This document shows positions 1 to 64,000 of a DNA stretch of 64,000 nucleotides, in pieces. The stretch is from Candidatus Aenigmatarchaeota archaeon. Its GTDB lineage: Archaea > Aenigmatarchaeota > Aenigmatarchaeia > GW2011-AR5. The stretch is from positions 160,001 to 224,000 of the forward strand of contig JACQID010000004.1 in assembly GCA_016198685.1 (NCBI GenBank), in the 5' to 3' direction. How positions within the stretch are numbered: position 1 is the first letter of the stretch; every line of letters starts with the position of its first letter. The notes under the pieces are model-generated. The model had not been told where the DNA came from. It worked only from the letters and a program-made list of their open reading frames with translations, and made no database searches. The position numbers and the translations under genes are program-made.

Positions 1-1
1 T

Positions 2-466
2 ATGGATTTTTATGTTGTAAGTATTCACGCTGTCGTTGTAGAACTCCCTGCGGTCCGCAAGTTCGTTCTCAATTCCGCTTATCCTGTTCTGGAGCTGCAC
101 AAAATTTTCGTTTGCCCTGAGTTTGGGATAATTCTCTGCTACTGCAAAAATCGTCTTCAAGGCATCGGTTATCATGTTGTCAGCTTCGGCTTTCTGTGAC
201 GTGGTTTTGGCCTTCAAGAATTGGGTTCTTGCCTTGGTAAGGTCTATAAGCGTGCTCTTTTCGTGTTTCATATACCCTTTTACAGATTCTATGAGCTTGG
301 GCAATTCATCGCTTCTTTGCTTGAGTAAAACATCTATGTTAGACCGGGATTTCTTTATGTTATTATGCAGTGTGACGAGTGCATTGTATATTGCTATAAT
401 GAACAGAGCGAAACCTATTACAAAGAAGCCTATCACGGCCAAAATTACCATGTCAATGCCCGGCAT
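2..466 (-). CDS. lemA: LemA family protein (3' end runs off the window; not in the ORF track)
   Basis: Manual translation: MPGIDMVILAVIGFFVIGFALFIIAIYNALVTLHNNIKKSRSNIDVLLKQRSDELPKL...AENYPKLRANENFVQLQNRISGIENELADRREFYNDSVNTYN, which has the LemA N-terminal TM, QRxDxxP and ENYPxL motifs. Confidence 0.93.
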   Translation of the reverse strand, partial: MPGIDMVILAVIGFFVIGFALFIIAIYNALVTLHNNIKKSRSNIDVLLKQRSDELPKLIESVKGYMKHEKSTLIDLTKARTQFLKAKTTSQKAEADNMITDALKTIFAVAENYPKLRANENFVQLQNRISGIENELADRREFYNDSVNTYNIKIH

Positions 467-484
467 CCGATTCCCTTTAATCTC

Positions 485-1318
485 TTATAACAGACCGAGA
501 TATAAAAGCGTTATTGCAAGGCCGCCCACAGCCATAATTGCGCCTCCTGCAGTACTTGCCGCGACTTTCCACGCCATAGAAGAAACTACGTCTTTCTCAT
601 GCTTGTCCGAGATATAAAAGAAATTCTCCCCTTTTTGTATCATTATGTCTTCCTCATTCTTCATTCCTCTGCCTTCCTCTATATGCGGGTTGTCTGCGGC
701 AGTTCCCATGATGTAAACCTTGTCGCCGGGAGCTATGAAGTATTCCCGGTACCTCATGGTTGAATTTATCCCGAAGAGCCCTTCAAATCCCAGAGCGCTG
801 GATTTCAAAAATTTCTTGACCCTTGCCGGCGGGTCTTTTCCGAATCCTGAATCGCAATGGTAATCCATGGGAACGTCTACTTCGGCTCCTTTAGGATTAA
901 CAAGAACAGAACCCGTTTCATCCTTGACAAAAAAAGGCACTCCGCTGTCACCATTCTTGACAAGCGCCCAGTAATGGTGCTTGCCGCTTGTCCTGTATTC
1001 TTCGATTGTATACCTATACCAGACGCATTTCCTGCCGGAAAAAGGGCTTTCCATGATATTTTTTTCTGCCGGCAATGCCTTGCCGTGGACTTCAACAGGA
1101 CCCATGGCCATTGACCTTATTTTTGACGTAGGGGTATTTTGTATCATCTGTCTTCTTTTCAGAAGAGTAAACCCGTGGAAGAAAAGCCCGGTTCCTATGA
1201 TGATGCCGCCAACGCCCAGCAACAAAATTCTCCCGTCCCAGTCACTATGCATGACGATGTTGGTACTATACGCAAAAGCCTGTGATTCCTGCATGATATA
1301 TAAGATGCCGCAGGGCAA
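485..1318 (-). CDS. GIDE-domain (E3 ubiquitin ligase-like) membrane protein; true start may be a downstream ATG
   Basis: N- and C-terminal TMs; TPTSKIRSMAMGPVEVHG, SPFSGRKCVWY, PFFVKDETGSVLV and RYREYFIAPGDKVYIMG are typical of GIDE proteins; lies directly upstream of lemA. Confidence 0.75.
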   Translation of the reverse strand: MPCGILYIMQESQAFAYSTNIVMHSDWDGRILLLGVGGIIIGTGLFFHGFTLLKRRQMIQNTPTSKIRSMAMGPVEVHGKALPAEKNIMESPFSGRKCVWYRYTIEEYRTSGKHHYWALVKNGDSGVPFFVKDETGSVLVNPKGAEVDVPMDYHCDSGFGKDPPARVKKFLKSSALGFEGLFGINSTMRYREYFIAPGDKVYIMGTAADNPHIEEGRGMKNEEDIMIQKGENFFYISDKHEKDVVSSMAWKVAASTAGGAIMAVGGLAITLLYLGLL

Positions 1319-1347
1319 TATTAATCTTTGACCGTCCTTTATGATTT

Positions 1348-1806
1348 ATGCTGAAAGTTTTTCTGGCGCTTCTTATTTTCTCCCCGGCGTTTGCCCATCT
1401 TGATGCAGGACAGGACGTTGCAGTAGGTGGCTATCTTGCGGATTTTGGCCATTCTCCTGGCAATATCAGTTCAGGAGAGAGCGGCATATTGGCTTTCAAC
1501 CTTGCGAACGTAACAACCGGAGATGCATTAATACCGCAGAACGTATGGGTGAGGATATCCAAGGGCGATGATGTCACATTTGCAGGCAGTTTTGCGCCGC
1601 ATGGCGGAAGCGTCACGTTTACATACCTTTTTCCGGAAGCCGGCGTATATACCATTAAAGCCCGTTATTTCGGCAACGAAAGCATTCTTGCAGAAGCGGA
1701 TTTTGCAGTGCGAATCGAAGAAAGAGCGTCTGATAATACTTTTACAACTGCATTTTTATTCCTGCTCGGACTTTTTGTTGTAATCTTATATACGGGAAGA
1801 TATTAA
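1348..1806 (+). CDS. Secreted, C-terminally anchored protein with an Ig/PKD-like beta domain
   Basis: Signal peptide, beta-rich core (YLFPEAGVYTIKARY), C-terminal TM. Confidence 0.6.
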   Translation: MLKVFLALLIFSPAFAHLDAGQDVAVGGYLADFGHSPGNISSGESGILAFNLANVTTGDALIPQNVWVRISKGDDVTFAGSFAPHGGSVTFTYLFPEAGVYTIKARYFGNESILAEADFAVRIEERASDNTFTTAFLFLLGLFVVILYTGRY

Positions 1807-1830
1807 TAGTTTTGTACTTACTATAAAGTA

Positions 1831-2091
1831 ATGACTATAAATTTAACAGAAATGCAAGCTTGCCGGGATAAAACTGCGCCGGAAGAGTGCATAAAAAATG
1901 GCGGGCATTATCCAACATACTGGAAAGGCGAGCAACCAGGTTACAGCCCTATACCGCCCATGGATATGTATGATTGTCTTGGATGCCTAACGACCGTAGC
2001 CGTGCCAAGGGGCTTGGATTTGCCCTACGTAGGAATGGTGAGCGATCCGTCTGATCCGCAAATAACGCACTTCGTCTACAAGCTGATTTAG
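1831..2091 (+). CDS. Small Cys/His-containing hypothetical protein
   Basis: 86 aa ORF after an AT-rich spacer, with C..C..H..CxxC. Confidence 0.5.
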   Translation: MTINLTEMQACRDKTAPEECIKNGGHYPTYWKGEQPGYSPIPPMDMYDCLGCLTTVAVPRGLDLPYVGMVSDPSDPQITHFVYKLI

Positions 2092-2233
2092 GCTTTGCGA
2101 AGAAAGCGACGCGTGCATTGTATGACAGCGCATAACCAAATGTTTGCGCGGCACAACTTTCACCATGCGTTTTCTTAATGTAAATGGCATGCATGAAAAA
2201 AACGCTTAAGTCAAAGAAGGCACAATTAGCTAT

Positions 2234-3760
2234 ATGATATTCTTCGCGTCCGCATTTGCAGCAGTTCTATTTTTCGTATCCGTTCTCGGAGCGCTCTTTG
2301 CGGTGCCCATTCTTGCAGGAAATATTTCGTTCTCTCTTGCCGCAATCATTACGCTGGCTTTCATTGTCGCGTTATGCCTGGCAGCTCCGGTCATCCTTGA
2401 CAGAATCTTCGCTCGTTTTTACGGTCTTCAATTCATAAGCCTTTCAGAGCTACGTCTCAGGAGCCCTGCATCAGCGTCGTTCATAGAAGAAGCGTGCAAG
2501 AGGCATTCATGGAAAGTTCCGCGTCTTGCACTCATAAAAGAGCCAAGCCCTAACTCTTTTGTGTACGGTCACGGAATATGGAATGCAAGGCTTGCAGTTA
2601 CAGAAGGCCTATTAAATAACCTCGATGAGAATGAGCGCGTTTCCGTTTATGCGCATGAAATGGGGCATCTGAAGAACAGGGATTTTATACTGATGACGCC
2701 TATGGCAGCCCTGCTTCAACTATTTTTTGAACTCTGCCTGCGTTTCAAATTTCTTGCACTGCCTTTGCAGGGCATACGCATGGTGCTTGAGTTTGCCGTC
2801 CTGCCTCTAAGCCGCGAGAAAGAATATCTTGCTGATGAATATGCATCTCATGAAACGCATCATAACCATCTGGCGATGGCCCTGCTGAAAATATCCTACG
2901 GTATAGCGCACTCCGAAAGCAGGCGCCTTGCCGATTCGGCGAGATACATGGGCATAATGGATGCCCAAAGCGCAGCTTCCGGTGGCATAGCGTATCATAA
3001 TGCAAAGAACTCCCGCAGCTTTGAATCTCTCAAGAGGAGCTTGTCGCACGATTTCACAAACCCTTGGGCGTCATTTGCAGAGCTGGGCCTAGCACATCCG
3101 CTTCTTGGCAAAAGGCTCAAGCGGCTTTCGGGTTTTTTCAAGGATGCGGCACTTGATTTCGATGCAATGGAAACGAATCTGAAAGAAGGAAAGATGCAGC
3201 CCGCTTTTGCCAAAGATATCTTCTCCTTGGCGTTCCCATTTTGCCTTTCAGCCGGCTTTCCTCTCTTATATTTATTGTTGGCATTTGCCGGTATTCCCTT
3301 TCGTCTGGGCGATCTGGCAGGCGGCTGGCTTATAAGTGCAGGGATCGCAAGCGTTCTTTTGACAATGTACAAATACCCTTCTGGAGTGCCGCGTGCAGTA
3401 ACTGCCGCCGAACTCGCGCTTTATCCTAATGCGTCTCCTGTACACGGAAAATTAGTATCCTTAAGGGGCAGATTATTGGATGGAATTATCGCCATAGGAA
3501 ACGTTTTTCAGGATAAAACAGGCTTTCTTCGCGTTGATTACAAAAGCAATATGCCTAGCTTCCTAGGACCTTCGTGCAAGGAACTTGCAGGCAAATATGC
3601 TAAGGTCACAGGCTGGTTTACTCATGACACCTGCGGAACGCTAATAGTCGATACAGTTGAATCCCCGGAAGGCAAGGCGAACAGTTTCGTAAAATCAGCA
3701 TGCCTAATGGAAGCTGCAGTGCTAATGATTGCCGGAATAATTGTTTTTCTAATTCACTGA
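2234..3760 (+). CDS. HtpX-like M48 zinc metalloprotease with extra C-terminal TM/OB-like domains
   Basis: PNSFVYG, HEMGH zinc motif, SREKEYLADEYA, HPLLGKRL. Confidence 0.85.
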   Translation: MIFFASAFAAVLFFVSVLGALFAVPILAGNISFSLAAIITLAFIVALCLAAPVILDRIFARFYGLQFISLSELRLRSPASASFIEEACKRHSWKVPRLALIKEPSPNSFVYGHGIWNARLAVTEGLLNNLDENERVSVYAHEMGHLKNRDFILMTPMAALLQLFFELCLRFKFLALPLQGIRMVLEFAVLPLSREKEYLADEYASHETHHNHLAMALLKISYGIAHSESRRLADSARYMGIMDAQSAASGGIAYHNAKNSRSFESLKRSLSHDFTNPWASFAELGLAHPLLGKRLKRLSGFFKDAALDFDAMETNLKEGKMQPAFAKDIFSLAFPFCLSAGFPLLYLLLAFAGIPFRLGDLAGGWLISAGIASVLLTMYKYPSGVPRAVTAAELALYPNASPVHGKLVSLRGRLLDGIIAIGNVFQDKTGFLRVDYKSNMPSFLGPSCKELAGKYAKVTGWFTHDTCGTLIVDTVESPEGKANSFVKSACLMEAAVLMIAGIIVFLIH

Positions 3761-3766
3761 GAAGGC

Positions 3767-5611
3767 TTATTTACCTTCCTTCTTGAATTCGCCGTCAACT
3801 ATGTTTTCGTCTTTGTTGTTTTGCGTTTTTTCTTCTGTTGTGCTCTGTGGCGCGCCACTCTGCGCCTGCTGATAAATCGAGGCTCCTGCTTCCTGCACTA
3901 CTTTCTGGAGCTTTTCCATCTCCTGTTTTATCGCTGCCGTGTCCCTGCCGTTCATGGCATCCTTGGTAGACTTGAGCGCTGCTTCCATCTTCGTTTTCTG
4001 CTCGCTTGCCAGCTTGTCCGATAGTTCCGAAAGCGTCTTCTCGGCCATGTATATCATGGAATCTGCGTTGTTTCTTACTTCAATTTCTTCCTTTTTTCTT
4101 TTATCCTCTTCCTCATGCTCTTTTGCCGACTTGACCATCCTCTCAATTTCTTTATCATTGAGTTTTGTTGAAGATGTTATGGTCATCTTCTGCTCTTTTT
4201 GGGTTCCAAGGTCCTTTGCAGACACGTTCAGTATGCCAGAAGCATCTATGTCAAACGTGACTTCTATTTGCGGCACGCCACGAGGTGCAGGCGGTAATCC
4301 TACAAGGTTGAACTGCCCCAAACTTGTGTTGTCCGAAGCAAGCGGTCTTTCGCCCTGCAATACGTGTATCGTGACAGCGGTCTGGCTGTCGGCGGCTGTT
4401 GAAAATACCTGGCTTTTCTTTGTCGGAATTGTTGTGTTTCTGTCAATGAGCGGCGTCATCACGCCGCCGAGAGTTTCAATGCCAAGAGTGAGCGGCGTCA
4501 CGTCAAGCAGTACCATATCCTTGACGTCGCCTGCGAGTATGCCTCCTTGTATTGCAGCGCCCATGGCTACGCATTCCATCGGGTCTATCGTTCTTTCGAC
4601 TTTCTTGCCCACTTTTTCTTCCAGGAATTTCTGGATTACGGGCATTCGTGTAGGTCCGCCTACTAGAACGATCTTCGAGATATCAGAAGGCGAGAGCTTT
4701 GCATCGCTAAGCGCCTGATCCACCGGGTGCGCGCATCTGTCTATAATAGGCTGTATAAGCTGCTCGAGTTTTGCTCTGGATATCTTGAGGGAAAGGTGCT
4801 TGGGTCCGTTGGCATCCGCCGTTACATAAGGCAGGTTTATTTCCGTTTCAAGAGTAGTTGAAAGCTCTATCTTTGCTTTCTCACCAGCCTCGCGCACACG
4901 CTGCATGGCCATCTTGTCCTTTTTCAGGTCAGATCCTTCCTGTTTCTTGAATTCCTCGCATATCCAATCTATAATGGCGGTATCCATGTCAGTCCCGCCT
5001 AGGCTCGTGTCGCCTGATGTTGAAAGCACGTTGAATGTTCCGTCGCCGAATTCCATTATCGTGACGTCAAGTGTGCCCCCACCAAGGTCAAAAACTAGTA
5101 TCTTGTGTTCTCCTTCCTTGTCAAGGCCATAGGCCATGCTTGCCGCCGTAGGCTCGTTGACAAGCCTGACAACATCAAGGCCTGCTATTTTTCCGGCATC
5201 CTTGGTTGCTGTACGTTGGTTATCGTTAAAGTATGCTGGTACTGTTATGACTACTTTTGTCACCTTTTCTCCCAGAAATGCTTCGGCATCCGCCTTGATT
5301 TTCTGGAGTATGAATGCTGAAATCTGCTGCGGCGTATATTCCTTGCCATTGATGCTATACCTATGGTCTGTGCCCATCTTTCTTTTTGCAGTGAATACCG
5401 TGCCTTCAGGATTGGAGACAGCCTGCCTTCTTGCAGGTTCCCCTACAAGCAATTGACTGTCTTTAGCGAATGCCACTACAGACGGAAACATTTTCCCAGC
5501 AACTGTTGCGCCCTCTGCTGAGGGAATGATCGTGGGTTTGCCCCCCATCATTACAGCAGCCTGTGAGTTTGATGTTCCCAAATCTATGCCTATTATTCTT
5601 TCTTTAGCCAT
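3767..5611 (-). CDS. dnaK: Chaperone DnaK (Hsp70)
   Basis: [38 protein letters not shown]; GGTGA SD before ATG 5611. Confidence 0.99.
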
Positions 5612-6077
5612 TGATATCACCTTTCATCGAAATTTTTACCTTAGAGGTTCTCAGAACCTTTCCATTGAGCATATAGCCCTTCTGAAATTCTTCGAGTATT
5701 ACCCCGTCTTCGTCGCCTTTTTCACTGACCAGCGCCTCATGATGAGCGGGATTGAAACGCCTGCCTTGGGTATCTATTGCAATAAGCCCATGTTTTTCGA
5801 GAACGCTTAAAAGTTTTTTGTGAAGGGCTTCAGCACCCTGTCCGGCTTTGGCTGCGGCATCAAATGCGTCAAGAACCGGCAGCATGGAAAACATCAATTC
5901 CTCGTTTGCCAGCGCTATTATCGCTTTTCTCTCTTTCTCAAAATGCTTCCTGTAATTGTCAAAATCTGCCTGGAGGTATTTTATCTGCGACAGTCGCTCC
6001 TCTGCGAGCTTTTTCATTTCCGTAAATTCATCATTCTTTTCAGATGGCTGTTCGACTTCAGTTTTCGGTTCGTCCAT
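5604..6077 (-). CDS. grpE: Nucleotide exchange factor GrpE
   Basis: [33 protein letters not shown]; overlaps the dnaK start. Confidence 0.96.
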
Positions 6078-6115
6078 CTGTAACAATCTTTCAAAAATTA
6101 TAAAAAGAAACAGAA

Positions 6116-6541
6116 CTACTTTATTTCAACGGTATTCTGTTCGTCTTTTTTTGGCGTTTTCGCCTTTTGGCATGGGTTACTTTGAGTACGCCGTTTGTAG
6201 GTAGCTTGAACTTGGTTAGGGATGATTCTGGAAGGAAGCCCAATTGCCCTGTAAAACGTTCTATAGATTCTTTCCTCCCTTATCACATCCTCATCTTCCA
6301 CGCTTACGTCATCCCTCTTTTCTACCATTACCTCGAGCCTTCTATCCGTAACTGTGAGCTGTATGGCTTCTTTTTCAACTCCATGCAGTTCTATCATATT
6401 TTCGTTTGTTTCTTTCAAGTTTGTGAGCGATTCGCGAATGTCTATATATTCATCACTTAGATTAGGCAGCAGCCTGTAAGAACCTAACATTCTGTTCATC
6501 TCCGGCTGCATCCTGCGGATTTCCCCCACAATGTCTCTCAT
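6116..6541 (-). CDS. hsp20: Small heat-shock protein Hsp20 (locally frameshifted near the C-terminus)
   Basis: ELxGVEKE, EERIYRTFYRAIGLP, C-terminal VEI motif; the NGVLKVT strand is present but out of frame; GGAGGTG SD before ATG 6541. Confidence 0.85.
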   Translation of the reverse strand: MRDIVGEIRRMQPEMNRMLGSYRLLPNLSDEYIDIRESLTNLKETNENMIELHGVEKEAIQLTVTDRRLEVMVEKRDDVSVEDEDVIREERIYRTFYRAIGLPSRIIPNQVQATYKRRTQSNPCQKAKTPKKDEQNTVEIK

Positions 6542-6582
6542 GGCAGCCACCTCCGGTTCAATAGAACAAAATCTTGAATTGT

Positions 6583-6610
6583 TTTAATAACACATTAAAG
6601 TATTTAAATA
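6583..6610. promoter_or_regulatory. Divergent promoter/operator between hsp20-grpE-dnaK and an HTH regulator
   Basis: TTTAAT-N5-ATTAAA inverted repeat at 6583-6599 followed by the palindrome TATTTAAATA at 6601-6610. Confidence 0.5.
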
Positions 6611-6630
6611 TGGGTATATATTATTTGGAA

Positions 6631-7038
6631 ATGCAAGAGATTATTGTAAGACGATTATGGGCTCCGCTTCGGTCGGAAGAAGATATGGAATGGTTTTGTC
6701 GTTCTTTGGGGCTTTTAGGCAAACGAGACAGGGGCAAGACCGGAATGAGGATTTTTCTGTTATTAGCCTATGCTGCCAGGGAAAACCAGACAATGGATAT
6801 TGATAAGCTAGCAGAAAAAATGAACATGACCCGCACCGCAATTATCCATCATATCAAAGCCATGGAAGCTAAGGGTCTTGTTGAAAGGAGAAATGGCAAA
6901 GTTGGATTGCGCGCCTACAATTTCGAGAGCATCGTTAATGAGATAAGAAAAGATATGCTTCGCACAATAGAATCCATCCGGGAAATAGCTGAAGAGATGG
7001 ATCGGAAGATGAATATGCCTGTACGAAAGAAAGACTAA
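6631..7038 (+). CDS. ArsR/TrmB-like winged-HTH transcriptional regulator
   Basis: DKLAEKMNMTRTAIIHHIKAMEAKGLVERR. Confidence 0.85.
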   Translation: MQEIIVRRLWAPLRSEEDMEWFCRSLGLLGKRDRGKTGMRIFLLLAYAARENQTMDIDKLAEKMNMTRTAIIHHIKAMEAKGLVERRNGKVGLRAYNFESIVNEIRKDMLRTIESIREIAEEMDRKMNMPVRKKD

Positions 7039-7106
7039 TTATTTATTCGACTTGATAGTATGATTATACAACCGGTGAGACTCTGAATATTACAATTTAC
7101 GATTAC

Positions 7107-7823
7107 ATGATAGTTGCACTTTCTGCGCTTGCCGCTTTTAGTATATATACAAGTGGGATTTCAACAATTACGCATTTTGCCATAATAATAGGAATTGCAA
7201 CCGCCCTTGATATATTCATAAACTATTTTCTATACAAAGAAAAACCAATGCCTAAAAGCGCGATAATAACAGGATTCATAATTGCCCTGATACTTGCGCC
7301 ATCTTCAGCATTATGGGCGCAAGTTGGCATCCCGCTATTCGCCATAGCTTCAAAACATATCATAAAATGGAAAAAAGTGAATGTTTTTAATCCTGCCGCC
7401 CTTGCATTGCTTATAGGAGGTTTTGTAGGTGCCCTGCCTTCATGGTGGGCAGTGTCTCCTCTCGTATGGCCGCTTGGCATTTTCATAAGCTGGAAGATGC
7501 GAAAACTCGAAATTTCACTTTCGTTTCTTGCCGCTTATTTCATTCTTTTCACAGCTCTTGGCAGGATAGATCCTGGAATGGAAGTTATGGGCTCTGCCGC
7601 GATGTTTCTTGCGTTCTTCATGGCCACTGAACCGAAAACAACCCCTTCATCAGGGAACGGAAAAATTATTTTTGGAATTCTATTGGCAATACTAAGCTTA
7701 GGTATTGCGATGGTTGTGCCGGCAGTTGATTTTCTGCTGGGAGCGCTTCTTATATCTAATATTTTCAAGAACCATTTGAATGCTGTAAAATTTGCGTTCT
7801 TTGGGAATAAGCTATTTTTATAG
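7107..7823 (+). CDS. Orphan RnfD/NqrB-family membrane protein
   Basis: SAIITGFIIALIL, IASKHII, NVFNPAAL, FFMATEPKTTP; no other rnf/nqr genes nearby. Confidence 0.8.
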   Translation: MIVALSALAAFSIYTSGISTITHFAIIIGIATALDIFINYFLYKEKPMPKSAIITGFIIALILAPSSALWAQVGIPLFAIASKHIIKWKKVNVFNPAALALLIGGFVGALPSWWAVSPLVWPLGIFISWKMRKLEISLSFLAAYFILFTALGRIDPGMEVMGSAAMFLAFFMATEPKTTPSSGNGKIIFGILLAILSLGIAMVVPAVDFLLGALLISNIFKNHLNAVKFAFFGNKLFL

Positions 7824-7912
7824 AATACCGTTTCTTCATATTCCGCTATATGCCTGTAAGATTGCATCTTTGTTCGTCTATTATTTCTGAAAAGAACGCC
7901 CGACGGTACATT

Positions 7913-8179
7913 TTACCTATCCGTTTGACAGAACCCAGAGATGCATGGTATCATCGCCTTCTTTCTCGCCCTGCTCATGGATTTTATTTCTATTTCCCTT
8001 CGCATGGCCTCGCTTTTTGTTGCATATTCTTCGCTGTAAATCAGAAGAAACGGCAGCCTAGACCTTACGTATTTTGATCCTTTGCCGTTTTGATGCGCTT
8101 CAAGGCGCTTCTTTAGATCCTTGGCGATGCCAGTATACAAAGAGCCGTCGCTGCATTCAAGGATGTAGAGATGATACAT
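7913..8179 (-). CDS. GIY-YIG nuclease (UPF0213 type)
   Basis: YHLYILECSDGSLYTGIAKDLKKRLEAHQNGKGSKY, AMRREIEIK. Confidence 0.93.
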   Translation of the reverse strand: MYHLYILECSDGSLYTGIAKDLKKRLEAHQNGKGSKYVRSRLPFLLIYSEEYATKSEAMRREIEIKSMSRARKKAMIPCISGFCQTDR

Positions 8180-8256
8180 TTTGCTATAGGCACATGGATA
8201 AATTTATAGTATCTATGATCGGAAAAGCTATTTATGTTCTCCGTTTAAATGAAAAT

Positions 8257-8517
8257 ATGCCTATTGAATATCGGATCGTAGATTTGCGGGATATACAAGG
8301 TCGCGGCGGAGTTAAACCCGTTGAAGCATATTTACCAATGCCGCCCCATCATGATTTGCCATTTGTCAGGGTAAAATATATGGTTAATGGCACGCAGATG
8401 CTCAATGTATTCGACCGTGATAAACGCGTAAATTTTATGCACGATCAGGGAGAGCCATGGTATAACGATCTAAAGGAATTATTGCCCGATATATTGGAAC
8501 GTACAGATAGAAAATAA
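8257..8517 (+). CDS. Hypothetical protein
   Basis: ORF from ATG 8257 after an AT-rich promoter-like spacer; no motif recognised. Confidence 0.5.
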   Translation: MPIEYRIVDLRDIQGRGGVKPVEAYLPMPPHHDLPFVRVKYMVNGTQMLNVFDRDKRVNFMHDQGEPWYNDLKELLPDILERTDRK

Positions 8518-8592
8518 TGACGTAATGGATCATCTGCATACAAAGTTAATGATGATTCATGAACATTCGCAATCCACTGGATATTGCTTCTC

Positions 8593-8907
8593 CTACAACT
8601 CGGAAAACGCTTCAGCGTTATATGTCCATAGTTTGCACATGCGTCTTCCGCGAACAGGACCCCTTTGTATTTCATAAATGTTGGATGTAAAATCGCGTAT
8701 GTCGGTACCTGCTTGGAAAAATAGAGAGAATTTGCCGTGAAGTATTGCGTTTACGCGTGCTGTGTCATAAAGAGGACCGTAGTAGGATCGTAAATGATCC
8801 CTTATTTCAGGGACAGTTGCATATCCACCTTTTGTGTTTATTGCTTCTTTTATTCTCCCCCATACGAGAGGATTGCTTAAATCATCAGCTTTATATTTCA
8901 TCATCAA
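8593..8907 (-). CDS. Hypothetical protein, possibly wHTH-like
   Basis: ORF just downstream of EF-2 on the same strand. Confidence 0.5.
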   Translation of the reverse strand: MMMKYKADDLSNPLVWGRIKEAINTKGGYATVPEIRDHLRSYYGPLYDTARVNAILHGKFSLFFQAGTDIRDFTSNIYEIQRGPVRGRRMCKLWTYNAEAFSEL

Positions 8908-8917
8908 GTGATGTCAA

Positions 8918-11086
8918 TCAGACTACAGGATCAGGAAGTCCCTTGCGTTGCCTGATTTTGCGGACGACTTCTTGTCTGAGTTCTTCGGGCATTCTTTCAA
9001 ATGTGACGTCAACCAAAGAGTAAAATCCCTTGCCTCCTGTGTTGCTCTTAAGAGCCGCTTCCATGCCGAACGTGTCGGCTACGGGTATCTTAGCTTTGAC
9101 CGCGGCAGTACCCTGCTCTATTGTCGTGTCCAGAACCTGGCCTCGTCTGTTCTGAACAAGGCTCATGACATTGCCTACCGTTTCTTCAGGAGTATCGATT
9201 CTTATTACCTGCAGCGGCTCAAGGAGTGAAGGCTTTGCGTTCATCATGGCGCGCTTGATAGCCTGTGCAACGGTCGGGATGACCTGCGCGGGGCCTCTGT
9301 GGACGTTGTCCTCGTGCAGGTTAGCATCTGTGATTATGACTTTCATTTCGCTGCATGCTTCGCCTGCGAGAGGGCCGGATTCTGTGACGCTCTCGAAAGC
9401 CTCGATAACGAGCTTCATGACTTCATGCAAGTATTGGACTCCTTTAGTGCCATCTATGAGCAGGTTCTTGTTGTGTGAAGCCACTATCTTTTTGGCTTCA
9501 TCCCTGTTCATGCCTGCATCTACAAGCAATTGTACAGCGCCTTTGAGGTTCTTCTTTATCATCGTATCGTCAACCTTGCCCTCCTCAAGGACCTTGAAGA
9601 CTTCAGGCTCTATAGGTTCAACACGCACAACAAATTTGTTGTGCTTGTTAGGCGATTTTTCTTCCACTTCAGGCGATAAAGCGCGTATGGTTTCTCTATA
9701 CATGACTATTGGCAAGGATGTCTTGACTGCTATGCCCCTGTCTTTCAACGGACGCTCGATCTTGGCATCTATGTGAAGTTCGCCAAGCCCTGAAATGAGA
9801 GTCTCTCCTGTTTCTTCATTAATCTTGGAAACAAGAGTCGGGTCTTCCCTTGTTGCGTTCCTTAAGAATGATATGAGCTTGGCGAGATCGCCCGGGTTCT
9901 CGCATTCAACGCTCTTGGTAACCACGGGTTCAAAGATGTGCTTTATGCTTTCGAATGGATAGATTTCTTTGGAAGATATCGTTTCTCCGGAGAAAGCGTC
10001 GTTCAGGCCTACTATGCCTACTATGTTGCCTGCAGTGATCTCGTCCATTTGGATTCTCTGCGGACCCTTGTAAATAGAAACTTGCTGGACTCTTTCCTTC
10101 TTTTTCTGGCCTATCAGATAAACCTCATCACCCTTTCTGATGGTGCCCGAGAACAATCTTGCTGTAGCAACGTATCCTGCGTGAGGGTCTGGATTGACTT
10201 TTGTTATTATTGCAGAAAGCGCGCCGTGCTCATTGAGCTTAATCATGTCCTGGCCTTCAGGCAATGTGACATCGCCCTTCCATATTTTGCCTATTCTGTA
10301 TGCCTGAGCCTGTCTTGGGTCTGGCAAATGCTTGATGACCATGTTTAATATAATCTTGTGCAACGGCGCCTTTTTATTGAGTTCGTCATCCTTGCCCTGG
10401 GAAGACAGGTCTATTATTTCCTTGAAGGTGAGGCCGGTTGCCTTCATATAAGGCACGGATATAGCCCATTTCCTATAGGCGCTTCCGAATGCGACAGAGC
10501 CGTTATCGACCTTGACGTACCACTTTTCGGCAAATTCCTTCTCTGCATACTTGCTTATGAGACCGTTGACTTGGCCGATTATTCTTACGAATCTTTCCTG
10601 CATCTGCTCAGGAGAGAACTGCAATTCTTTGATTAGCCTGTCGACCTTATTTATGAAAAGAACAGGCTTTACTCTTTCTCGGAGAGCCTGCCTTATCACC
10701 GTTTCAGTCTGCGGCATTACTCCTTCGACCGCATCAGTAAGTATGACTGCGCCGTCTACTGCACGCATGGCTCTTGTAACATCGCCTCCAAAATCCACAT
10801 GGCCCGGAGTGTCGATAAGGTTGATAAGATAATTCTCGCCATTAAGCTCATGCACCATGGAGACGTTGGCTGCGAATATGGTAATGCCTCTTTCCTGCTC
10901 CTGCTTGTCGAAATCCATGAACTGCTGCTGTCCTGCGAGTTCTTCGGCTATCATGCCTGCACCTGCCACAAGATTATCAGACGTTGTAGTCTTTCCGTGG
11001 TCAATATGTGCGGCTATTCCTATGTTCCTTATGTATTCAGGCTTATGCATGAGGCCCTTAATAATTTCAGTCTTGTCTTTTGCCAT
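8918..11086 (-). CDS. fusA: Translation elongation factor aEF-2
   Basis: AHIDHGKTT, RGITI, DTPGHVDF, NKVD, diphthamide loop LHEDNVHRGPAQ. Confidence 0.99.
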   Translation of the reverse strand: MAKDKTEIIKGLMHKPEYIRNIGIAAHIDHGKTTTSDNLVAGAGMIAEELAGQQQFMDFDKQEQERGITIFAANVSMVHELNGENYLINLIDTPGHVDFGGDVTRAMRAVDGAVILTDAVEGVMPQTETVIRQALRERVKPVLFINKVDRLIKELQFSPEQMQERFVRIIGQVNGLISKYAEKEFAEKWYVKVDNGSVAFGSAYRKWAISVPYMKATGLTFKEIIDLSSQGKDDELNKKAPLHKIILNMVIKHLPDPRQAQAYRIGKIWKGDVTLPEGQDMIKLNEHGALSAIITKVNPDPHAGYVATARLFSGTIRKGDEVYLIGQKKKERVQQVSIYKGPQRIQMDEITAGNIVGIVGLNDAFSGETISSKEIYPFESIKHIFEPVVTKSVECENPGDLAKLISFLRNATREDPTLVSKINEETGETLISGLGELHIDAKIERPLKDRGIAVKTSLPIVMYRETIRALSPEVEEKSPNKHNKFVVRVEPIEPEVFKVLEEGKVDDTMIKKNLKGAVQLLVDAGMNRDEAKKIVASHNKNLLIDGTKGVQYLHEVMKLVIEAFESVTESGPLAGEACSEMKVIITDANLHEDNVHRGPAQVIPTVAQAIKRAMMNAKPSLLEPLQVIRIDTPEETVGNVMSLVQNRRGQVLDTTIEQGTAAVKAKIPVADTFGMEAALKSNTGGKGFYSLVDVTFERMPEELRQEVVRKIRQRKGLPDPVV

Positions 11087-11108
11087 AAAAGCACCTTTAA
11101 AAATCAGC

Positions 11109-11789
11109 TTAGCGCGCTCCCATTGCTTCTCTTTCAAGTCTTTCTTTCTCCTTGAAAGCATGGCTGTCTGTGGAAGCATTAGATGCAGCTATAATCTCTT
11201 CGGCCAAGGCTTCTTCTGCGCTCCTCTTCTTGCCAAAAGAAGCCTTGTATACGCCTTGTGCCATTATTCTTAGGGTCTTGTCTATCCTTCTCTGAGGCGA
11301 CATTATGACGGCATCTCTGGCCATTATGCTACCCATTTGGTAGGATGTGATTTCTTCCCTGGGGGCTGCGTTCTCTATGGCTTTTACGAGAACCTGTACA
11401 GGATTTGTCTTGGTTCTGCTTTCAATTATTTCAAATGCTTTCTCGATTGTGGCGAGGTTCCTGTCGCATTTTCCGCCGAGCTGGCCGGATGTAAGTCTGT
11501 GCCTCTTTCCAGCGTGACCGGGCACCATCATATGAAGTGCGAGTCTTTCCACGATATGCATCTTAGACTTGTGGAATCTCTGGCTGCTCATAGCGCCATA
11601 ATTCTTGGGTATCATCACAGGCCTTACTGTTATGTATTTCTGCAGACCGGGTTCTGTGAATTCAGCCGTGTTTGACCATCTGCCGAAGAGCTTGATATCA
11701 GGAAGCTTGATGCTGGCTTCCTTGGAAACATGCTTAGGAGCAGGCTTCTGTTCTGTTGCATTGTCAAAACGTTTTCTTCTAATCATCAT
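11109..11789 (-). CDS. rps7: 30S ribosomal protein uS7
   Basis: KLFGRW, TNPVQVLVKAIENAAPREE, SPQRRIDKTLR, EKERLEREA. Confidence 0.97.
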   Translation of the reverse strand: MMIRRKRFDNATEQKPAPKHVSKEASIKLPDIKLFGRWSNTAEFTEPGLQKYITVRPVMIPKNYGAMSSQRFHKSKMHIVERLALHMMVPGHAGKRHRLTSGQLGGKCDRNLATIEKAFEIIESRTKTNPVQVLVKAIENAAPREEITSYQMGSIMARDAVIMSPQRRIDKTLRIMAQGVYKASFGKKRSAEEALAEEIIAASNASTDSHAFKEKERLEREAMGAR

Positions 11790-11795
11790 AGCACC

Positions 11796-12221
11796 TTATC
11801 TTGCAGGTTTCTGCTTCTTGCCAAGACGCAGCATTTCCAGGGAAATGCCATTGACCTTGAAGACTTTCCACTTGACGCCAGGGATAGAACCGACCGGACC
11901 GCCTTGTGAGCCGCCTATTCCTTCCACTGTGACCTGGTCGTGTTCTGTTATCTGGTTGATCGCCGCGGTCTTGGGAACGTGGGCGGTTATCTGCTTTCCG
12001 TTCTTGACAAGCCTGATACGAACGCATTTGATCATGCCGGATGAAGGCTGCTTTTGCTCCATCTGTCTCTTCTCAAGAACTATGCCTTTTGCCTGGGGTG
12101 CGCCCTCCATAGGATCCATCTTGTCCTGGAAGTGGAATACGCGGTCCCTGAATATTTCTTTCTTGAGTTTGAATTTCTTCCTGTTTTTCTTCAGTTTCCT
12201 AGCTGCAAAGTTTCCTGCCAT
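11796..12221 (-). CDS. rps12: 30S ribosomal protein uS12
   Basis: GAPQAKGIVLEK, KQPSSGMIKCVRIRL, GSIPGVKWKVFKVNG. Confidence 0.97.
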   Translation of the reverse strand: MAGNFAARKLKKNRKKFKLKKEIFRDRVFHFQDKMDPMEGAPQAKGIVLEKRQMEQKQPSSGMIKCVRIRLVKNGKQITAHVPKTAAINQITEHDQVTVEGIGGSQGGPVGSIPGVKWKVFKVNGISLEMLRLGKKQKPAR

Positions 12222-12359
12222 AATTGAACTAATCTCTTTCATTGTAAAAGGTTAAAAAGGTTCTTGTCGCAACGGAAATTCAAATGGCGCTATAGATAAG
12301 ATTTATAAAAATATTCTTATAGAGATTTAAGGATATTGAAATTTCCAAGTTCCCGGGCA

Positions 12360-12839
12360 TCAAATGCAATTCATTGATTTGCGTGCATGCGGATATTTTT
12401 TCATCGTATCGCGCAGGAGCGCATCTGCCGCATCAAACTTTTTTCTTTGACCAAGATAATCGTTGTCCCGCGTCAAAAGTTCCTTGAGCTTGTATGAATC
12501 AGAATCAGCTCCATGCACTTGAATTCTGTCTACATTGCCGTTGCCGTCAGTGTCGTGATAAAATTCTGCATCGCCAAACCGGTGGCCGATAGGAGAATAA
12601 ACATGCATCTCCTGCGAGCAGTCTGGATAGACCATATAGTCGACATGCCCAAAAGGACCTCTTGGATAGGAAATTAGGTGATATCCAGAAGTTCTCTGAT
12701 CCGCAGTGTTTTGCGTTTCATTGGAATTTTTGCTTAGTAAATAAGCTGCGCCAAGAATGCCAGGCATGGCTAGTATTGTAAGGCCAAGCAGCCAGTACAC
12801 GGGTTCCCCGGGAATCCTGATTTTCATAGAATTAAGCAA
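12360..12839 (-). CDS. Hypothetical membrane-anchored protein inserted between nusA and rps12
   Basis: N-terminal TM; DTDGNGNVD acidic Ca-binding-like loop. Confidence 0.6.
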   Translation of the reverse strand: MLNSMKIRIPGEPVYWLLGLTILAMPGILGAAYLLSKNSNETQNTADQRTSGYHLISYPRGPFGHVDYMVYPDCSQEMHVYSPIGHRFGDAEFYHDTDGNGNVDRIQVHGADSDSYKLKELLTRDNDYLGQRKKFDAADALLRDTMKKYPHARKSMNCI

Positions 12840-12860
12840 TATATGAAAGATAAAAATGCG

Positions 12861-13280
12861 TTATAATCTCATGGGCGTCAAAAGCTTGATGTTCTTCTTG
12901 CTGTAAAGGCGCTCAATTAAATTATTGAGTATCTTTATTTTTCCGCCATTGCGTCCTATGACTTTTGGGCGGTCATGACCGTTGATATTTATTTCCACGG
13001 CATCATCTTTAGCGGCTATTTTTTTTGCTTCAGGGATTGCATTTTTAAGAAAATCTTCGACTGTATCGGCATATTCAAATATCCTGATCCTTTTCTTGAA
13101 AAGAGCTTCTGCTTTCTTGATTTTTTCGCCGCTTTTCCCGACAGCCATTCCGTACTGCCCCTTGTCAACCACAAAATACAGAGTGTCCTCATCTGTCATG
13201 GAATCTATGACATATGCTCCTGTCAATTTCTGGAAGAAACTGATTGACTGTATAGTCTGTTCGTCTAAAATAACTTTCAT
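12861..13280 (-). CDS. nusA: Archaeal NusA (KH-domain) transcription factor
   Basis: GMAVGKSGEKIK and KVIGRNGGKIK GxxG loops; canonical position in the cluster. Confidence 0.93.
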   Translation of the reverse strand: MKVILDEQTIQSISFFQKLTGAYVIDSMTDEDTLYFVVDKGQYGMAVGKSGEKIKKAEALFKKRIRIFEYADTVEDFLKNAIPEAKKIAAKDDAVEININGHDRPKVIGRNGGKIKILNNLIERLYSKKNIKLLTPMRL

Positions 13281-13293
13281 AGGAATCAGGCTA

Positions 13294-13524
13294 CTACTCA
13301 AATCCTGCCATAGCTACAGGGAACGGCTTTCCGAGCTTGGTTGCAAGCTCTCTTTCATTTCCTTCAAATATGTGCACTTGCGTGTTGCCAAGTTTATTGA
13401 CAAGGTCTTGAGGGCAATTGTTTGCTACGATAACTTCCTTCACTTTTCCGGTTGCGATAGCCTTGATTATTTCTCTTGTGCCGATAACGGCTTTCTTTTC
13501 AGGAAGTTTCGAAATTGTTTCCAT
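13294..13524 (-). CDS. rpl30e: 50S ribosomal protein eL30
   Basis: VIGTREIIKAI, VIVANNCP, ELATKLGKPFPV; position between rpoA'' and nusA. Confidence 0.9.
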   Translation of the reverse strand: METISKLPEKKAVIGTREIIKAIATGKVKEVIVANNCPQDLVNKLGNTQVHIFEGNERELATKLGKPFPVAMAGFE

Positions 13525-13559
13525 AGATTAATCATCCAGTCAAAGGATAAAAAGCTGAC

Positions 13560-14702
13560 TTACTTCTCCGCATCCTTGCCTTTTTTTATGCTTTCTCTCA
13601 TCTTCTGCATATCTATGGAGAGGTTCACAACGCCTGTTCCGATGGGCGCGACCTGCCCGACCATGACGTTTTCTATGACTCCAGTCATTTCATCGGCCTG
13701 TCCATAGAATGAAGCGTTGACAAGATGCTTCTTTGTTTCTTCGAAGTTAGCACGGGCAAGCACAGAGTATTTCTTTCCGGATACTCCGTATCTTCCAATG
13801 GATTTTATTGTTCCATCGAAAGTCATTGTATCAGCGAGCAGGTGCAAATACCTGTCATCGACATCTAATCCCTGCTCTTCGAGCGTATCTTTTGTTTCCA
13901 TGAAAATCATGTTGCGTGCAGCCTCAACGCCCAGAACCTCATAGACCTGGTAAAGGTCGTTTGTGACGGTCCTGGAAATGTCGACTTCTTCCATCTTGAA
14001 AACCTTCTCAAGATTGCTGCCGACTGTCTGAACTATCCAGTCTTCGCCTTCCTTGACCACGAGCACATTGGTGATTCCTTTTATGCCTGCCACATGGAAT
14101 GAAAGTATTTTGTTTCTGATCTTTCGCAGGTCCTTCTGGTCATCTTCTTTTGGCTTGACGTACACTTTGTTATCGCGGGCCGTTACTTCAGAACCTTTCA
14201 TGTATTTTTCTATGACCCTTTTTACCTCATCTTTATGGACCACATCGTCAAGTTCCAGTTCAATTTTCATGTCAATGAGATCTATTGAGTCGGATGTGAT
14301 AACGTCTGCGATTTTGAGTTCCTTCACCTTTGATGCAACTTCCTTTGCTTTCTCTTTGGTGTTATAGTTTGGCTTCAGGTATATTGTCATGTTTTTCTCG
14401 AACGTCTTGCGTGCATCAAAAATTTCTATGAGTCTTGGTAGTCCCTGCGTGACCTTGCTCAGTCTGTCGCTCTGCGATGCAAGCGTATAAGAACGCATGG
14501 TCATTTGCGTGGCCGGTTCAGAAAGGCTTTGAGCCGCTATTATGCCAATAGCTTCGCCCGGCTCGTAAAGGTATCTGTCCATGACCTCTTCAAGTTTCTT
14601 GAGCTTCTGTTCTCGCTCTTTGCCGGTAATGCCTTTCTTAATGCAATACTCATCAAATTTTTTCATGACGTTCTCAGGTATCATTTCATCACCATCTATC
14701 AA
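13560..14702 (-). CDS. rpoA2: RNA polymerase subunit A'' (Rpo1C)
   Basis: [52 protein letters not shown]. Confidence 0.98.
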
Positions 14703-17148
14703 AGTCTATCTTTCCTGCGTCGGACTTTGCGGGATCTACTCCATCGCCGCCGACGAAGAACTGGATTATGTGGCCCCTGCTGTTTCTTACTGTGCCGTCA
14801 TATTCAACGCGCAAATCCTGCAGTGCATTGACAAGTCTCCTCTCCATGTATCCGGAATGTCGCGTGTGAAGCGACTTATCCATGAGGTTTTCCCTCGAGT
14901 TCATGGCATCGAAGAAGAATTCAAACGGATCAAGGCTTTCTTTGTAACCGTGGGATACGAACCCTCTTGCCTTAAGGCCAAGGTCGCCGGCTGCAAAGTG
15001 CGACAGCGTCCTTCCTATGAATCCTCTGTGTATTCTTTCGCCTTCAAGCGCTTCCTGGCCGACGAAAGCGCACATCTGCGTCAGGTTAACGTAGCTGCCT
15101 CTTGCGCCGCTTACTGCCATTATGACTGAAGAGTTCAAGGGCAGATCCTTCTTGATTATGTCGCTTGCCTTGTTGGAAGCCTCTCCTCCAAGCTGCAGGA
15201 TTCTGCTCTCAAGCAACATTCTTGGATCCATGCCAGATGCCTTGTCTTCCTTGCCTTTGTGGTATTCCTTCACAAGAGTCTTTACTGCATTGTCATATTC
15301 TTCGGATATTTCTTCAAGCTTTTTCTTGCTCTTGTCGCTTATGTCTTCATCGCCGGACGATATGCTGAATCCTTTTTTGGATATGACTTCCAGTGCAAGT
15401 CGCGAAACTTTGTCAATGAAATCTCTGGCTTCTGCATGGGAATATTTCTTTTCTATGACATCTATAAGCTTGCCTTTCTTTTCTCCCAGTGCATTGTCGT
15501 CTATTACGCCCTTCTTCAGAGAGCCATTCTTTATTTCGACGGTCTCTCCGGAAGCGGATGTGTAGGTAATGTTGAAGTCCTTGGGAAGTATATAGCTGAA
15601 TATTTCTTTTCCTGTGTATTCGTCCTTGATTTCAAAGTCTTCTATACCTATGGCCGTAAGAAGTTCTGTCGCCTGTCTTCTGTTGAGCTTGGTTGTATCC
15701 TGCGTCAGAAGGAAGGAACCTGTTATATGGTCGTGCTTGCACGCGATGACAGGCTTTCCGTATCTTGGGGACCTGATGTGATTCTCAACTGCCATGAGCA
15801 TTTCAGCTTCAGTTCTGGCTTCCTCGGTTTGAGGAACGTGTATATTCATTTCGTCCCCGTCAAAGTCTGCATTGTAAGGTATTGTCACTGCCAGGGAGAG
15901 TCTGATGGTTCTATAAGGCATTATTCTGGCCTTGTGCGCCATCATGCTCATTCTGTGCAACGACGGCTGCCTGTTGACTATTACAATGTCTCCGTTGTCA
16001 AGGTGTCTTTCAACGATATATCCTGGCACTATTTCGTTGGATACGTCTTCCTTGTTTTCTTCTGTTATTTTCTTCCTTACGCCATCCGGCCTTATCACAT
16101 AATTAGCTCCCGGGTGCGTTGTCATGTTCTTTACGATTGATCTCATGTGTTCAAGGTTTAGGGTAGTTACTCTTGCAGGAATTGTCAGCTCTTTGGCTAT
16201 CTCAAGCGGTATGCCAACTTCGCTTATTGATAATCTGGGGTCGGGGGAGATGACCGTACGTGCCGAGAAGTTAACCCTTTTTCCGCTCAGGTTGCTTCTG
16301 AAGCGTCCTTCCTTCTTGCTGAGTCTCTGAACAAGCGTCTTCAGTGCCCTTCCGGATCTATGCCGTGCCGGCGGTAGCGTTGAGATTTCATTGCTCATCA
16401 AAGTAGAAACATGGTATTGTAAAAGTTCCCATATGTCTGCTATTATGAAGTCAGGAGCTCCAAGTTCGAGATTCTTTCTTAGTCTTTCATTTATTCTGAC
16501 TATGTCGACGAGCTTGTGCGTCAAATCGTCCTCGCTTCTCTCACCTGTTTCCAGCGTTATTGACGGCCTTACTGTCACCGGAGGCACAGGCAGTATCGTG
16601 AGTATGAGCCATTCGGGCCTGGTCTTTATTTTGAGGATTGCAAGATCATCATCGGTTATCTTTTCAAGGCGCTGTCTGACTTCTTCAGACGTTAGGTCCG
16701 TGTTGCCCTCTCTGTAGGAGGTAGGCTTGAAATAGGTGATTTCCTTTTGCTTCTCGCCGCATGCAGGGCATGTCTTGATCTTCTTCTTGTATATATGGGT
16801 CAATCTGTTGCCTTTGATCTTCTCTGATTCGTCCTTAGGAATAAGATTTGCAGAGCACTTTCTGCATGTCGATTTGAGAAGCATGTATATCTTCTTCCCG
16901 TAAAGCGGATGGACTATGGGCTTGGTAAGCTCAAGGTATCCGAAGTGGCCGAGGCATTGTCCTATTGTGCCGCCGCATGTCCTGCATCGAAGCCCCGGGT
17001 CAACGACACCAAGATGCAGATCAGCAAGACCGCCATCTATAGGATATCCGTCCGGGTCATAAAGCTCGGGTTGCTCTATCTTGATTGCGCTCATGTCCTT
17101 GATTATTTTTGGCGACAGGAATCCGAATTCTATGCTTTTGATTTTCAT
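14689..17148 (-). CDS. rpoA1: RNA polymerase subunit A' (Rpo1N)
   Basis: [35 protein letters not shown], catalytic [11 protein letters not shown]. Confidence 0.99.
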
Positions 17149-17149
17149 A

Positions 17150-20100
17150 TTAATCACCCACTTTGACCTTGGGATAGACACCCAGGCACTTCAATTCGTC
17201 AAGCATAAGCTTGAATGCATAGCTCATTTCAACTTCATCGATCTTGGATTTGGTGCATACTGGGCAATATTTCTTACCCTTGACTTTGTCTTCAACCGCA
17301 AACATGCCGCACTTGCTGCAGATAGGTACAGTATACTTGTCACTGCTGAATCTTTCCTTGAGCAGCAGAGAAGCTCCGTGAGCAAGCAGGCAATCCTTCT
17401 CCATTTCTCCCAGTCTTAGGCCTCCCTGCTTTACTCTTCCTGCCGTAGGTTGCTTGGTGAGCAGTGTTACAGGACCTCTTGCTCTGGACTGCACCTTGTT
17501 TGCAACCATGTGGTGGAGCTTTTGGTAATAGCATGGTCCTACGAGTATCTGGGATTCGAAACGCTTGCCTGTTATACCGTCATACATGACTTCCTTGCCG
17601 TCATCTCTGAATCCAAGTTCTTCGAGATTCTTTCTCAGGTCCTCTTCTTTGATTCCGTTGAACGCAGATGCGTCAACTTTTTTCCCGCTTACAGCGGAGA
17701 CCTTCGCCGCCACTATCTCAAGCAGCTGGCCTAGAGTCATTCTGCTTGGTATTGCGTGCGGGTTCAATATAATGTCAGGCGTTATGCCGCTTGCCGTAAA
17801 TGGCATGTCCTCCTCAGGGAGTATCAATGCTATGACACCCTTTTGTCCGTGCCTGGATGCAAACTTGTCACCGAGTTCAGGGAGTCTTTCGCTTCTGACA
17901 TTTATCTTGACAAGCTTGTTTCCGCTCGACGTTTGGGTTAATATAACATTATCCACAACGCCTTCTTCTCCATAGCGTATTGTTTCAGATGTTTCTCTTC
18001 TGTTTTCTGTTTCGACCATGAAGCTTTCCATCGGGCCGAAGAATCTCAGAGGAGATATCTTGCCGACGATTACATCGCCTTCCTTAACATCAGTTTCGCG
18101 GTTTACTATGCCATCCTGTGACAGGTTTGCGTATGCTTCCTCGGAGCGATAGCCGGAAACGGCTTTGTCGGGTATTCTTATTTCGTCTTTTTCTATGCCC
18201 CAATATCTCATTTCCTCGGTTGAATAATCACGAAGGAAGTAGCTGTGGCCGAATCCTCTTTCAATTGATGCCTTGTTAAGTACTATTCCGTCTTCCATGT
18301 TGTAACCATGGAAGCTCATTATGGCTATGACGACATTATGACCCTGAGGATGAACCTTGAGGCCTACTTCGTCACCGACTATTGTGCTGACAAGAGGCAT
18401 CTGAGGATAAAGCAGAACATCTGCTTTCGTGTCTGCTCTCACGAGGAAGTTTGCTGCATAGAGTCCGAGCGACTGGCCGGACATCTTTGCACCGAAGTTT
18501 ACTCGGTCTCCTCTGTTGTGCGTCGGGAAAGGCACGAGTGATGCAGATAATCCTAGCATCACGCCAGGATTGATTTCCAGATGAGTATTTTCTTTTGTTA
18601 TGGCGCTTTCGTCTATGGCTACAAGTGCGTTGTTTTCCTCTTCTGCATCAAGGTATTCTATCACTCCTTCCCGGAGCAGGTCGTTCCAGCCTAATTCTTT
18701 GGAGATAACCTTTTCGCCCAAATCCTTGGTCATCTTAGACTTTCCGTTTTCAACTATTATCAGCGGTCTCTGGACTCTGCCTGCATCTGTGTTGATATGG
18801 ACTTCTGCAAATTCAGGAACCCATGATATGTTTACAGATGAGCTGATGTCTGAATTCCTTCTCTTCTGCTTTATCGCTTCAACGATCTTTTCTGGGTTGT
18901 CCGTTCCGCCGGCAATAAAGCCGTCAAGGAATATTGCATTGTCTCCGTTCTCCTTCTTGAGGAGCGATTCTATGACAGTCTTGTCCTTCTGCGTGGCAGT
19001 GTCTGTTATGATTGCGAATATTGCAAGGTATTTTCTCAAGCCTATGTTCACGCCTTCGGGCGTTTCTTCGGCGCAGAGTCTTCCCCAGTGCGTAGGATGA
19101 AGAGCTCTTGCTTCAAAATGCTCTTGGGAAGAGCTGAGAGGCGAAATGACGTTTCTCAGGTGAGCGACTGTTCTGACAAAGTTCGTTCTTTCGAGTCTTT
19201 GGCATACTCCAGTTCTTCCGCCTACCCACTGGCCTGTAGCCATGTGCGATATTATTCTCTTTGTCAGGTACTCGCTTTCGACAATAGACTGTATAGAAGG
19301 CATTTTGCCCCTCTTAACAAGCTTCTGGTAAGAATACACAATTCTGGACACAAGCCCGTATTTGCCGAGCAGTACGGAGCGGAACAGTATTTCAAAGAAA
19401 TCCGCGACCATTCGCAGCCTCTTGTTGCCATAATGGTCTATGTCCTGTTCTTCAACGTCGTTGAGTCCTAGTCTTATGACTTTTCTAACAACCTTGGTCA
19501 TGTATGTTGCCTTGGTTAATCTATCCTTCTTTGTCTGACCAAGGTGAGGCAAAAGATACTTGTCTAAAAGATCGTTTATTCTTTTGTCCCTGTATTCCTT
19601 CTGGGGTATCTTGATCTTCTTGCCAATATATTCCTTGGCATCATCGACGCTGTTGACGTTCGTTTCGTAAAGGTTGAAATATATTTCCTGCATTTCTCTT
19701 GGTTCCGTGGAAATCGATTCTATTATTTCCTTGTCAGTCTCAACTCCGAGCGCACGGAGTATGACAACAACCGGTATCTTCTTTATGTTGGCAAAAGAAA
19801 TCGTGACTATTCCGCCCTTCCTTTCAATGAGATGTCTCTGCACAAAGCCTGCGGATTCAGAGTTTATTCTTGCAGTTTCAACGCCGCCTCTTTTCTCAAT
19901 GATGGGTCTGTTGGAAAGAACTTCCTCCATCATGACGATGGCCCTTTCTGTTCCGTTTATTATAAAGTATCCGCCTGGGTCATCGGGGTCTTCTCCGGAT
20001 TCAATCAATTGGTCCCTGCCCATGCCTGATATCGTGCACAAGCCGGACTTAACCATGACAGGCAGATCGCCAATCTTGACTTCCTGAGCCTCCTGCTCAA

Positions 20101-20437
20101 CGCCGTTTATTACAGGAATCATTTCAATGAAAATAGGGGATGCATAAGTTAGGTTTCTTATTCGGCATTCGTTTGGCGTGACTGTTCTTACAGCGCCGTC
20201 TGCCTCCTTAATGTTGGGCTTGGGAATTCTGACTTTGCCTAAACGTATTTTAAACTCGGCAAGATCAGGCGTCTCAAGCTGGATTTCTCCTATGTCACCA
20301 AAAATCTTCTGAATACGTTTTTCGACGAATTCATTGAATGATTTTATGTGATGACCGTCAAAGCCAACCTGCTCTCTGAAACTGCCGACAAGAGACTTGT
20401 ATATTTTTGCGCTTTCATTCACTTGCATATGATTCAC
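17150..20437 (-). CDS. rpoB: RNA polymerase subunit B (Rpo2, unsplit)
   Basis: GGYFIINGTER, GYNMEDG, GDKFASRHGQKG, GLRLGEMEKDCL, C-terminal Zn finger. Confidence 0.99.
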   Translation of the reverse strand: MNHMQVNESAKIYKSLVGSFREQVGFDGHHIKSFNEFVEKRIQKIFGDIGEIQLETPDLAEFKIRLGKVRIPKPNIKEADGAVRTVTPNECRIRNLTYASPIFIEMIPVINGVEQEAQEVKIGDLPVMVKSGLCTISGMGRDQLIESGEDPDDPGGYFIINGTERAIVMMEEVLSNRPIIEKRGGVETARINSESAGFVQRHLIERKGGIVTISFANIKKIPVVVILRALGVETDKEIIESISTEPREMQEIYFNLYETNVNSVDDAKEYIGKKIKIPQKEYRDKRINDLLDKYLLPHLGQTKKDRLTKATYMTKVVRKVIRLGLNDVEEQDIDHYGNKRLRMVADFFEILFRSVLLGKYGLVSRIVYSYQKLVKRGKMPSIQSIVESEYLTKRIISHMATGQWVGGRTGVCQRLERTNFVRTVAHLRNVISPLSSSQEHFEARALHPTHWGRLCAEETPEGVNIGLRKYLAIFAIITDTATQKDKTVIESLLKKENGDNAIFLDGFIAGGTDNPEKIVEAIKQKRRNSDISSSVNISWVPEFAEVHINTDAGRVQRPLIIVENGKSKMTKDLGEKVISKELGWNDLLREGVIEYLDAEEENNALVAIDESAITKENTHLEINPGVMLGLSASLVPFPTHNRGDRVNFGAKMSGQSLGLYAANFLVRADTKADVLLYPQMPLVSTIVGDEVGLKVHPQGHNVVIAIMSFHGYNMEDGIVLNKASIERGFGHSYFLRDYSTEEMRYWGIEKDEIRIPDKAVSGYRSEEAYANLSQDGIVNRETDVKEGDVIVGKISPLRFFGPMESFMVETENRRETSETIRYGEEGVVDNVILTQTSSGNKLVKINVRSERLPELGDKFASRHGQKGVIALILPEEDMPFTASGITPDIILNPHAIPSRMTLGQLLEIVAAKVSAVSGKKVDASAFNGIKEEDLRKNLEELGFRDDGKEVMYDGITGKRFESQILVGPCYYQKLHHMVANKVQSRARGPVTLLTKQPTAGRVKQGGLRLGEMEKDCLLAHGASLLLKERFSSDKYTVPICSKCGMFAVEDKVKGKKYCPVCTKSKIDEVEMSYAFKLMLDELKCLGVYPKVKVGD

Positions 20438-20439
20438 CT

Positions 20440-20676
20440 TTAGACAACCACTCTATAATATAGGGTCGTTTCCCCTTCAGAAACTCTTGTTATTTTGACT
20501 ACATCGCCTTTCTTTGCGCCCAGCTTTTTGGAAACAGAATCGTCTGCATTCATTCGTGGAAGCTGATTCAGGCTCGCATTAAGCTCATTCAGGAGAAGAG
20601 CTTTCTCTTCGTCATTAAGGAGTTCATGCTTCGGTACAATATGGCTCTCGAATATATTGATTTCTTTTTCTTCCAT
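20440..20676 (-). CDS. rpoH: RNA polymerase subunit H (Rpo5)
   Basis: SHIVPKHELL, QLPRM, GDVVKITR, YYRVV. Confidence 0.97.
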   Translation of the reverse strand: MEEKEINIFESHIVPKHELLNDEEKALLLNELNASLNQLPRMNADDSVSKKLGAKKGDVVKITRVSEGETTLYYRVVV

Positions 20677-20689
20677 TGAACTCCCTCCA

Positions 20690-20796
20690 TGGGCCCGACG
20701 GGATTCGAACCCGCGACAGTCGGCTTTCTGCGGGCCCGGTGCCCTGCTGGCACAGGCTTAAAAGGCCGATGCTCTACCAGGCTGAGCTACAGGCCC
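20690..20796 (-). tRNA. tRNA-Lys(UUU) with a 33-nt intron at 37/38 (20726-20758)
   Basis: GGGCCTG/CGGGCCC acceptor, TCGGC-CTTTTA|A-GCCGA anticodon arm after intron removal, TTCGAAT T-loop. Confidence 0.93.
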
Positions 20797-20819
20797 TAGC
20801 GACTGGGTTGGTGCGAATA

Positions 20820-20922
20820 CGCCCTGGCCGGGAAATTCAAGATGATGCGGTCTGCAGCATCTTTTTGAACCCGGGTCGCAGCCTTGACAAGGCTGCATGC
20901 TAGGCCGCTACACCACCAAGGC
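20820..20922 (-). tRNA. tRNA-Asp(GUC) with a 30-nt non-canonical intron at 59/60 (20834-20863)
   Basis: CAGCC-TTGTCAA-GGCTG anticodon arm; T-loop TTCAAA|T interrupted by a strict BHB. Confidence 0.93.
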
Positions 20923-21027
20923 AACAGAGAAACATAGATTCAAGTAAAATATTAAAACTCATAAAGAATAGTCTTAAATCTAGTCCCCAATCCACACACC
21001 CTCCTGACGCAATCGCTTAATTATAAT

Positions 21028-21145
21028 GGCCAGCAACGTTCTGGTGTTCCCGGCTTGTAGGCCAGTACTTGCCATGTCGCAGGAGAGCTTGACTTCCAAG
21101 TTCGGAATGGGTTTGGGTATCGCCTCTCCGCTATGATCGCCGACC
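21028..21145 (-). rRNA. rrf: 5S rRNA (unlinked)
   Basis: 118 nt with paired ends GGTCGGCGA/TTGCTGGCC and conserved CCCATTCCGAAC, AAGC and AGTACTG segments. Confidence 0.93.
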
Positions 21146-21166
21146 ACATTTATTAAGGGCGATGTT

Positions 21167-21180
21167 TATTTAAAAGTTTC
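21167..21180 (-). promoter_or_regulatory. BRE-TATA promoter of the 5S rRNA gene
   Basis: GAAAC-TTTTAAATA centred about 26 nt upstream of the 5S 5' end. Confidence 0.65.
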
Positions 21181-21198
21181 TTTTGCCCTGTCTACGGC

Positions 21199-21819
21199 CT
21201 AACCTGCTTCTTTTGAAGGAAAAATGGCGCTAGACTGATTCGGCCACTTTATTGTCCGCCTCAACAACACCATCATGACAAAGATTGCGTTTGCAACAAC
21301 AAGCGAGGCAGGATACAACCATGTTGTTAATTCTAAATTATCAAAGGCTAGAATAGAGAGGGCAAATGTAACCGAACCTGCTGCAAAGGTTATGACAGTT
21401 TCCGAGTAGGGTTCGTAATATGCCTTCCTAAAAGTAGGTATGAATCCAAGAATATCAACAAGCGTCACTATTATTACTGCGCTCAAAGGATCGCTTGTAA
21501 TTTTCCAAATGACAATGCCTGCCAATGCCGCAACCAAACATAACCAATCGGATTTTTTTACATAGCTTATTCCTGATTTGAGAAAAGCTATTGATGAAAT
21601 AGCAAAGCATGTTGCTGCGGTTACTCCGGTAACCCACGCGCCTGCCCCGGCATTTTTTTCTATCTGCGCAAAGAAAGCGATCGCCGTCAATAGTCCCCAG
21701 ATAAACCACGAGAATACATGAGGTTTGGTTCTGTTTCTGAATATATTCAGGAAATAAGGAACATAACTTGCAAGACTGACAGCGACTGCAAGAATTGCAA
21801 GAGTGGTTTTATATTCCAT
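21199..21819 (-). CDS. Multi-pass membrane protein (PQ-loop-like, CPR/DPANN type)
   Basis: YVPYFLNIFRNRTKPHVFSW and FIPTFRKAYYEPYSET repeated halves, about 7 TMs. Confidence 0.7.
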   Translation of the reverse strand: MEYKTTLAILAVAVSLASYVPYFLNIFRNRTKPHVFSWFIWGLLTAIAFFAQIEKNAGAGAWVTGVTAATCFAISSIAFLKSGISYVKKSDWLCLVAALAGIVIWKITSDPLSAVIIVTLVDILGFIPTFRKAYYEPYSETVITFAAGSVTFALSILAFDNLELTTWLYPASLVVANAIFVMMVLLRRTIKWPNQSSAIFPSKEAG

Positions 21820-21965
21820 AGTGTCTTCTAATATTAGAATTGGGTCTTTTAATTGGCTGTACTTCGGTGGTATTTTTAAATTTTTGCAAGATTATATTTT
21901 GAGACCATCGTCTGCCGCCTATGGCAGAAAACGAAGAATACTTTTGAAACAAGGAGGGTGATGAT

Positions 21966-23853
<1,888 letters not shown>

Positions 23854-23905
23854 AGCGTTGCCTTTTCTTTTTTATACCCTTATTGACTATATATTGCTTG
23901 ATTTC

Positions 23906-24397
23906 ATGGTCTCCAAAATAATTATTTTTGGCGCTATCATAGCTTTGCTAGTAGGCGGCATTGGCTACATATATTTTGGCGTCATCTCTCCTTCATCCGA
24001 AAAGCCGTCAATAGAGAAACCTATACTGCTTGAAGGCCAGGACATCAGCGAAGAGCACGTGTCTTGGCTGGCCAATGAATTAGGAGCGTATAAGATACAT
24101 AATAGTCTTTCTGGAGAGGCCGCTGAAATAGAAATATTCGTGGAAGGCACCGCATTTACAGTCACAAATTCCGGTAATTCGCCTTCTGCAACAAAAGGAA
24201 ATGCGGCAAACCCGGACATAAGGATAACTGCCGATAAGGCAAGCTTTGCAGAACTGATAAATTCAGAGAACATCAATTCGAAAATAGCTCAGCTGTATGC
24301 CAGCGGCAAAATCGGGGTTGAAATCCTGAAAGACGAAGCTACTTTGGCGTTGAAAGGCTACAAAGCTGTTTATGACCAAATAAGCGGCAATGCATAA
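23906..24397 (+). CDS. Membrane-anchored protein with an SCP2-like (sterol carrier) domain
   Basis: N-terminal TM; GNAANPDIRITADKASFAEL...YASGKIGVE resembles the SCP2 pattern. Confidence 0.5.
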   Translation: MVSKIIIFGAIIALLVGGIGYIYFGVISPSSEKPSIEKPILLEGQDISEEHVSWLANELGAYKIHNSLSGEAAEIEIFVEGTAFTVTNSGNSPSATKGNAANPDIRITADKASFAELINSENINSKIAQLYASGKIGVEILKDEATLALKGYKAVYDQISGNA

Positions 24398-24444
24398 ACA
24401 TATTTTATTTTACCGTACTTATAGTTGCGATGGCAACTATATAA

Positions 24445-25278
24445 ATGGACTACCCTGACGGCTTCAAAGAACTGGTTAATATGGTAAAAAAAGAGCCGGT
24501 TACTGTTGCATCAGGCAAGGAAATATGGGAAAAATTCTGTCGTGTCGTTTTTATAGGAAAAGACCGGTCTGATGCTGAGATAAGCTTTCTTATCGTGATG
24601 CTCAAGAAATATATTGATTATGATTATGTTCTCGCAACCGATGGCGAAGATTGGGAAAGTGCAGTACGGACCTTTCTCAAGGAACGCCTCGGCAAGATAA
24701 GGGACGAGAATACCGAAGCGTCTGTTTCAGGAGTTCTTCGCGATTTATTTTATATCACTGCCTCGATAAAAGGCGGTGCAAGATTCTTCAAGAAAAAAGG
24801 AATACTGGAAAATCTTGCGACGATGGTTTCAACTAAAGAAAAAACAAAGGAGTTGATAGATGAAATTGCCGAGGACGGGGATGTTGCAGGTATAAAATAC
24901 ACAAAAGCGATTCTCTGGCTCCAATACTGCGGCTTTGCAAAAGATTTTGCGCCTCCTGCCAAGCACCTGAAAACTTTCGTGAACAGCGATGTTGGGCCTT
25001 ATTACCGGTATTATGAAGATGACGAATACTTCATGAAGAAGGCGGAAGAAATGGCTTCTGACTTTCCGGATACGTCTTTGGCGGACGTTTATCGGGCCGT
25101 TTACCTTTACAGGACCTTCAAATCCGCAATGCCTCGCGGCAGCAAATTTACGCCGCGAAAGCTTCTAGAGTTTATGAAAAAGAAGAAGGTCTCTGTTTCA
25201 AAAATGTTTTCCATGCTATCCGATAGCGAAGGCAGGGAGGAGCTTGCAAAAAAGATGGCAGTATTTATGGGATACTAG
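24445..25278 (+). CDS. Hypothetical protein, possibly of the HhH-GPD fold
   Basis: VAGIKYTKAILWL...FAPPAKHL resembles a helix-hairpin-helix plus GPD-loop spacing. Confidence 0.45.
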   Translation: MDYPDGFKELVNMVKKEPVTVASGKEIWEKFCRVVFIGKDRSDAEISFLIVMLKKYIDYDYVLATDGEDWESAVRTFLKERLGKIRDENTEASVSGVLRDLFYITASIKGGARFFKKKGILENLATMVSTKEKTKELIDEIAEDGDVAGIKYTKAILWLQYCGFAKDFAPPAKHLKTFVNSDVGPYYRYYEDDEYFMKKAEEMASDFPDTSLADVYRAVYLYRTFKSAMPRGSKFTPRKLLEFMKKKKVSVSKMFSMLSDSEGREELAKKMAVFMGY

Positions 25279-25322
25279 GCATCTGAAAATGATTTATAAG
25301 TTTTGCATGTATACCTTAAATT

Positions 25323-25739
25323 ATGAATCCCGTGCCACAATACGAGTTTACCAGTTTTCTTGCATGGAAATTAGATGAAATGGGAGTCCGGTATTCTATA
25401 GAAAGGAAACCCGATGATCAATGGGACGGTGAGTATATTACCTTCCGGTTTGAGAAGAACCCGAATGTTCAAAGCATACGGGTTAGGATAATGGGGGAAT
25501 TTTCTCCTGACGCATTTAGAAGTATGGGAGCATATTCTCAAATGGCGAATGTTGAAGCAGGTGGAGAACCTGATGAACTCATTGATTCTTACAAGCTCGA
25601 AATAGGTCAAAATATCATTAGTACGCCTATTCTGCAAACTTATGGCGAAAAAAGCCGCAATATGGAGGAAGAAAGGTTATCACTCCTATATGCTCATTGG
25701 GAAAGTTTTCTTGAGGATGCATTCAGGTCCGTCCAGTAA
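25323..25739 (+). CDS. Hypothetical protein
   Basis: 138 aa ORF preceded by a TTTATAA box. Confidence 0.6.
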   Translation: MNPVPQYEFTSFLAWKLDEMGVRYSIERKPDDQWDGEYITFRFEKNPNVQSIRVRIMGEFSPDAFRSMGAYSQMANVEAGGEPDELIDSYKLEIGQNIISTPILQTYGEKSRNMEEERLSLLYAHWESFLEDAFRSVQ

Positions 25740-26040
25740 ATACTGCATTTCATTTCTCTGATTATTGCATTCAAGTCCGGAAATTCTTAAGTATTGCAGG
25801 CGGTCATCACTCTATATGCACAGTATGGGGGTGCCTTGATGGGAAAGAAAAAGTAAATTCTCTAAAATAATCATATAGAATCGGTGAATTTTTTCTTTTT
25901 TGTTTTCCTTTATCGTGTTTTTGTAAGACCATATTCAGATAACACGTTCCAATTTTTGTGGGATCATCGTGGTTTTTGCGTTTTTTATTTTTTCATTGAA
26001 TAGTAACAATATTTTATGAGGTGATTATGAGGGGGCGCCT

Positions 26041-26148
26041 ATGAAATGCCCGCGTTGTTCAAATGAGATGGTCAATGACACAGGACTCATCTACTGCAGA
26101 AAATGTAATTATTTCTGGGAAGATTATAAGATTGATCTTATGAGCTAA
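26041..26148 (+). CDS. 35-aa CxxC-x12-CxxC zinc-ribbon microprotein (not in the ORF track)
   Basis: MKCPRCSNEMVNDTGLIYCRKCNYFWEDYKIDLMS; GAGGGGG SD upstream. Confidence 0.7.
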   Translation: MKCPRCSNEMVNDTGLIYCRKCNYFWEDYKIDLMS

Positions 26149-26176
26149 GTAAAATTTTATCCTGAATCATAAGACA

Positions 26177-27307
26177 TTACTCTATCAATTTTTGTGCATT
26201 GCCGTACGCAAATTTTTCCTGAACTGAAATATCAAGGCGTGCGATGAATGCGCGAGTGTAAGTATTCAACGTAACTGCAACGTCTTCGTCCAATGACCAA
26301 GGGGCACTCCAGCCTCTGTCAGTCCCCCAGAGAACCTGGTCCGGATGCCTTTCTATAAAGCCTTTCCACGTTGCAACATCCTGCGCAAGAAGCAGTTCAG
26401 GATTATTGAAGTGTTGTAGGAATTGCTGTTTGCTAACTTGTGGTCTCAATAGCCATGTGTCGCCATAAAGTTCGTCCACGCCGTAGTAGGCATTGGAATG
26501 CTTGTATAGTATATCCTCTATCTCCGATAAGTTCTGCCCTTCACCGCTTCCGGCTATGAGTTGGTCTCCGTGCCAGATGAAATTTATATCCGGATTCGCT
26601 TCCAGCACGCGTTCAAAGCTTTTTTTCTGCCCTTCTCCAAGGTGGACATACACAATGAGATTGTTTCGTCTCACTACAGGATAGATGTCCGTAAGTCTCT
26701 CTGAATCCGGAGGAAGCTCGGCTGCCCCGCCTTGACGTGCATATAGTCCTATCTCGCCATACCCTTGAAACATGCCTGGGTAAACTGAAAGCATTTCTTC
26801 AAGGGCGCCTGCCTTGACTGTAGGATAGCCGCCAGGCGAGTTGTCGCTATCAGGCGGCATTATGAAAGGCACGAATCTTCCAGGATATTTTCCCAGCGTT
26901 TGATTGACGATTGCGAGGGAATCTGTTATTATCGGATCCCATACGGGAAAGAATGCAAAGACCTTGCTCGTGTTTTCCTGATCCATCATGCAGACATAGT
27001 CTCCCATCCTGAGGTTCACTCCCATCAGAGGATGATCATTTTCATTCGGCTGTCCGAAAACCGGCCCGTCAGGTATCGCCGCTATGTGTATGTGCGTGTC
27101 TATCATAGGACCTTTATAGTACGAATCGTTCAATGCGGGTACCTGAATTAATGAGCAATTCGATTCTCCAAAAACGGCCTCGATGCGTTGATCCCCTTCA
27201 AAATTTTGCATTATCGATTCTGGTATCGTCTCTGCAAAAAGTAGTGTTCCTATAATAATCAACAAAAGAATTATGCCTATTATTGCATGATTTTTTGGCA
27301 TTTTCAT
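26177..27307 (-). CDS. Membrane-anchored amidohydrolase-superfamily (TatD/Amidohydro_2-like) protein
   Basis: N-terminal TM, IDTHIH, GYGEIGL, VYVHL, VLWGTD. Confidence 0.8.
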   Translation of the reverse strand: MKMPKNHAIIGIILLLIIIGTLLFAETIPESIMQNFEGDQRIEAVFGESNCSLIQVPALNDSYYKGPMIDTHIHIAAIPDGPVFGQPNENDHPLMGVNLRMGDYVCMMDQENTSKVFAFFPVWDPIITDSLAIVNQTLGKYPGRFVPFIMPPDSDNSPGGYPTVKAGALEEMLSVYPGMFQGYGEIGLYARQGGAAELPPDSERLTDIYPVVRRNNLIVYVHLGEGQKKSFERVLEANPDINFIWHGDQLIAGSGEGQNLSEIEDILYKHSNAYYGVDELYGDTWLLRPQVSKQQFLQHFNNPELLLAQDVATWKGFIERHPDQVLWGTDRGWSAPWSLDEDVAVTLNTYTRAFIARLDISVQEKFAYGNAQKLIE

Positions 27308-27466
27308 TAGTCTATATGACTGCCTCTTATAAAGATATATGACCTCCCCATTTTTTGAATAAAAATTCTAATAGGTACATGGCTTTTCCGAAGGGAGAAA
27401 AAAATAATTTATTAACAAATTGCCGGATTAATAAGGAATTTTGTATCCTTTGCAGCTAATTCCTCT

Positions 27467-28339
27467 TTATTGCCTGGAAGACCGCATTTCATAACTAATC
27501 AGAGGATGCGTCTTTGCAAGATTGAGCCATCGTCTATCCGGAACCGCCAAGCCTTCTTCTGTCATTATATAGGGGCCGGATTCAAGGGCGGATCTTATTT
27601 GATGCCTGTATTCTTGCGGCAATTCTGCGCGGCCTGTAATCCGCACATTGTTGTCGCCTGTCTGCATATCTACGCCAAACGAGTTGTTGCCGTCATTGAA
27701 ATACTCCAGTTGGAACGCATCATTTGTATATGGGAATGCGACTTCTTTTGGTCTATATCGCCTATTTGTGTTATGTTCCCAAATGCGTCCGTTTGACGCA
27801 ATTTGCAGTAATTGGGCCGGACCGACAACATAGATCATGGCGAGTGTACTGCCGTTTGGGAGCCTGCCGGATTCTACTTCTTCATCATAGTGATAGGCTA
27901 CTGAATTTGGATAAGTGCCGTTTGCCACGTTGTTAAAATTAATGTATGCCTCTGGATTCTCGGGATGAAATGCGTTTGAGGTATCTGGAAGTATTCCTAA
28001 GATTGCCTGGGTAATGACGTCTCTGCCCCTTTGTGACGTATGAATGGACATTACATCTCCAAGTATCTGGATTGCATACGCTTCAGTTGGGGTGAAAGTT
28101 TCTTGATTCGGCGGTATGTTAACGCCAGGGAACATACGCTTTGCGCCAATAATTGCATTATTCGCGTATGCGATGATCATGTCATGGATATCGCTATTTT
28201 CCTCATCAAAGTTTTTAACTGGGGCAGTCAGAATGTCAAATTCCAGAGGCTTATAATGCCGGGTTTTGATTTCATAGCCTTCGGACAGCAATTTATCGAT
28301 TAGCGATCCAAATCCGTAATCTCTTGTTCCGTCGGGCAT
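27467..28339 (-). CDS. Hypothetical protein
   Basis: 290 aa ORF; no motif recognised. Confidence 0.65.
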   Translation of the reverse strand: MPDGTRDYGFGSLIDKLLSEGYEIKTRHYKPLEFDILTAPVKNFDEENSDIHDMIIAYANNAIIGAKRMFPGVNIPPNQETFTPTEAYAIQILGDVMSIHTSQRGRDVITQAILGILPDTSNAFHPENPEAYINFNNVANGTYPNSVAYHYDEEVESGRLPNGSTLAMIYVVGPAQLLQIASNGRIWEHNTNRRYRPKEVAFPYTNDAFQLEYFNDGNNSFGVDMQTGDNNVRITGRAELPQEYRHQIRSALESGPYIMTEEGLAVPDRRWLNLAKTHPLISYEMRSSRQ

Positions 28340-28754
28340 GTTATCGGCAAAAATTTAACAGAAGACTATTTAAAACTATAAAATTTAACTACTTTTAAGA
28401 AATAACAGTTTATCCACCGGCTAGTTGGAATAAGCGTGCATTGCAAGAAAGTCCAAAATCAGATAGGAATTTGAGTGTCAACATAGAAGCGGTCGCCATT
28501 TATGCTAATAAGCTTGTGTAAATTACTTGCTTGATGACTGATTACGCACTGTCACTAAAAAAAGCGCGAGAGTTTTCTCAAGCGAACACAAATTATGCAT
28601 GGAAAATATCTGGTGGCGAAAAAAGGAGGAAGATGTTGTCAGATGGCTTTGATAATGTAGTTTATGCCGCCAGTGCAGTCAAGAATAAGTCTGATAAGAA
28701 ATAGAATGCTCATGAATTTCTCGAATTTATATAGGCATTTAATCGTTTTGAATA

Positions 28755-29351
28755 GTGACAATTATGAGAAACGGAAGAAGGGTTAGTTCATTCAACGAAT
28801 ACTTGGAAGCCTTGCCGCCAAAAGAAGCTCATATGGTAGCACAATACAGAAAAATCGCAGGCGTATACAATCTTCTTTGGCATGAAATCACGGTCAGAAC
28901 ATATAACAGCGAATGGAGAAAGGACGGCGTAGGCAGTTGCGGGATTGATAAGGCAACATCCGAAGACTTGCTGGAAGGAAGTTGCGGAAGTAATATAATC
29001 TCACTTCGTGAGAGAAAGAATTACGAGACTCCCGGCCGGAGCATGGCCTGTCCCTATCATAGACCGGATAGAGGCTGCATTCTTGAAGAGCTTAAGAGTC
29101 CAAGATGTCTTGACCATGTCGATTACCGTCATGACGCTGAAATAAAGGAGAGATTTGGCATAGAAGTTCCTGAAATGAGAACGGCGCTCAGAATAATTCA
29201 GCTTGGCGGAAGGAATCCCAAGGAAGGTGACTTTGAACTGAAGCCGCATCTGAATGATGATTTTGTTGAAGAAACATATAGGCAAACGATGGAAATAATA
29301 AACCATGTCAGGAACTTTCCCGTGCTGCATCCAGAAGAACTGTTAATATAA
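28755..29351 (+). CDS. Cys-containing hypothetical protein (YkgJ-like CPxx...GC...PxxC tail)
   Basis: CPYHRPDRGCILEELKSPRCL. Confidence 0.55.
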   Translation: MTIMRNGRRVSSFNEYLEALPPKEAHMVAQYRKIAGVYNLLWHEITVRTYNSEWRKDGVGSCGIDKATSEDLLEGSCGSNIISLRERKNYETPGRSMACPYHRPDRGCILEELKSPRCLDHVDYRHDAEIKERFGIEVPEMRTALRIIQLGGRNPKEGDFELKPHLNDDFVEETYRQTMEIINHVRNFPVLHPEELLI

Positions 29352-29398
29352 ATGCCCCATTATTCATGAGTGCAAAGAATCCAGACATTAATACTTGG

Positions 29399-29410
29399 AT
29401 CCCCTGACTG
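29399..29410. repeat. att direct repeat ATCCCCTGACTG (distal copy)
   Basis: Identical to 44305-44316, the 3' end of tRNA-Tyr. Confidence 0.8.
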
Positions 29411-29493
29411 GGCAGAATGCGGCTATTCTATATGCTTCTCCTGTTTTTTGTATGGCTGGCAGAGTATTTAAAAATCAAAAAGCTGGTTAATCT

Positions 29494-30693
29494 ATGAAGA
29501 AGCTATTAGTTTTGTATTTTTTTATAGCACTTTCTGCTGTAAGCTATGCCGAATGTAGCTATTCTGCTTCAATAGAGACGGAGATTGAGGCTTTAGATAG
29601 TCAAGGGACAACAAACTATCAGTTTCCTACTTTCCGAGAAGATGATTATCTCGCCTTAAAGTGGTTAAGAATAAGAAACACTGGTAATTGCACCTTAGAA
29701 AACCCAGAGTTTTTATTTCAATTACAAAACAATATAGAAGAAAAGGACGAGGTATTCTGCTTTGTCAAGAGTGTATTTACAGTCCCAGAAAACATAACGC
29801 CCGGAGGCATTTATGAAATTAAGAGGTTGCCCGATAAGTTTCAATATAACTACCAAGACTCTTCTGGAAGAGAAAAAAGCTACTGTCCTGAAAAGCTTGA
29901 CGCACCCGGCAGATGGGAAATAAGCATAAAGCCAGACCCTCTTAGTCATAATCCGACAAACCCAGGTGGTTATAGTCTTCTGATTCACGGAAGGCACGTA
30001 TCCAACTCAAGCTTTCGGGTTTACAGCAGTCTTGAGTTGAGTTTAGCAGACGCAGCCAAACAGTCCAATTTTCTTGCTCAAGTGGCTATAATGGCAGCTT
30101 TTTCGGCCATAATAATAACAGTTGGATTGGAGCGATGGAAACAAAAAAAGGAAGAAGACAAACACAAGGAAAAACAAGTTAGCTTGCTAAAATCATTGGC
30201 CTTTGAGATAAGTCAAATAAAAAATAACTCGGAAAGTTTTGACAAAATATTCAAACTAAACGAAGAAAAAATAATGAAGAAATATGGACAGGTTGTAGTA
30301 TCTCAATATCCAATAAGAGCACTGGATGCAGCATTTTACATAAGAAACTTAGATGAGAAAATAGAAGGAAAAACCACTGCACTTTTGAAGAGGAACCTTA
30401 TGAGACTTGAAGATAAAATATGGCTTGTAAATGATAGCTGGCTTCAAGTAAAAAATGCTATGGTCGGTAAAGATTTAGACCATGCTAAATATGTAATAGA
30501 AGAATTCTATAAAAAAATAGACACCCGCTATGGAAAGACTGGAGGCCACGCAAAAACAGATATGGATAATTTAGTAGAAATAATACAGGATTTATTAAGA
30601 AAGCGCTTTGGTATATCAGAGCCTTTGGTTGAAGAAGAGGTACTCTTTGAACTAATGAAACAGAACTCCTATGAAGAAAGGCCTACATCGTAA
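29494..30693 (+). CDS. Single-pass membrane protein: signal peptide, Cys-containing beta ectodomain, TM, helical cytoplasmic domain
   Basis: Hydrophobic segments at residues ~3-19 and ~195-212; AT-rich; TTTAAA box ~25 nt upstream. Confidence 0.75.
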   Translation: MKKLLVLYFFIALSAVSYAECSYSASIETEIEALDSQGTTNYQFPTFREDDYLALKWLRIRNTGNCTLENPEFLFQLQNNIEEKDEVFCFVKSVFTVPENITPGGIYEIKRLPDKFQYNYQDSSGREKSYCPEKLDAPGRWEISIKPDPLSHNPTNPGGYSLLIHGRHVSNSSFRVYSSLELSLADAAKQSNFLAQVAIMAAFSAIIITVGLERWKQKKEEDKHKEKQVSLLKSLAFEISQIKNNSESFDKIFKLNEEKIMKKYGQVVVSQYPIRALDAAFYIRNLDEKIEGKTTALLKRNLMRLEDKIWLVNDSWLQVKNAMVGKDLDHAKYVIEEFYKKIDTRYGKTGGHAKTDMDNLVEIIQDLLRKRFGISEPLVEEEVLFELMKQNSYEERPTS

Positions 30694-30728
30694 ATATTGC
30701 AAATTCCACAAGATTCCCGTCAGGAGCA

Positions 30729-31406
30729 TCAGCGAGGCGGTGGCAGGGCATATAGTGAAGGTTTGCCCGGTGTCTTCACAAGGTGTCCGTTTCGGACAAG
30801 ATTCTCCAAACGCCTATAAAACGCCGTTTCTGACAACCCTATGTATCTGGCATCTTTTGTTGTGACAGAACCCCTCGACCTTACAAAATCAAGGATAGCA
30901 GACTCAGTGAGATATTTTCTTAAAGGAGTAGGCGTAGGGGAGAGCATACCCTTATGGAGAGTGTCCATAGAGGCCATACTGGAAGGAACTTTAATGTGAA
31001 TATCATTGTAGCCTCTGCATCCTCGTGAACTTATCCAGATGGGAATTTCTCCCATTTGAGTAACTCGTAACGTAAACCCCACTGTCCCATGAAAACGCCG
31101 GAAATGAGCTCCCACTTCAGGAGTCTTCAGTTTCATACAGAACATCTTGTAGGAATCTGGGCCCAAATGCTTTTTCATAACTTTCTTCACCTCATTTTCA
31201 TCCAAATCCGTATCAAACGTAACCCGTCCATTAGCGAGGGAAATCATAACCTTGCCTACAGACGGAACATGAAAGCAAACATTCTTTGCCCTGTCCTTGG
31301 GAGACGGTTCTTTCTTCGTTGCGTATTCTTCCCACGTTTCCGCCAAAAGTGCTGAAGCTTCTTTTTCTATCTGCGAAACGTGCCGGAAGCCGTGCTTTGA
31401 CCTCAT
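30729..31406 (-). CDS. Hypothetical protein with a C-terminal winged HTH
   Basis: AILDFVRSRGSVTTKDARYIGLSETAFYRRLENLVRNGHL; ATGA-coupled to the upstream ORF. Confidence 0.7.
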   Translation of the reverse strand: MRSKHGFRHVSQIEKEASALLAETWEEYATKKEPSPKDRAKNVCFHVPSVGKVMISLANGRVTFDTDLDENEVKKVMKKHLGPDSYKMFCMKLKTPEVGAHFRRFHGTVGFTLRVTQMGEIPIWISSRGCRGYNDIHIKVPSSMASMDTLHKGMLSPTPTPLRKYLTESAILDFVRSRGSVTTKDARYIGLSETAFYRRLENLVRNGHLVKTPGKPSLYALPPPR

Positions 31407-31684
31407 ATTTCAGCCTCCTTTAAGACGAGATAGTGGTATGGTCGTATCTCCAGCATTCCCATCTGGCGCATAAGCTTTAGGAATTGGAAGTGCGACTTTT
31501 TCGGTATCCGATAAATTGCGCCCAAGATGTGATAAGCCTGCGAGAACTTCAGCTTGCGGTTAGCCGGGTTGTCTTTTGTGGCTTCCTTAAGCAGGCGTTC
31601 GTGAACATTGACAAGATACTGCCGGGGCAATCCGTCACACTTAAGAGCCGTCAGTGTATTCTTCTTCATAGTTAAGACCGTCAC
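31403..31684 (-). CDS. Small wHTH-like protein (start may be ATG 31669)
   Basis: LKFSQAYHILG...FLKLMRQMGMLEI. Confidence 0.6.
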   Translation of the reverse strand: MTVLTMKKNTLTALKCDGLPRQYLVNVHERLLKEATKDNPANRKLKFSQAYHILGAIYRIPKKSHFQFLKLMRQMGMLEIRPYHYLVLKEAEI

Positions 31685-31791
31685 GAGGCTTTCTCTTGGT
31701 CTCCTTCAGCCATCCCTGAAGGAGCGCCATTGTTTTCTCCATGCCGTCATAGAGGTTACGCCGGTTTTAAGATGTTTTTCACACAAATCTG

Positions 31792-32571
31792 TTGATGGAA
31801 GATTTGCTAAAGGGTTTACCTCCAGATGGCGAAAAAGAAGTAGCTAATCATTTTCTGAAATATGGAAAGTGGATAGGCAACGGAGTAGAAGCCAAAAGAG
31901 TGCGAGAGAGGGCAAACAAAGAAAATATCATAAACTGCCTTAAGGATATCAGGCTTCTGCTTAAATTTGTAAAATCTTCAGAAAGGGATGAAATAGAAGG
32001 GGAAATTTTGAGGCTATTTGTGGTAGCAAACGAAAGCGAACTTCTAAGGAAGTTAAGATATGACCCAAAGTCTATGTTTAACATAGACCGCAATATGAGA
32101 ATGACACCTGCAGAAACGCTTACTTCTGTGCTGATAGATGTTGGAATTGACGACCCGCAAGTCAGGGTATACATAAAATTAAAATTATACAAAGACTTAC
32201 AAACCGACATAAAAGCGGTTACAATGTTTAATCAAATGAGATATGATAAAAAATACACACGACTTAAAAATGTCTTTCTGAAAGTAGTTGACGACATGAT
32301 AGCCAATGGCATGCCAAAGGCGCCATTGCCTAAAGATGTGCAAAGGCATATACTCAACAAGCTTATTTGGACATATAATCTTTTGGAGTTGTCGGACGAT
32401 AAGAAATTTGTTTACCTTACGCCTATAGGAACAAGTCTTTACCACCCTCTTGAATTACAGAAAAAATGGACGAAACCACTGAAAAGGTTTGACAAAGATG
32501 CTTTTGATTCTGGTTTAAGAGCCGCCATTGAAAAGTATCTGCAAGAAATAGGAAAAAATAGTATAAATTGA
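31792..32571 (+). CDS. Hypothetical protein, possible C-terminal wHTH
   Basis: 259 aa ORF divergent from the previous pair; YNLLELSDDKKFVYLTPIG resembles a wing. Confidence 0.65.
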   Translation: MMEDLLKGLPPDGEKEVANHFLKYGKWIGNGVEAKRVRERANKENIINCLKDIRLLLKFVKSSERDEIEGEILRLFVVANESELLRKLRYDPKSMFNIDRNMRMTPAETLTSVLIDVGIDDPQVRVYIKLKLYKDLQTDIKAVTMFNQMRYDKKYTRLKNVFLKVVDDMIANGMPKAPLPKDVQRHILNKLIWTYNLLELSDDKKFVYLTPIGTSLYHPLELQKKWTKPLKRFDKDAFDSGLRAAIEKYLQEIGKNSIN

Positions 32572-32617
32572 AGTGCGGCGCCCAGTCCGCCCTTTAGTAG
32601 GAAAAATCCGTCACATT

Positions 32618-33103
32618 ATGACTATTCAAGAAGCTATCATAGACAGAAGGCGTAAAGTCCTGAGCCTTTATATGAATAGATTCACGGTTACCGAAATAGC
32701 CCGCATACTCGGCTGGAACAGGGACACGATAACTGGCGACCTTAACTGGATTCGCCGGGAGCACGAAAACGTAGACCTGAAAGGCGAGAACCCTATTACC
32801 GACTTTCTACTCAGGAACGCCGACCAGTATAAGCGAGCAGTGAAAGAATACAGGCATGCCGATAAGTCAATGGAACGCCTCCATGCCATCCGTATTATGA
32901 AAGAGTTGGATAGGGAAAGAATAGAGACAATCAAAAGTATAGGGATAGAGCTAAAGGTACCACAAACATTGGAAACACTGCGAAAAGAGAGTTTAGCGGA
33001 AATAATACCTAAATTAATGGCAGATATACAAAAAGAGGAAGAGGAATGGCAACGAAAGAGGCAATCCGTCTTAGAAGGCAAAAGGTTCTCGCCCTGTCGC
33101 TGA
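32618..33103 (+). CDS. HTH protein, terminase small subunit-like (paralogue 1)
   Basis: RRRKVLSLY..FTVTEIARILGWNRDTITGDL, followed by a helical region ending RLHAIRIM..L.RER...GI. Confidence 0.6.
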   Translation: MTIQEAIIDRRRKVLSLYMNRFTVTEIARILGWNRDTITGDLNWIRREHENVDLKGENPITDFLLRNADQYKRAVKEYRHADKSMERLHAIRIMKELDRERIETIKSIGIELKVPQTLETLRKESLAEIIPKLMADIQKEEEEWQRKRQSVLEGKRFSPCR

Positions 33104-33492
33104 ACAAGGTCAGCATAGACCAAATAGCCCAAAGGCTCGGCTGGGACAGGCATACCATCTGGAACGACATCGTGGCCACCCGTCGGGAATACGCCAAGAA
33201 GGAGCTGGAAGGCGAAGACCCTGTTACTGACTACCTAATGACGAATGCCGAGCTTTACAGAAAAGTGGCTAAGATAGAGAGGGAAGCCACGGACGACAAT
33301 GTAAGGCTCCGGGCCATAAGGGAGATGCGGGAGCTCCAGAAAGACCGCTTTGAGAAGCTGCTAATTACTGGCATAGTGGACAAGAAGAAACCTGAACTGC
33401 CAGCGAGGAAATATATAATTCAGTGGGAAACTGACCCGAAAGAGAAAATGAAGGAAATTGTAACTGATGCCGAGAAGAGAGGAGAGATATAG
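33046..33492 (+). CDS. HTH protein, terminase small subunit-like (paralogue 2)
   Basis: RRQKVLAL..VSIDQIAQRLGWDRHTIWNDI...DDNVRLRAIREM..LL.TGI, C-terminal YIIQW strand. Confidence 0.62.
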   Translation: MATKEAIRLRRQKVLALSLNKVSIDQIAQRLGWDRHTIWNDIVATRREYAKKELEGEDPVTDYLMTNAELYRKVAKIEREATDDNVRLRAIREMRELQKDRFEKLLITGIVDKKKPELPARKYIIQWETDPKEKMKEIVTDAEKRGEI

Positions 33493-33552
33493 GCACTTTT
33501 CACTTTCTTGACGCTCTCTCAACACATAAAAAGCCTTTTTCCCAGTAATTTT

Positions 33553-34221
33553 ATGGCATTCCAACTCTCTCCTTCTTCTATCAACCTCATGTTTGAATGC
33601 GAAAAATGCTTCTGGCTCCAGATAGTCAAAAAGGTTAGGCGGCCTGCTGGCATATTTCCTTCTCTTCCATCCGGGATGGACAGGATTCTCAAGCAGCATT
33701 TTGACCGCTTCGCAGCCAAAGGCAAACTGCCGCCGGAACTGAGGGACAACGAGCATACAAAAGGCATTGCACTGTTCAGTGATATGGACGCCTTGAACGT
33801 ATGGCGGAATAACAGGAAAGGATTGACCTATACTGACTCTGGCACAGGCATCCTACTCAGAGGAGCAGTAGATAATATTCTGACGAAAGACGGCAAGCTT
33901 ATAGTTCTGGACTACAAAACCCGCGGCTATCCGTTGAAAGACGATACCCATGAACATTATGCCAGCCAGATGCATCTGTATAATTACCTGCTGAAGCAGA
34001 ACGGCCACGATACCGAGGATTTCGCCCTTCTGCTTTTCTATCATCCTAATACTGTAACAGAAGCAGGAGAAGTAATCTTTAACACAGATCTAATAAGAAT
34101 GTCATCAAACGCCCAAGAAGGCGAGAAAATCTTCCAGAAAGCGATAGGCGTCCTGCAAGGAGAGGAGCCGGACGCCTCAAATAACTGCGGATTTTGCGAG
34201 TTTCGGAGTAATGGCAACTGA
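33553..34221 (+). CDS. PD-(D/E)XK nuclease, Cas4/AddB-like, with four Cys
   Basis: LSPSSI..CEKCF, GAVDNI...VLDYKT, QMHLY, CGFCEF. Confidence 0.88.
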   Translation: MAFQLSPSSINLMFECEKCFWLQIVKKVRRPAGIFPSLPSGMDRILKQHFDRFAAKGKLPPELRDNEHTKGIALFSDMDALNVWRNNRKGLTYTDSGTGILLRGAVDNILTKDGKLIVLDYKTRGYPLKDDTHEHYASQMHLYNYLLKQNGHDTEDFALLLFYHPNTVTEAGEVIFNTDLIRMSSNAQEGEKIFQKAIGVLQGEEPDASNNCGFCEFRSNGN

Positions 34222-34311
34222 TTAAACTTAAGACAAACCGTAATTATAGTGATTTAGATAGCAAGGCGAAAAAGTTAAAGGAAGTTTGTAGAGGCTATAG
34301 AAGAGTGAATA

Positions 34312-36330
34312 ATGAGGAGAGCAGAAGTGAATAATTTTCAGGAAAAAGTAACGTTTATTTGGGACTTGGCAGATTTACTGAGAGGAGTTTATAAAAGAAA
34401 CGAATATCAGAAGGTGATACTGCCTTTTACTGTATTAAAAAGATTCGATTGCGTTCTTGCCCATTCAAAAAAGACACTTCTCGAATCTTACAACAAATAT
34501 AAGAACCAGTTTGAAAACTTGGAGCATATTCTTCAGGATTCTGCCAAAGATAAAGACGGAAATCCTCTTGGCTTTTACAACTATTCAAAATACGATTTTA
34601 GAACGTTGCTAGAAGATCCAGAGCACATAGAACAGAATCTTTTGCACTATCTTGATTCTTTCAGCAAAAATGTTCAGGATATATTTGAGAACTTCTCCAT
34701 AAAAACCCATATAGCCAATTTAGCCAAGTCTGACTTACTGTTTATTTTAATCAAAAAGTTTTCAGACTCAAAAGTTGACTTGCATCCAGATATTGTTTCT
34801 AATCATGAGATGGGCATGATTTTTGAGGAACTGATACGAAAATTTGCAGAACAATCCAACGAAGAAGCAGGAGAACACTTTACGCCAAGAGACGTTGTTG
34901 AAGTGATGACTAAACTTATTTTTGTAGAGAATGGAGTTCATCTGAAGAATAAAGACATTATTAAGACAGTTTACGACCCAGCATGTGGAACAGGAGGTAT
35001 GCTGACAAGCTGCAAGGAGTTTATCAAAAAGCTGAATAATTCTGTTGAAATTGTTTTGTATGGGCAAGAAGTCAATCCAGAGATATACGCAATATGCAAG
35101 GCTGACATGCTAATGAAGGGCGAAAATGACGACAATATTAAAGGAGCTTACAGCACGCTTTCAAAGGACAAGTTCAGAGACATGAAATTTGATTTTATGA
35201 TTTCTAATCCTCCTTACGGTAGAAAATGGGAACAGGATGAAGCAGATGTAATCAAAGAAGCTGAAAGAGGCTTTGAAGGAAGATTTGGAGCAGGACTTCC
35301 ACGTATAAACGACGGGCAACTCCTCTTTTTACAACACATGGTTTCAAAAATGAAAGTCAAGGAAAAATCAAGAATCGCTATTATTACAAATGGCTCTCCT
35401 TTATTTACAGGCGATGCTGGTTCTGGGGAAAGCGACATCAGAAAGTGGATGATTGAAAATGATTATATTGCTCTTCCAGACCAGTTATTTTACAACACAG
35501 CAATAAAAACTTACATCTGGGTATTGACCAACAAGAAGCCAAAAGAAAGAATTGGTAAAATCCAGCTCGTAGATGCAACTTCGAGATTTAAGAAAATGCG
35601 TAAAAGCTTGGGCTTCAAAAGACATATTTTAGGGGAAGACGATATTAAAGAAATACTCCAGTTTTATGAAAAGTTTGAAGCTGGTAAACATGTCAAGATA
35701 TTCAATAATGAGGAATTTGGGTATACTAAAGTAATCATTGAAAGACCCACGCAGTTAAACTACCAAGTCAGTGATGAACGGCTTGAGGATATGTATTCTG
35801 TCAGTGCCTTTGTAAAGCTTGCCGAAAGCAAAAAAGAAAACCCAGAACTGAAACTAAAAGAAGAGGAAGAAGGCAAAAAGAAGCAGAAAGAAATAATAGA
35901 AGCTCTAAAGACAGTCGGCAATAAACTGTATAAAAATTTGGATGAATTTGAAGCGAAGGTAAAACAAGCATTACATATATTTGACTTGAAACCAAACTTT
36001 ATCAAGAGCATAATTTTGGCGTTGTCCGAACATGATGATACAGCAGAATATGTTCTGGACGTCAAAGGCAAAAGACAGCCTGATTCTAACCTACGGGACT
36101 CTGAAAAAATACCGTTGGGGCAAGATATAGAGAAATATTTTGTAAAAGAAGTCAAACCATATTACCCAGATGCATGGATGGACAGGAGCAAGGACAAAGT
36201 TGGCTATGAAATAAACTTCACACAGTATTTCTATAAGTATCAACCCCCAAGACCTCTTGAGGAGATAGAAAGAGACATAAAGAAAGTGATTAAAGAGATA
36301 CAGGAACTCATTAAGGAGGATGTTGAATGA
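34312..36330 (+). CDS. hsdM: Type I R-M N6-adenine methyltransferase subunit
   Basis: AGEHFTPRDVV, YDPACGTGGML, NPPY. Confidence 0.97.
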   Translation: MRRAEVNNFQEKVTFIWDLADLLRGVYKRNEYQKVILPFTVLKRFDCVLAHSKKTLLESYNKYKNQFENLEHILQDSAKDKDGNPLGFYNYSKYDFRTLLEDPEHIEQNLLHYLDSFSKNVQDIFENFSIKTHIANLAKSDLLFILIKKFSDSKVDLHPDIVSNHEMGMIFEELIRKFAEQSNEEAGEHFTPRDVVEVMTKLIFVENGVHLKNKDIIKTVYDPACGTGGMLTSCKEFIKKLNNSVEIVLYGQEVNPEIYAICKADMLMKGENDDNIKGAYSTLSKDKFRDMKFDFMISNPPYGRKWEQDEADVIKEAERGFEGRFGAGLPRINDGQLLFLQHMVSKMKVKEKSRIAIITNGSPLFTGDAGSGESDIRKWMIENDYIALPDQLFYNTAIKTYIWVLTNKKPKERIGKIQLVDATSRFKKMRKSLGFKRHILGEDDIKEILQFYEKFEAGKHVKIFNNEEFGYTKVIIERPTQLNYQVSDERLEDMYSVSAFVKLAESKKENPELKLKEEEEGKKKQKEIIEALKTVGNKLYKNLDEFEAKVKQALHIFDLKPNFIKSIILALSEHDDTAEYVLDVKGKRQPDSNLRDSEKIPLGQDIEKYFVKEVKPYYPDAWMDRSKDKVGYEINFTQYFYKYQPPRPLEEIERDIKKVIKEIQELIKEDVE

Positions 36331-36426
36331 TGACAAAAAGACAAACTACCCATAGACAATTAACAAATTTAGCAAGAGGAAGGCAGATATTGTTTCAAAA
36401 TCAATTAAGACGGAGCGGAAAAGAAA

Positions 36427-37710
36427 ATGAAACTCAAAGCCTATTCTAAATATAAGAAATCTGGGATTCAGTGGATTGGCGATATACCTGAAGGCTGGTC
36501 ATTAGAAAGGTTTAAGCTTAGATTTAAAAGTAAAAAAGGAAAAATACCCGATAATCTCGATGTTACCAATGGCGAGGGTTACTTACCCTATTTAAGTATG
36601 GAATACTTAAGGGGCAAAGAAGAAAATGCTCAGTTTTCAAACGATCCTACTGCATTAAAAGTTGAAGACCATGATTTATTGTTATTATGGGACGGATCAA
36701 ATGCAGGGGAATTTATTTCTGCTAAAAAAGGGATCCTATCTTCTACAATGGTGAAACTTAACATACAAAGAATGAATACTCAATATTGCAAATATTTATG
36801 TTCAGGTTTTGAACCCATGCTAAGAGATTTAACTGTTGGAATGGGAATTCCTCATGTAAATGGTGATGTTTTGGGTAATATTCAAATCCCAATTATAGGT
36901 ATTGGAGAACAAAAAAAAGCAACTTCTTTTCTCGACTCCAAAACCTCACAAATCTCCAAAACAATCTCAGCCGACAAACAACTTATAGAGCTTCTCAAAG
37001 AAAAAAGAACTGCTTTAATCAATCACGTTGTAACGAAAGGCCTGAATCCTAAAGCAAAAATGAAAGATTCTGGGATTGAATGGATTGGAGAAGTGCCTGA
37101 AGGGTGGGAAGTTAAAAAAATTAAATTTATTGGAAATATTGTTTTAGGGAAAATGCTTACCGACAAAGAACATGATGGTCATATACAAAAACCATATCTA
37201 CGAGCACAAAATATTCTATGGGAGAAGGTTGATGTTTCTGATGTCAAAGAAATGTGGTTTTCATCTGGAGAGTTAAAAAGATTTAGATTGAAAAATAATG
37301 ATTTACTTGTATCGGAAGGTGGGGAAGCTGGAAGAACAGCTCTATGGAAAGGAGAAATAGATGAATGTTATATTCAAAATTCGGTGCAAAAAGTAACGTT
37401 AGATGAAGGATGTATTCCAAATTATTTTCTGTATTTATTTGAGTCTTATGGTAAAAGGGGCATTTTTGATTCAGTTGTGAGTAGGGTTAGCATAGCTCAT
37501 TTAACAAGAGAAAAACTAAAAGAGATAATTTGCACAGTCCCTCCAAAACAAGAACAAGCCCAAATAGCAAAATTTCTCGACAAAGCAACCTCAAAAATAG
37601 ACCAAACTATCCAGAAAATTGAGGCAAAAATAGAGCTTCTTGAGGAATTTAAAAAATCATTAATACATCATGTTGTTACAGGCAAGGTAGATGTAAGGTG
37701 TGAAATATGA
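36427..37710 (+). CDS. hsdS: Type I R-M specificity subunit
   Basis: Two SGIxWIGxxPEGW repeats, two TRDs, LKEKRTALI and LEEFKKSLIHHVVTGK. Confidence 0.96.
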   Translation: MKLKAYSKYKKSGIQWIGDIPEGWSLERFKLRFKSKKGKIPDNLDVTNGEGYLPYLSMEYLRGKEENAQFSNDPTALKVEDHDLLLLWDGSNAGEFISAKKGILSSTMVKLNIQRMNTQYCKYLCSGFEPMLRDLTVGMGIPHVNGDVLGNIQIPIIGIGEQKKATSFLDSKTSQISKTISADKQLIELLKEKRTALINHVVTKGLNPKAKMKDSGIEWIGEVPEGWEVKKIKFIGNIVLGKMLTDKEHDGHIQKPYLRAQNILWEKVDVSDVKEMWFSSGELKRFRLKNNDLLVSEGGEAGRTALWKGEIDECYIQNSVQKVTLDEGCIPNYFLYLFESYGKRGIFDSVVSRVSIAHLTREKLKEIICTVPPKQEQAQIAKFLDKATSKIDQTIQKIEAKIELLEEFKKSLIHHVVTGKVDVRCEI

Positions 37711-39245
37711 AAAAGAAATTAAAACAAGTCGCTGAACTAGAAAATCAGGAGCAAGAATCCGATTTTTCTGCCATTAGTTCTAAACTAGATATCAAAGAGC
37801 CGACTAAGAGAAAAATGAAAGATGTTCATAGAGATTTTAAAGAGGGCAATATAATTCTCCAACCAGAATTTCAAAGAGATTTTATATGGACAAAAAATAA
37901 GCAAGCGGAATTAATTAAATCTATATGGAGAGGGATTCCTTTACCGATGTTTTATTTTTCAGTAGAGCGTAATGGAAAATTCGAGGTAATTGATGGGCAA
38001 CAAAGATTAACTACTATATTTGGATACATTTCATCTCAACTGATAAAAGACAGAAGGATAAGGGATAAATTAATAAAAAAAATAAAAATTAAAGATGAAA
38101 ATAAAAATAATATTTCCAGAGATGATATAATAAAAAGAGTTCTAGAGGATACAAACATTTATTGCGTAGAAATTCCTGAAGTTGGTTTGAATACAAATGA
38201 TAAGTTTGAAATATTTAGATCGTTAAACCTTGGAGCCACTCCTCTTAAATTTCAAGAAATAAGAAATGCAATTTTTCAAAAAGAAATACCTCATCTTAAT
38301 AAATCATTAAAGAGCGGAGCACAAAAAATAGAAAGATTGACAGGTATGAAAAATTTTAGAATGACTTTTGAGGACCTTGTTTTACGATTTTATATCATAA
38401 ATGAGAAAGGATATGATAAAAGAGTATCTGACCAGCTTAAAAACAATGTTGAGCTAAAGAACATATTTACTGAAGAAAAAATTAAAACAATAAATTCTAA
38501 ATTTAATAGATTTATTAATTATATGAACAAAGTCTTTGGTAGAAAATCCTTTCAAACTTTATCTAAAATAAAAGAAAATAAACGGCTTCCAGATAATAAA
38601 TGGGAGAAACACGCTTTTTCCGCTAAGATTAATCAAGGTTTATTTCACTTGTTTTCATATTATATCCCTAAATATTCTAAGCATCGATTAAATAAAAAAA
38701 GTGATAAAAAGATTAGAGAAGAATTTGTAAAGTTATTAAAAAATTCAAGGTTCCTGAATTTAATAACTGGTTCTGGAACAGATTCTACAAAAAATATTAA
38801 AAAATCGTCATCTCTTTTTGAAAAGTTATTCTTAAATGTATGTTTCGGGGACTGGTACAAAATCGATAAAAGAAATATCCCAAGAGAGCTTAAAACGACC
38901 ATGATAGAAAATGTTCCATTTTGCTATCTGTGTTATGGTAAACTAAAAAGGATTGAACATATAGAAAATTTTTCTGATATTCATGGAGAACACATAAAAT
39001 CTTTCAAAGAAGGGAACAAATCAACTTACAGAAATATTCTCTTAGCCCATAAAAAATGCAACTCTGAAAAGTCTGCAAAACGCCTTGAGGATTACAGAAA
39101 ACAGGATAAATCAATCCTAAAAAGAAAGAAAAATAAACAAAATATTAAAGAATACATAAGGTGTTTAAAAGAATGGAATACATATTACCCACTACACGCC
39201 TACAAAAAATTAGTTAAATATGCTAAGCGAGATAAAAAACTGTGA
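37707..39245 (+). CDS. DUF262 (ParB-like) plus C-terminal HNH nuclease, GmrSD-like
   Basis: PEFQRDFIW, VIDGQQRLTT, LNLGATPL; CYLC..HGEHI...NILLAHKKCNSEK. Confidence 0.88.
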   Translation: MKKKLKQVAELENQEQESDFSAISSKLDIKEPTKRKMKDVHRDFKEGNIILQPEFQRDFIWTKNKQAELIKSIWRGIPLPMFYFSVERNGKFEVIDGQQRLTTIFGYISSQLIKDRRIRDKLIKKIKIKDENKNNISRDDIIKRVLEDTNIYCVEIPEVGLNTNDKFEIFRSLNLGATPLKFQEIRNAIFQKEIPHLNKSLKSGAQKIERLTGMKNFRMTFEDLVLRFYIINEKGYDKRVSDQLKNNVELKNIFTEEKIKTINSKFNRFINYMNKVFGRKSFQTLSKIKENKRLPDNKWEKHAFSAKINQGLFHLFSYYIPKYSKHRLNKKSDKKIREEFVKLLKNSRFLNLITGSGTDSTKNIKKSSSLFEKLFLNVCFGDWYKIDKRNIPRELKTTMIENVPFCYLCYGKLKRIEHIENFSDIHGEHIKSFKEGNKSTYRNILLAHKKCNSEKSAKRLEDYRKQDKSILKRKKNKQNIKEYIRCLKEWNTYYPLHAYKKLVKYAKRDKKL

Positions 39246-39251
39246 AGAAAA

Positions 39252-41837
39252 ATGACAACTGACACATCAGAAAAAGCATTTCAGAGGGATATTGTTGCTC
39301 ACTTGGTTAGTACTGGCTACCATGAAAGAAACACCCATAATTTTGATAAAACCGTTTGCCTCGACCCGGAATTGGTATTGAAATTCATTCAAGATACACA
39401 GGAAAAGGAATGGACAAAGTTCCAGAAAATCTATGGTGACAAAGCTGGGCAAAAGTTCTTTTATCGGCTTGTAACAGAAATTGAGAAAAAAGGCACTATA
39501 AATGTCCTAAGAGATGGGTTCAAGGATGTCGGGTGCTATTTCAAGCTTTTCTATCCAAAACCTAACAATAAGAAAAACCCTGATTTATTTGAGAAGTTTG
39601 GCAAAAATATCTTCTCGGTTGTTGATGAATTGGAATACGAAAAGAAAGAAAAAGGAAATAGGCTGGATTTGGTCATTTTCATAAACGGGCTTCCTATAAT
39701 CACAATAGAGCTTAAAGATACGTTCTCTCAGGGCGTGGAAATAGCAATAAAGCAGTATAAGGAGAATAGAGACCCAAAGGAAAAAATATTCCAAAATTGT
39801 TTTGTCCACTTCGCTATGAGCGATGAAAAGATATTCATGGCGGCAAAGCTGGAAGGCTGGAAAACGAGATTCCTGCCTTTCAATAAGGGCATTGAAAATC
39901 CGACAGTCCAAAACGACTACAAGACTTCCTACTTGTATAACGATATTTTACAGATAAATAAGCTGTCGAAGCTCATAGCCAATTTCATCTATGTGGAGAA
40001 AGATGGCGATGAAGACAAACCAATTTTCCCAAGATACCACCAGCTTGACTGTGTTAATAAACTTCTGGAGGATGCAAAACCAAGCAAAAACTATCTCATT
40101 GAACACAGTGCGGGAAGCGGGAAAACAAAAACTATCGCATGGCTCGCTCATGGATTGATAAACAAATTTGACCAGCAGGATGACAGAATCTATGATATGG
40201 TTATTGTCATTTCGGACAGAAGGGTTATAGATAAACAGTTACAGAATCAAGTCCAATCTATTGAAAAGGTCAAAGGAATTGTAGACGTAATTGATGAGAA
40301 AAAGACTTCGCAAGACCTTAAAGAAGCCCTGAAGACTGGAAGCAATATTGTAGTAACAACGTTGCAGAAGTTCCCTTACATACTGGAAGAAGTCAAGGAT
40401 TTGCCGAAAAGAAAATACGGGGTTATCATTGATGAAGCCCATTCATCCCAGTCAGGGACTTTGGCAAGAAAAATGAAGCAGATTTTGAGCACGAACAGTC
40501 TTGAAGAAGCCGAATCTATGGAAAGGGATATTGATGACGAGGTTGAGGATGAGATTCTTGAGGAAGTCGAATCATTCAGAAATTTAAAGAACATAAGTTT
40601 CTTCGTTTTTACGGCAACCCCAAAGAATAAAACTCTCGAAATGTTTGGAGTAAAAGATAATAGAGGAAAATATCACCCATTCCACACGTACTCAATGAAA
40701 CAGGCTATAGAAGAAGGGTTTATTCTCAATGTCCTTGATAATTATCTCACTTATGAGACATATTTTAAGCTTGTCAAGAAAATTGTAGACGACCCAGAAT
40801 ATGATGAAAAGAAAGCAAAAAGACTTCTAAGGAATTTTGTTGAAAAGCACCCCCATGCTATAATGAAAAAGACGGGGATTATGCTTGACCATTTCATGAA
40901 TTCTACAATCAATAAAATAGGGGGCAAAGCAAGGGCAATGGTAGTTACACGGTCAAGATTGCACGCCGTTCTTTACAAAAGGGCTTTTGACAAGGCAATA
41001 AAAGAGAACAATTTACCAATAAAAGCTTTGGTTGCTTTCACTGGCGTTGTAAAGCATGACGAGCAGGAATATACAGAAAGCTCGATGAATCAACTACCCC
41101 CAAAAAAGACTATTGAAAATGCCTTTGAGGAAGAACCCTATAGAATCCTGATAGTTGCAAATAAGTATCAGACTGGATTTGACCAGCCTCTTTTGCATAC
41201 TATGTATGTTGACAAGATGTTAAATGGAATTACGGCAGTTCAGACATTATGCAGAATCAACAGGATTCATCCTCATAAAAATGATACACTGATATTCGAT
41301 TTTGCGAATAAAACGGAAGTTATACAGAAGGCTTTCCAACCATACTATGGAGAAACTTACCTCAAGGAAGGTACAGACCATCATAAACTATACGAATTAC
41401 AAACAAAACTTCTCGATTATCAGGTTTTTGATGAGTCGGATGTCGATGCCTTTGTAAGGGCTTGGAAAAAAGAAGAATCACAGCCAAAATTGCACAATAT
41501 TTTAAGTCCTGTCGTTGAGGAATTTAAGAAAAAGGAGAAGAAAGGGCAAGTAGGATTCAAAAAAACTATGAAGAGGTATCAAAGTATATACGCATTCCTG
41601 TCTCAATTGATTCCGTTTTCTGATGTACGCCTTGAGAAGATATACATATTTAACAAATTCTTGACCAAAAAACTTCCTTCAATAAATAACCCTCTGCCTT
41701 ATACAGTTTTGGAAGATGTTGATATGGATTCCTATAAAATTGTCAGTAAAGGGAAGAAGGAATTCACGCTTCAGATTGAAGGTGAATTGACGCCCATATC
41801 CGCGGGAGCTGGGAATATGCTCCTAATGTCAACATGA
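39252..41837 (+). CDS. hsdR: Type I R-M restriction subunit (main part)
   Basis: RLDLVIFINGLPIITIELK, HSAGSGKT, IIDEAHSSQ, FTATP, QTGFDQP, QTLCRINR. Confidence 0.96.
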   Translation: MTTDTSEKAFQRDIVAHLVSTGYHERNTHNFDKTVCLDPELVLKFIQDTQEKEWTKFQKIYGDKAGQKFFYRLVTEIEKKGTINVLRDGFKDVGCYFKLFYPKPNNKKNPDLFEKFGKNIFSVVDELEYEKKEKGNRLDLVIFINGLPIITIELKDTFSQGVEIAIKQYKENRDPKEKIFQNCFVHFAMSDEKIFMAAKLEGWKTRFLPFNKGIENPTVQNDYKTSYLYNDILQINKLSKLIANFIYVEKDGDEDKPIFPRYHQLDCVNKLLEDAKPSKNYLIEHSAGSGKTKTIAWLAHGLINKFDQQDDRIYDMVIVISDRRVIDKQLQNQVQSIEKVKGIVDVIDEKKTSQDLKEALKTGSNIVVTTLQKFPYILEEVKDLPKRKYGVIIDEAHSSQSGTLARKMKQILSTNSLEEAESMERDIDDEVEDEILEEVESFRNLKNISFFVFTATPKNKTLEMFGVKDNRGKYHPFHTYSMKQAIEEGFILNVLDNYLTYETYFKLVKKIVDDPEYDEKKAKRLLRNFVEKHPHAIMKKTGIMLDHFMNSTINKIGGKARAMVVTRSRLHAVLYKRAFDKAIKENNLPIKALVAFTGVVKHDEQEYTESSMNQLPPKKTIENAFEEEPYRILIVANKYQTGFDQPLLHTMYVDKMLNGITAVQTLCRINRIHPHKNDTLIFDFANKTEVIQKAFQPYYGETYLKEGTDHHKLYELQTKLLDYQVFDESDVDAFVRAWKKEESQPKLHNILSPVVEEFKKKEKKGQVGFKKTMKRYQSIYAFLSQLIPFSDVRLEKIYIFNKFLTKKLPSINNPLPYTVLEDVDMDSYKIVSKGKKEFTLQIEGELTPISAGAGNMLLMST

Positions 41838-42175
41838 AGTTGTCCAAGATTCTCAAAGACCTGAATGACGCATTCGGGACAGACTTTACAGAAGATGATA
41901 GAGTATTTTTGGGTAGGGTAAAGGATAATATGCTACAAAATGAGGATTTGCTCAATAAAATGGAGCACAACTCTAAGGAAAATGTAAAGGCAGTTTTTGA
42001 CAAATATTTCAATCAGGAAATGACAAAGCTACTAAATAGTAATTTGAAACTTTACAAAAGAATAGTAGAAAATGACAAATTGAAGACGAAGCTTAAATCA
42101 GACTTATTTAGTTTGGTTTATTTTGAATTTAATAAAAGAAAAAAGAAAACTCTCAGAGAGGAAGAAGTAAAATAA
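41834..42175 (+). CDS. HsdR C-terminal domain in a shifted frame (split gene or frameshift)
   Basis: LSKILKDLNDAFGTDFTEDD matches HsdR C-terminal tails; ATGA overlap with hsdR. Confidence 0.75.
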   Translation: MKLSKILKDLNDAFGTDFTEDDRVFLGRVKDNMLQNEDLLNKMEHNSKENVKAVFDKYFNQEMTKLLNSNLKLYKRIVENDKLKTKLKSDLFSLVYFEFNKRKKKTLREEEVK

Positions 42176-42189
42176 TTTAGGTGTTTTTC

Positions 42190-42402
42190 ATGGGCGGAAG
42201 AAGTGTAGGCGGCCGGGCGGCGAACATTCGTTTACGCCAGAGAATCGCCCACCAGTCAATGAAGGAGCTTATGGAAGAGGCGGCGGTACGGGAAAAAACG
42301 CCGCCGTCACGGGACGTTAATAAGTGCGAGGCGTGCGGGTTTAAGGCGCGGTATAAATTTATACGATGTCCTGAATGTGGGGAAGTGAGGAAGAATGGCT
42401 AA
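42190..42402 (+). CDS. Small double-CxxC zinc-ribbon protein
   Basis: CEACGFKARYKFIRCPECG. Confidence 0.7.
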   Translation: MGGRSVGGRAANIRLRQRIAHQSMKELMEEAAVREKTPPSRDVNKCEACGFKARYKFIRCPECGEVRKNG

Positions 42403-42562
42403 AGATGATACGATATCAGGCGCTGGCATACTCCTTGGGGTTTTGGGACTCCTATTTTTAGCAGACGCATTAGATAAGAAAAGATGTTCTCATTGTGGGA
42501 ATTATAATACTAAACAAAATACAATATGTAATTATTGCGGATGGGGCTGGACGATTTTATAG
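42395..42562 (+). CDS. 55-aa TM plus double-CxxC microprotein (not in the ORF track)
   Basis: MAKDDTISGAGILLGVLGLLFLADALDKKRCSHCGNYNTKQNTICNYCGWGWTIL; GTGAGG SD. Confidence 0.7.
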   Translation: MAKDDTISGAGILLGVLGLLFLADALDKKRCSHCGNYNTKQNTICNYCGWGWTIL

Positions 42563-42813
42563 GCAAAAACGCTACCCCGACAGCACGGCTGGCTTCTACA
42601 TTCATAAGCATCGCTATCGTATTATTTATATTTTTCAACGCTATGCCTACGGAACTTAGAAACGGAGCGTTCTACTTTCTCCTGTTCCATTTAGCAAACC
42701 ATATATATGTCGGGTATTCAGACCTTAAAATTCACACATGTTATCGTTGTGGTGAAGAATTAAGGCCGAGAGTTAATTATAAAAAACACATCTGTAAAAA
42801 GCATGGAGCTTAA
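42541..42813 (+). CDS. Small 2-TM protein with a C-terminal CxxC..H.C motif
   Basis: CYRCGEEL...HIC. Confidence 0.6.
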   Translation: MGLDDFIGKNATPTARLASTFISIAIVLFIFFNAMPTELRNGAFYFLLFHLANHIYVGYSDLKIHTCYRCGEELRPRVNYKKHICKKHGA

Positions 42814-43028
42814 GCTGATATGTTTCTTGCGGCTGCTGGTATAAAGAAAACTAACCATGCGGCGATGCCTATCAGAAAAAGCGCTATGCCCCATGTAGTA
42901 AAAAAGTTAGACATTTCTGCGATAAAAGGCTTTGAAATTCCACCGGTGAATAAGAAAAATATACCACTAGCAATAAGTAGACCTCCTATACTCTTTGGTT
43001 GAAATATGACTTTTAGCCAATCAGACAT
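42810..43028 (-). CDS. 72-aa two-TM membrane protein
   Basis: Two hydrophobic helices; same strand as int and 24 bp downstream of it. Confidence 0.6.
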   Translation of the reverse strand: MSDWLKVIFQPKSIGGLLIASGIFFLFTGGISKPFIAEMSNFFTTWGIALFLIGIAAWLVFFIPAAARNISA

Positions 43029-43052
43029 TTGATTATTCGTCTATAAGTCTTT

Positions 43053-44249
43053 TTAAGTCTTAGCTTCACTGAACAGCCCCTCATACTTCTTCTTTTCGGC
43101 TATCTTGGTGAAACGCTTCTTGATGTGCGGGAACTCCTCGCCTAATGCGCTTAGCGTCTCAAAGAGATAGTCGTCCAGAAGGGCTTTTTTGTTCGGTTCG
43201 TCTAACGGCAGGTAGCATTTGCCGCACAGCTTTGAGGCCGGGTCATTCGGCTGCCCGCAGCGCTCGCATGGCTTTACAGAGATTACTGGTTTGCCATTGC
43301 TTCCGTTTAGGGTTATGCCGTGCTGCTTCAGTATGGCTTCGTCCATGCTTTTTCCGCTCAGGTGGGTGTAAGTGCTTATGGTATCGGATTTGCGCCAGCC
43401 GAAGAATTCCTTCATTTGCCTGTCTGTGAATGTGCTGGCCATGAACGTGGCTCTGGCATGGCGGAAGGCATGTGGATTTACGCTCTTGTGTATATCCGCT
43501 TTTTGGGAAGCTTCTTTCAGCATCTTACGAATTAAGCCGTATGTCAGGTATCTGTCACGGCCTCTCACTCTTTCATGAACCCACAGATATGCTTCAGGGT
43601 CGTTCTTGTATGGATGGCTGTCCAGCCAGTCTTTCAGCGCCGGCGTGGAAGCTACTATGCGTATTCTTCTGTCGCCTGTTTTCCCAGAGACTCGCAGGAC
43701 GGCTCCGTATTCGTCAAATGCTACGTTCTTCATTTTAAGGGGCAGAAACTCGCCTACCCTTGTGCCAGACTCGTAAAGGCAAAGAATGAAAGCCCTGTCC
43801 CTTATGGTTCTTGCGTTTATGGCTATCGCCTTTATCTCGTCTTCCGTCAAAACGTCGTCAGGCAGCAGCGTCTTGGAACTGTTCTTTATCTTAATCCATG
43901 ATACGTCTTCCGTATCCTTGCCCCTGAGAAATTTGTAGTATTTCCGTAAAAAGACTTTGAAATCCCGTTTTGTCCAGTCTGCCCATCTGGTGCTGGCTGA
44001 TATGTCCGCCACGAGTTGGATTATGTCACTCTTGTTAGCGTTTCGTAGTGGTTTCTTCAACATAGTGGAAAGTGTTTTCATACTGTAGAAATACTTGGTT
44101 ATCCTGCCTTGTGTTATGCCCTCTGCCATCAATTGGGTATAGAAGCGTTGTGCATCCTCTTTGTCTTCCTCGTAAAGCGGGGAATCGCTTCCGAGGTATT
44201 GTTTCGCCACTTTGGCCAAGGTCTTCTCGTAATTGTGTATGTTTCCCAT
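43053..44249 (-). CDS. int: Tyrosine integrase with a C-terminal zinc ribbon
   Basis: ESGTRVGE (R), GKTG (K), HAFRH (HxxR), FFGW, YTH (Y); CERC..CGKC. Confidence 0.96.
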   Translation of the reverse strand: MGNIHNYEKTLAKVAKQYLGSDSPLYEEDKEDAQRFYTQLMAEGITQGRITKYFYSMKTLSTMLKKPLRNANKSDIIQLVADISASTRWADWTKRDFKVFLRKYYKFLRGKDTEDVSWIKIKNSSKTLLPDDVLTEDEIKAIAINARTIRDRAFILCLYESGTRVGEFLPLKMKNVAFDEYGAVLRVSGKTGDRRIRIVASTPALKDWLDSHPYKNDPEAYLWVHERVRGRDRYLTYGLIRKMLKEASQKADIHKSVNPHAFRHARATFMASTFTDRQMKEFFGWRKSDTISTYTHLSGKSMDEAILKQHGITLNGSNGKPVISVKPCERCGQPNDPASKLCGKCYLPLDEPNKKALLDDYLFETLSALGEEFPHIKKRFTKIAEKKKYEGLFSEAKT

Positions 44250-44257
44250 CGTTTCAT

Positions 44258-44285
44258 CCTCTCCTCACTGCTCTTTAAGGAGAGG
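44258..44285 (-). promoter_or_regulatory. Hairpin between tRNA-Tyr and int that pairs with the int SD
   Basis: CCTCTCCT-N12-AGGAGAGG perfect 8-bp inverted repeat; the 3' arm is 8 nt upstream of the int ATG. Confidence 0.55.
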
Positions 44286-44304
44286 CATTAGGAATAGCCT
44301 TATC

Positions 44305-44316
44305 ATCCCCTGACTG
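44305..44316. repeat. att direct repeat ATCCCCTGACTG (tRNA-Tyr copy)
   Basis: Covers the last 11 nt of tRNA-Tyr plus 1 trailer nt. Confidence 0.8.
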
Positions 44317-44418
44317 AGATTTGAACTCAGAACCTCACCGTTTCTGGCAGAGTGCTGACATTCTTGCGCATTCAGCGCATGACTACAGCGGTGCGCTCTA
44401 CCGTTGAGCTATCAGGGG
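44306..44418 (-). tRNA. tRNA-Tyr(GUA) with a 41-nt intron at 37/38 (44342-44382)
   Basis: C1:G72 acceptor CCCCTGA/TCAGGGG, A73, CACCG-CTGTAG|A-CGGTG. Confidence 0.93.
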
Positions 44419-44534
44419 TGTCTTACAAATAAGATAGTGAAGGAATTAAAGGTTTTCATAAAGGCCCTACAGTCAGAAATACGGTCTCCTATATATTGGT
44501 AGGTCTTGCCTAATAATTAAACGGAAAAACTTAC

Positions 44535-45935
44535 TTAGTTGCGTTCAACCTTCTTCTTGGGAACGTGGCCGAGAAGCGCTTCTTCGCTGAGGGATCGCAT
44601 CAAGTTCTTGCCGAGTAAGTAGGCTGCAGATGCCTTAGGCAGCGCAAGCGAGCTATTCAGGCCGAATATAGGCACTATTTTGTAGCTGACTATGCGCTCA
44701 TCTCTGTTGTTCATGTCTTTGAGCTTCCATGTAAGGTCAGTGCCATAGGCATGCTTTCTCTTGATGAACTTGGGTCCGACCGAGTCCTTGACAACGAATA
44801 CCGGAGGCACAAAGTCCTTGATCGTTACAGAATCTATTTTCCTGCCAGTTGCGTTCTTTAATTCAACACCTACTGTGAATTCCGTGCCTTCGCTTATGAC
44901 CTTCTTCTGCATTATGTATTTTCTTACCCTAAGCACGCGCATCTTGTAAAGATAGTACCATGCGCCTGCAACTAGTGCCGCAAGAAGGAGAACTAGCGGT
45001 AAATAGTCTATTTTCTGTTCTATCACGGCACTTTTGCCGGGTTCAATGTCATTAAGATGCCATAAATATGAGCCTTTGTCAGAGGAAGAATATTTGGTGC
45101 CTGCAAGGAACCACGCTCCGGTTCCTGAAATGTTTCTTGCTATTGTGGCATTTCCTGCTATATTGCCGGCATTCTTTACTTCTATTTTTTCTCCGTGACC
45201 CGTGATCATCAAAACAGGCGAAACTTTTTCGATCATTACGGCTTTCTCATAAATTTCAAATTCCTGTTTTGCCGAAAGCTGCGAGTCCTTGGAGCTTAGA
45301 GCAACATCAATCCAATAGACGCCGGCAGGCATGTTCTCCGGAACCCTGAAGTTTATCTCCGCTATTTTGCTTTCGGCGGGTGCTATAACAGGTATTCTGG
45401 TGCCTTCAACTTTTATCATGCCGTTCATACTTGCAAATGTGACGTTCACATTGACGTTTTGAACTGTTGTACTTCTGTAGTTCTTGACGTATATCTTGGC
45501 ATTGATGTTGCCTGTAGGGAAGAAATCACCGCTTATCGAGGTTTTGTCTATGTCAACGACATCATCCCTGCTTACAAAAATGTAAATGTCCTTCGAATCT
45601 TCTCTCTGGGTATTCAGGCCTTTGGCCGTCAGGGTAAGCTTGTAATTTATTCCTGAAACCACCTCTCGCGGCGGGGTTATGTAAAGCGTAACATTGTCCT
45701 TTCGAGCTTCAACAGTTTCTATAGAATATGCGCTGAGTATGGTCCATGTCTTCTCGCCATTAAGGCTCAAGATTACGGTTTCTTTTCCGTCACCTGTTAT
45801 AAAAATCGGTATCGCTTCTGTCGAGCCTACTGAAACCCTATAAGATGTCTTCTCAATGTCAAGGGATAATGCAAATGCAGGAGCTGCGGAAAAAACTGCA
45901 GCAAGAAACGCTATCAATATCGCCCGGTTGAGCAT
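44535..45935 (-). CDS. Secreted, membrane-anchored multi-Ig (CARDB/NEW3-like) surface protein
   Basis: Signal peptide, beta-rich repeats (VPENMPAGVYWIDV), late TM, DUF11-like tail. Confidence 0.7.
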   Translation of the reverse strand: MLNRAILIAFLAAVFSAAPAFALSLDIEKTSYRVSVGSTEAIPIFITGDGKETVILSLNGEKTWTILSAYSIETVEARKDNVTLYITPPREVVSGINYKLTLTAKGLNTQREDSKDIYIFVSRDDVVDIDKTSISGDFFPTGNINAKIYVKNYRSTTVQNVNVNVTFASMNGMIKVEGTRIPVIAPAESKIAEINFRVPENMPAGVYWIDVALSSKDSQLSAKQEFEIYEKAVMIEKVSPVLMITGHGEKIEVKNAGNIAGNATIARNISGTGAWFLAGTKYSSSDKGSYLWHLNDIEPGKSAVIEQKIDYLPLVLLLAALVAGAWYYLYKMRVLRVRKYIMQKKVISEGTEFTVGVELKNATGRKIDSVTIKDFVPPVFVVKDSVGPKFIKRKHAYGTDLTWKLKDMNNRDERIVSYKIVPIFGLNSSLALPKASAAYLLGKNLMRSLSEEALLGHVPKKKVERN

Positions 45936-45971
45936 AACTTTATCTACTGATTAAATTATATAAGGTGATTT

Positions 45972-46529
45972 TTGCGCAAAGGGCGTTTAAATTTCCTGCC
46001 CCAAATACAATTCATGGAAGTATGGAGGCGGTTTGCGTGGGTTCCTGGAATATTGGCTTTAGTGGCGCTTTATGCATTGAATCTGCTCCCCATACTGTTT
46101 CTTGCGGCGCTTAGCTTGGCCACGAGCTTTGTGATAAACCGGATACAAATCCGCTCTTTAGGCGTGGAATTTGCCCTTTTTACATCGGTCATCGCAGGCA
46201 TAGCATATGGCCCCTGGGCAGGAGCGCTCACTGCGCTTGCGCTTATGTCCTTTCATATCGCCGTTGCAAATTACATAGGTCCCTATATAATATGGGTGAT
46301 ACCGGAATATGTTCTGGCAGGCTTTCTCGCAGGGTTTCTGCAATGGGATCCGGTCACACTGGGCGTTTCTTTGGCATTGATGGTCAATGCCATAGGATTA
46401 TTCTTCACTTTCATCTTCAACCGCAACTTTCTGGGCCATTATCTGCCTTATGCCATCACGAATGTGATTTTTAATTTTCTTGTATTTCGCGCAGCTGCAC
46501 ACGGAATTCTTTCTTGGTTCATGCCCTAA
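45972..46529 (+). CDS. ECF S-component-like membrane protein (start may be ATG 46014)
   Basis: GVEFALFTSVIAGIAYGPWAGAL, about 6 TMs. Confidence 0.55.
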   Translation: MRKGRLNFLPQIQFMEVWRRFAWVPGILALVALYALNLLPILFLAALSLATSFVINRIQIRSLGVEFALFTSVIAGIAYGPWAGALTALALMSFHIAVANYIGPYIIWVIPEYVLAGFLAGFLQWDPVTLGVSLALMVNAIGLFFTFIFNRNFLGHYLPYAITNVIFNFLVFRAAAHGILSWFMP

Positions 46530-46840
46530 AAGTTGAAATAGGAAATTAAGATAATTGCGATGACAATCAGAACAATTATAATTTCCATTGTTAGATATAA
46601 TCTGTATCCTCTTCCCATTGTCATATTGACAAGCGTTCTTCCTTTCAGCTTTGCGGGATTTTTCGGGTTTTTAGGCACATGGGCCAAAGAAACTTCCGGA
46701 AACAGCATTCCTCTATGCCCGCAATGATGGCATTCCTTGAAAATATGTCCGAATCCTGCCATTAAAGGATTTGAGAAATCGGCTGAGATGTCTTTGCTGT
46801 TGCACAGAGGGCAAATAATAACTTTGTTTCTTTTAGACAT
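46526..46840 (-). CDS. Small zinc-ribbon protein with a C-terminal TM
   Basis: CPLCNS...CHHCGH. Confidence 0.65.
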   Translation of the reverse strand: MSKRNKVIICPLCNSKDISADFSNPLMAGFGHIFKECHHCGHRGMLFPEVSLAHVPKNPKNPAKLKGRTLVNMTMGRGYRLYLTMEIIIVLIVIAIILISYFNF

Positions 46841-46902
46841 TAATATTTTTTCATCTATGAGAATAAAAGCTAAATATACCCTCAACAATTATATCTCGGA
46901 AC

Positions 46903-47346
46903 ATGACTAAAATATACATAGGCTCGGATCATAACGGTTTTCTTCTCAAGCAGGAAATCAAAAAATACCTGAAAGAAAAAGGTTTTGACTTCGAAGATCT
47001 TGGAAACGCGATCATGGACAAGAACGATGATTATCCTGAATATGCGTTTGCAGTTGCAAAGAAGGTTGGAGAGGGAGCGACAGGCATTCTTCTCTGCGGG
47101 TCGGGCCATGGAATGGCGATAGCCGCAAACAAGATTGCAGGAGTGCGCGCCGTTTGCGTCAGCAGTGCTGACGATGCAAAGAGCGCAAAATCAGACGACA
47201 ATGCTAATCTTATATGCCTGTCAGGCTGGGCATTGGGCCCTTCCAAGGCAAAAGAAATATTGAATGCATGGTTCTCGACTGAGTTTAGCGGCGCCGAGCG
47301 CCACAAGAGGCGGCTTGCCCAAATTGAAAGGATGGAAAGAAAATGA
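46903..47346 (+). CDS. rpiB: Ribose-5-phosphate isomerase B
   Basis: IGSDHNG, DDYP, CGSGHGMAIAANKIAGVRA, ERHKRR. Confidence 0.96.
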   Translation: MTKIYIGSDHNGFLLKQEIKKYLKEKGFDFEDLGNAIMDKNDDYPEYAFAVAKKVGEGATGILLCGSGHGMAIAANKIAGVRAVCVSSADDAKSAKSDDNANLICLSGWALGPSKAKEILNAWFSTEFSGAERHKRRLAQIERMERK

Positions 47347-47954
47347 AAATTATTCCCTCCATAATAGCCAAAGACCAGAAGGAACTTGATATCCGTCTGG
47401 GCAGAGTAATAAGATATTCCAATCTTTTTCATCTTGATGTCATGGACGGCGAGTTTGTCAGGAATACTTCACTGCAATTCAATCTTGCATTGCCCAACGC
47501 CTGCTATGAAGCTCATCTGATGGTCAAGAATCCTGTCAAGTGGCTCGATGATAACGCAAAGAAAATGGATAGGGTCATATTCCACGCCGAAAGTCCGTCA
47601 CTTTCCCGTCTCATAAGCGACGCCAAAAAGCTTGGCAAGAAGGTGAGTTTAGCCCTGAACCCAGAAACTGAGATAAGGGACATCGAGCCGTTTCTTGAGT
47701 TGGTAGACCGAGTTCTTGTCATGACCGTAAGTCCAGGCGCATACGGAGCTCCATTCCTGCCGGAAACCCTGAGGAAGATAAAGAGGCTCAAAGAGCTTTA
47801 TCCTGGCATCGAAATAGAAACTGACGGCGGGGTAACCCCTCAGACCATCAAAAGCATGAAGATGGCTGGGGCGGGGTTATTTGTCTGCGGGTCTTACATT
47901 CAGGATAATGATGCCGGGAAAGCGATAGCGGAAATGGAAGCATTAATTCGATAA
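47343..47954 (+). CDS. rpe: Ribulose-phosphate 3-epimerase
   Basis: PSII, HLDVMDGEFV, EAHLMV, MTVSPG, DGGV. Confidence 0.95.
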   Translation: MKIIPSIIAKDQKELDIRLGRVIRYSNLFHLDVMDGEFVRNTSLQFNLALPNACYEAHLMVKNPVKWLDDNAKKMDRVIFHAESPSLSRLISDAKKLGKKVSLALNPETEIRDIEPFLELVDRVLVMTVSPGAYGAPFLPETLRKIKRLKELYPGIEIETDGGVTPQTIKSMKMAGAGLFVCGSYIQDNDAGKAIAEMEALIR

Positions 47955-48015
47955 TTTCATTAGTTTCGATCGTTCTATATATAAAAGGCGCTGCCAATAT
48001 TTATCACGTGATTTA

Positions 48016-49839
48016 ATGGCCGACAAAAGGCAGCTTGCGGATATATCTTCTATATTACGTATTGATTCATTAAAGATGACCTCAGAGGCAGGAAGCGGTC
48101 ATCCTACATCTTGCATGTCATGCGCCGAAATAATGAGTGTTTTGTTTTTCCATGAGATGGCTTACGATACAAAAAATCCCTGCAATCCAGATAACGATGA
48201 ATTCATTTTAAGTAAAGGCCATGCCGCGCCTATTCTCTATTCGAGCCTCTACAGGGCAGGGTGCATACGCGATGATTTGATGTCGCTAAGAAAAATGTCA
48301 AGCCGCCTTGAGGGGCATCCTGTGCCTTCTTCCCTTCCATGGGTAAAGGTAGCCACCGGCTCGCTCGGGCAAGGGTTGTCAGTCGGCGTTGGTATGGCGC
48401 TTGCATCCAAGATGCAGAGCAGAAAATACAGGACATACGTCCTGATTGGCGACAGTGAAGCTGCAGAAGGCTCGGTATACGAGGCTCTGCAAATTGCTTC
48501 CCATTACAAGCTCAATAATCTTTGCGTCATAGTCGACGTCAACCGTCTCGGCCAGAGAGGCGAAACCATGCCAGGCCATGACACGGACTATTACGCAAAA
48601 AGATTTGGATCTTTCGGATGGCAGACAATAGTGATAGATGGCCATGACATCACGGCAATCATACAGGCTCTTGGAGAATCCAGATCTTCTATGCCCACAG
48701 TGATAATAGCAAAAACATTGAAAGGCAAAGGCGTTTCATTTCTTGAGAACAAAGAAGGATGGCACGGCAAGGCTCTTGACAAGGATGCATTGGCCCAGGC
48801 GTTGGCCGAAATTCCTCAGGCACCAATGCCATCAATTGCAATAAGAAAGCCCATGGCTTGCAAAATTATTGCAAAGTCTCCAAGCAAGCCTGCAAGTCCC
48901 TCTTACGCCTTGGGGACAGAAGTGGCCACGCGTCAGGCATACGGAACGGCGCTTGCAAAGCTCGCTAAAGCCGACAGTTCCGTGATTGCAGTCGATGCAG
49001 AAGTGAGCAATTCAACATATGCCGAGCAAGTGAAAAAGTTATCACCATCGCAATTTATCGAAGCCTACATAGCAGAGCAGAATATGGTAGGCATGTCGTT
49101 GGGCCTTTCGGTCAAAGGCTTCAATGTCTTTGCGTCCACGTTCGCTGCATTTCTTTGCAGGGCGCATGATCAGATAAGGATGGCATCCCTTTCTTCGGCT
49201 AACATGACGTTCTCAGGCTCCCATTGCGGCGTCTCCATAGGCGAAGACGGAGCTTCTCAGATGGGGTTGGACGACATAGCCATGTTCCGTGGCTTGCATG
49301 GAAGCGTGATTCTTTATCCTTCTGACGCCGTGTCGACAGAGAAGCTTGTCTTTCTCGCGGCACAGAACAAAGGAATAAAATACATAAGAACCACAAGACC
49401 TGCAATACCGGTCGTTTATGGTAATAATGAAGAATTCCCGCTTGGCGGATTCAAGGCCGTCAAAAAGAATGCAAAAGATAAAATCGTATTGGCCGGTGCC
49501 GGCATAACGCTGCATGAGGCATTGAAGGCCTATGATGATCTGCAGAAGCTTGGAATAAGTTCTGCGGTTACAGATCTTTACTGCATAAAACCGTTCGTCG
49601 CAGAAAAGTTTGCGGATTTCGTTAAAAAGCATGGAAACTGTCTGATAGTATCTGAAGACCATTATGCCGCGGGAGGCATAGGTGAGATGATAATTTCTTC
49701 TCTGAAGAACACCGGAATAAAAATCGAGTGCCTGTCGGTCAAAGGAATGCCGCATTCTGGCAAGAAAGATGAGCTTTTGGATAAGTGCGGCATTAGTTCA
49801 AAACATATTATCAAGGCAGCGAGGAGGCTTTTGGAATGA
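48016..49839 (+). CDS. tkt: Transketolase (single chain)
   Basis: SGHPTS, SKGHAAP, TGSLGQG, GDSE..EG, IAEQNM, GEDGASQ. Confidence 0.97.
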   Translation: MADKRQLADISSILRIDSLKMTSEAGSGHPTSCMSCAEIMSVLFFHEMAYDTKNPCNPDNDEFILSKGHAAPILYSSLYRAGCIRDDLMSLRKMSSRLEGHPVPSSLPWVKVATGSLGQGLSVGVGMALASKMQSRKYRTYVLIGDSEAAEGSVYEALQIASHYKLNNLCVIVDVNRLGQRGETMPGHDTDYYAKRFGSFGWQTIVIDGHDITAIIQALGESRSSMPTVIIAKTLKGKGVSFLENKEGWHGKALDKDALAQALAEIPQAPMPSIAIRKPMACKIIAKSPSKPASPSYALGTEVATRQAYGTALAKLAKADSSVIAVDAEVSNSTYAEQVKKLSPSQFIEAYIAEQNMVGMSLGLSVKGFNVFASTFAAFLCRAHDQIRMASLSSANMTFSGSHCGVSIGEDGASQMGLDDIAMFRGLHGSVILYPSDAVSTEKLVFLAAQNKGIKYIRTTRPAIPVVYGNNEEFPLGGFKAVKKNAKDKIVLAGAGITLHEALKAYDDLQKLGISSAVTDLYCIKPFVAEKFADFVKKHGNCLIVSEDHYAAGGIGEMIISSLKNTGIKIECLSVKGMPHSGKKDELLDKCGISSKHIIKAARRLLE

Positions 49840-50528
49840 AAGAAACTATAGATAGCATATTGCAAGCCGATAGGCGAATATTTAGAGTGGCGATTTTCGG
49901 CTCTGCGAGGATCAAAAAAAACGATGCCAATTACAGGATGATTTACAGGCTCGCGAAAATGATAGGCAAGGAGCATGTCGATATCGTGACTGGCGGCGGC
50001 CCGGGAATAATGGAAGCTGCAAATAAAGGGCATAAGGCAGGAAGCAATGGTAATGGCGCTCACTCGATGGGGCTTCTCATAAAGCTGCCTAACGAGCAGA
50101 AATCAAACAAGCATATTGACATAAAGAAAGAGTATAGGCATTTCTCCGAAAGGCTTGATAATTTTATGATGCTTTCAAGCGCGGTAGTAGTCGCGCCTGG
50201 CGGATTAGGGACTCTGCTTGAACTTGTATATGCATGGCAACTGATGCAGGTCCGGCATACATGCGAGATACCGCTTATCGTCATAGGCGATATGTGGAAA
50301 GAATTTGTGGCATGGTCGAAAAAATGGCAATTGAGAAGTGCCTACATGAAGCCCGAGGATTTTGATTCTATCTATACTGTGGCTACGGCAGATGATGCCA
50401 TGGAAATATTGAAGCAAGCTCATGAACAGTATCTGAAGGCCGGCAAGAATGCGTGCTTCAATACTGTAAGATATGGCAAAAAGCTGCATGTGAACGGAAA
50501 AAAAGCGGTATTGCGAAGGCTGTCATGA
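49836..50528 (+). CDS. LOG family nucleotide phosphoribohydrolase
   Basis: TGGGPGIMEAANKG, PGGLGTLLEL (PGGxGTxxE). Confidence 0.92.
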   Translation: MKETIDSILQADRRIFRVAIFGSARIKKNDANYRMIYRLAKMIGKEHVDIVTGGGPGIMEAANKGHKAGSNGNGAHSMGLLIKLPNEQKSNKHIDIKKEYRHFSERLDNFMMLSSAVVVAPGGLGTLLELVYAWQLMQVRHTCEIPLIVIGDMWKEFVAWSKKWQLRSAYMKPEDFDSIYTVATADDAMEILKQAHEQYLKAGKNACFNTVRYGKKLHVNGKKAVLRRLS

Positions 50529-50639
50529 TGATGATATTGCCTTCTTGCCTGGAACAGTGGAATATACATCAATACGGCAGGATGCGAATAAGCACTGCAA
50601 ATACGGGAAAGCTTAAATAGTTTTTGTTACTATTTTTTA

Positions 50640-51356
50640 GTGAGAATTATGCCTATAAGAATAGACAGAGAAGGTATCCATATATCCGTCAGACTCGGCC
50701 CTATTTTACCGCAGAGGAATAAAAAAATAGAGCGGGTTGCTATTGACCAACCACCTGCAACAGAAAGAGAAGCTTCTGCTGACGCGCAAACGACAGCGCC
50801 TTCTTGCGGTGATGATGTAGGAAAATACAGCGGCATAGCGCTTAAGGGCTGGCTATCACAGAATTATGCCGTAAGCCCTGTTGAAACAAACGATAATATG
50901 GTTATAGTTACAGGAAGGGATTTTGAAACCAATAGTCCTAAGTTTGAGTTGATACCTCGTTCTTATCGTGCAGCAAGGCAAAAACGTCCCAAACATCATA
51001 AAGAGGACAGCGGACGTTCAGTTACCGAGATACCCGATTCTGCTTACAGAGAAAGCACCTCTTACACGGGTCCTGTTATTGTTCATGCATACGCCGAGCT
51101 TGCTGACATGCTTGTGGAAAATGGAGAACTTTTCATCGATAAAAATCAACGGCTCGCAGGAAAACGCGTAGTAGCACGGGGGAACGGTATAGCGAAAAAT
51201 CTCAAACGGATGCTGACGGCGTATCTTCATGCCAATGGCATAGAATATGATGTCAGAATAGATTATAGAAACGATGGAGCAATGCTGACAATAAACCCAG
51301 AAGCCCGCGCGGCCTACAATGCACTGGGTCAAATAAATGCAGGCAGGCATTATTGA
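50640..51356 (+). CDS. Hypothetical protein
   Basis: 238 aa ORF between the LOG gene and tal. Confidence 0.55.
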   Translation: MRIMPIRIDREGIHISVRLGPILPQRNKKIERVAIDQPPATEREASADAQTTAPSCGDDVGKYSGIALKGWLSQNYAVSPVETNDNMVIVTGRDFETNSPKFELIPRSYRAARQKRPKHHKEDSGRSVTEIPDSAYRESTSYTGPVIVHAYAELADMLVENGELFIDKNQRLAGKRVVARGNGIAKNLKRMLTAYLHANGIEYDVRIDYRNDGAMLTINPEARAAYNALGQINAGRHY

Positions 51357-51418
51357 TTAGATGCGTGGTTTTACAACACTTTTATATAACCTGTTGCCCT
51401 CTATTTATTGGTGGCTGC

Positions 51419-52243
51419 ATGAAAATTTTCATAGATACCGGGAGCTTGGAGGAAATAGAAGAGGCTTATTCTTCCGGGATAATGGACGGCATCACTACCA
51501 ACCCCTCTTTGATGAAGAAGGCTGTTGAGGAACTCAAGAAATCCGGCCAGATGCTTGACATGGAAGATTATATCAAGCGAATATTGAAAGCCGCACGCGG
51601 AACGCCCGTGAGTTTGGAAGTCACATCGTCTGATTATGAAGGAATGGTCAAAGAGGGCATTGTGCTTTTCAAAAAATTCAACCCTGTTGCCGGGAACGTA
51701 GTCATCAAGGTGCCCTGCAATACGTCGATTGAAGGGCAAAACAGGCATTTTGACGGTCTCAAGGCCATAAAAGCGCTTTCCAGCGAAGGAATTCCGGTTA
51801 ATTGCACCCTGATATTTACGCCTGAGCAGGCTCTGCTTGCAGCCAAAGCAGGAGCAAAGATGGTCAGCCCTTTTGCAGGAAGAATTGACGATTTCATACG
51901 GTTAAAGAACTCTATGCATTTTGGAAAATCCGATTATTTCCCGGTCCAGGGAATCGAAAAGGACGGAAAGAAACTCGAAGATAATGGAGTGACATCAGGC
52001 ATTGACTTGGTTGCACAGTGCGCCGAAATATTCAGATATTACGGGATAAATGCCGAAGTTCTTGCGGCAAGCATAAGGAATACCCGCCAGCTGAGGGACG
52101 CCTCGCTTGCAGGCGCGGATATAGCGACAGCACCTTTGGAAGTTATAAAAGCTGCAATGCGGCATCCCAAGACAGTAGAAGGAGTCAAAGTATTTTCAGC
52201 GGATGTGGTGCCAGAATATGCTGCGATGGGTAATGGAAAATGA
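51419..52243 (+). CDS. tal: Transaldolase (TalC/FSA-size family)
   Basis: FIDT, TTNPSL, SLEV (Glu), VIKVP (Schiff-base Lys), SPFAGR (Phe), LAASIR. Confidence 0.93.
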   Translation: MKIFIDTGSLEEIEEAYSSGIMDGITTNPSLMKKAVEELKKSGQMLDMEDYIKRILKAARGTPVSLEVTSSDYEGMVKEGIVLFKKFNPVAGNVVIKVPCNTSIEGQNRHFDGLKAIKALSSEGIPVNCTLIFTPEQALLAAKAGAKMVSPFAGRIDDFIRLKNSMHFGKSDYFPVQGIEKDGKKLEDNGVTSGIDLVAQCAEIFRYYGINAEVLAASIRNTRQLRDASLAGADIATAPLEVIKAAMRHPKTVEGVKVFSADVVPEYAAMGNGK

Positions 52244-53544
52244 AGGATGCGTCTTTTTTCTCGTTGGATTCCCTTGCCAAAGAAGGTCTTCCTATAATAA
52301 AGGAAAGGCTGCGTGTCGAGATTAAAACCATGGAAAGAGCGTTATCGGTTAATTCTGCAGACGGTCGTGAGTTTGCAAGATTGCCGTTTGATAATGATAT
52401 GCTTGGTGCTGTCAAGAATATGATAAAGGAGAAACGGGCGCTTAAGCCTGAATACGTTGTAGTCATAGGCATAGGCGGCAGCAGTCTGGGGACAGAAGCA
52501 GTTGGCCAAGCTGTGGTTTTGAAAGGCAAAAGACCCAAGTTACTATATGCCAACACTGCAGATTCCTTCACTCTCCAGTCAATTATGGAAAAAATCGAAG
52601 AGGTTTTGGCCAAGAAAAAGACTATCATTCTAAATTGTGTAAGCAAGTCCGGAAGCACCGCCGAAACCGCTGCAAATTTCCAGATACTTCTTGCTATCCT
52701 GAAAAGATACAGGAAAGATTATGCTAAATTTGTCGTCATAACTACTGATAAGGATTCGCGGCTTTGGCATGCCGCACTGACGCAGGGATTCTCCGTGCTT
52801 GAAATACCTTCAAGAATCGGCGGAAGATATTCCGTCTTCTCGGCTGTCGGACTTTTCCCGCTTGGAATGGCAGGAGTCAATCTGGATGGACTTCTTTCAG
52901 GCGCAGCTGCTATGGCGAAGCGTTGCGTTGAGAGAGATGTTGAAATGAATCCCGCCGCCATGTCAGCCGCCATTCTCTACTGGCATCTGCAGAGAGGCAG
53001 GAAAATTCATGATACGTTCCTGTTTTCACCGGCCTTCGAGTGTCTTGGTAAATGGTACAGACAGCTCATGGCAGAAAGCGTAGGCAAGGCCCTTGACAAG
53101 AACGGGAAGAAAGTAAGTGCAGGCATGACACCGACAGTTTCTCTTCCTCAGGATCTTCATTCCATGGCGCAGCTCTATCTCGGAGGTCCGCAAGACAAAT
53201 TCACAACCTTTGTCAAGTCTGAGGATAACGGGGCTGCAATAAAAGTTCCGTCAATGAAAGAATATTCGGGGTTATCAGAAAACATACAGGGCAGGTCGCT
53301 TTCTGAAATTACAGACGCTCTTTATGGAGGCATAGTTGCGGCTTATAGAGACGGAAAGCGCCCATTTGCGGAAATTCATATTCCAGACAGATCCTCGCAA
53401 TCGATCGGCCAGTTCTTGCAGATGAAGATGATGGAAATGTGCTATCTTTGCTATCTGATGAATGTCAATCCTTTTGACCAGCCAGCTGTCGAATCGTACA
53501 AATTCAATGCGAGGCAGATGCTCGGCGAGAAAAAGGGGCAATGA
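52240..53544 (+). CDS. pgi: Glucose-6-phosphate isomerase
   Basis: IGIGGSSLG, SKSGSTAET, GGRYSVFS, QLMAESVGK, DLHS, DQPAVESYK. Confidence 0.95.
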   Translation: MKDASFFSLDSLAKEGLPIIKERLRVEIKTMERALSVNSADGREFARLPFDNDMLGAVKNMIKEKRALKPEYVVVIGIGGSSLGTEAVGQAVVLKGKRPKLLYANTADSFTLQSIMEKIEEVLAKKKTIILNCVSKSGSTAETAANFQILLAILKRYRKDYAKFVVITTDKDSRLWHAALTQGFSVLEIPSRIGGRYSVFSAVGLFPLGMAGVNLDGLLSGAAAMAKRCVERDVEMNPAAMSAAILYWHLQRGRKIHDTFLFSPAFECLGKWYRQLMAESVGKALDKNGKKVSAGMTPTVSLPQDLHSMAQLYLGGPQDKFTTFVKSEDNGAAIKVPSMKEYSGLSENIQGRSLSEITDALYGGIVAAYRDGKRPFAEIHIPDRSSQSIGQFLQMKMMEMCYLCYLMNVNPFDQPAVESYKFNARQMLGEKKGQ

Positions 53545-54206
53545 TTATGAATGTATTTGTCGGGATAGACAGGGACGGAACGATAATCAAAGATACCGGC
53601 AACAGGCAATATCTTGGAAGATCGGAAGGCTGGGAAAACGAAATAGAATTCCTGCCTGGCGTGACAACCGGCATAAAAGCGCTGAGAAAGATTCAAGGCA
53701 TAAAAATTTATATGATAAGCAACCAGACAGGCATCGGGATAGCCGACTTTTCTGATCTTACTGAAGAAAGGGCGCACGATGTTTGCAAGGAAATACTAAA
53801 GCGCCTGGATAAAGAAGGCGCCGCTCTTGACGATTATCTGTTCTGCCCGCATATCTCAAAGCATTACATTACGAAACATCCGGAGAGGAAATTTGACCCT
53901 GCTTATGTTCGCGAATGTGACTGTGCGAAGCCCAATCCCGGCATGCTTTTCGCGGCGATGAAGAAAGATGGCATGGCTAAAGGGAAAGCGCATATCTACA
54001 TGATCGGTGACAGGGATAGTGATGTAGAAACAGGCTTGAATGCCGGAGGAATAGGCATACTCGTGCCTTCTGAGAGCCAGCCGGGCCATGACAAGAAAGT
54101 TTTGGCGATGAAAAATCCCTCCGCTTTTGTAGCTAAAAACTTTGAAGACGCTGCAAACCTCATATTGAACAGAGAATCACTGTCTGCCGGAAGAGTTCCA
54201 GAATAA
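53541..54206 (+). CDS. HAD-IIIA phosphatase, GmhB/HisB-like
   Basis: DRDGT, SNQTG, CPH...CDCAKPNPGM, MIGDRDSD. Confidence 0.9.
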   Translation: MIMNVFVGIDRDGTIIKDTGNRQYLGRSEGWENEIEFLPGVTTGIKALRKIQGIKIYMISNQTGIGIADFSDLTEERAHDVCKEILKRLDKEGAALDDYLFCPHISKHYITKHPERKFDPAYVRECDCAKPNPGMLFAAMKKDGMAKGKAHIYMIGDRDSDVETGLNAGGIGILVPSESQPGHDKKVLAMKNPSAFVAKNFEDAANLILNRESLSAGRVPE

Positions 54207-54239
54207 TTCTTTTTATATTGTAGGAGCAAATACAAGCTC

Positions 54240-55511
54240 ATGGCTCAGCTGAAAAAAGAGCTTTCTCTTGTGACCGCCATATTCTACGGCGTTGGCATTA
54301 TTCTTGGCGCGGGAATCTATGTGCTGATAGGTCAGGGCGCTGCCGTTGCAGGAAATGCGCTCTGGCTCTCTTTTGTCGTGGCGGCGGTCATAGCTTCCTT
54401 CACAGCAATGAGCTATGCCGAGCTTGCAGGAATGCTTCCCAAGACCGCGGCAGAATACGTATATACGAAAAAAGCCTTTGGCAAGGAATGGCTGGCGTTT
54501 GCCGTCCAATGGATAATGATATTTGCTCTCATCATTAGCGCAACAACCGTGGCATTAGGGTTTGGAGGATACTTTTCTTATCTATTTGGTATCAATCAAG
54601 TATGGGCGGCGGCAGGCCTTCTCATAGTTCTTTCTCTTATCAGCTACACAGGAATCAAGGAATCAGTCCGCTTCAATATTCTGGCAACTATCATAGAAAT
54701 GATCGGGCTTTTGATTGTCATAATTCTCGGGATAGGCTTCATAGGAACGGTTGATTACTTTGCCGCGCCCGCAGGGATGACCAGCATACTCATGGCAACA
54801 GCTCTTCTGTTCTTTGCTTACATAGGCTTTGAAGAGGTTGTCAACCTGTCGGAAGAAACAAAGAACGCGAGCAAAGTTATACCGAAGGCGCTCCTAATTT
54901 CAATAGCAATAACCACCGTGCTTTACATACTTGTGGCAATATCCGCGGTTTCGATAATGCCTGCAGGGGAACTTGCCAAGGCAAAAGCCCCGCTCACGGA
55001 AGTCGTAAGCAGGGTGATGCCGCAGGCCGGATCCATCATGACAGTGATTGCATTGTTTGCGACTTCAAACACGGTATTGGCTATTCTTGTTGTGGCTTCG
55101 CGTATGCTCTACGGCCTCGCAAGGAATAACGTCCTTCCTAAGCTCTTAGCCAAACTCGGAAAAAGCCGGACACCGTATGTTTCCGTGTTTCTTGTAATGC
55201 TTGTGTCGCTGGCTTTCCTGCAGTTCGGAGCCATCGGCACCGTGGCGCTGCTTACGGATATCGGCATATTTGCCGTTTACCTCTTCATCAATGCCGCTGT
55301 CATATGGCTGAGATACAAGGAACCGAAGGCCAAAAGAACGTTCAAGTCTCCGCTCAATATAGGCCGATTTCCGGCCCTTGCCGGTCTTGGGATAGTGAGC
55401 TCACTGCTAATGCTGCTGCATTTTGAGTCTGTCCTTATCTTTTACGAGATTCTTGTAGTCCTTGCCGGATTTTTGATATATAAAGCATTCCGCTTTATGG
55501 CAGGTAAATGA
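54240..55511 (+). CDS. APC family amino acid permease
   Basis: GVGIILGAGIY, SYAELA, FFAYIGFE..VNLSEE. Confidence 0.93.
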   Translation: MAQLKKELSLVTAIFYGVGIILGAGIYVLIGQGAAVAGNALWLSFVVAAVIASFTAMSYAELAGMLPKTAAEYVYTKKAFGKEWLAFAVQWIMIFALIISATTVALGFGGYFSYLFGINQVWAAAGLLIVLSLISYTGIKESVRFNILATIIEMIGLLIVIILGIGFIGTVDYFAAPAGMTSILMATALLFFAYIGFEEVVNLSEETKNASKVIPKALLISIAITTVLYILVAISAVSIMPAGELAKAKAPLTEVVSRVMPQAGSIMTVIALFATSNTVLAILVVASRMLYGLARNNVLPKLLAKLGKSRTPYVSVFLVMLVSLAFLQFGAIGTVALLTDIGIFAVYLFINAAVIWLRYKEPKAKRTFKSPLNIGRFPALAGLGIVSSLLMLLHFESVLIFYEILVVLAGFLIYKAFRFMAGK

Positions 55512-55576
55512 ATAGAATCAATAATATGTTATAAAAAAAAGAAAACTGTCTTGTCTATACTAGTTAATCAGAAGAA

Positions 55577-55750
55577 TTAGAACTTCCTCTTCTTAGCATA
55601 GCAATCTTTGCAGAAAACAGGCCTGCCTTCTGTGGGCTTGAATGGTACTTCGCATTCAGCGCCGCATTCAGAGCAAGTTGCTTTGTGCATTTCACGGGGA
55701 CCGAAATCCTTGCGGAAGCCGCCACCGTTTCTGCCGAAACCTTCTCTCAT
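55577..55750 (-). CDS. CxxC-x17-CxxC domain protein (57 aa; not in the ORF track)
   Basis: MREGFGRNGGGFRKDFGPREMHKATCSECGAECEVPFKPTEGRPVFCKDCYAKKRKF; GGAGG SD. Confidence 0.92.
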   Translation of the reverse strand: MREGFGRNGGGFRKDFGPREMHKATCSECGAECEVPFKPTEGRPVFCKDCYAKKRKF

Positions 55751-55879
55751 GTTTTATTCCTCCTTAAAGTATAACGAGCGGAAAGCTTATAAATTGCTCT
55801 AAAATCAGGAAAAATTATACTATTGTTACTACTTAATAACAATTTAAATAGATTTCTGTCTTTGACTTTTGGGATAATC

Positions 55880-56077
55880 ATGTCTATAGCAGATAAAGTA
55901 TATCTATCAGATGGGTTCGTATTAAAAAATGTAGCTGCTGCGTACATTTTCATGAAAGTTCGACAAGAAGGGGATGTTCCGCCTTATCCTACTACCCCTA
56001 ACTCACAGAAAGCAACACTATGTGCAGCTATGCGACTAGGATACCGACCAGAATATCGGGATGCTATGTTTGCATAA
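55880..56077 (+). CDS. Possible small hypothetical protein
   Basis: ORF only. Confidence 0.3.
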   Translation: MSIADKVYLSDGFVLKNVAAAYIFMKVRQEGDVPPYPTTPNSQKATLCAAMRLGYRPEYRDAMFA

Positions 56078-56144
56078 TTAGACTATTTTATAGTAAAATA
56101 ACTACTTTATAGTAATTTAAATATACTTCTATCTTAGCATTCAT

Positions 56145-56624
56145 ATGGGATACAGACTGCCGCTGGAAACTCCGGAAACAAAAGAAGATGTGTTCTTCTA
56201 TGCGCCAACAGGAACATCCAAGAGCATGGTAGCGTTCCCTGAAGGTTATAGGGTCGATTATGATACGTTCCTGCTTAATAATGCAATGAACAATTTCGAA
56301 GCGAACTATTTTGGCAGTGTCCCTCACAGGAGATTTCTTCCCGAAATCAAGGAAGCTCTTATTGTCATGGAAAAAGAATACCCTGGCTTGAGAGAAAAAA
56401 TGGACAAATTAAAAGACCGTGTGGATGCCCTTGCGGAAGAGAGAGTGGATTTAATAGGAAATCTGTATAGGGTCAGGACTCCAATGGAAGAGATATTACA
56501 GAACGAGCAGGTACTGGAACTCAACGCCAGACAAAATGCTCTGGAAGAAGTTCTGAAACCGGCGCTTTATACTGCCTACAAATTCGTACAGCACTACCTG
56601 CCAAAGCATAGTATCATCATATGA
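56145..56624 (+). CDS. Hypothetical helical protein
   Basis: 159 aa ORF; its stop abuts the tRNA-Thr 3' end. Confidence 0.6.
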   Translation: MGYRLPLETPETKEDVFFYAPTGTSKSMVAFPEGYRVDYDTFLLNNAMNNFEANYFGSVPHRRFLPEIKEALIVMEKEYPGLREKMDKLKDRVDALAEERVDLIGNLYRVRTPMEEILQNEQVLELNARQNALEEVLKPALYTAYKFVQHYLPKHSIII

Positions 56625-56725
56625 AGCCCCGGGCGAGAGTTGAACTCGCGACCTTTACCTTACCAAGGTTTAGCGACGATGTCTTATGGCATTCGTTAAC
56701 GCTCTACCAACTGAGCTACCGAGGC
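56625..56725 (-). tRNA. tRNA-Thr(GGU) with a 28-nt non-canonical intron at 28/29 (56670-56697)
   Basis: GCCTCGG/CCGGGGC acceptor; TT|ACC-TTGGTAA-GGTAA arm after intron removal. Confidence 0.92.
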
Positions 56726-56778
56726 ACCTGCTTTACTTTGGAAGAAAAGCTTTTATTATTCCACCGGCATTTAGCAAC

Positions 56779-57141
56779 GTGATAAAATACCATCATTCTG
56801 ATGCCGTGAAGACCCGTATAAGCGAAATAGCCGCTAAATTAGGCATCAAGCATGACCTGTCCCGCGTAGCGTGCGTTGAAAGCGTAGGTTCAAAAAGCAA
56901 GCGAACTCTTGCGCGTTGCCACGCGTTGCCGCGCATAATGCAGGTGGCACTTGGAACAAAGGCCCATTACGTCATAGAGGTCATAACTGAGAATTTCTCG
57001 CGCTTGCCAAAGGCAGAGCAGGACAAGACCTTGATTCATGAGCTCATGCACATACCCAAAAGCTTCGGAGGCGGGTTCCGGCATCATGATTACGTCTGCA
57101 GGAAGAACATTGATGAGATGTACAGGAAGTTGGGGGAATGA
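56779..57141 (+). CDS. Predicted metallopeptidase (COG4900-like)
   Basis: GTG start outside the tRNA; ARCHALPRIMQ, YVIEVI, LIHELMHIP. Confidence 0.8.
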   Translation: MIKYHHSDAVKTRISEIAAKLGIKHDLSRVACVESVGSKSKRTLARCHALPRIMQVALGTKAHYVIEVITENFSRLPKAEQDKTLIHELMHIPKSFGGGFRHHDYVCRKNIDEMYRKLGE

Positions 57142-57144
57142 CGC

Positions 57145-57432
57145 TCAAGCTTTCGCTTTCTTCATGTCTCTCTTGAACTGCTGCTTCAGTTTGGGCACTC
57201 CTAATTTGGCTCCGCAGCCCCCGCATTTGACAGAAAATGGCCTTTTCCATTCCTGTTCAACATATGATTCATGGCCGCATTTTGGGCACTTGTACTCGAC
57301 GCGCGCAATGCCGTCGGATTTTGGAACGAGAACGCGTATCTTCCCCTTGTCTTCAACATTTCTATTCGTATGATAAAGCGTACTTGAAGGCTTTAGCGAG
57401 TTTGCTGCGATATAATCATCTATCTTGCCCAT
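57145..57432 (-). CDS. Small double zinc-ribbon protein
   Basis: YKCPKCGH...VKCGGCG. Confidence 0.8.
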   Translation of the reverse strand: MGKIDDYIAANSLKPSSTLYHTNRNVEDKGKIRVLVPKSDGIARVEYKCPKCGHESYVEQEWKRPFSVKCGGCGAKLGVPKLKQQFKRDMKKAKA

Positions 57433-57475
57433 GTCATCACATATAGTTAGATATGCTTCTCCTTATAAACGTTTA

Positions 57476-58282
57476 CTAAGCGACTCCAGCAGCGCCAAAT
57501 GCAATGGCCATCAAAACCGCGGAGAAAGCCGTGATTATCACGGCGTTTTTATGGAAACTTATGGCCATTAACAGGAGCATGTCGGCGGCAAGCGCAAAGA
57601 AGACATAGATATAGCCTTCAATGCCAATCCCAAATGGCACGAAGCTGATTGCAATAGCCAGAAGTAAAAACGCTGCGGCAATGGTTCTCGCCCGATTTAC
57701 ACCGTATTTTTCAGCAATGGATGTTGTGTTCTTCCCGTTCATCATCGCAGCGACTCCGTTGTATATGTCTGCTCCTGCCGCCGCCAAGAAGAGAAAAGAC
57801 GCAAGAAACAAGCCCGGTAATGGATTGACGCTTAAAAGAGCGCCAAATATGAAAGGCCCCACCACAAGAGCTGCAAATGCAAGATTGCCAAGCAGGGTCA
57901 CGCGCCTGAGTTTCCAGAAATAAATAAGAGAAAACAAGAAAGCTGCTATTGATATTAAGGCCATGTTGGCACCAAGAGGGAAGGCAGATAGTGTTGCTGC
58001 CACAAAGAACGTGATGGATGCTGCAAGTGCAGTGTGCGGCAAAATGCCGTCTTGTTCTTGTGAAAAATAACGTAATAACGACATTATGCCAGCGCATATA
58101 AGCAGGGCAGAAAGCGCGGCAAATGTCACGGCATTTGCAGGATTCGTGCCGCCTGAAACCATAGCTGAAGTATAAACCGCACCTGCGGTCAAAGCGCATA
58201 TTTCAGGGCGGATTAAGGCCGCATAATCTGCAAAGCCCGGATTTCTCATGGCAGGCAGAGGCGGGGTGATGTTTGATCTCAT
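57476..58282 (-). CDS. UbiA/DGGGP-synthase-like membrane protein lacking the Asp-rich motifs
   Basis: ALIRPEIC, YFWKLRRVTLLGNL, TSIAEKYG match the DGGGPS scaffold; catalytic motifs are degenerate. Confidence 0.75.
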   Translation of the reverse strand: MRSNITPPLPAMRNPGFADYAALIRPEICALTAGAVYTSAMVSGGTNPANAVTFAALSALLICAGIMSLLRYFSQEQDGILPHTALAASITFFVAATLSAFPLGANMALISIAAFLFSLIYFWKLRRVTLLGNLAFAALVVGPFIFGALLSVNPLPGLFLASFLFLAAAGADIYNGVAAMMNGKNTTSIAEKYGVNRARTIAAAFLLLAIAISFVPFGIGIEGYIYVFFALAADMLLLMAISFHKNAVIITAFSAVLMAIAFGAAGVA

Positions 58283-58917
58283 CCTTTAAGCCACCGTGTT
58301 ATTTCTTTCATGAGGGCCGGTTGCTCGGCAAAAAGGTTGGTTCCATGCGCTGCGGTATCGTAAGTTCTAGTTTCCTTATTCTTGATTATAGATCCGAGTT
58401 TGCCGGCGGTGCCGCTGGATGATATGTCCGAAGACCCCTCTGCCATGAAAACGTACTGGTTCTTTCTTAGCATGCGGGCTGCAGGCTCGGTCAGGACGCC
58501 CCTATATGCGAGCCCGGCCGAAAGCAGGACGGTTTTTTCGATTTCAGGATGCCTACACTGATAAATCAACGCAAGATTAGCACCTATTGAAGCGCCTGAA
58601 ATGAATGTTTTTTCAATTCCTCTTTTCTTCAGATATTGTATTCCATCTTCAACGTCCTGCAGGGAACTTTGATGTTCTGCATCCGAGAATTTTCGAAAAT
58701 CGAGTTTTTTGTTGCCTTGTTTCGTGCTTTCTCCATGACCGCGAAGGTCGATGGCGAGAACAGAAAATCCGTTTTCATTCAAGATTTTCGCAAAATTATT
58801 CCAGCTTTGTTTTGTGGATGGCATCATGTGCAGAAGAAGAACTCCAGTATTCGAGCCCGGCCAGTAATTGCCCTCTATCGTAATGCCGTCGCTGGTAACG
58901 AAAGAAACTTTCTCCAT
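58279..58917 (-). CDS. Alpha/beta hydrolase
   Basis: LLLHMM, IDLRGHGES, GASIG nucleophile elbow, HGT. Confidence 0.92.
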   Translation of the reverse strand: MEKVSFVTSDGITIEGNYWPGSNTGVLLLHMMPSTKQSWNNFAKILNENGFSVLAIDLRGHGESTKQGNKKLDFRKFSDAEHQSSLQDVEDGIQYLKKRGIEKTFISGASIGANLALIYQCRHPEIEKTVLLSAGLAYRGVLTEPAARMLRKNQYVFMAEGSSDISSSGTAGKLGSIIKNKETRTYDTAAHGTNLFAEQPALMKEITRWLKG

Positions 58918-59258
58918 TTTATCAATAGGCGGCGGATGCTTATAAAAATAATGCCCTAAAAAATCAATCGCTATTATTATGATGATGGCGGAATCTGGGA
59001 ATAAGAATAGAAATACAATCCTTTGCTTCCTTGCGAACATACATATCTGTAAGGGAGCCGGCAAGGCCTATGGCGAAAAGGCCTCAGACAACGCCGCCTT
59101 TTCATATTCTCCTGCCCGTAGAAAGTTGAAAGCCGTAGTTGCAAAGGCGTTCGCTGAATATAGAAAAGTAGTTTCATACTTGATATTAGAAGGAGTGATG
59201 TATTTTACTCGATTTATGACTTGCATAGCTTTCTTCATCAAGGATATCACCCGTGTGA

Positions 59259-59444
59259 TTATACCTTGGCGCCGCGCCTTTCCTTGGCCTTGAGCCTTAA
59301 ATCCTTAGAACCGCACTTCCTGCATTTTGACTTTCTCAGGGCCACCTTGGCCTGCGTAGTCCTGAGTTTCGCGTTGCAGTTCATGCAAACGTATACGTTC
59401 AGATAATTCCTTTTCAGTACCATTTCGTTTAGTTTCTTAGGCAT
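59259..59444 (-). CDS. rpl40e: 50S ribosomal protein eL40
   Basis: VCMNCNAK...CRKCGSKDLRLKAKE. Confidence 0.85.
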   Translation of the reverse strand: MPKKLNEMVLKRNYLNVYVCMNCNAKLRTTQAKVALRKSKCRKCGSKDLRLKAKERRGAKV

Positions 59445-59483
59445 AGCTAATCATAGTTCCATAACTTTCTTAAATCCCATACC

Positions 59484-60311
59484 TTATACAGACATGTGCC
59501 TTAATATAGATATTCTTTCCTCGACGGGCGGGTGCGTAGAAAATAATTTAGCCAAAAAATTGGGCGCAAAGGGATTGATTATAAAAAGCGCTGACATGGA
59601 AGGATCCCCTTTTGCCGGCTGAGCGGTTGCTGCGGCCGATATTTTTTCCAAAGCGCTTGCCAGATCAAGCGGGTCGGAAATATGCGCCCCGAACTTGTCA
59701 GCTTCAAACTCGCGGCCGCGAGAAATAGCAAGCTGGATGATCGTTGCAGCAAGGGGCGCAACTATCAAAAGCAGCAAATAACTTGCAGCGCTCCGCTCTT
59801 CGTTGCTACTGAATATGAACATGTGGGCGAACCATGTTATCGCCCCTGCAAGGGTAGCTGCCATGGCGCTTATGAGAGTGTCCCTGTTCTTTACATGGCC
59901 TATTTCATGAGCCAGAACGGCTTCGATTTCTTCTGTATTAAGATGTGCAAGCAGACCCTTGGTCACAGCTACAGCGGCATGTTTAGGATCCCTGCCTGTA
60001 GCAAAAGCGTTGGGGACGTCGGCATTGACATAATAAAGGGGCGGGACCGGTATGTCGGCCTTTTTGGCTATTTTCTCAAGCGAGGCATAAACTTCAGGAT
60101 AATCATTAGTCTTGACCTTCTTCGCGCCATATGCCATAAGAACGAACTTGTCAGAATACCAGTATGCAAGCAAATTGGCGCCTAATGCCATAAGAAATCC
60201 CAGAGCCATCCCTGCAGCTCCTGCAAAATAGTATCCTACGCCAAGGAAAAGAGCTGTCAATATGGTCAGTGGAATCAGGGTTCTGAAAATTGAAGACATA
60301 ATCTTATACAA
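59484..60311 (-). CDS. htpX: Zinc metalloprotease HtpX
   Basis: PNAFATGRDP, HEIGH, ISRGREFEAD, FSTHPPVEERI. Confidence 0.96.
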   Translation of the reverse strand: MYKIMSSIFRTLIPLTILTALFLGVGYYFAGAAGMALGFLMALGANLLAYWYSDKFVLMAYGAKKVKTNDYPEVYASLEKIAKKADIPVPPLYYVNADVPNAFATGRDPKHAAVAVTKGLLAHLNTEEIEAVLAHEIGHVKNRDTLISAMAATLAGAITWFAHMFIFSSNEERSAASYLLLLIVAPLAATIIQLAISRGREFEADKFGAHISDPLDLASALEKISAAATAQPAKGDPSMSALFIINPFAPNFLAKLFSTHPPVEERISILRHMSV

Positions 60312-60316
60312 CGTCC

Positions 60317-60874
60317 TCAGATATTAAAGCGTTTGAACTCCGCATCCAACAAATAATTGCCGTATTTTTTTGTCCAGTTTATGGATCCGGGATTGTATTT
60401 TTTCCCTATTTTCCCTGAAATCATGTTTTTTATTATGAGTGCCGCTTCTTTACCGGATTTTTTTGACGTGTCTATTTCCACAACTTTCCGGCGCTTGCCG
60501 AGGGCTTCAATAGTTATAGTATCAAGAATTTCGGCCTGCACGTTCTCTCTTATCTTACGGGCGCTCCATTTGCGCGATTTCAGCCGTTTTTGTATTTCTG
60601 TAGGATTGCAGCGCAGAACTACGATAATATCCGCCTTAAGCAGATGGGACAGCATTCCTTCGATTATCGAATCGCCTTTTATCATCTTATTTACGGCTTT
60701 CTGCAGTTTAGTAGGATCTACTATCATAGCTTTTCTCATCGCATCTCTACCGCTGACTGCGCCGTGCAATGCCGCGCTTTTTGTGCTTATAATCTTGAAC
60801 CCTGTGATTATCGAGAGCGCTTTAGCGACCTGCGTCTTTCCTGTTCCCGGGGTTCCTGCTATTGCTATGATCAT
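60317..60874 (-). CDS. Archaeal AK6/Fap7-type adenylate kinase
   Basis: GTPGTGKT, EGMLSHL, VVLRCNP, ENVQAEI. Confidence 0.9.
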   Translation of the reverse strand: MIIAIAGTPGTGKTQVAKALSIITGFKIISTKSAALHGAVSGRDAMRKAMIVDPTKLQKAVNKMIKGDSIIEGMLSHLLKADIIVVLRCNPTEIQKRLKSRKWSARKIRENVQAEILDTITIEALGKRRKVVEIDTSKKSGKEAALIIKNMISGKIGKKYNPGSINWTKKYGNYLLDAEFKRFNI

Positions 60875-62628
60875 CCGAAAATACCTTTGAGGAGCGATTC
60901 AAAGAATGCCAATATGGCGCTTATAATATTCCCGTTACCTTCCGGTGCATTGCTTTTTATTTCGAGAATGCCGTCATAACTGTATATTCCATTGCTCGCA
61001 ACAGAGACTTGCACAGCATGCTTGCCTCCGGTGGCAGCAAAAGTAAAGTTTGCCTGTGCATTGCGGCCCGAGTTTATTGTGATATCCTGTTTTTTTGAGT
61101 TCGAGCCCAGCGCAACTGAAACCACTGCAGTTCTTGAGGAATTAGCGATATTGGTCACGCCGATAGATATTGTGACATTCCCTTCAGATGCGTTTTCAGG
61201 CATTCTTACATTGATTATGAATTCTCTTTCCCTGGACACCTTGACTGTTTTTATATCAAGCCCCCCATCGGAGTAGAGATAGAAAACATTATTGCCGGGC
61301 CTTGGGAAGGAAAACTCCCATTCTTTGATTGTGCTCGCGCCAAGATCATCGTTGTAAAAGATGAAATCCTCTTCTGAATCCGCAACAAGGTATATTTTCT
61401 CGCCCGTAGCGGCCGTTTCAGGCCCGCTTATTGAAGGTGTTGCATAAACTTTTTCTTCGCCCGATATGCTTATTGTTTTTTGTGCCGAGCTTCCTGTCTG
61501 GCTGTATATGGTCACAGGACATGAGTACACGAATGTCGGCTTGAGGGATTCAGAAACGTTGAAGAACCAGTAGAGTTCACGGCTTCCGCATGCGAATACC
61601 TTTTTGGAAGGCTCATAAGGCAGCAAAACCTGGCCCCCTTCGCTGGCGCATGCGTTCATGCGCAATTCAGCTATCATGCATGTGCCTGTTGTGATGTTGG
61701 CTTTTATGTAACCTTTTTCTCCGGCGTTGAAATCTTTTGTTTCTATGCGTATGTGCGATACGTCGGACTCAGAATAATCAGCAAGGTCAAGAACATCGTC
61801 ATTTCGCACCCATTCAGCTTTCCCGCCATAGGTGCTGTATGTGAATGTCTCGCTCTGATTGGCATCCTGCTGATATGCGGTCACGACGTGCGTGGCATCA
61901 AGATAGCCCACTTGATTCCATGTGGGGTCAATAGGTATCCATGTGCCGTCTTCGGCCAGAATCTCAACCCATGTGTGACCGACAAGCTTGTTCTCTATTG
62001 ATGAATAGGCATATCCTATCACGTATCTTGTAGGTATGCCGGAAATTTTCAGGAGTGAAGAAAGCAAGTTTGCGAATTCTACGCATACTCCGCGTCTGTT
62101 ATCCATGACCCAGTCGCTGGGCTTCAATTCTCCTGCAAGGCTCAAATCATACGTAAGATAATCATGAACAAACATGGCAAGTTGGGATGCTCTTGTCAGC
62201 GTTCTCTCGTACGGGAATGCTGCATCCCGCATCTTATCATTGAACGTTATTTGTGCATTGCCTTTCAGGTAAGCGTCATTTGAGCCTAATTTCTTCATTG
62301 AAGTGTATATTGCGTTGTTTTTGACCGTGATTTCAACTTTATACGGTACATCCGCCGACCTGCTGCCCCATTCAAGAAGCAGCAGGCGGTTTCCATTGCT
62401 GTCATTTATGAGTCTCCAATTTTCTGCGTCAACTTTCAACGATTCTATGCCTTTCTGCGGTATTGAAACCGTGAGATTTGCGGATGCTATGCCGCCGTTC
62501 ATCTTTATTGTGCCGGACTTGATTATATGAAAAGTGGCTTCTGTAATGCGTTTTGGGTTGATGGATTCCTCTGCCAATGAAAATGGCAGACATAAGAGAA
62601 GCGCGATCAATAATGCGGCTTTCATCAT
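60871..62628 (-). CDS. Secreted transglutaminase-like domain protein with C-terminal Ig-like domains
   Basis: Signal peptide; triad GVCVEFA (C), GHTWVE (H), IDPT (D). Confidence 0.88.
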   Translation of the reverse strand: MMKAALLIALLLCLPFSLAEESINPKRITEATFHIIKSGTIKMNGGIASANLTVSIPQKGIESLKVDAENWRLINDSNGNRLLLLEWGSRSADVPYKVEITVKNNAIYTSMKKLGSNDAYLKGNAQITFNDKMRDAAFPYERTLTRASQLAMFVHDYLTYDLSLAGELKPSDWVMDNRRGVCVEFANLLSSLLKISGIPTRYVIGYAYSSIENKLVGHTWVEILAEDGTWIPIDPTWNQVGYLDATHVVTAYQQDANQSETFTYSTYGGKAEWVRNDDVLDLADYSESDVSHIRIETKDFNAGEKGYIKANITTGTCMIAELRMNACASEGGQVLLPYEPSKKVFACGSRELYWFFNVSESLKPTFVYSCPVTIYSQTGSSAQKTISISGEEKVYATPSISGPETAATGEKIYLVADSEEDFIFYNDDLGASTIKEWEFSFPRPGNNVFYLYSDGGLDIKTVKVSREREFIINVRMPENASEGNVTISIGVTNIANSSRTAVVSVALGSNSKKQDITINSGRNAQANFTFAATGGKHAVQVSVASNGIYSYDGILEIKSNAPEGNGNIISAILAFFESLLKGIFG

Positions 62629-62673
62629 GTTATTTGGCTGGCGCTTATAAATATTGGCTGCATAGTATTAGCC

Positions 62674-63624
62674 ATGAACGATATATGGACTGAGAAGTAC
62701 AGGCCGCGTCTTTTGAAGGATATGCGCGGCCAAGAAAGCATAGTTTCTCGGCTTTCGGCCTTCATAAAGGAAGGCTCTCTGCCCCATTTGCTCTTTGCCG
62801 GTCCTGCAGGATCGGGCAAGACGACTGCATCTTTGTGCATTGCCCGCGAACTATATGGCGAAAGGTGGCATTCGAATTTTCTTGAATTGAACGCCTCTAA
62901 CGAGCGGGGGATCGACACGATCCGGGTCAAGGTGAAGGATTTTGCGAAGACGATCCCCATGGGAACGAAATTCAAGGTCATATACCTTGACGAAGCCGAT
63001 GCCTTGACACAGGATGCCCAGCACGCGCTTCGCAGAACGATGGAAAAATACTCAGAAACCACGCGTTTCATACTTGCATGCAATTACATGTCCAAGATAA
63101 TACCTCCCATACAGTCAAGATGCGCTGTTTTCCGTTTCTCACCGCTTTCTCGCGATGAAACCAAGGCTTTTCTCAAGGATATAGCAATTAAGGAAAACGC
63201 GGATGCCGAGGATTCTGCTTATGACGCCATACTTGACATTGCCGAAGGCGATATGCGTCGGGCGGTCAATGTCTTGCAGACGGCTTCAATTCTCAAGAAG
63301 AAAGTCACTGAAAAAACTGTCAATGAGGTGGCAGGAGGTGCAGATCCTGCTGCGGTAAAAATGATGCTCCAAAATGCTGTTTCTGGTGATTACAAGAAGG
63401 CAAGAGAAGCTCTTCTTGACCTAATACTCAAGCAAGGCTTCCAGGCAGAGGACATAATGAAAGAAGTATACCGGCAGATTCATTCGCTTGATGTTCCGGA
63501 CGAGCGAAAGCTTATTCTCATGGAAAAAGCCGGAGAATATGAGTTCCGCCTGACCGAAGGCTCTAATCCTAGAATACAGTTAGAAGCCATGCTGGCGAGT
63601 TTTGCCATCTCAAGAAAGCTATAA
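62674..63624 (+). CDS. rfcS: Replication factor C small subunit
   Basis: WTEKYRP, GPAGSGKT, ELNASNERG, LDEAD, SRC. Confidence 0.98.
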   Translation: MNDIWTEKYRPRLLKDMRGQESIVSRLSAFIKEGSLPHLLFAGPAGSGKTTASLCIARELYGERWHSNFLELNASNERGIDTIRVKVKDFAKTIPMGTKFKVIYLDEADALTQDAQHALRRTMEKYSETTRFILACNYMSKIIPPIQSRCAVFRFSPLSRDETKAFLKDIAIKENADAEDSAYDAILDIAEGDMRRAVNVLQTASILKKKVTEKTVNEVAGGADPAAVKMMLQNAVSGDYKKAREALLDLILKQGFQAEDIMKEVYRQIHSLDVPDERKLILMEKAGEYEFRLTEGSNPRIQLEAMLASFAISRKL

Positions 63625-63653
63625 AAAATGTATTTTCAGTTATAAAGTAGTAA

Positions 63654-63788
63654 GCCGGGGTAGCTCAGCGGTAGAGCGCCAGACTCATAATTCGTCCGAA
63701 AAAGGCGATTAACACTATGAGTTTCGAGCCCGAAAGGGCTGTGACATGGGATATCTGGAGGTCGCGAGTTCGAAACTCGCTCTCGGCA
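63654..63788 (+). tRNA. tRNA-Met(CAU), elongator type, with a 63-nt intron at 37/38 (63690-63752)
   Basis: G1:C72, CCAGA-CTCATA|A-TCTGG; BHB central helix CUCA/UGGG. Confidence 0.92.
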
Positions 63789-63926
63789 TTCAAACTCATA
63801 TTATTCCCTTATCATATGAATTATAATTCTCTCTATTAGATGCACTGCTTAAGCGTTGTCAAGGCTCTTGCCATTCTTTAATCATGCGATTTTCTTTTAA
63901 ATTAATAATAATTATTTAATTAATTC

Positions 63927-64000
63927 ATGGTGCTTCTTGAGAATCCGAGACTTCAGGATGCGGAGCAAGTGATAACCGAAAGCATACAAGCCGGCCGCAT
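63927..64000 (+). CDS. 5' fragment of a CDS, possibly NucS/EndoMS-like
   Basis: MVLLENPRLQDAEQVITESIQAGR loosely resembles archaeal NucS N-termini; truncated by the window edge. Confidence 0.3.
   Translation, partial: MVLLENPRLQDAEQVITESIQAGR

Follow-up and report, generated by a model that had tools for sequence, protein, structure and literature searches.

A tRNA-Tyr gene in a genome of the Aenigmatarchaeota (DPANN) is the site of a 14.9-kb mobile island with an integrase, an exchangeable R-M cassette and a small regulatory backbone of orphan genes. The genome is 935 kb in size and 94% complete; the window is the 64,000-nucleotide stretch of it that was analysed, and all coordinates are window positions. 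The first-pass annotation had described a tRNA-targeting, integrase-bearing mobile element with defence cargo in a DPANN archaeon, and this description is supported: profile searches and comparison with related genomes and metagenomes demonstrate the insertion, its boundaries, its gene families, the exchange of its cargo and its patchy distribution. The island is likely a cryptic integrated element with defence genes that is moved by its tyrosine integrase, and no evidence was found that it is a virus satellite.

Target gene, integrase and boundaries

The following features define the site:
28416..29398, no strand: ~1-kb block missing too from the empty site of congener G001; present at 99% identity in congener G003
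28755-29351, within the ~1-kb block: orphan 198-aa ORF without Pfam match
29399..29410, +: att core, distal copy of a 12-bp direct repeat and left element boundary (exact match; G003 end; L030 junction)
29411..29473, no strand: conserved left arm inside the element, ~90% identical in sister copy L030, with divergence beyond
43053..44249, -: tyrosine integrase with XerA/XerC-like catalytic domain and C-terminal zinc ribbon (PF00589 E 2.4e-22; DZR)
44305..44316, +: att core, tRNA-proximal copy of the repeat (exact match)
44306..44418, -: tRNA-Tyr(GUA) with ~42-nt intron, the integration target (Rfam RF00005, 56.2 bits, model 1-71)

The Rfam match to the tRNA is full-length, with the ~42-nt insert following the anticodon loop, and the GUA anticodon read from the sequence identifies a tRNA-Tyr; ARAGORN, run over the window, reported no tRNA and missed this gene. 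The integrase starts 56 bp from the tRNA 3' end, matches NCBIfam XerA at 118 bits (under the equivalog cut-off) and is predicted to be active. At four related loci, integrase homologues lie 48-171 bp from tRNA genes, and an unrelated element, L042, whose integrase is 37% identical, shows the same register: its 12-bp repeat recurs 11.5 kb away in intergenic DNA. Rfam, PF00589 and the exact repeat thus confirm the tRNA-Tyr, the integrase at 56 bp and the matching 12-bp repeat that had been noticed at first reading.

The window contains two exact copies of the repeat, ATCCCCTGACTG, and no others. The sequence spans the final 11 nt of the tRNA and extends one base into the trailer; the left copy is intergenic. 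A 12-bp core is short and, taken alone, within chance and weak evidence; a second, unrelated 12-mer from the tRNA region also repeats in the window. The repeat is credible as att because of its register, an empty site and a contig end. On contig C2 of congener G001, window position ~28419 is fused directly to the tRNA, an empty site in a related genome, and the block is an insertion. The contig of G003, a 99%-identical congener (Candidatus Aenigmatarchaeota MAG), terminates at window 29385, 14 bp short of the left repeat. The left limit placed at 29399 stands as a repeat boundary, but against G001 the inserted block begins at ~28416. The intervening 28416-29398 is probably an older insertion remnant; a degenerate tRNA-end-like sequence is found at ~28413-28425.

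The element, or its ancestor, would have entered by site-specific recombination between a short element core and the ~11 nt at the 3' end of the tRNA-Tyr gene, leaving the tRNA intact and 12 bp duplicated. The proposed search for attP junctions found none in IMG/VR, and neither an excised circle nor an empty site from the same species came to light. Sister copy L030 has the same left junction with 2/12 mismatches in its left core, so the insertion may be old and vertically inherited, and cargo may be exchanged through recombination instead of repeated integration.

Regulatory backbone and the nature of the element

The backbone, a putative first layer of ~5-6 kb, would consist of the left arm and the integrase, together with a divergent regulatory module and the three small membrane/Zn-ribbon proteins listed below. 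The 93-aa and 225-aa genes of the module would face the 259-aa gene and the HTH gene(s):
30729..31406, -: 225-aa core protein with N-terminal alpha/beta domain (conserved His/Cys) and C-terminal winged HTH (wHTH) (AF2 pLDDT 78)
31403..31684, -: 93-aa core protein whose gene precedes that of the wHTH protein (77% identity in L030 and L033)
31701..31724, no strand: perfect 9-bp inverted repeat in the divergent intergenic region, a candidate operator (sequence)
31792..32571, +: 259-aa orphan core protein that opens the rightward operon (32% identical to a 250-aa gene of L030)
32618..33103, +: HTH-1, HTH_23-type paralogue (Pfam HTH_23 23.3 bits; Terminase_5 22.7 bits)
33046..33492, +: HTH-2, conserved core HTH protein (HTH_23 paralogue; AF2 model)
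42395..43028, no single strand: three small membrane proteins (sequences; Zn_ribbon_3), of 55 aa (TM and Zn ribbon, +), 92 aa (TM and Zn ribbon, +) and 72 aa (two TM helices, -)

The 225-aa protein is a candidate master regulator or replication initiator. Its wHTH domain has structural matches at Z 8-9.7, and those of its N-terminal domain are weak. Its gene, the most widely conserved of the backbone, is present in 1 of the 70 species genomes of the order. Six homologues, 44-51% identical, occur in four other contexts (counted as the four fetched loci, with that of P0011 left out), the one named source being Aenigmarchaeota; there their neighbours are defence genes (GmrSD, Schlafen, MmeI-type R-M) or integrases of the element's own family. 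The 259-aa protein has just 2 matches among 1.84 billion representatives, and its structure atlas comparison was uninformative. No family past the cut-off was found for the 93-aa protein (Pfam, PHROGs), and the 92- and 72-aa ORFs gave no family or virus match (PHROGs, PADLOC). Seven of the backbone ORFs are orphans and may conceal functions in replication, packaging or structure.

Were the wHTH protein or the 259-aa orphan a replication initiator, the island would be an integrated plasmid whose excised circle replicates autonomously, which we regard as unlikely. Proteins with wHTH domains initiate the replication of some plasmids and are the proposed Reps of small cryptic integrated elements (CIEs; PMC6563490), the wide conservation of the wHTH gene would fit such a role, and Foldseek matched its protein to the rolling-circle initiator RepDE (E 0.012). 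However, this match is weak (probability 0.4, TM 0.22), TBP and other folds rank equally with it, no iteron or origin-like repeat was detected, and none of 14 related contigs is circular.

The HTH and wHTH proteins presumably regulate or replicate the element. HTH-1 and HTH-2 are 42% identical; HTH-1 is a window-specific duplicate, and L030 has no equivalent HTH N-terminus. HTH-2 recurs in 9 metagenome contigs at 97% identity. The first-pass annotation had read the pair as TerS-like and the island as a PICI-like satellite, induced by a helper tailed virus whose packaging motor the HTH proteins, acting as TerS, would redirect to element DNA.

SaPI-type PICIs are ~15 kb and, besides an integrase and att, have divergent regulatory DNA and cargo of accessory or defence genes. 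The island resembles them in these respects: it measures 14.9 kb, its integrase lies at a tRNA, its regulatory module is divergent and its defence genes occupy a hotspot-like slot. The HTH-2 model (pLDDT 74) runs from a three-helix HTH through a helical hairpin to a disordered tail, as TerS proteins generally do; HTH-1 exceeds the Pfam Terminase_5 cut-off (22.7 vs 20.3 bits), and a few BFVD rows named TerS match the HTH-2 model at E 0.26-0.6. Yet the Terminase_5 match spans residues 25-65, the ~40 residues that form the HTH, and its score is below that of HTH_23. PHROG terS matches have E 0.008, the best BFVD rows are weak and unnamed (E 3.8e-3), a PDB sequence search with the HTH protein returned nothing, and PDB fold matches to HTH-2 are generic (Foldseek E>0.5, VIA Z<=5.9) with no TerS among them. 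Homologues are absent from viral records and collections, and relatives outside these elements from 5.8 billion proteins and IMG/VR. Sister elements from metagenomes carry a single HTH gene, not a pair. TerL, HK97 capsid and portal genes were sought throughout the 94%-complete genome, and none was found. Unlike a SaPI-type PICI, moreover, the element has no recognisable primase or replicase, demonstrable TerS, capsid-remodelling or capsid-size redirection genes, or evidence of a helper or induction. The identification of the pair as TerS, whose match is limited to the HTH, is accordingly not supported, and neither is the step to a satellite, which we judge highly improbable.

Defence cassette, left-end cargo and sister copies

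The second layer of the likely cryptic defence element would be cargo open to exchange, with a self-contained defence cassette in the slot that immediately follows the HTH gene and a membrane protein at the left end. These genes are:
29494..30693, +: 399-aa membrane protein with signal peptide, one TM helix and helical cytoplasmic tail (sequence)
33508..34221, +: Cas4-like PD-(D/E)XK nuclease with 4 Cys, which opens the cassette (PDDEXK_1 E 1e-13; PADLOC Cas4 E 1.5e-9; phrog_31195 E 1.4e-40)
34312..36330, +: hsdM, type I R-M methyltransferase (N6_Mtase E 1.9e-60, HsdM_N)
36427..37710, +: hsdS, specificity subunit (Methylase_S E 2.2e-29)
37707..39245, +: GmrSD-like DUF262 and HNH nuclease between hsdS and hsdR (GmrSD_N E 3.2e-24, HNH; PADLOC NsnA E 2e-53)
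39252..42175, +: hsdR, split (Pfam)
42181..42402, +: 73-aa Zn-ribbon protein, which closes the cassette (Zn-ribbon matches)

All genes listed at first reading are there, and Pfam confirms the HTH paralogues, Cas4-like nuclease, type I R-M, DUF262-HNH and Zn-ribbon microproteins. The Cas4-like nuclease and the Zn-ribbon gene are assigned to the R-M cassette because of a paralogous cassette on contig C1, where a second type I R-M locus runs from a Cas4-like paralogue (78%) through HsdR-HsdS-HsdM to a Zn-ribbon paralogue (61%). G+C is 0.28-0.37 in the R-M genes (lowest in the element, 0.28, in the GmrSD-like gene), 0.44 in the core and 0.45 genome-wide; the low-G+C cassette was probably acquired separately. 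The hsdR gene is split into an 861-aa body (39252-41837) and a C-terminal ~100 residues in an overlapping frame, a 113-aa ORF (41834-42175) that matches the final 100 residues of annotated HsdR proteins; the R-M system may therefore be decaying, or the split may be an assembly error. Restriction of incoming DNA would benefit both the reduced-genome host and the element itself.

Sister copies L030-L038, from other metagenomes, share the left junction and the wHTH (44%), 93-aa (77%), 259-aa (32%) and HTH-2 (97%) proteins, and after the HTH gene they carry type III Mod and Res. Their left-end genes differ from those of the window, and the 399-aa gene is taken to be cargo rather than core because L030 has other genes in its place. 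The 399-aa protein has no family match (Pfam, PHROGs, NCBIfam, PADLOC), and its ectodomain is Ig/CARDB-like by weak structural hits alone (atlas TM <=0.36).

This membrane protein and the 72-aa two-TM protein adjoining int would suit an intact or decayed provirus of an archaeal virus type not yet described, whose structural proteins would be encoded by orphan and small membrane ORFs. The spindle-shaped and pleomorphic viruses of archaea, with genomes of ~7-17 kb, integrate into tRNA genes and have small hydrophobic capsid proteins; for such traits, see also Zhou et al. (bioRxiv 10.1101/2025.02.15.638363). We nevertheless find a provirus distinctly unlikely, given that Pfam and PHROGs gave no AAA+ morphogenesis ATPase or virus family match, the 399-aa gene is cargo, and the R-M cassette makes up over half of the element. 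A search of virus records, run for the 72-aa protein alone, returned no match to it. At E<=0.01, profile scans (Pfam with 18 ORFs, PHROGs and NCBIfam with 10 each) assigned no ORF to a TerL, portal, capsid or conjugation family, and a replication family was likewise missing from every ORF scanned, in line with the earlier remark that virion, replication and conjugation genes are unrecognisable.

Relation to known integrative elements

The closest parallels to the cryptic defence element are found among the CIEs of Thaumarchaeota. Their median size is 17 kb and the integrase is their sole signature gene; type I R-M and Zn-ribbon genes count among the most frequent cargo, and a replication gene is often missing (Krupovic et al. 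2019, PMC6563490). The island likewise has a tyrosine (XerC/D-like) integrase as sole signature gene, a size near this median and wHTH, Zn-ribbon and type I R-M content, and like many CIEs it is without identifiable replication, virion or conjugation genes. It differs in its DPANN host with a genome <1 Mb, in an att core of just 12 bp placed right at the 3' terminus of a tRNA with an intron, in a defined cargo slot with alternative R-M systems, and in a backbone without homologues in other phyla.

As a small archaeal element it also resembles the archaeal virus satellites pSSVx/pSSVi and the SRCEs, which are proposed to depend on helper viruses and whose hosts include DPANN (nanohaloarchaeal) archaea (bioRxiv 10.1101/2025.02.15.638363). 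In contrast, those elements carry plasmid Rep modules together with a spindle-virus MCP and/or AAA+ ATPase, none of which is detectable here.

The defence hotspots of bacterial P4-like/P2 prophages and integrative islands differ in host and have an unrelated backbone, but they too pair a conserved backbone with a single slot where defence systems unrelated to one another interchange. The archaeal slot has so far yielded two variants, type I R-M with GmrSD and the Cas4-like nuclease, and type III R-M.

Integration at an intron-containing tRNA-Tyr gene

The 14.9-kb island is a real, well-bounded integrative element that carries an exchangeable defence cassette and resides in a DPANN genome. The host assembly comprises 935 kb in eight contigs, and its assignment follows from a congener contig of 99% identity that originates from Rifle groundwater and bears the title Candidatus Aenigmatarchaeota; the host is thus a DPANN archaeon. 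No tRNA was reported in the 64-kb window by ARAGORN at default settings. Rfam, which was substituted for ARAGORN, found four full-length tRNA genes there, each with an insert. At 101-135 nt these genes must contain introns, which explains why ARAGORN missed all four and implies that the search for att sites by way of tRNA genes in this lineage requires covariance models. The target gene was identified as tRNA-Tyr(GUA) from its anticodon loop, which reads CU-GUA and is followed by an intron of ~42 nt.

Features of the integration site and tRNA genes of the window
20690-20796, tRNA gene (Rfam)
29399-29410, left copy of the 12-mer, in an intergenic gap
43053-44249, minus strand, tyrosine integrase of 398 aa (PF00589, E 2.4e-22)
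44305-44316, right copy of the 12-mer, formed by the final 11 nt of tRNA-Tyr and one further base
44306-44418, minus strand, tRNA-Tyr(GUA) (Rfam full-length match with insert, 56.2 bits)
56625-56725, tRNA gene (Rfam)
63654-63788, tRNA gene (Rfam)

The integrase is encoded on the same strand as tRNA-Tyr and starts 56 bp past the tRNA 3' end, and the 12-mer ATCCCCTGACTG has exactly two copies in the 64 kb. The PF00589 and Rfam matches and the exact repeat therefore bear out the first-pass annotation, which had described this integrase-tRNA arrangement and a matching 12-bp repeat. As a chance control, a different 12-mer from the tRNA region was found to recur in the window as well; because the repeat is short and another recurs by chance, the case for insertion rests on comparison with related genomes. 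Behind its catalytic domain, the integrase has a C-terminal CxxC...CxxC zinc ribbon (residues ~328-349), which is also visible in the integrase homologue at the start of L052, one of the other loci compared.

In congener G001 (72-91% DNA identity), the homologue of window 28308-28419 joins the tRNA (window 44301-44456) directly and is followed by the right-flank gene; window ~28420-44300 is thus absent from G001. A contig of a closer congener, G003 (99% identity), spans window 26385-29385 and ends 14 bp short of the left repeat. In L030, a metagenome sister copy of the element, positions 1-146 match window 29328-29473 at 92% (host flank, repeat and a 63-bp arm), after which the sequences diverge. 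An element core gene is present in one of 70 genomes of the order. From these sequence comparisons we conclude that the element spans 29399-44316; given the short att core, part of the support for the att repeats comes from the empty site.

A block of ~1 kb (28416-29398) separates the element from the ancestral junction; it has no counterpart in G001 and is 99% identical in G003. It contains an orphan 198-aa ORF and a degenerate stretch resembling a tRNA 3' end (~28413-28425), and is probably what is left of a previous insertion at the tRNA-Tyr gene.

That the att core can be very short is independently supported by a locus of another genus, L042, in which a 37%-identical integrase adjoins a tRNA and 12 nt in the same register recur intergenically, 11.5 kb off.

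Positions for the L042 island (G020:C2)
L042:7497-7508
L042:19010-19073

The cargo of this ~11.5-kb island includes RNase T-like, Holliday-junction-resolvase-like, trypsin-like and RNase HII-PIN proteins and no virion genes. Integrase homologues are found 48-171 bp from tRNA genes in four kin loci. The other backbone genes were not found in the loci of integrase homologues in eight kin genomes, and kin integrase loci hold different cargo, namely OLD/AAA_15, TIR, Schlafen, AbiEii-like proteins and various nucleases.

A conserved core and an exchangeable defence cassette

The metagenome search suggested for related islands succeeded in part: sister copies of the element were recovered, and homologues in viral collections were not. 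Nine short contigs from other samples encode proteins that are 96-97% identical to the conserved core HTH protein (HTH-2; 33046-33492, plus strand). The genes common to the sister copies and the window encode a 225-aa winged-helix (wHTH) protein (30729-31406, minus strand; 44% identity), a 93-aa protein (31403-31684, minus; 77%), a 259-aa protein (31792-32571, plus; 32%) and HTH-2 (97%). The slot directly after HTH-2, which in the window holds a Cas4-like nuclease and a type I restriction-modification (R-M) system, is occupied in the sister copies by type III Mod (PF01555) and Res (PF04851). At the left end, the sister copies have other genes in place of the window's 399-aa membrane protein (29494-30693, plus), for which an Atlas search was uninformative. 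The second HTH protein of the window (HTH-1; 32618-33103, plus) is a local duplicate; it matches the sister's single HTH gene through its N-terminal half, and its match to the sister's upstream 115-aa ORF is limited to the C-terminal third. The G+C content of the R-M genes (0.28-0.37), compared with 0.44 for the core, 0.48 for int and 0.45 genome-wide, suggests that the cassette was acquired separately.

All of the genes listed in the first-pass annotation were confirmed by Pfam: two HTH_23 proteins, a PD-(D/E)XK nuclease (the Cas4-like gene), hsdM, hsdS and hsdR of type I R-M, a GmrSD_N + HNH (DUF262-HNH) protein and Zn-ribbon microproteins. The three hsd genes lie in one operon, as expected of a type I R-M system. 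hsdR is split into ORFs of 861 and 113 aa, the latter (41834-42175) aligning to the C-terminal 100 residues of HsdR proteins in the databases that bear this annotation; it occupies a separate frame and overlaps the 861-aa ORF via ATGA, and the split site is not at a homopolymer. A genuine split, decay and a fault in the assembly are all possible explanations, and the activity of the type I R-M system is therefore uncertain. The GmrSD-like protein combines GmrSD_N (E 3.2e-24, residues 45-190) and HNH (E 3.8e-6, residues 420-457) in one chain, the combination that defines its class, and matches NsnA in PADLOC (E 2e-53). Its gene (37707-39245) has a G+C content of 0.28 compared with 0.34-0.37 for its hsd neighbours and 0.45 for the genome, a composition that suggests insertion into the R-M operon from yet another source.

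The Cas4-like nuclease matches PDDEXK_1 (E 1e-13) and Cas4 models (E 1.5e-9, PADLOC), and CxxC motifs near its N terminus and at its C terminus supply the four-Cys cluster that accompanies the PD-(D/E)XK core in Cas4-like proteins. A role as a CRISPR adaptation gene was rejected because no cas1 or cas2 lies nearby. No match to the protein was found in a single-protein scan of IMG/VR, and tblastn against phage and archaeal-virus records gave nothing meaningful. A second defence locus in the same genome, near which no integrase was found, repeats the frame.

Second defence locus
Host contig C1, 30.7-38.3 kb (L056:8765-16928): Cas4-like gene (78% identical), hsdR, hsdS, 190-aa ORF, hsdM, 122-aa ORF, counterpart of the 73-aa Zn-ribbon gene (61% identical), PLD/NgoFVII-like nuclease gene, Dam-like methylase gene

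Because the Cas4-like gene, R-M genes and Zn-ribbon gene recur together there, the Cas4-like gene is assigned to the defence cassette and not to the backbone. In this lineage, type I R-M systems may include the Cas4-like nuclease and Zn-ribbon protein as accessory components.

The HTH proteins and the packaging question

The element had been read as a PICI-like satellite on the view that its HTH pair resembles the small terminase subunit (TerS). HTH-1 does clear the Terminase_5 cut-off (22.7 vs 20.3 bits). The match is limited to residues 25-65, the HTH itself, for which HTH_23 scores higher, and Pfam gave no Terminase_5 match in HTH-2. PHROG terminase matches of the HTH proteins (E 0.002-0.008) again cover the HTH region only, and a profile of the four HTH sequences retrieved nothing relevant from the PDB. 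The AF2 model of HTH-2 (pLDDT 74) consists of a three-helix HTH, a two-helix hairpin and a disordered tail, an order of elements that resembles the general TerS layout (HTH, then a helical oligomerisation core) and is a common arrangement. Foldseek against the PDB returned nothing below E 0.5. In BFVD the model matched unnamed phage HTH proteins (E 4e-3 to 0.1), with TerS-named entries only at E 0.26-0.6 and TM 0.18-0.31, and the best hits of an exhaustive VIA search (Z 5.9) were unrelated proteins, namely DeoR, DnaA-DBD and helical-hairpin proteins. The AlphaFold check of HTH-2 thus gave no TerS above noise in any of these fold searches.

No homologue outside the element's own family was found in 5.8 billion proteins, phage records or IMG/VR; the IMG/VR scans used HTH-2 as a single protein and the HTH alignment as a profile, and tblastn with HTH-2 against phage and archaeal-virus records gave nothing meaningful. 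Scanning metagenomes with the HTH profile yielded no new contig, only one that was known before. Neither mark of a TerS, a neighbouring large subunit (TerL) or homology to viral TerS, was found, there being no TerL in the element or the genome. The proposal that the HTH pair is TerS-like was thus not borne out, and the sequence and model comparisons appear to lend it no positive support beyond generic architecture.

These results bear on whether the element could be a helper-dependent, PICI-like satellite of an as yet unknown Aenigmatarchaeota virus. In the full form of that reading, the conserved HTH would be a highly diverged TerS or packaging-specificity factor and the R-M slot a satellite-borne anti-virus hotspot. 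The evidence does not favour it. The host genome has no match to Terminase_6N, TerL_ATPase, HK97 capsid or portal, and neither relatives nor the attP junction and left-arm 31-mers were found in IMG/VR. We consider a satellite of this kind very unlikely, and the full form equally so. If true, it would bring PICI-like satellites to Archaea, and to a DPANN host, for the first time; as the evidence stands, tailed viruses of archaea are not added to those with satellites.

Remaining backbone proteins and affinities of the element

The absence of recognisable TerL, portal, capsid and conjugation genes, noted at first reading, was upheld: among the scanned ORFs, Pfam, PHROGs, NCBIfam and PADLOC gave no match to such a family, or to a casposase signature, at E <= 0.01. 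It had also been noted that no primase or rep gene was recognised, and scans of the same kind (Pfam, PHROGs, NCBIfam) likewise found no primase or replicase family in the ORFs scanned; two core proteins are orphans with no assigned function. One of them, the 259-aa protein, has two matches among 1.84 billion representatives in an exhaustive HMMER search, both from the same element family, with no informative Atlas neighbours and no IMG/VR match in a single-protein scan.

The wHTH protein has five homologues (44-51% identical), the source-named one from an Aenigmarchaeota MAG. Among four loci examined, the homologue in L054 adjoins EF-1alpha, that in L052 has a same-family integrase 4 kb away, and that in L050 adjoins a GmrSD / Schlafen / NucS-like / MmeI-type island.

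Defence cluster of L050
L050:3873-13842 (Logan DRR358088): 511-aa orphan, Schlafen/AlbA_2, NucS-like protein, GmrSD_N protein and an MmeI/Eco57I-type R-M enzyme of 1193 aa

The model of the wHTH protein (pLDDT 78) has a clear C-terminal winged HTH (Z 8-9.7 to IdeR, FeoC and Z-alpha domains). The alpha/beta domain formed by its N-terminal ~150 residues is modelled with confidence; it has invariant His5, His101, His106, Cys130 and His137 and only weak matches (TBP, RepDE, aminomethyltransferase; E >= 0.012), and could be a new metal-binding or nuclease/initiator domain. The protein may be a regulator or a replication initiator. The divergent promoter region contains a perfect 9-bp palindrome; no iterons were found. 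An integrated plasmid, with the wHTH protein as a possible initiator and no replicase family in the ORFs scanned, is an unlikely reading. A provirus of unknown type, which would have to be built from orphan proteins in an element with no detected virion family, is slightly less likely.

Directly downstream of int, a 72-aa protein with two hydrophobic helices is encoded (42810-43028, minus strand). Its likeness to the small hydrophobic capsid proteins of spindle-shaped archaeal viruses is confined to size and topology, and tblastn against phage and archaeal-virus records gave no sequence match.

The element is probably a cryptic integrative defence island without transfer machinery of its own. 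It has the traits of an integrase-only iMGE: an integrase at one end beside its target, att repeats of which one lies inside the target, a site that is empty in relatives and, in the ORFs scanned, no capsid, terminase, conjugation or casposase signature genes. Among described classes, the cryptic integrated elements of Thaumarchaeota come closest: their median size is 17 kb, the integrase is their only signature gene, the genes found in them most often include those for type I R-M subunits and Zn-ribbon proteins, and many lack a recognisable replication protein (PMC6563490). The element is a new family within this known class. The archaeal satellites known so far, pSSVx, pSSVi and the recently proposed SRCEs, all carry a plasmid Rep and spindle-virus capsid or ATPase genes (bioRxiv 10.1101/2025.02.15.638363), whereas none of these genes is detectable in the element.

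Exchangeable restriction systems are the main payload of this integrase-borne island, which takes up ~1.6% of a genome of <1 Mb. To our knowledge, the mobile elements of DPANN archaea have barely been charted, and the locus adds one with clear boundaries, for which an empty site, a sister element and another element of shared att geometry are at hand. It also yields testable items: the small orphan backbone represented by the wHTH protein family, the very short att core on intron-containing tRNA genes and the recurring unit of Cas4-like nuclease, type I R-M system and Zn-ribbon protein.
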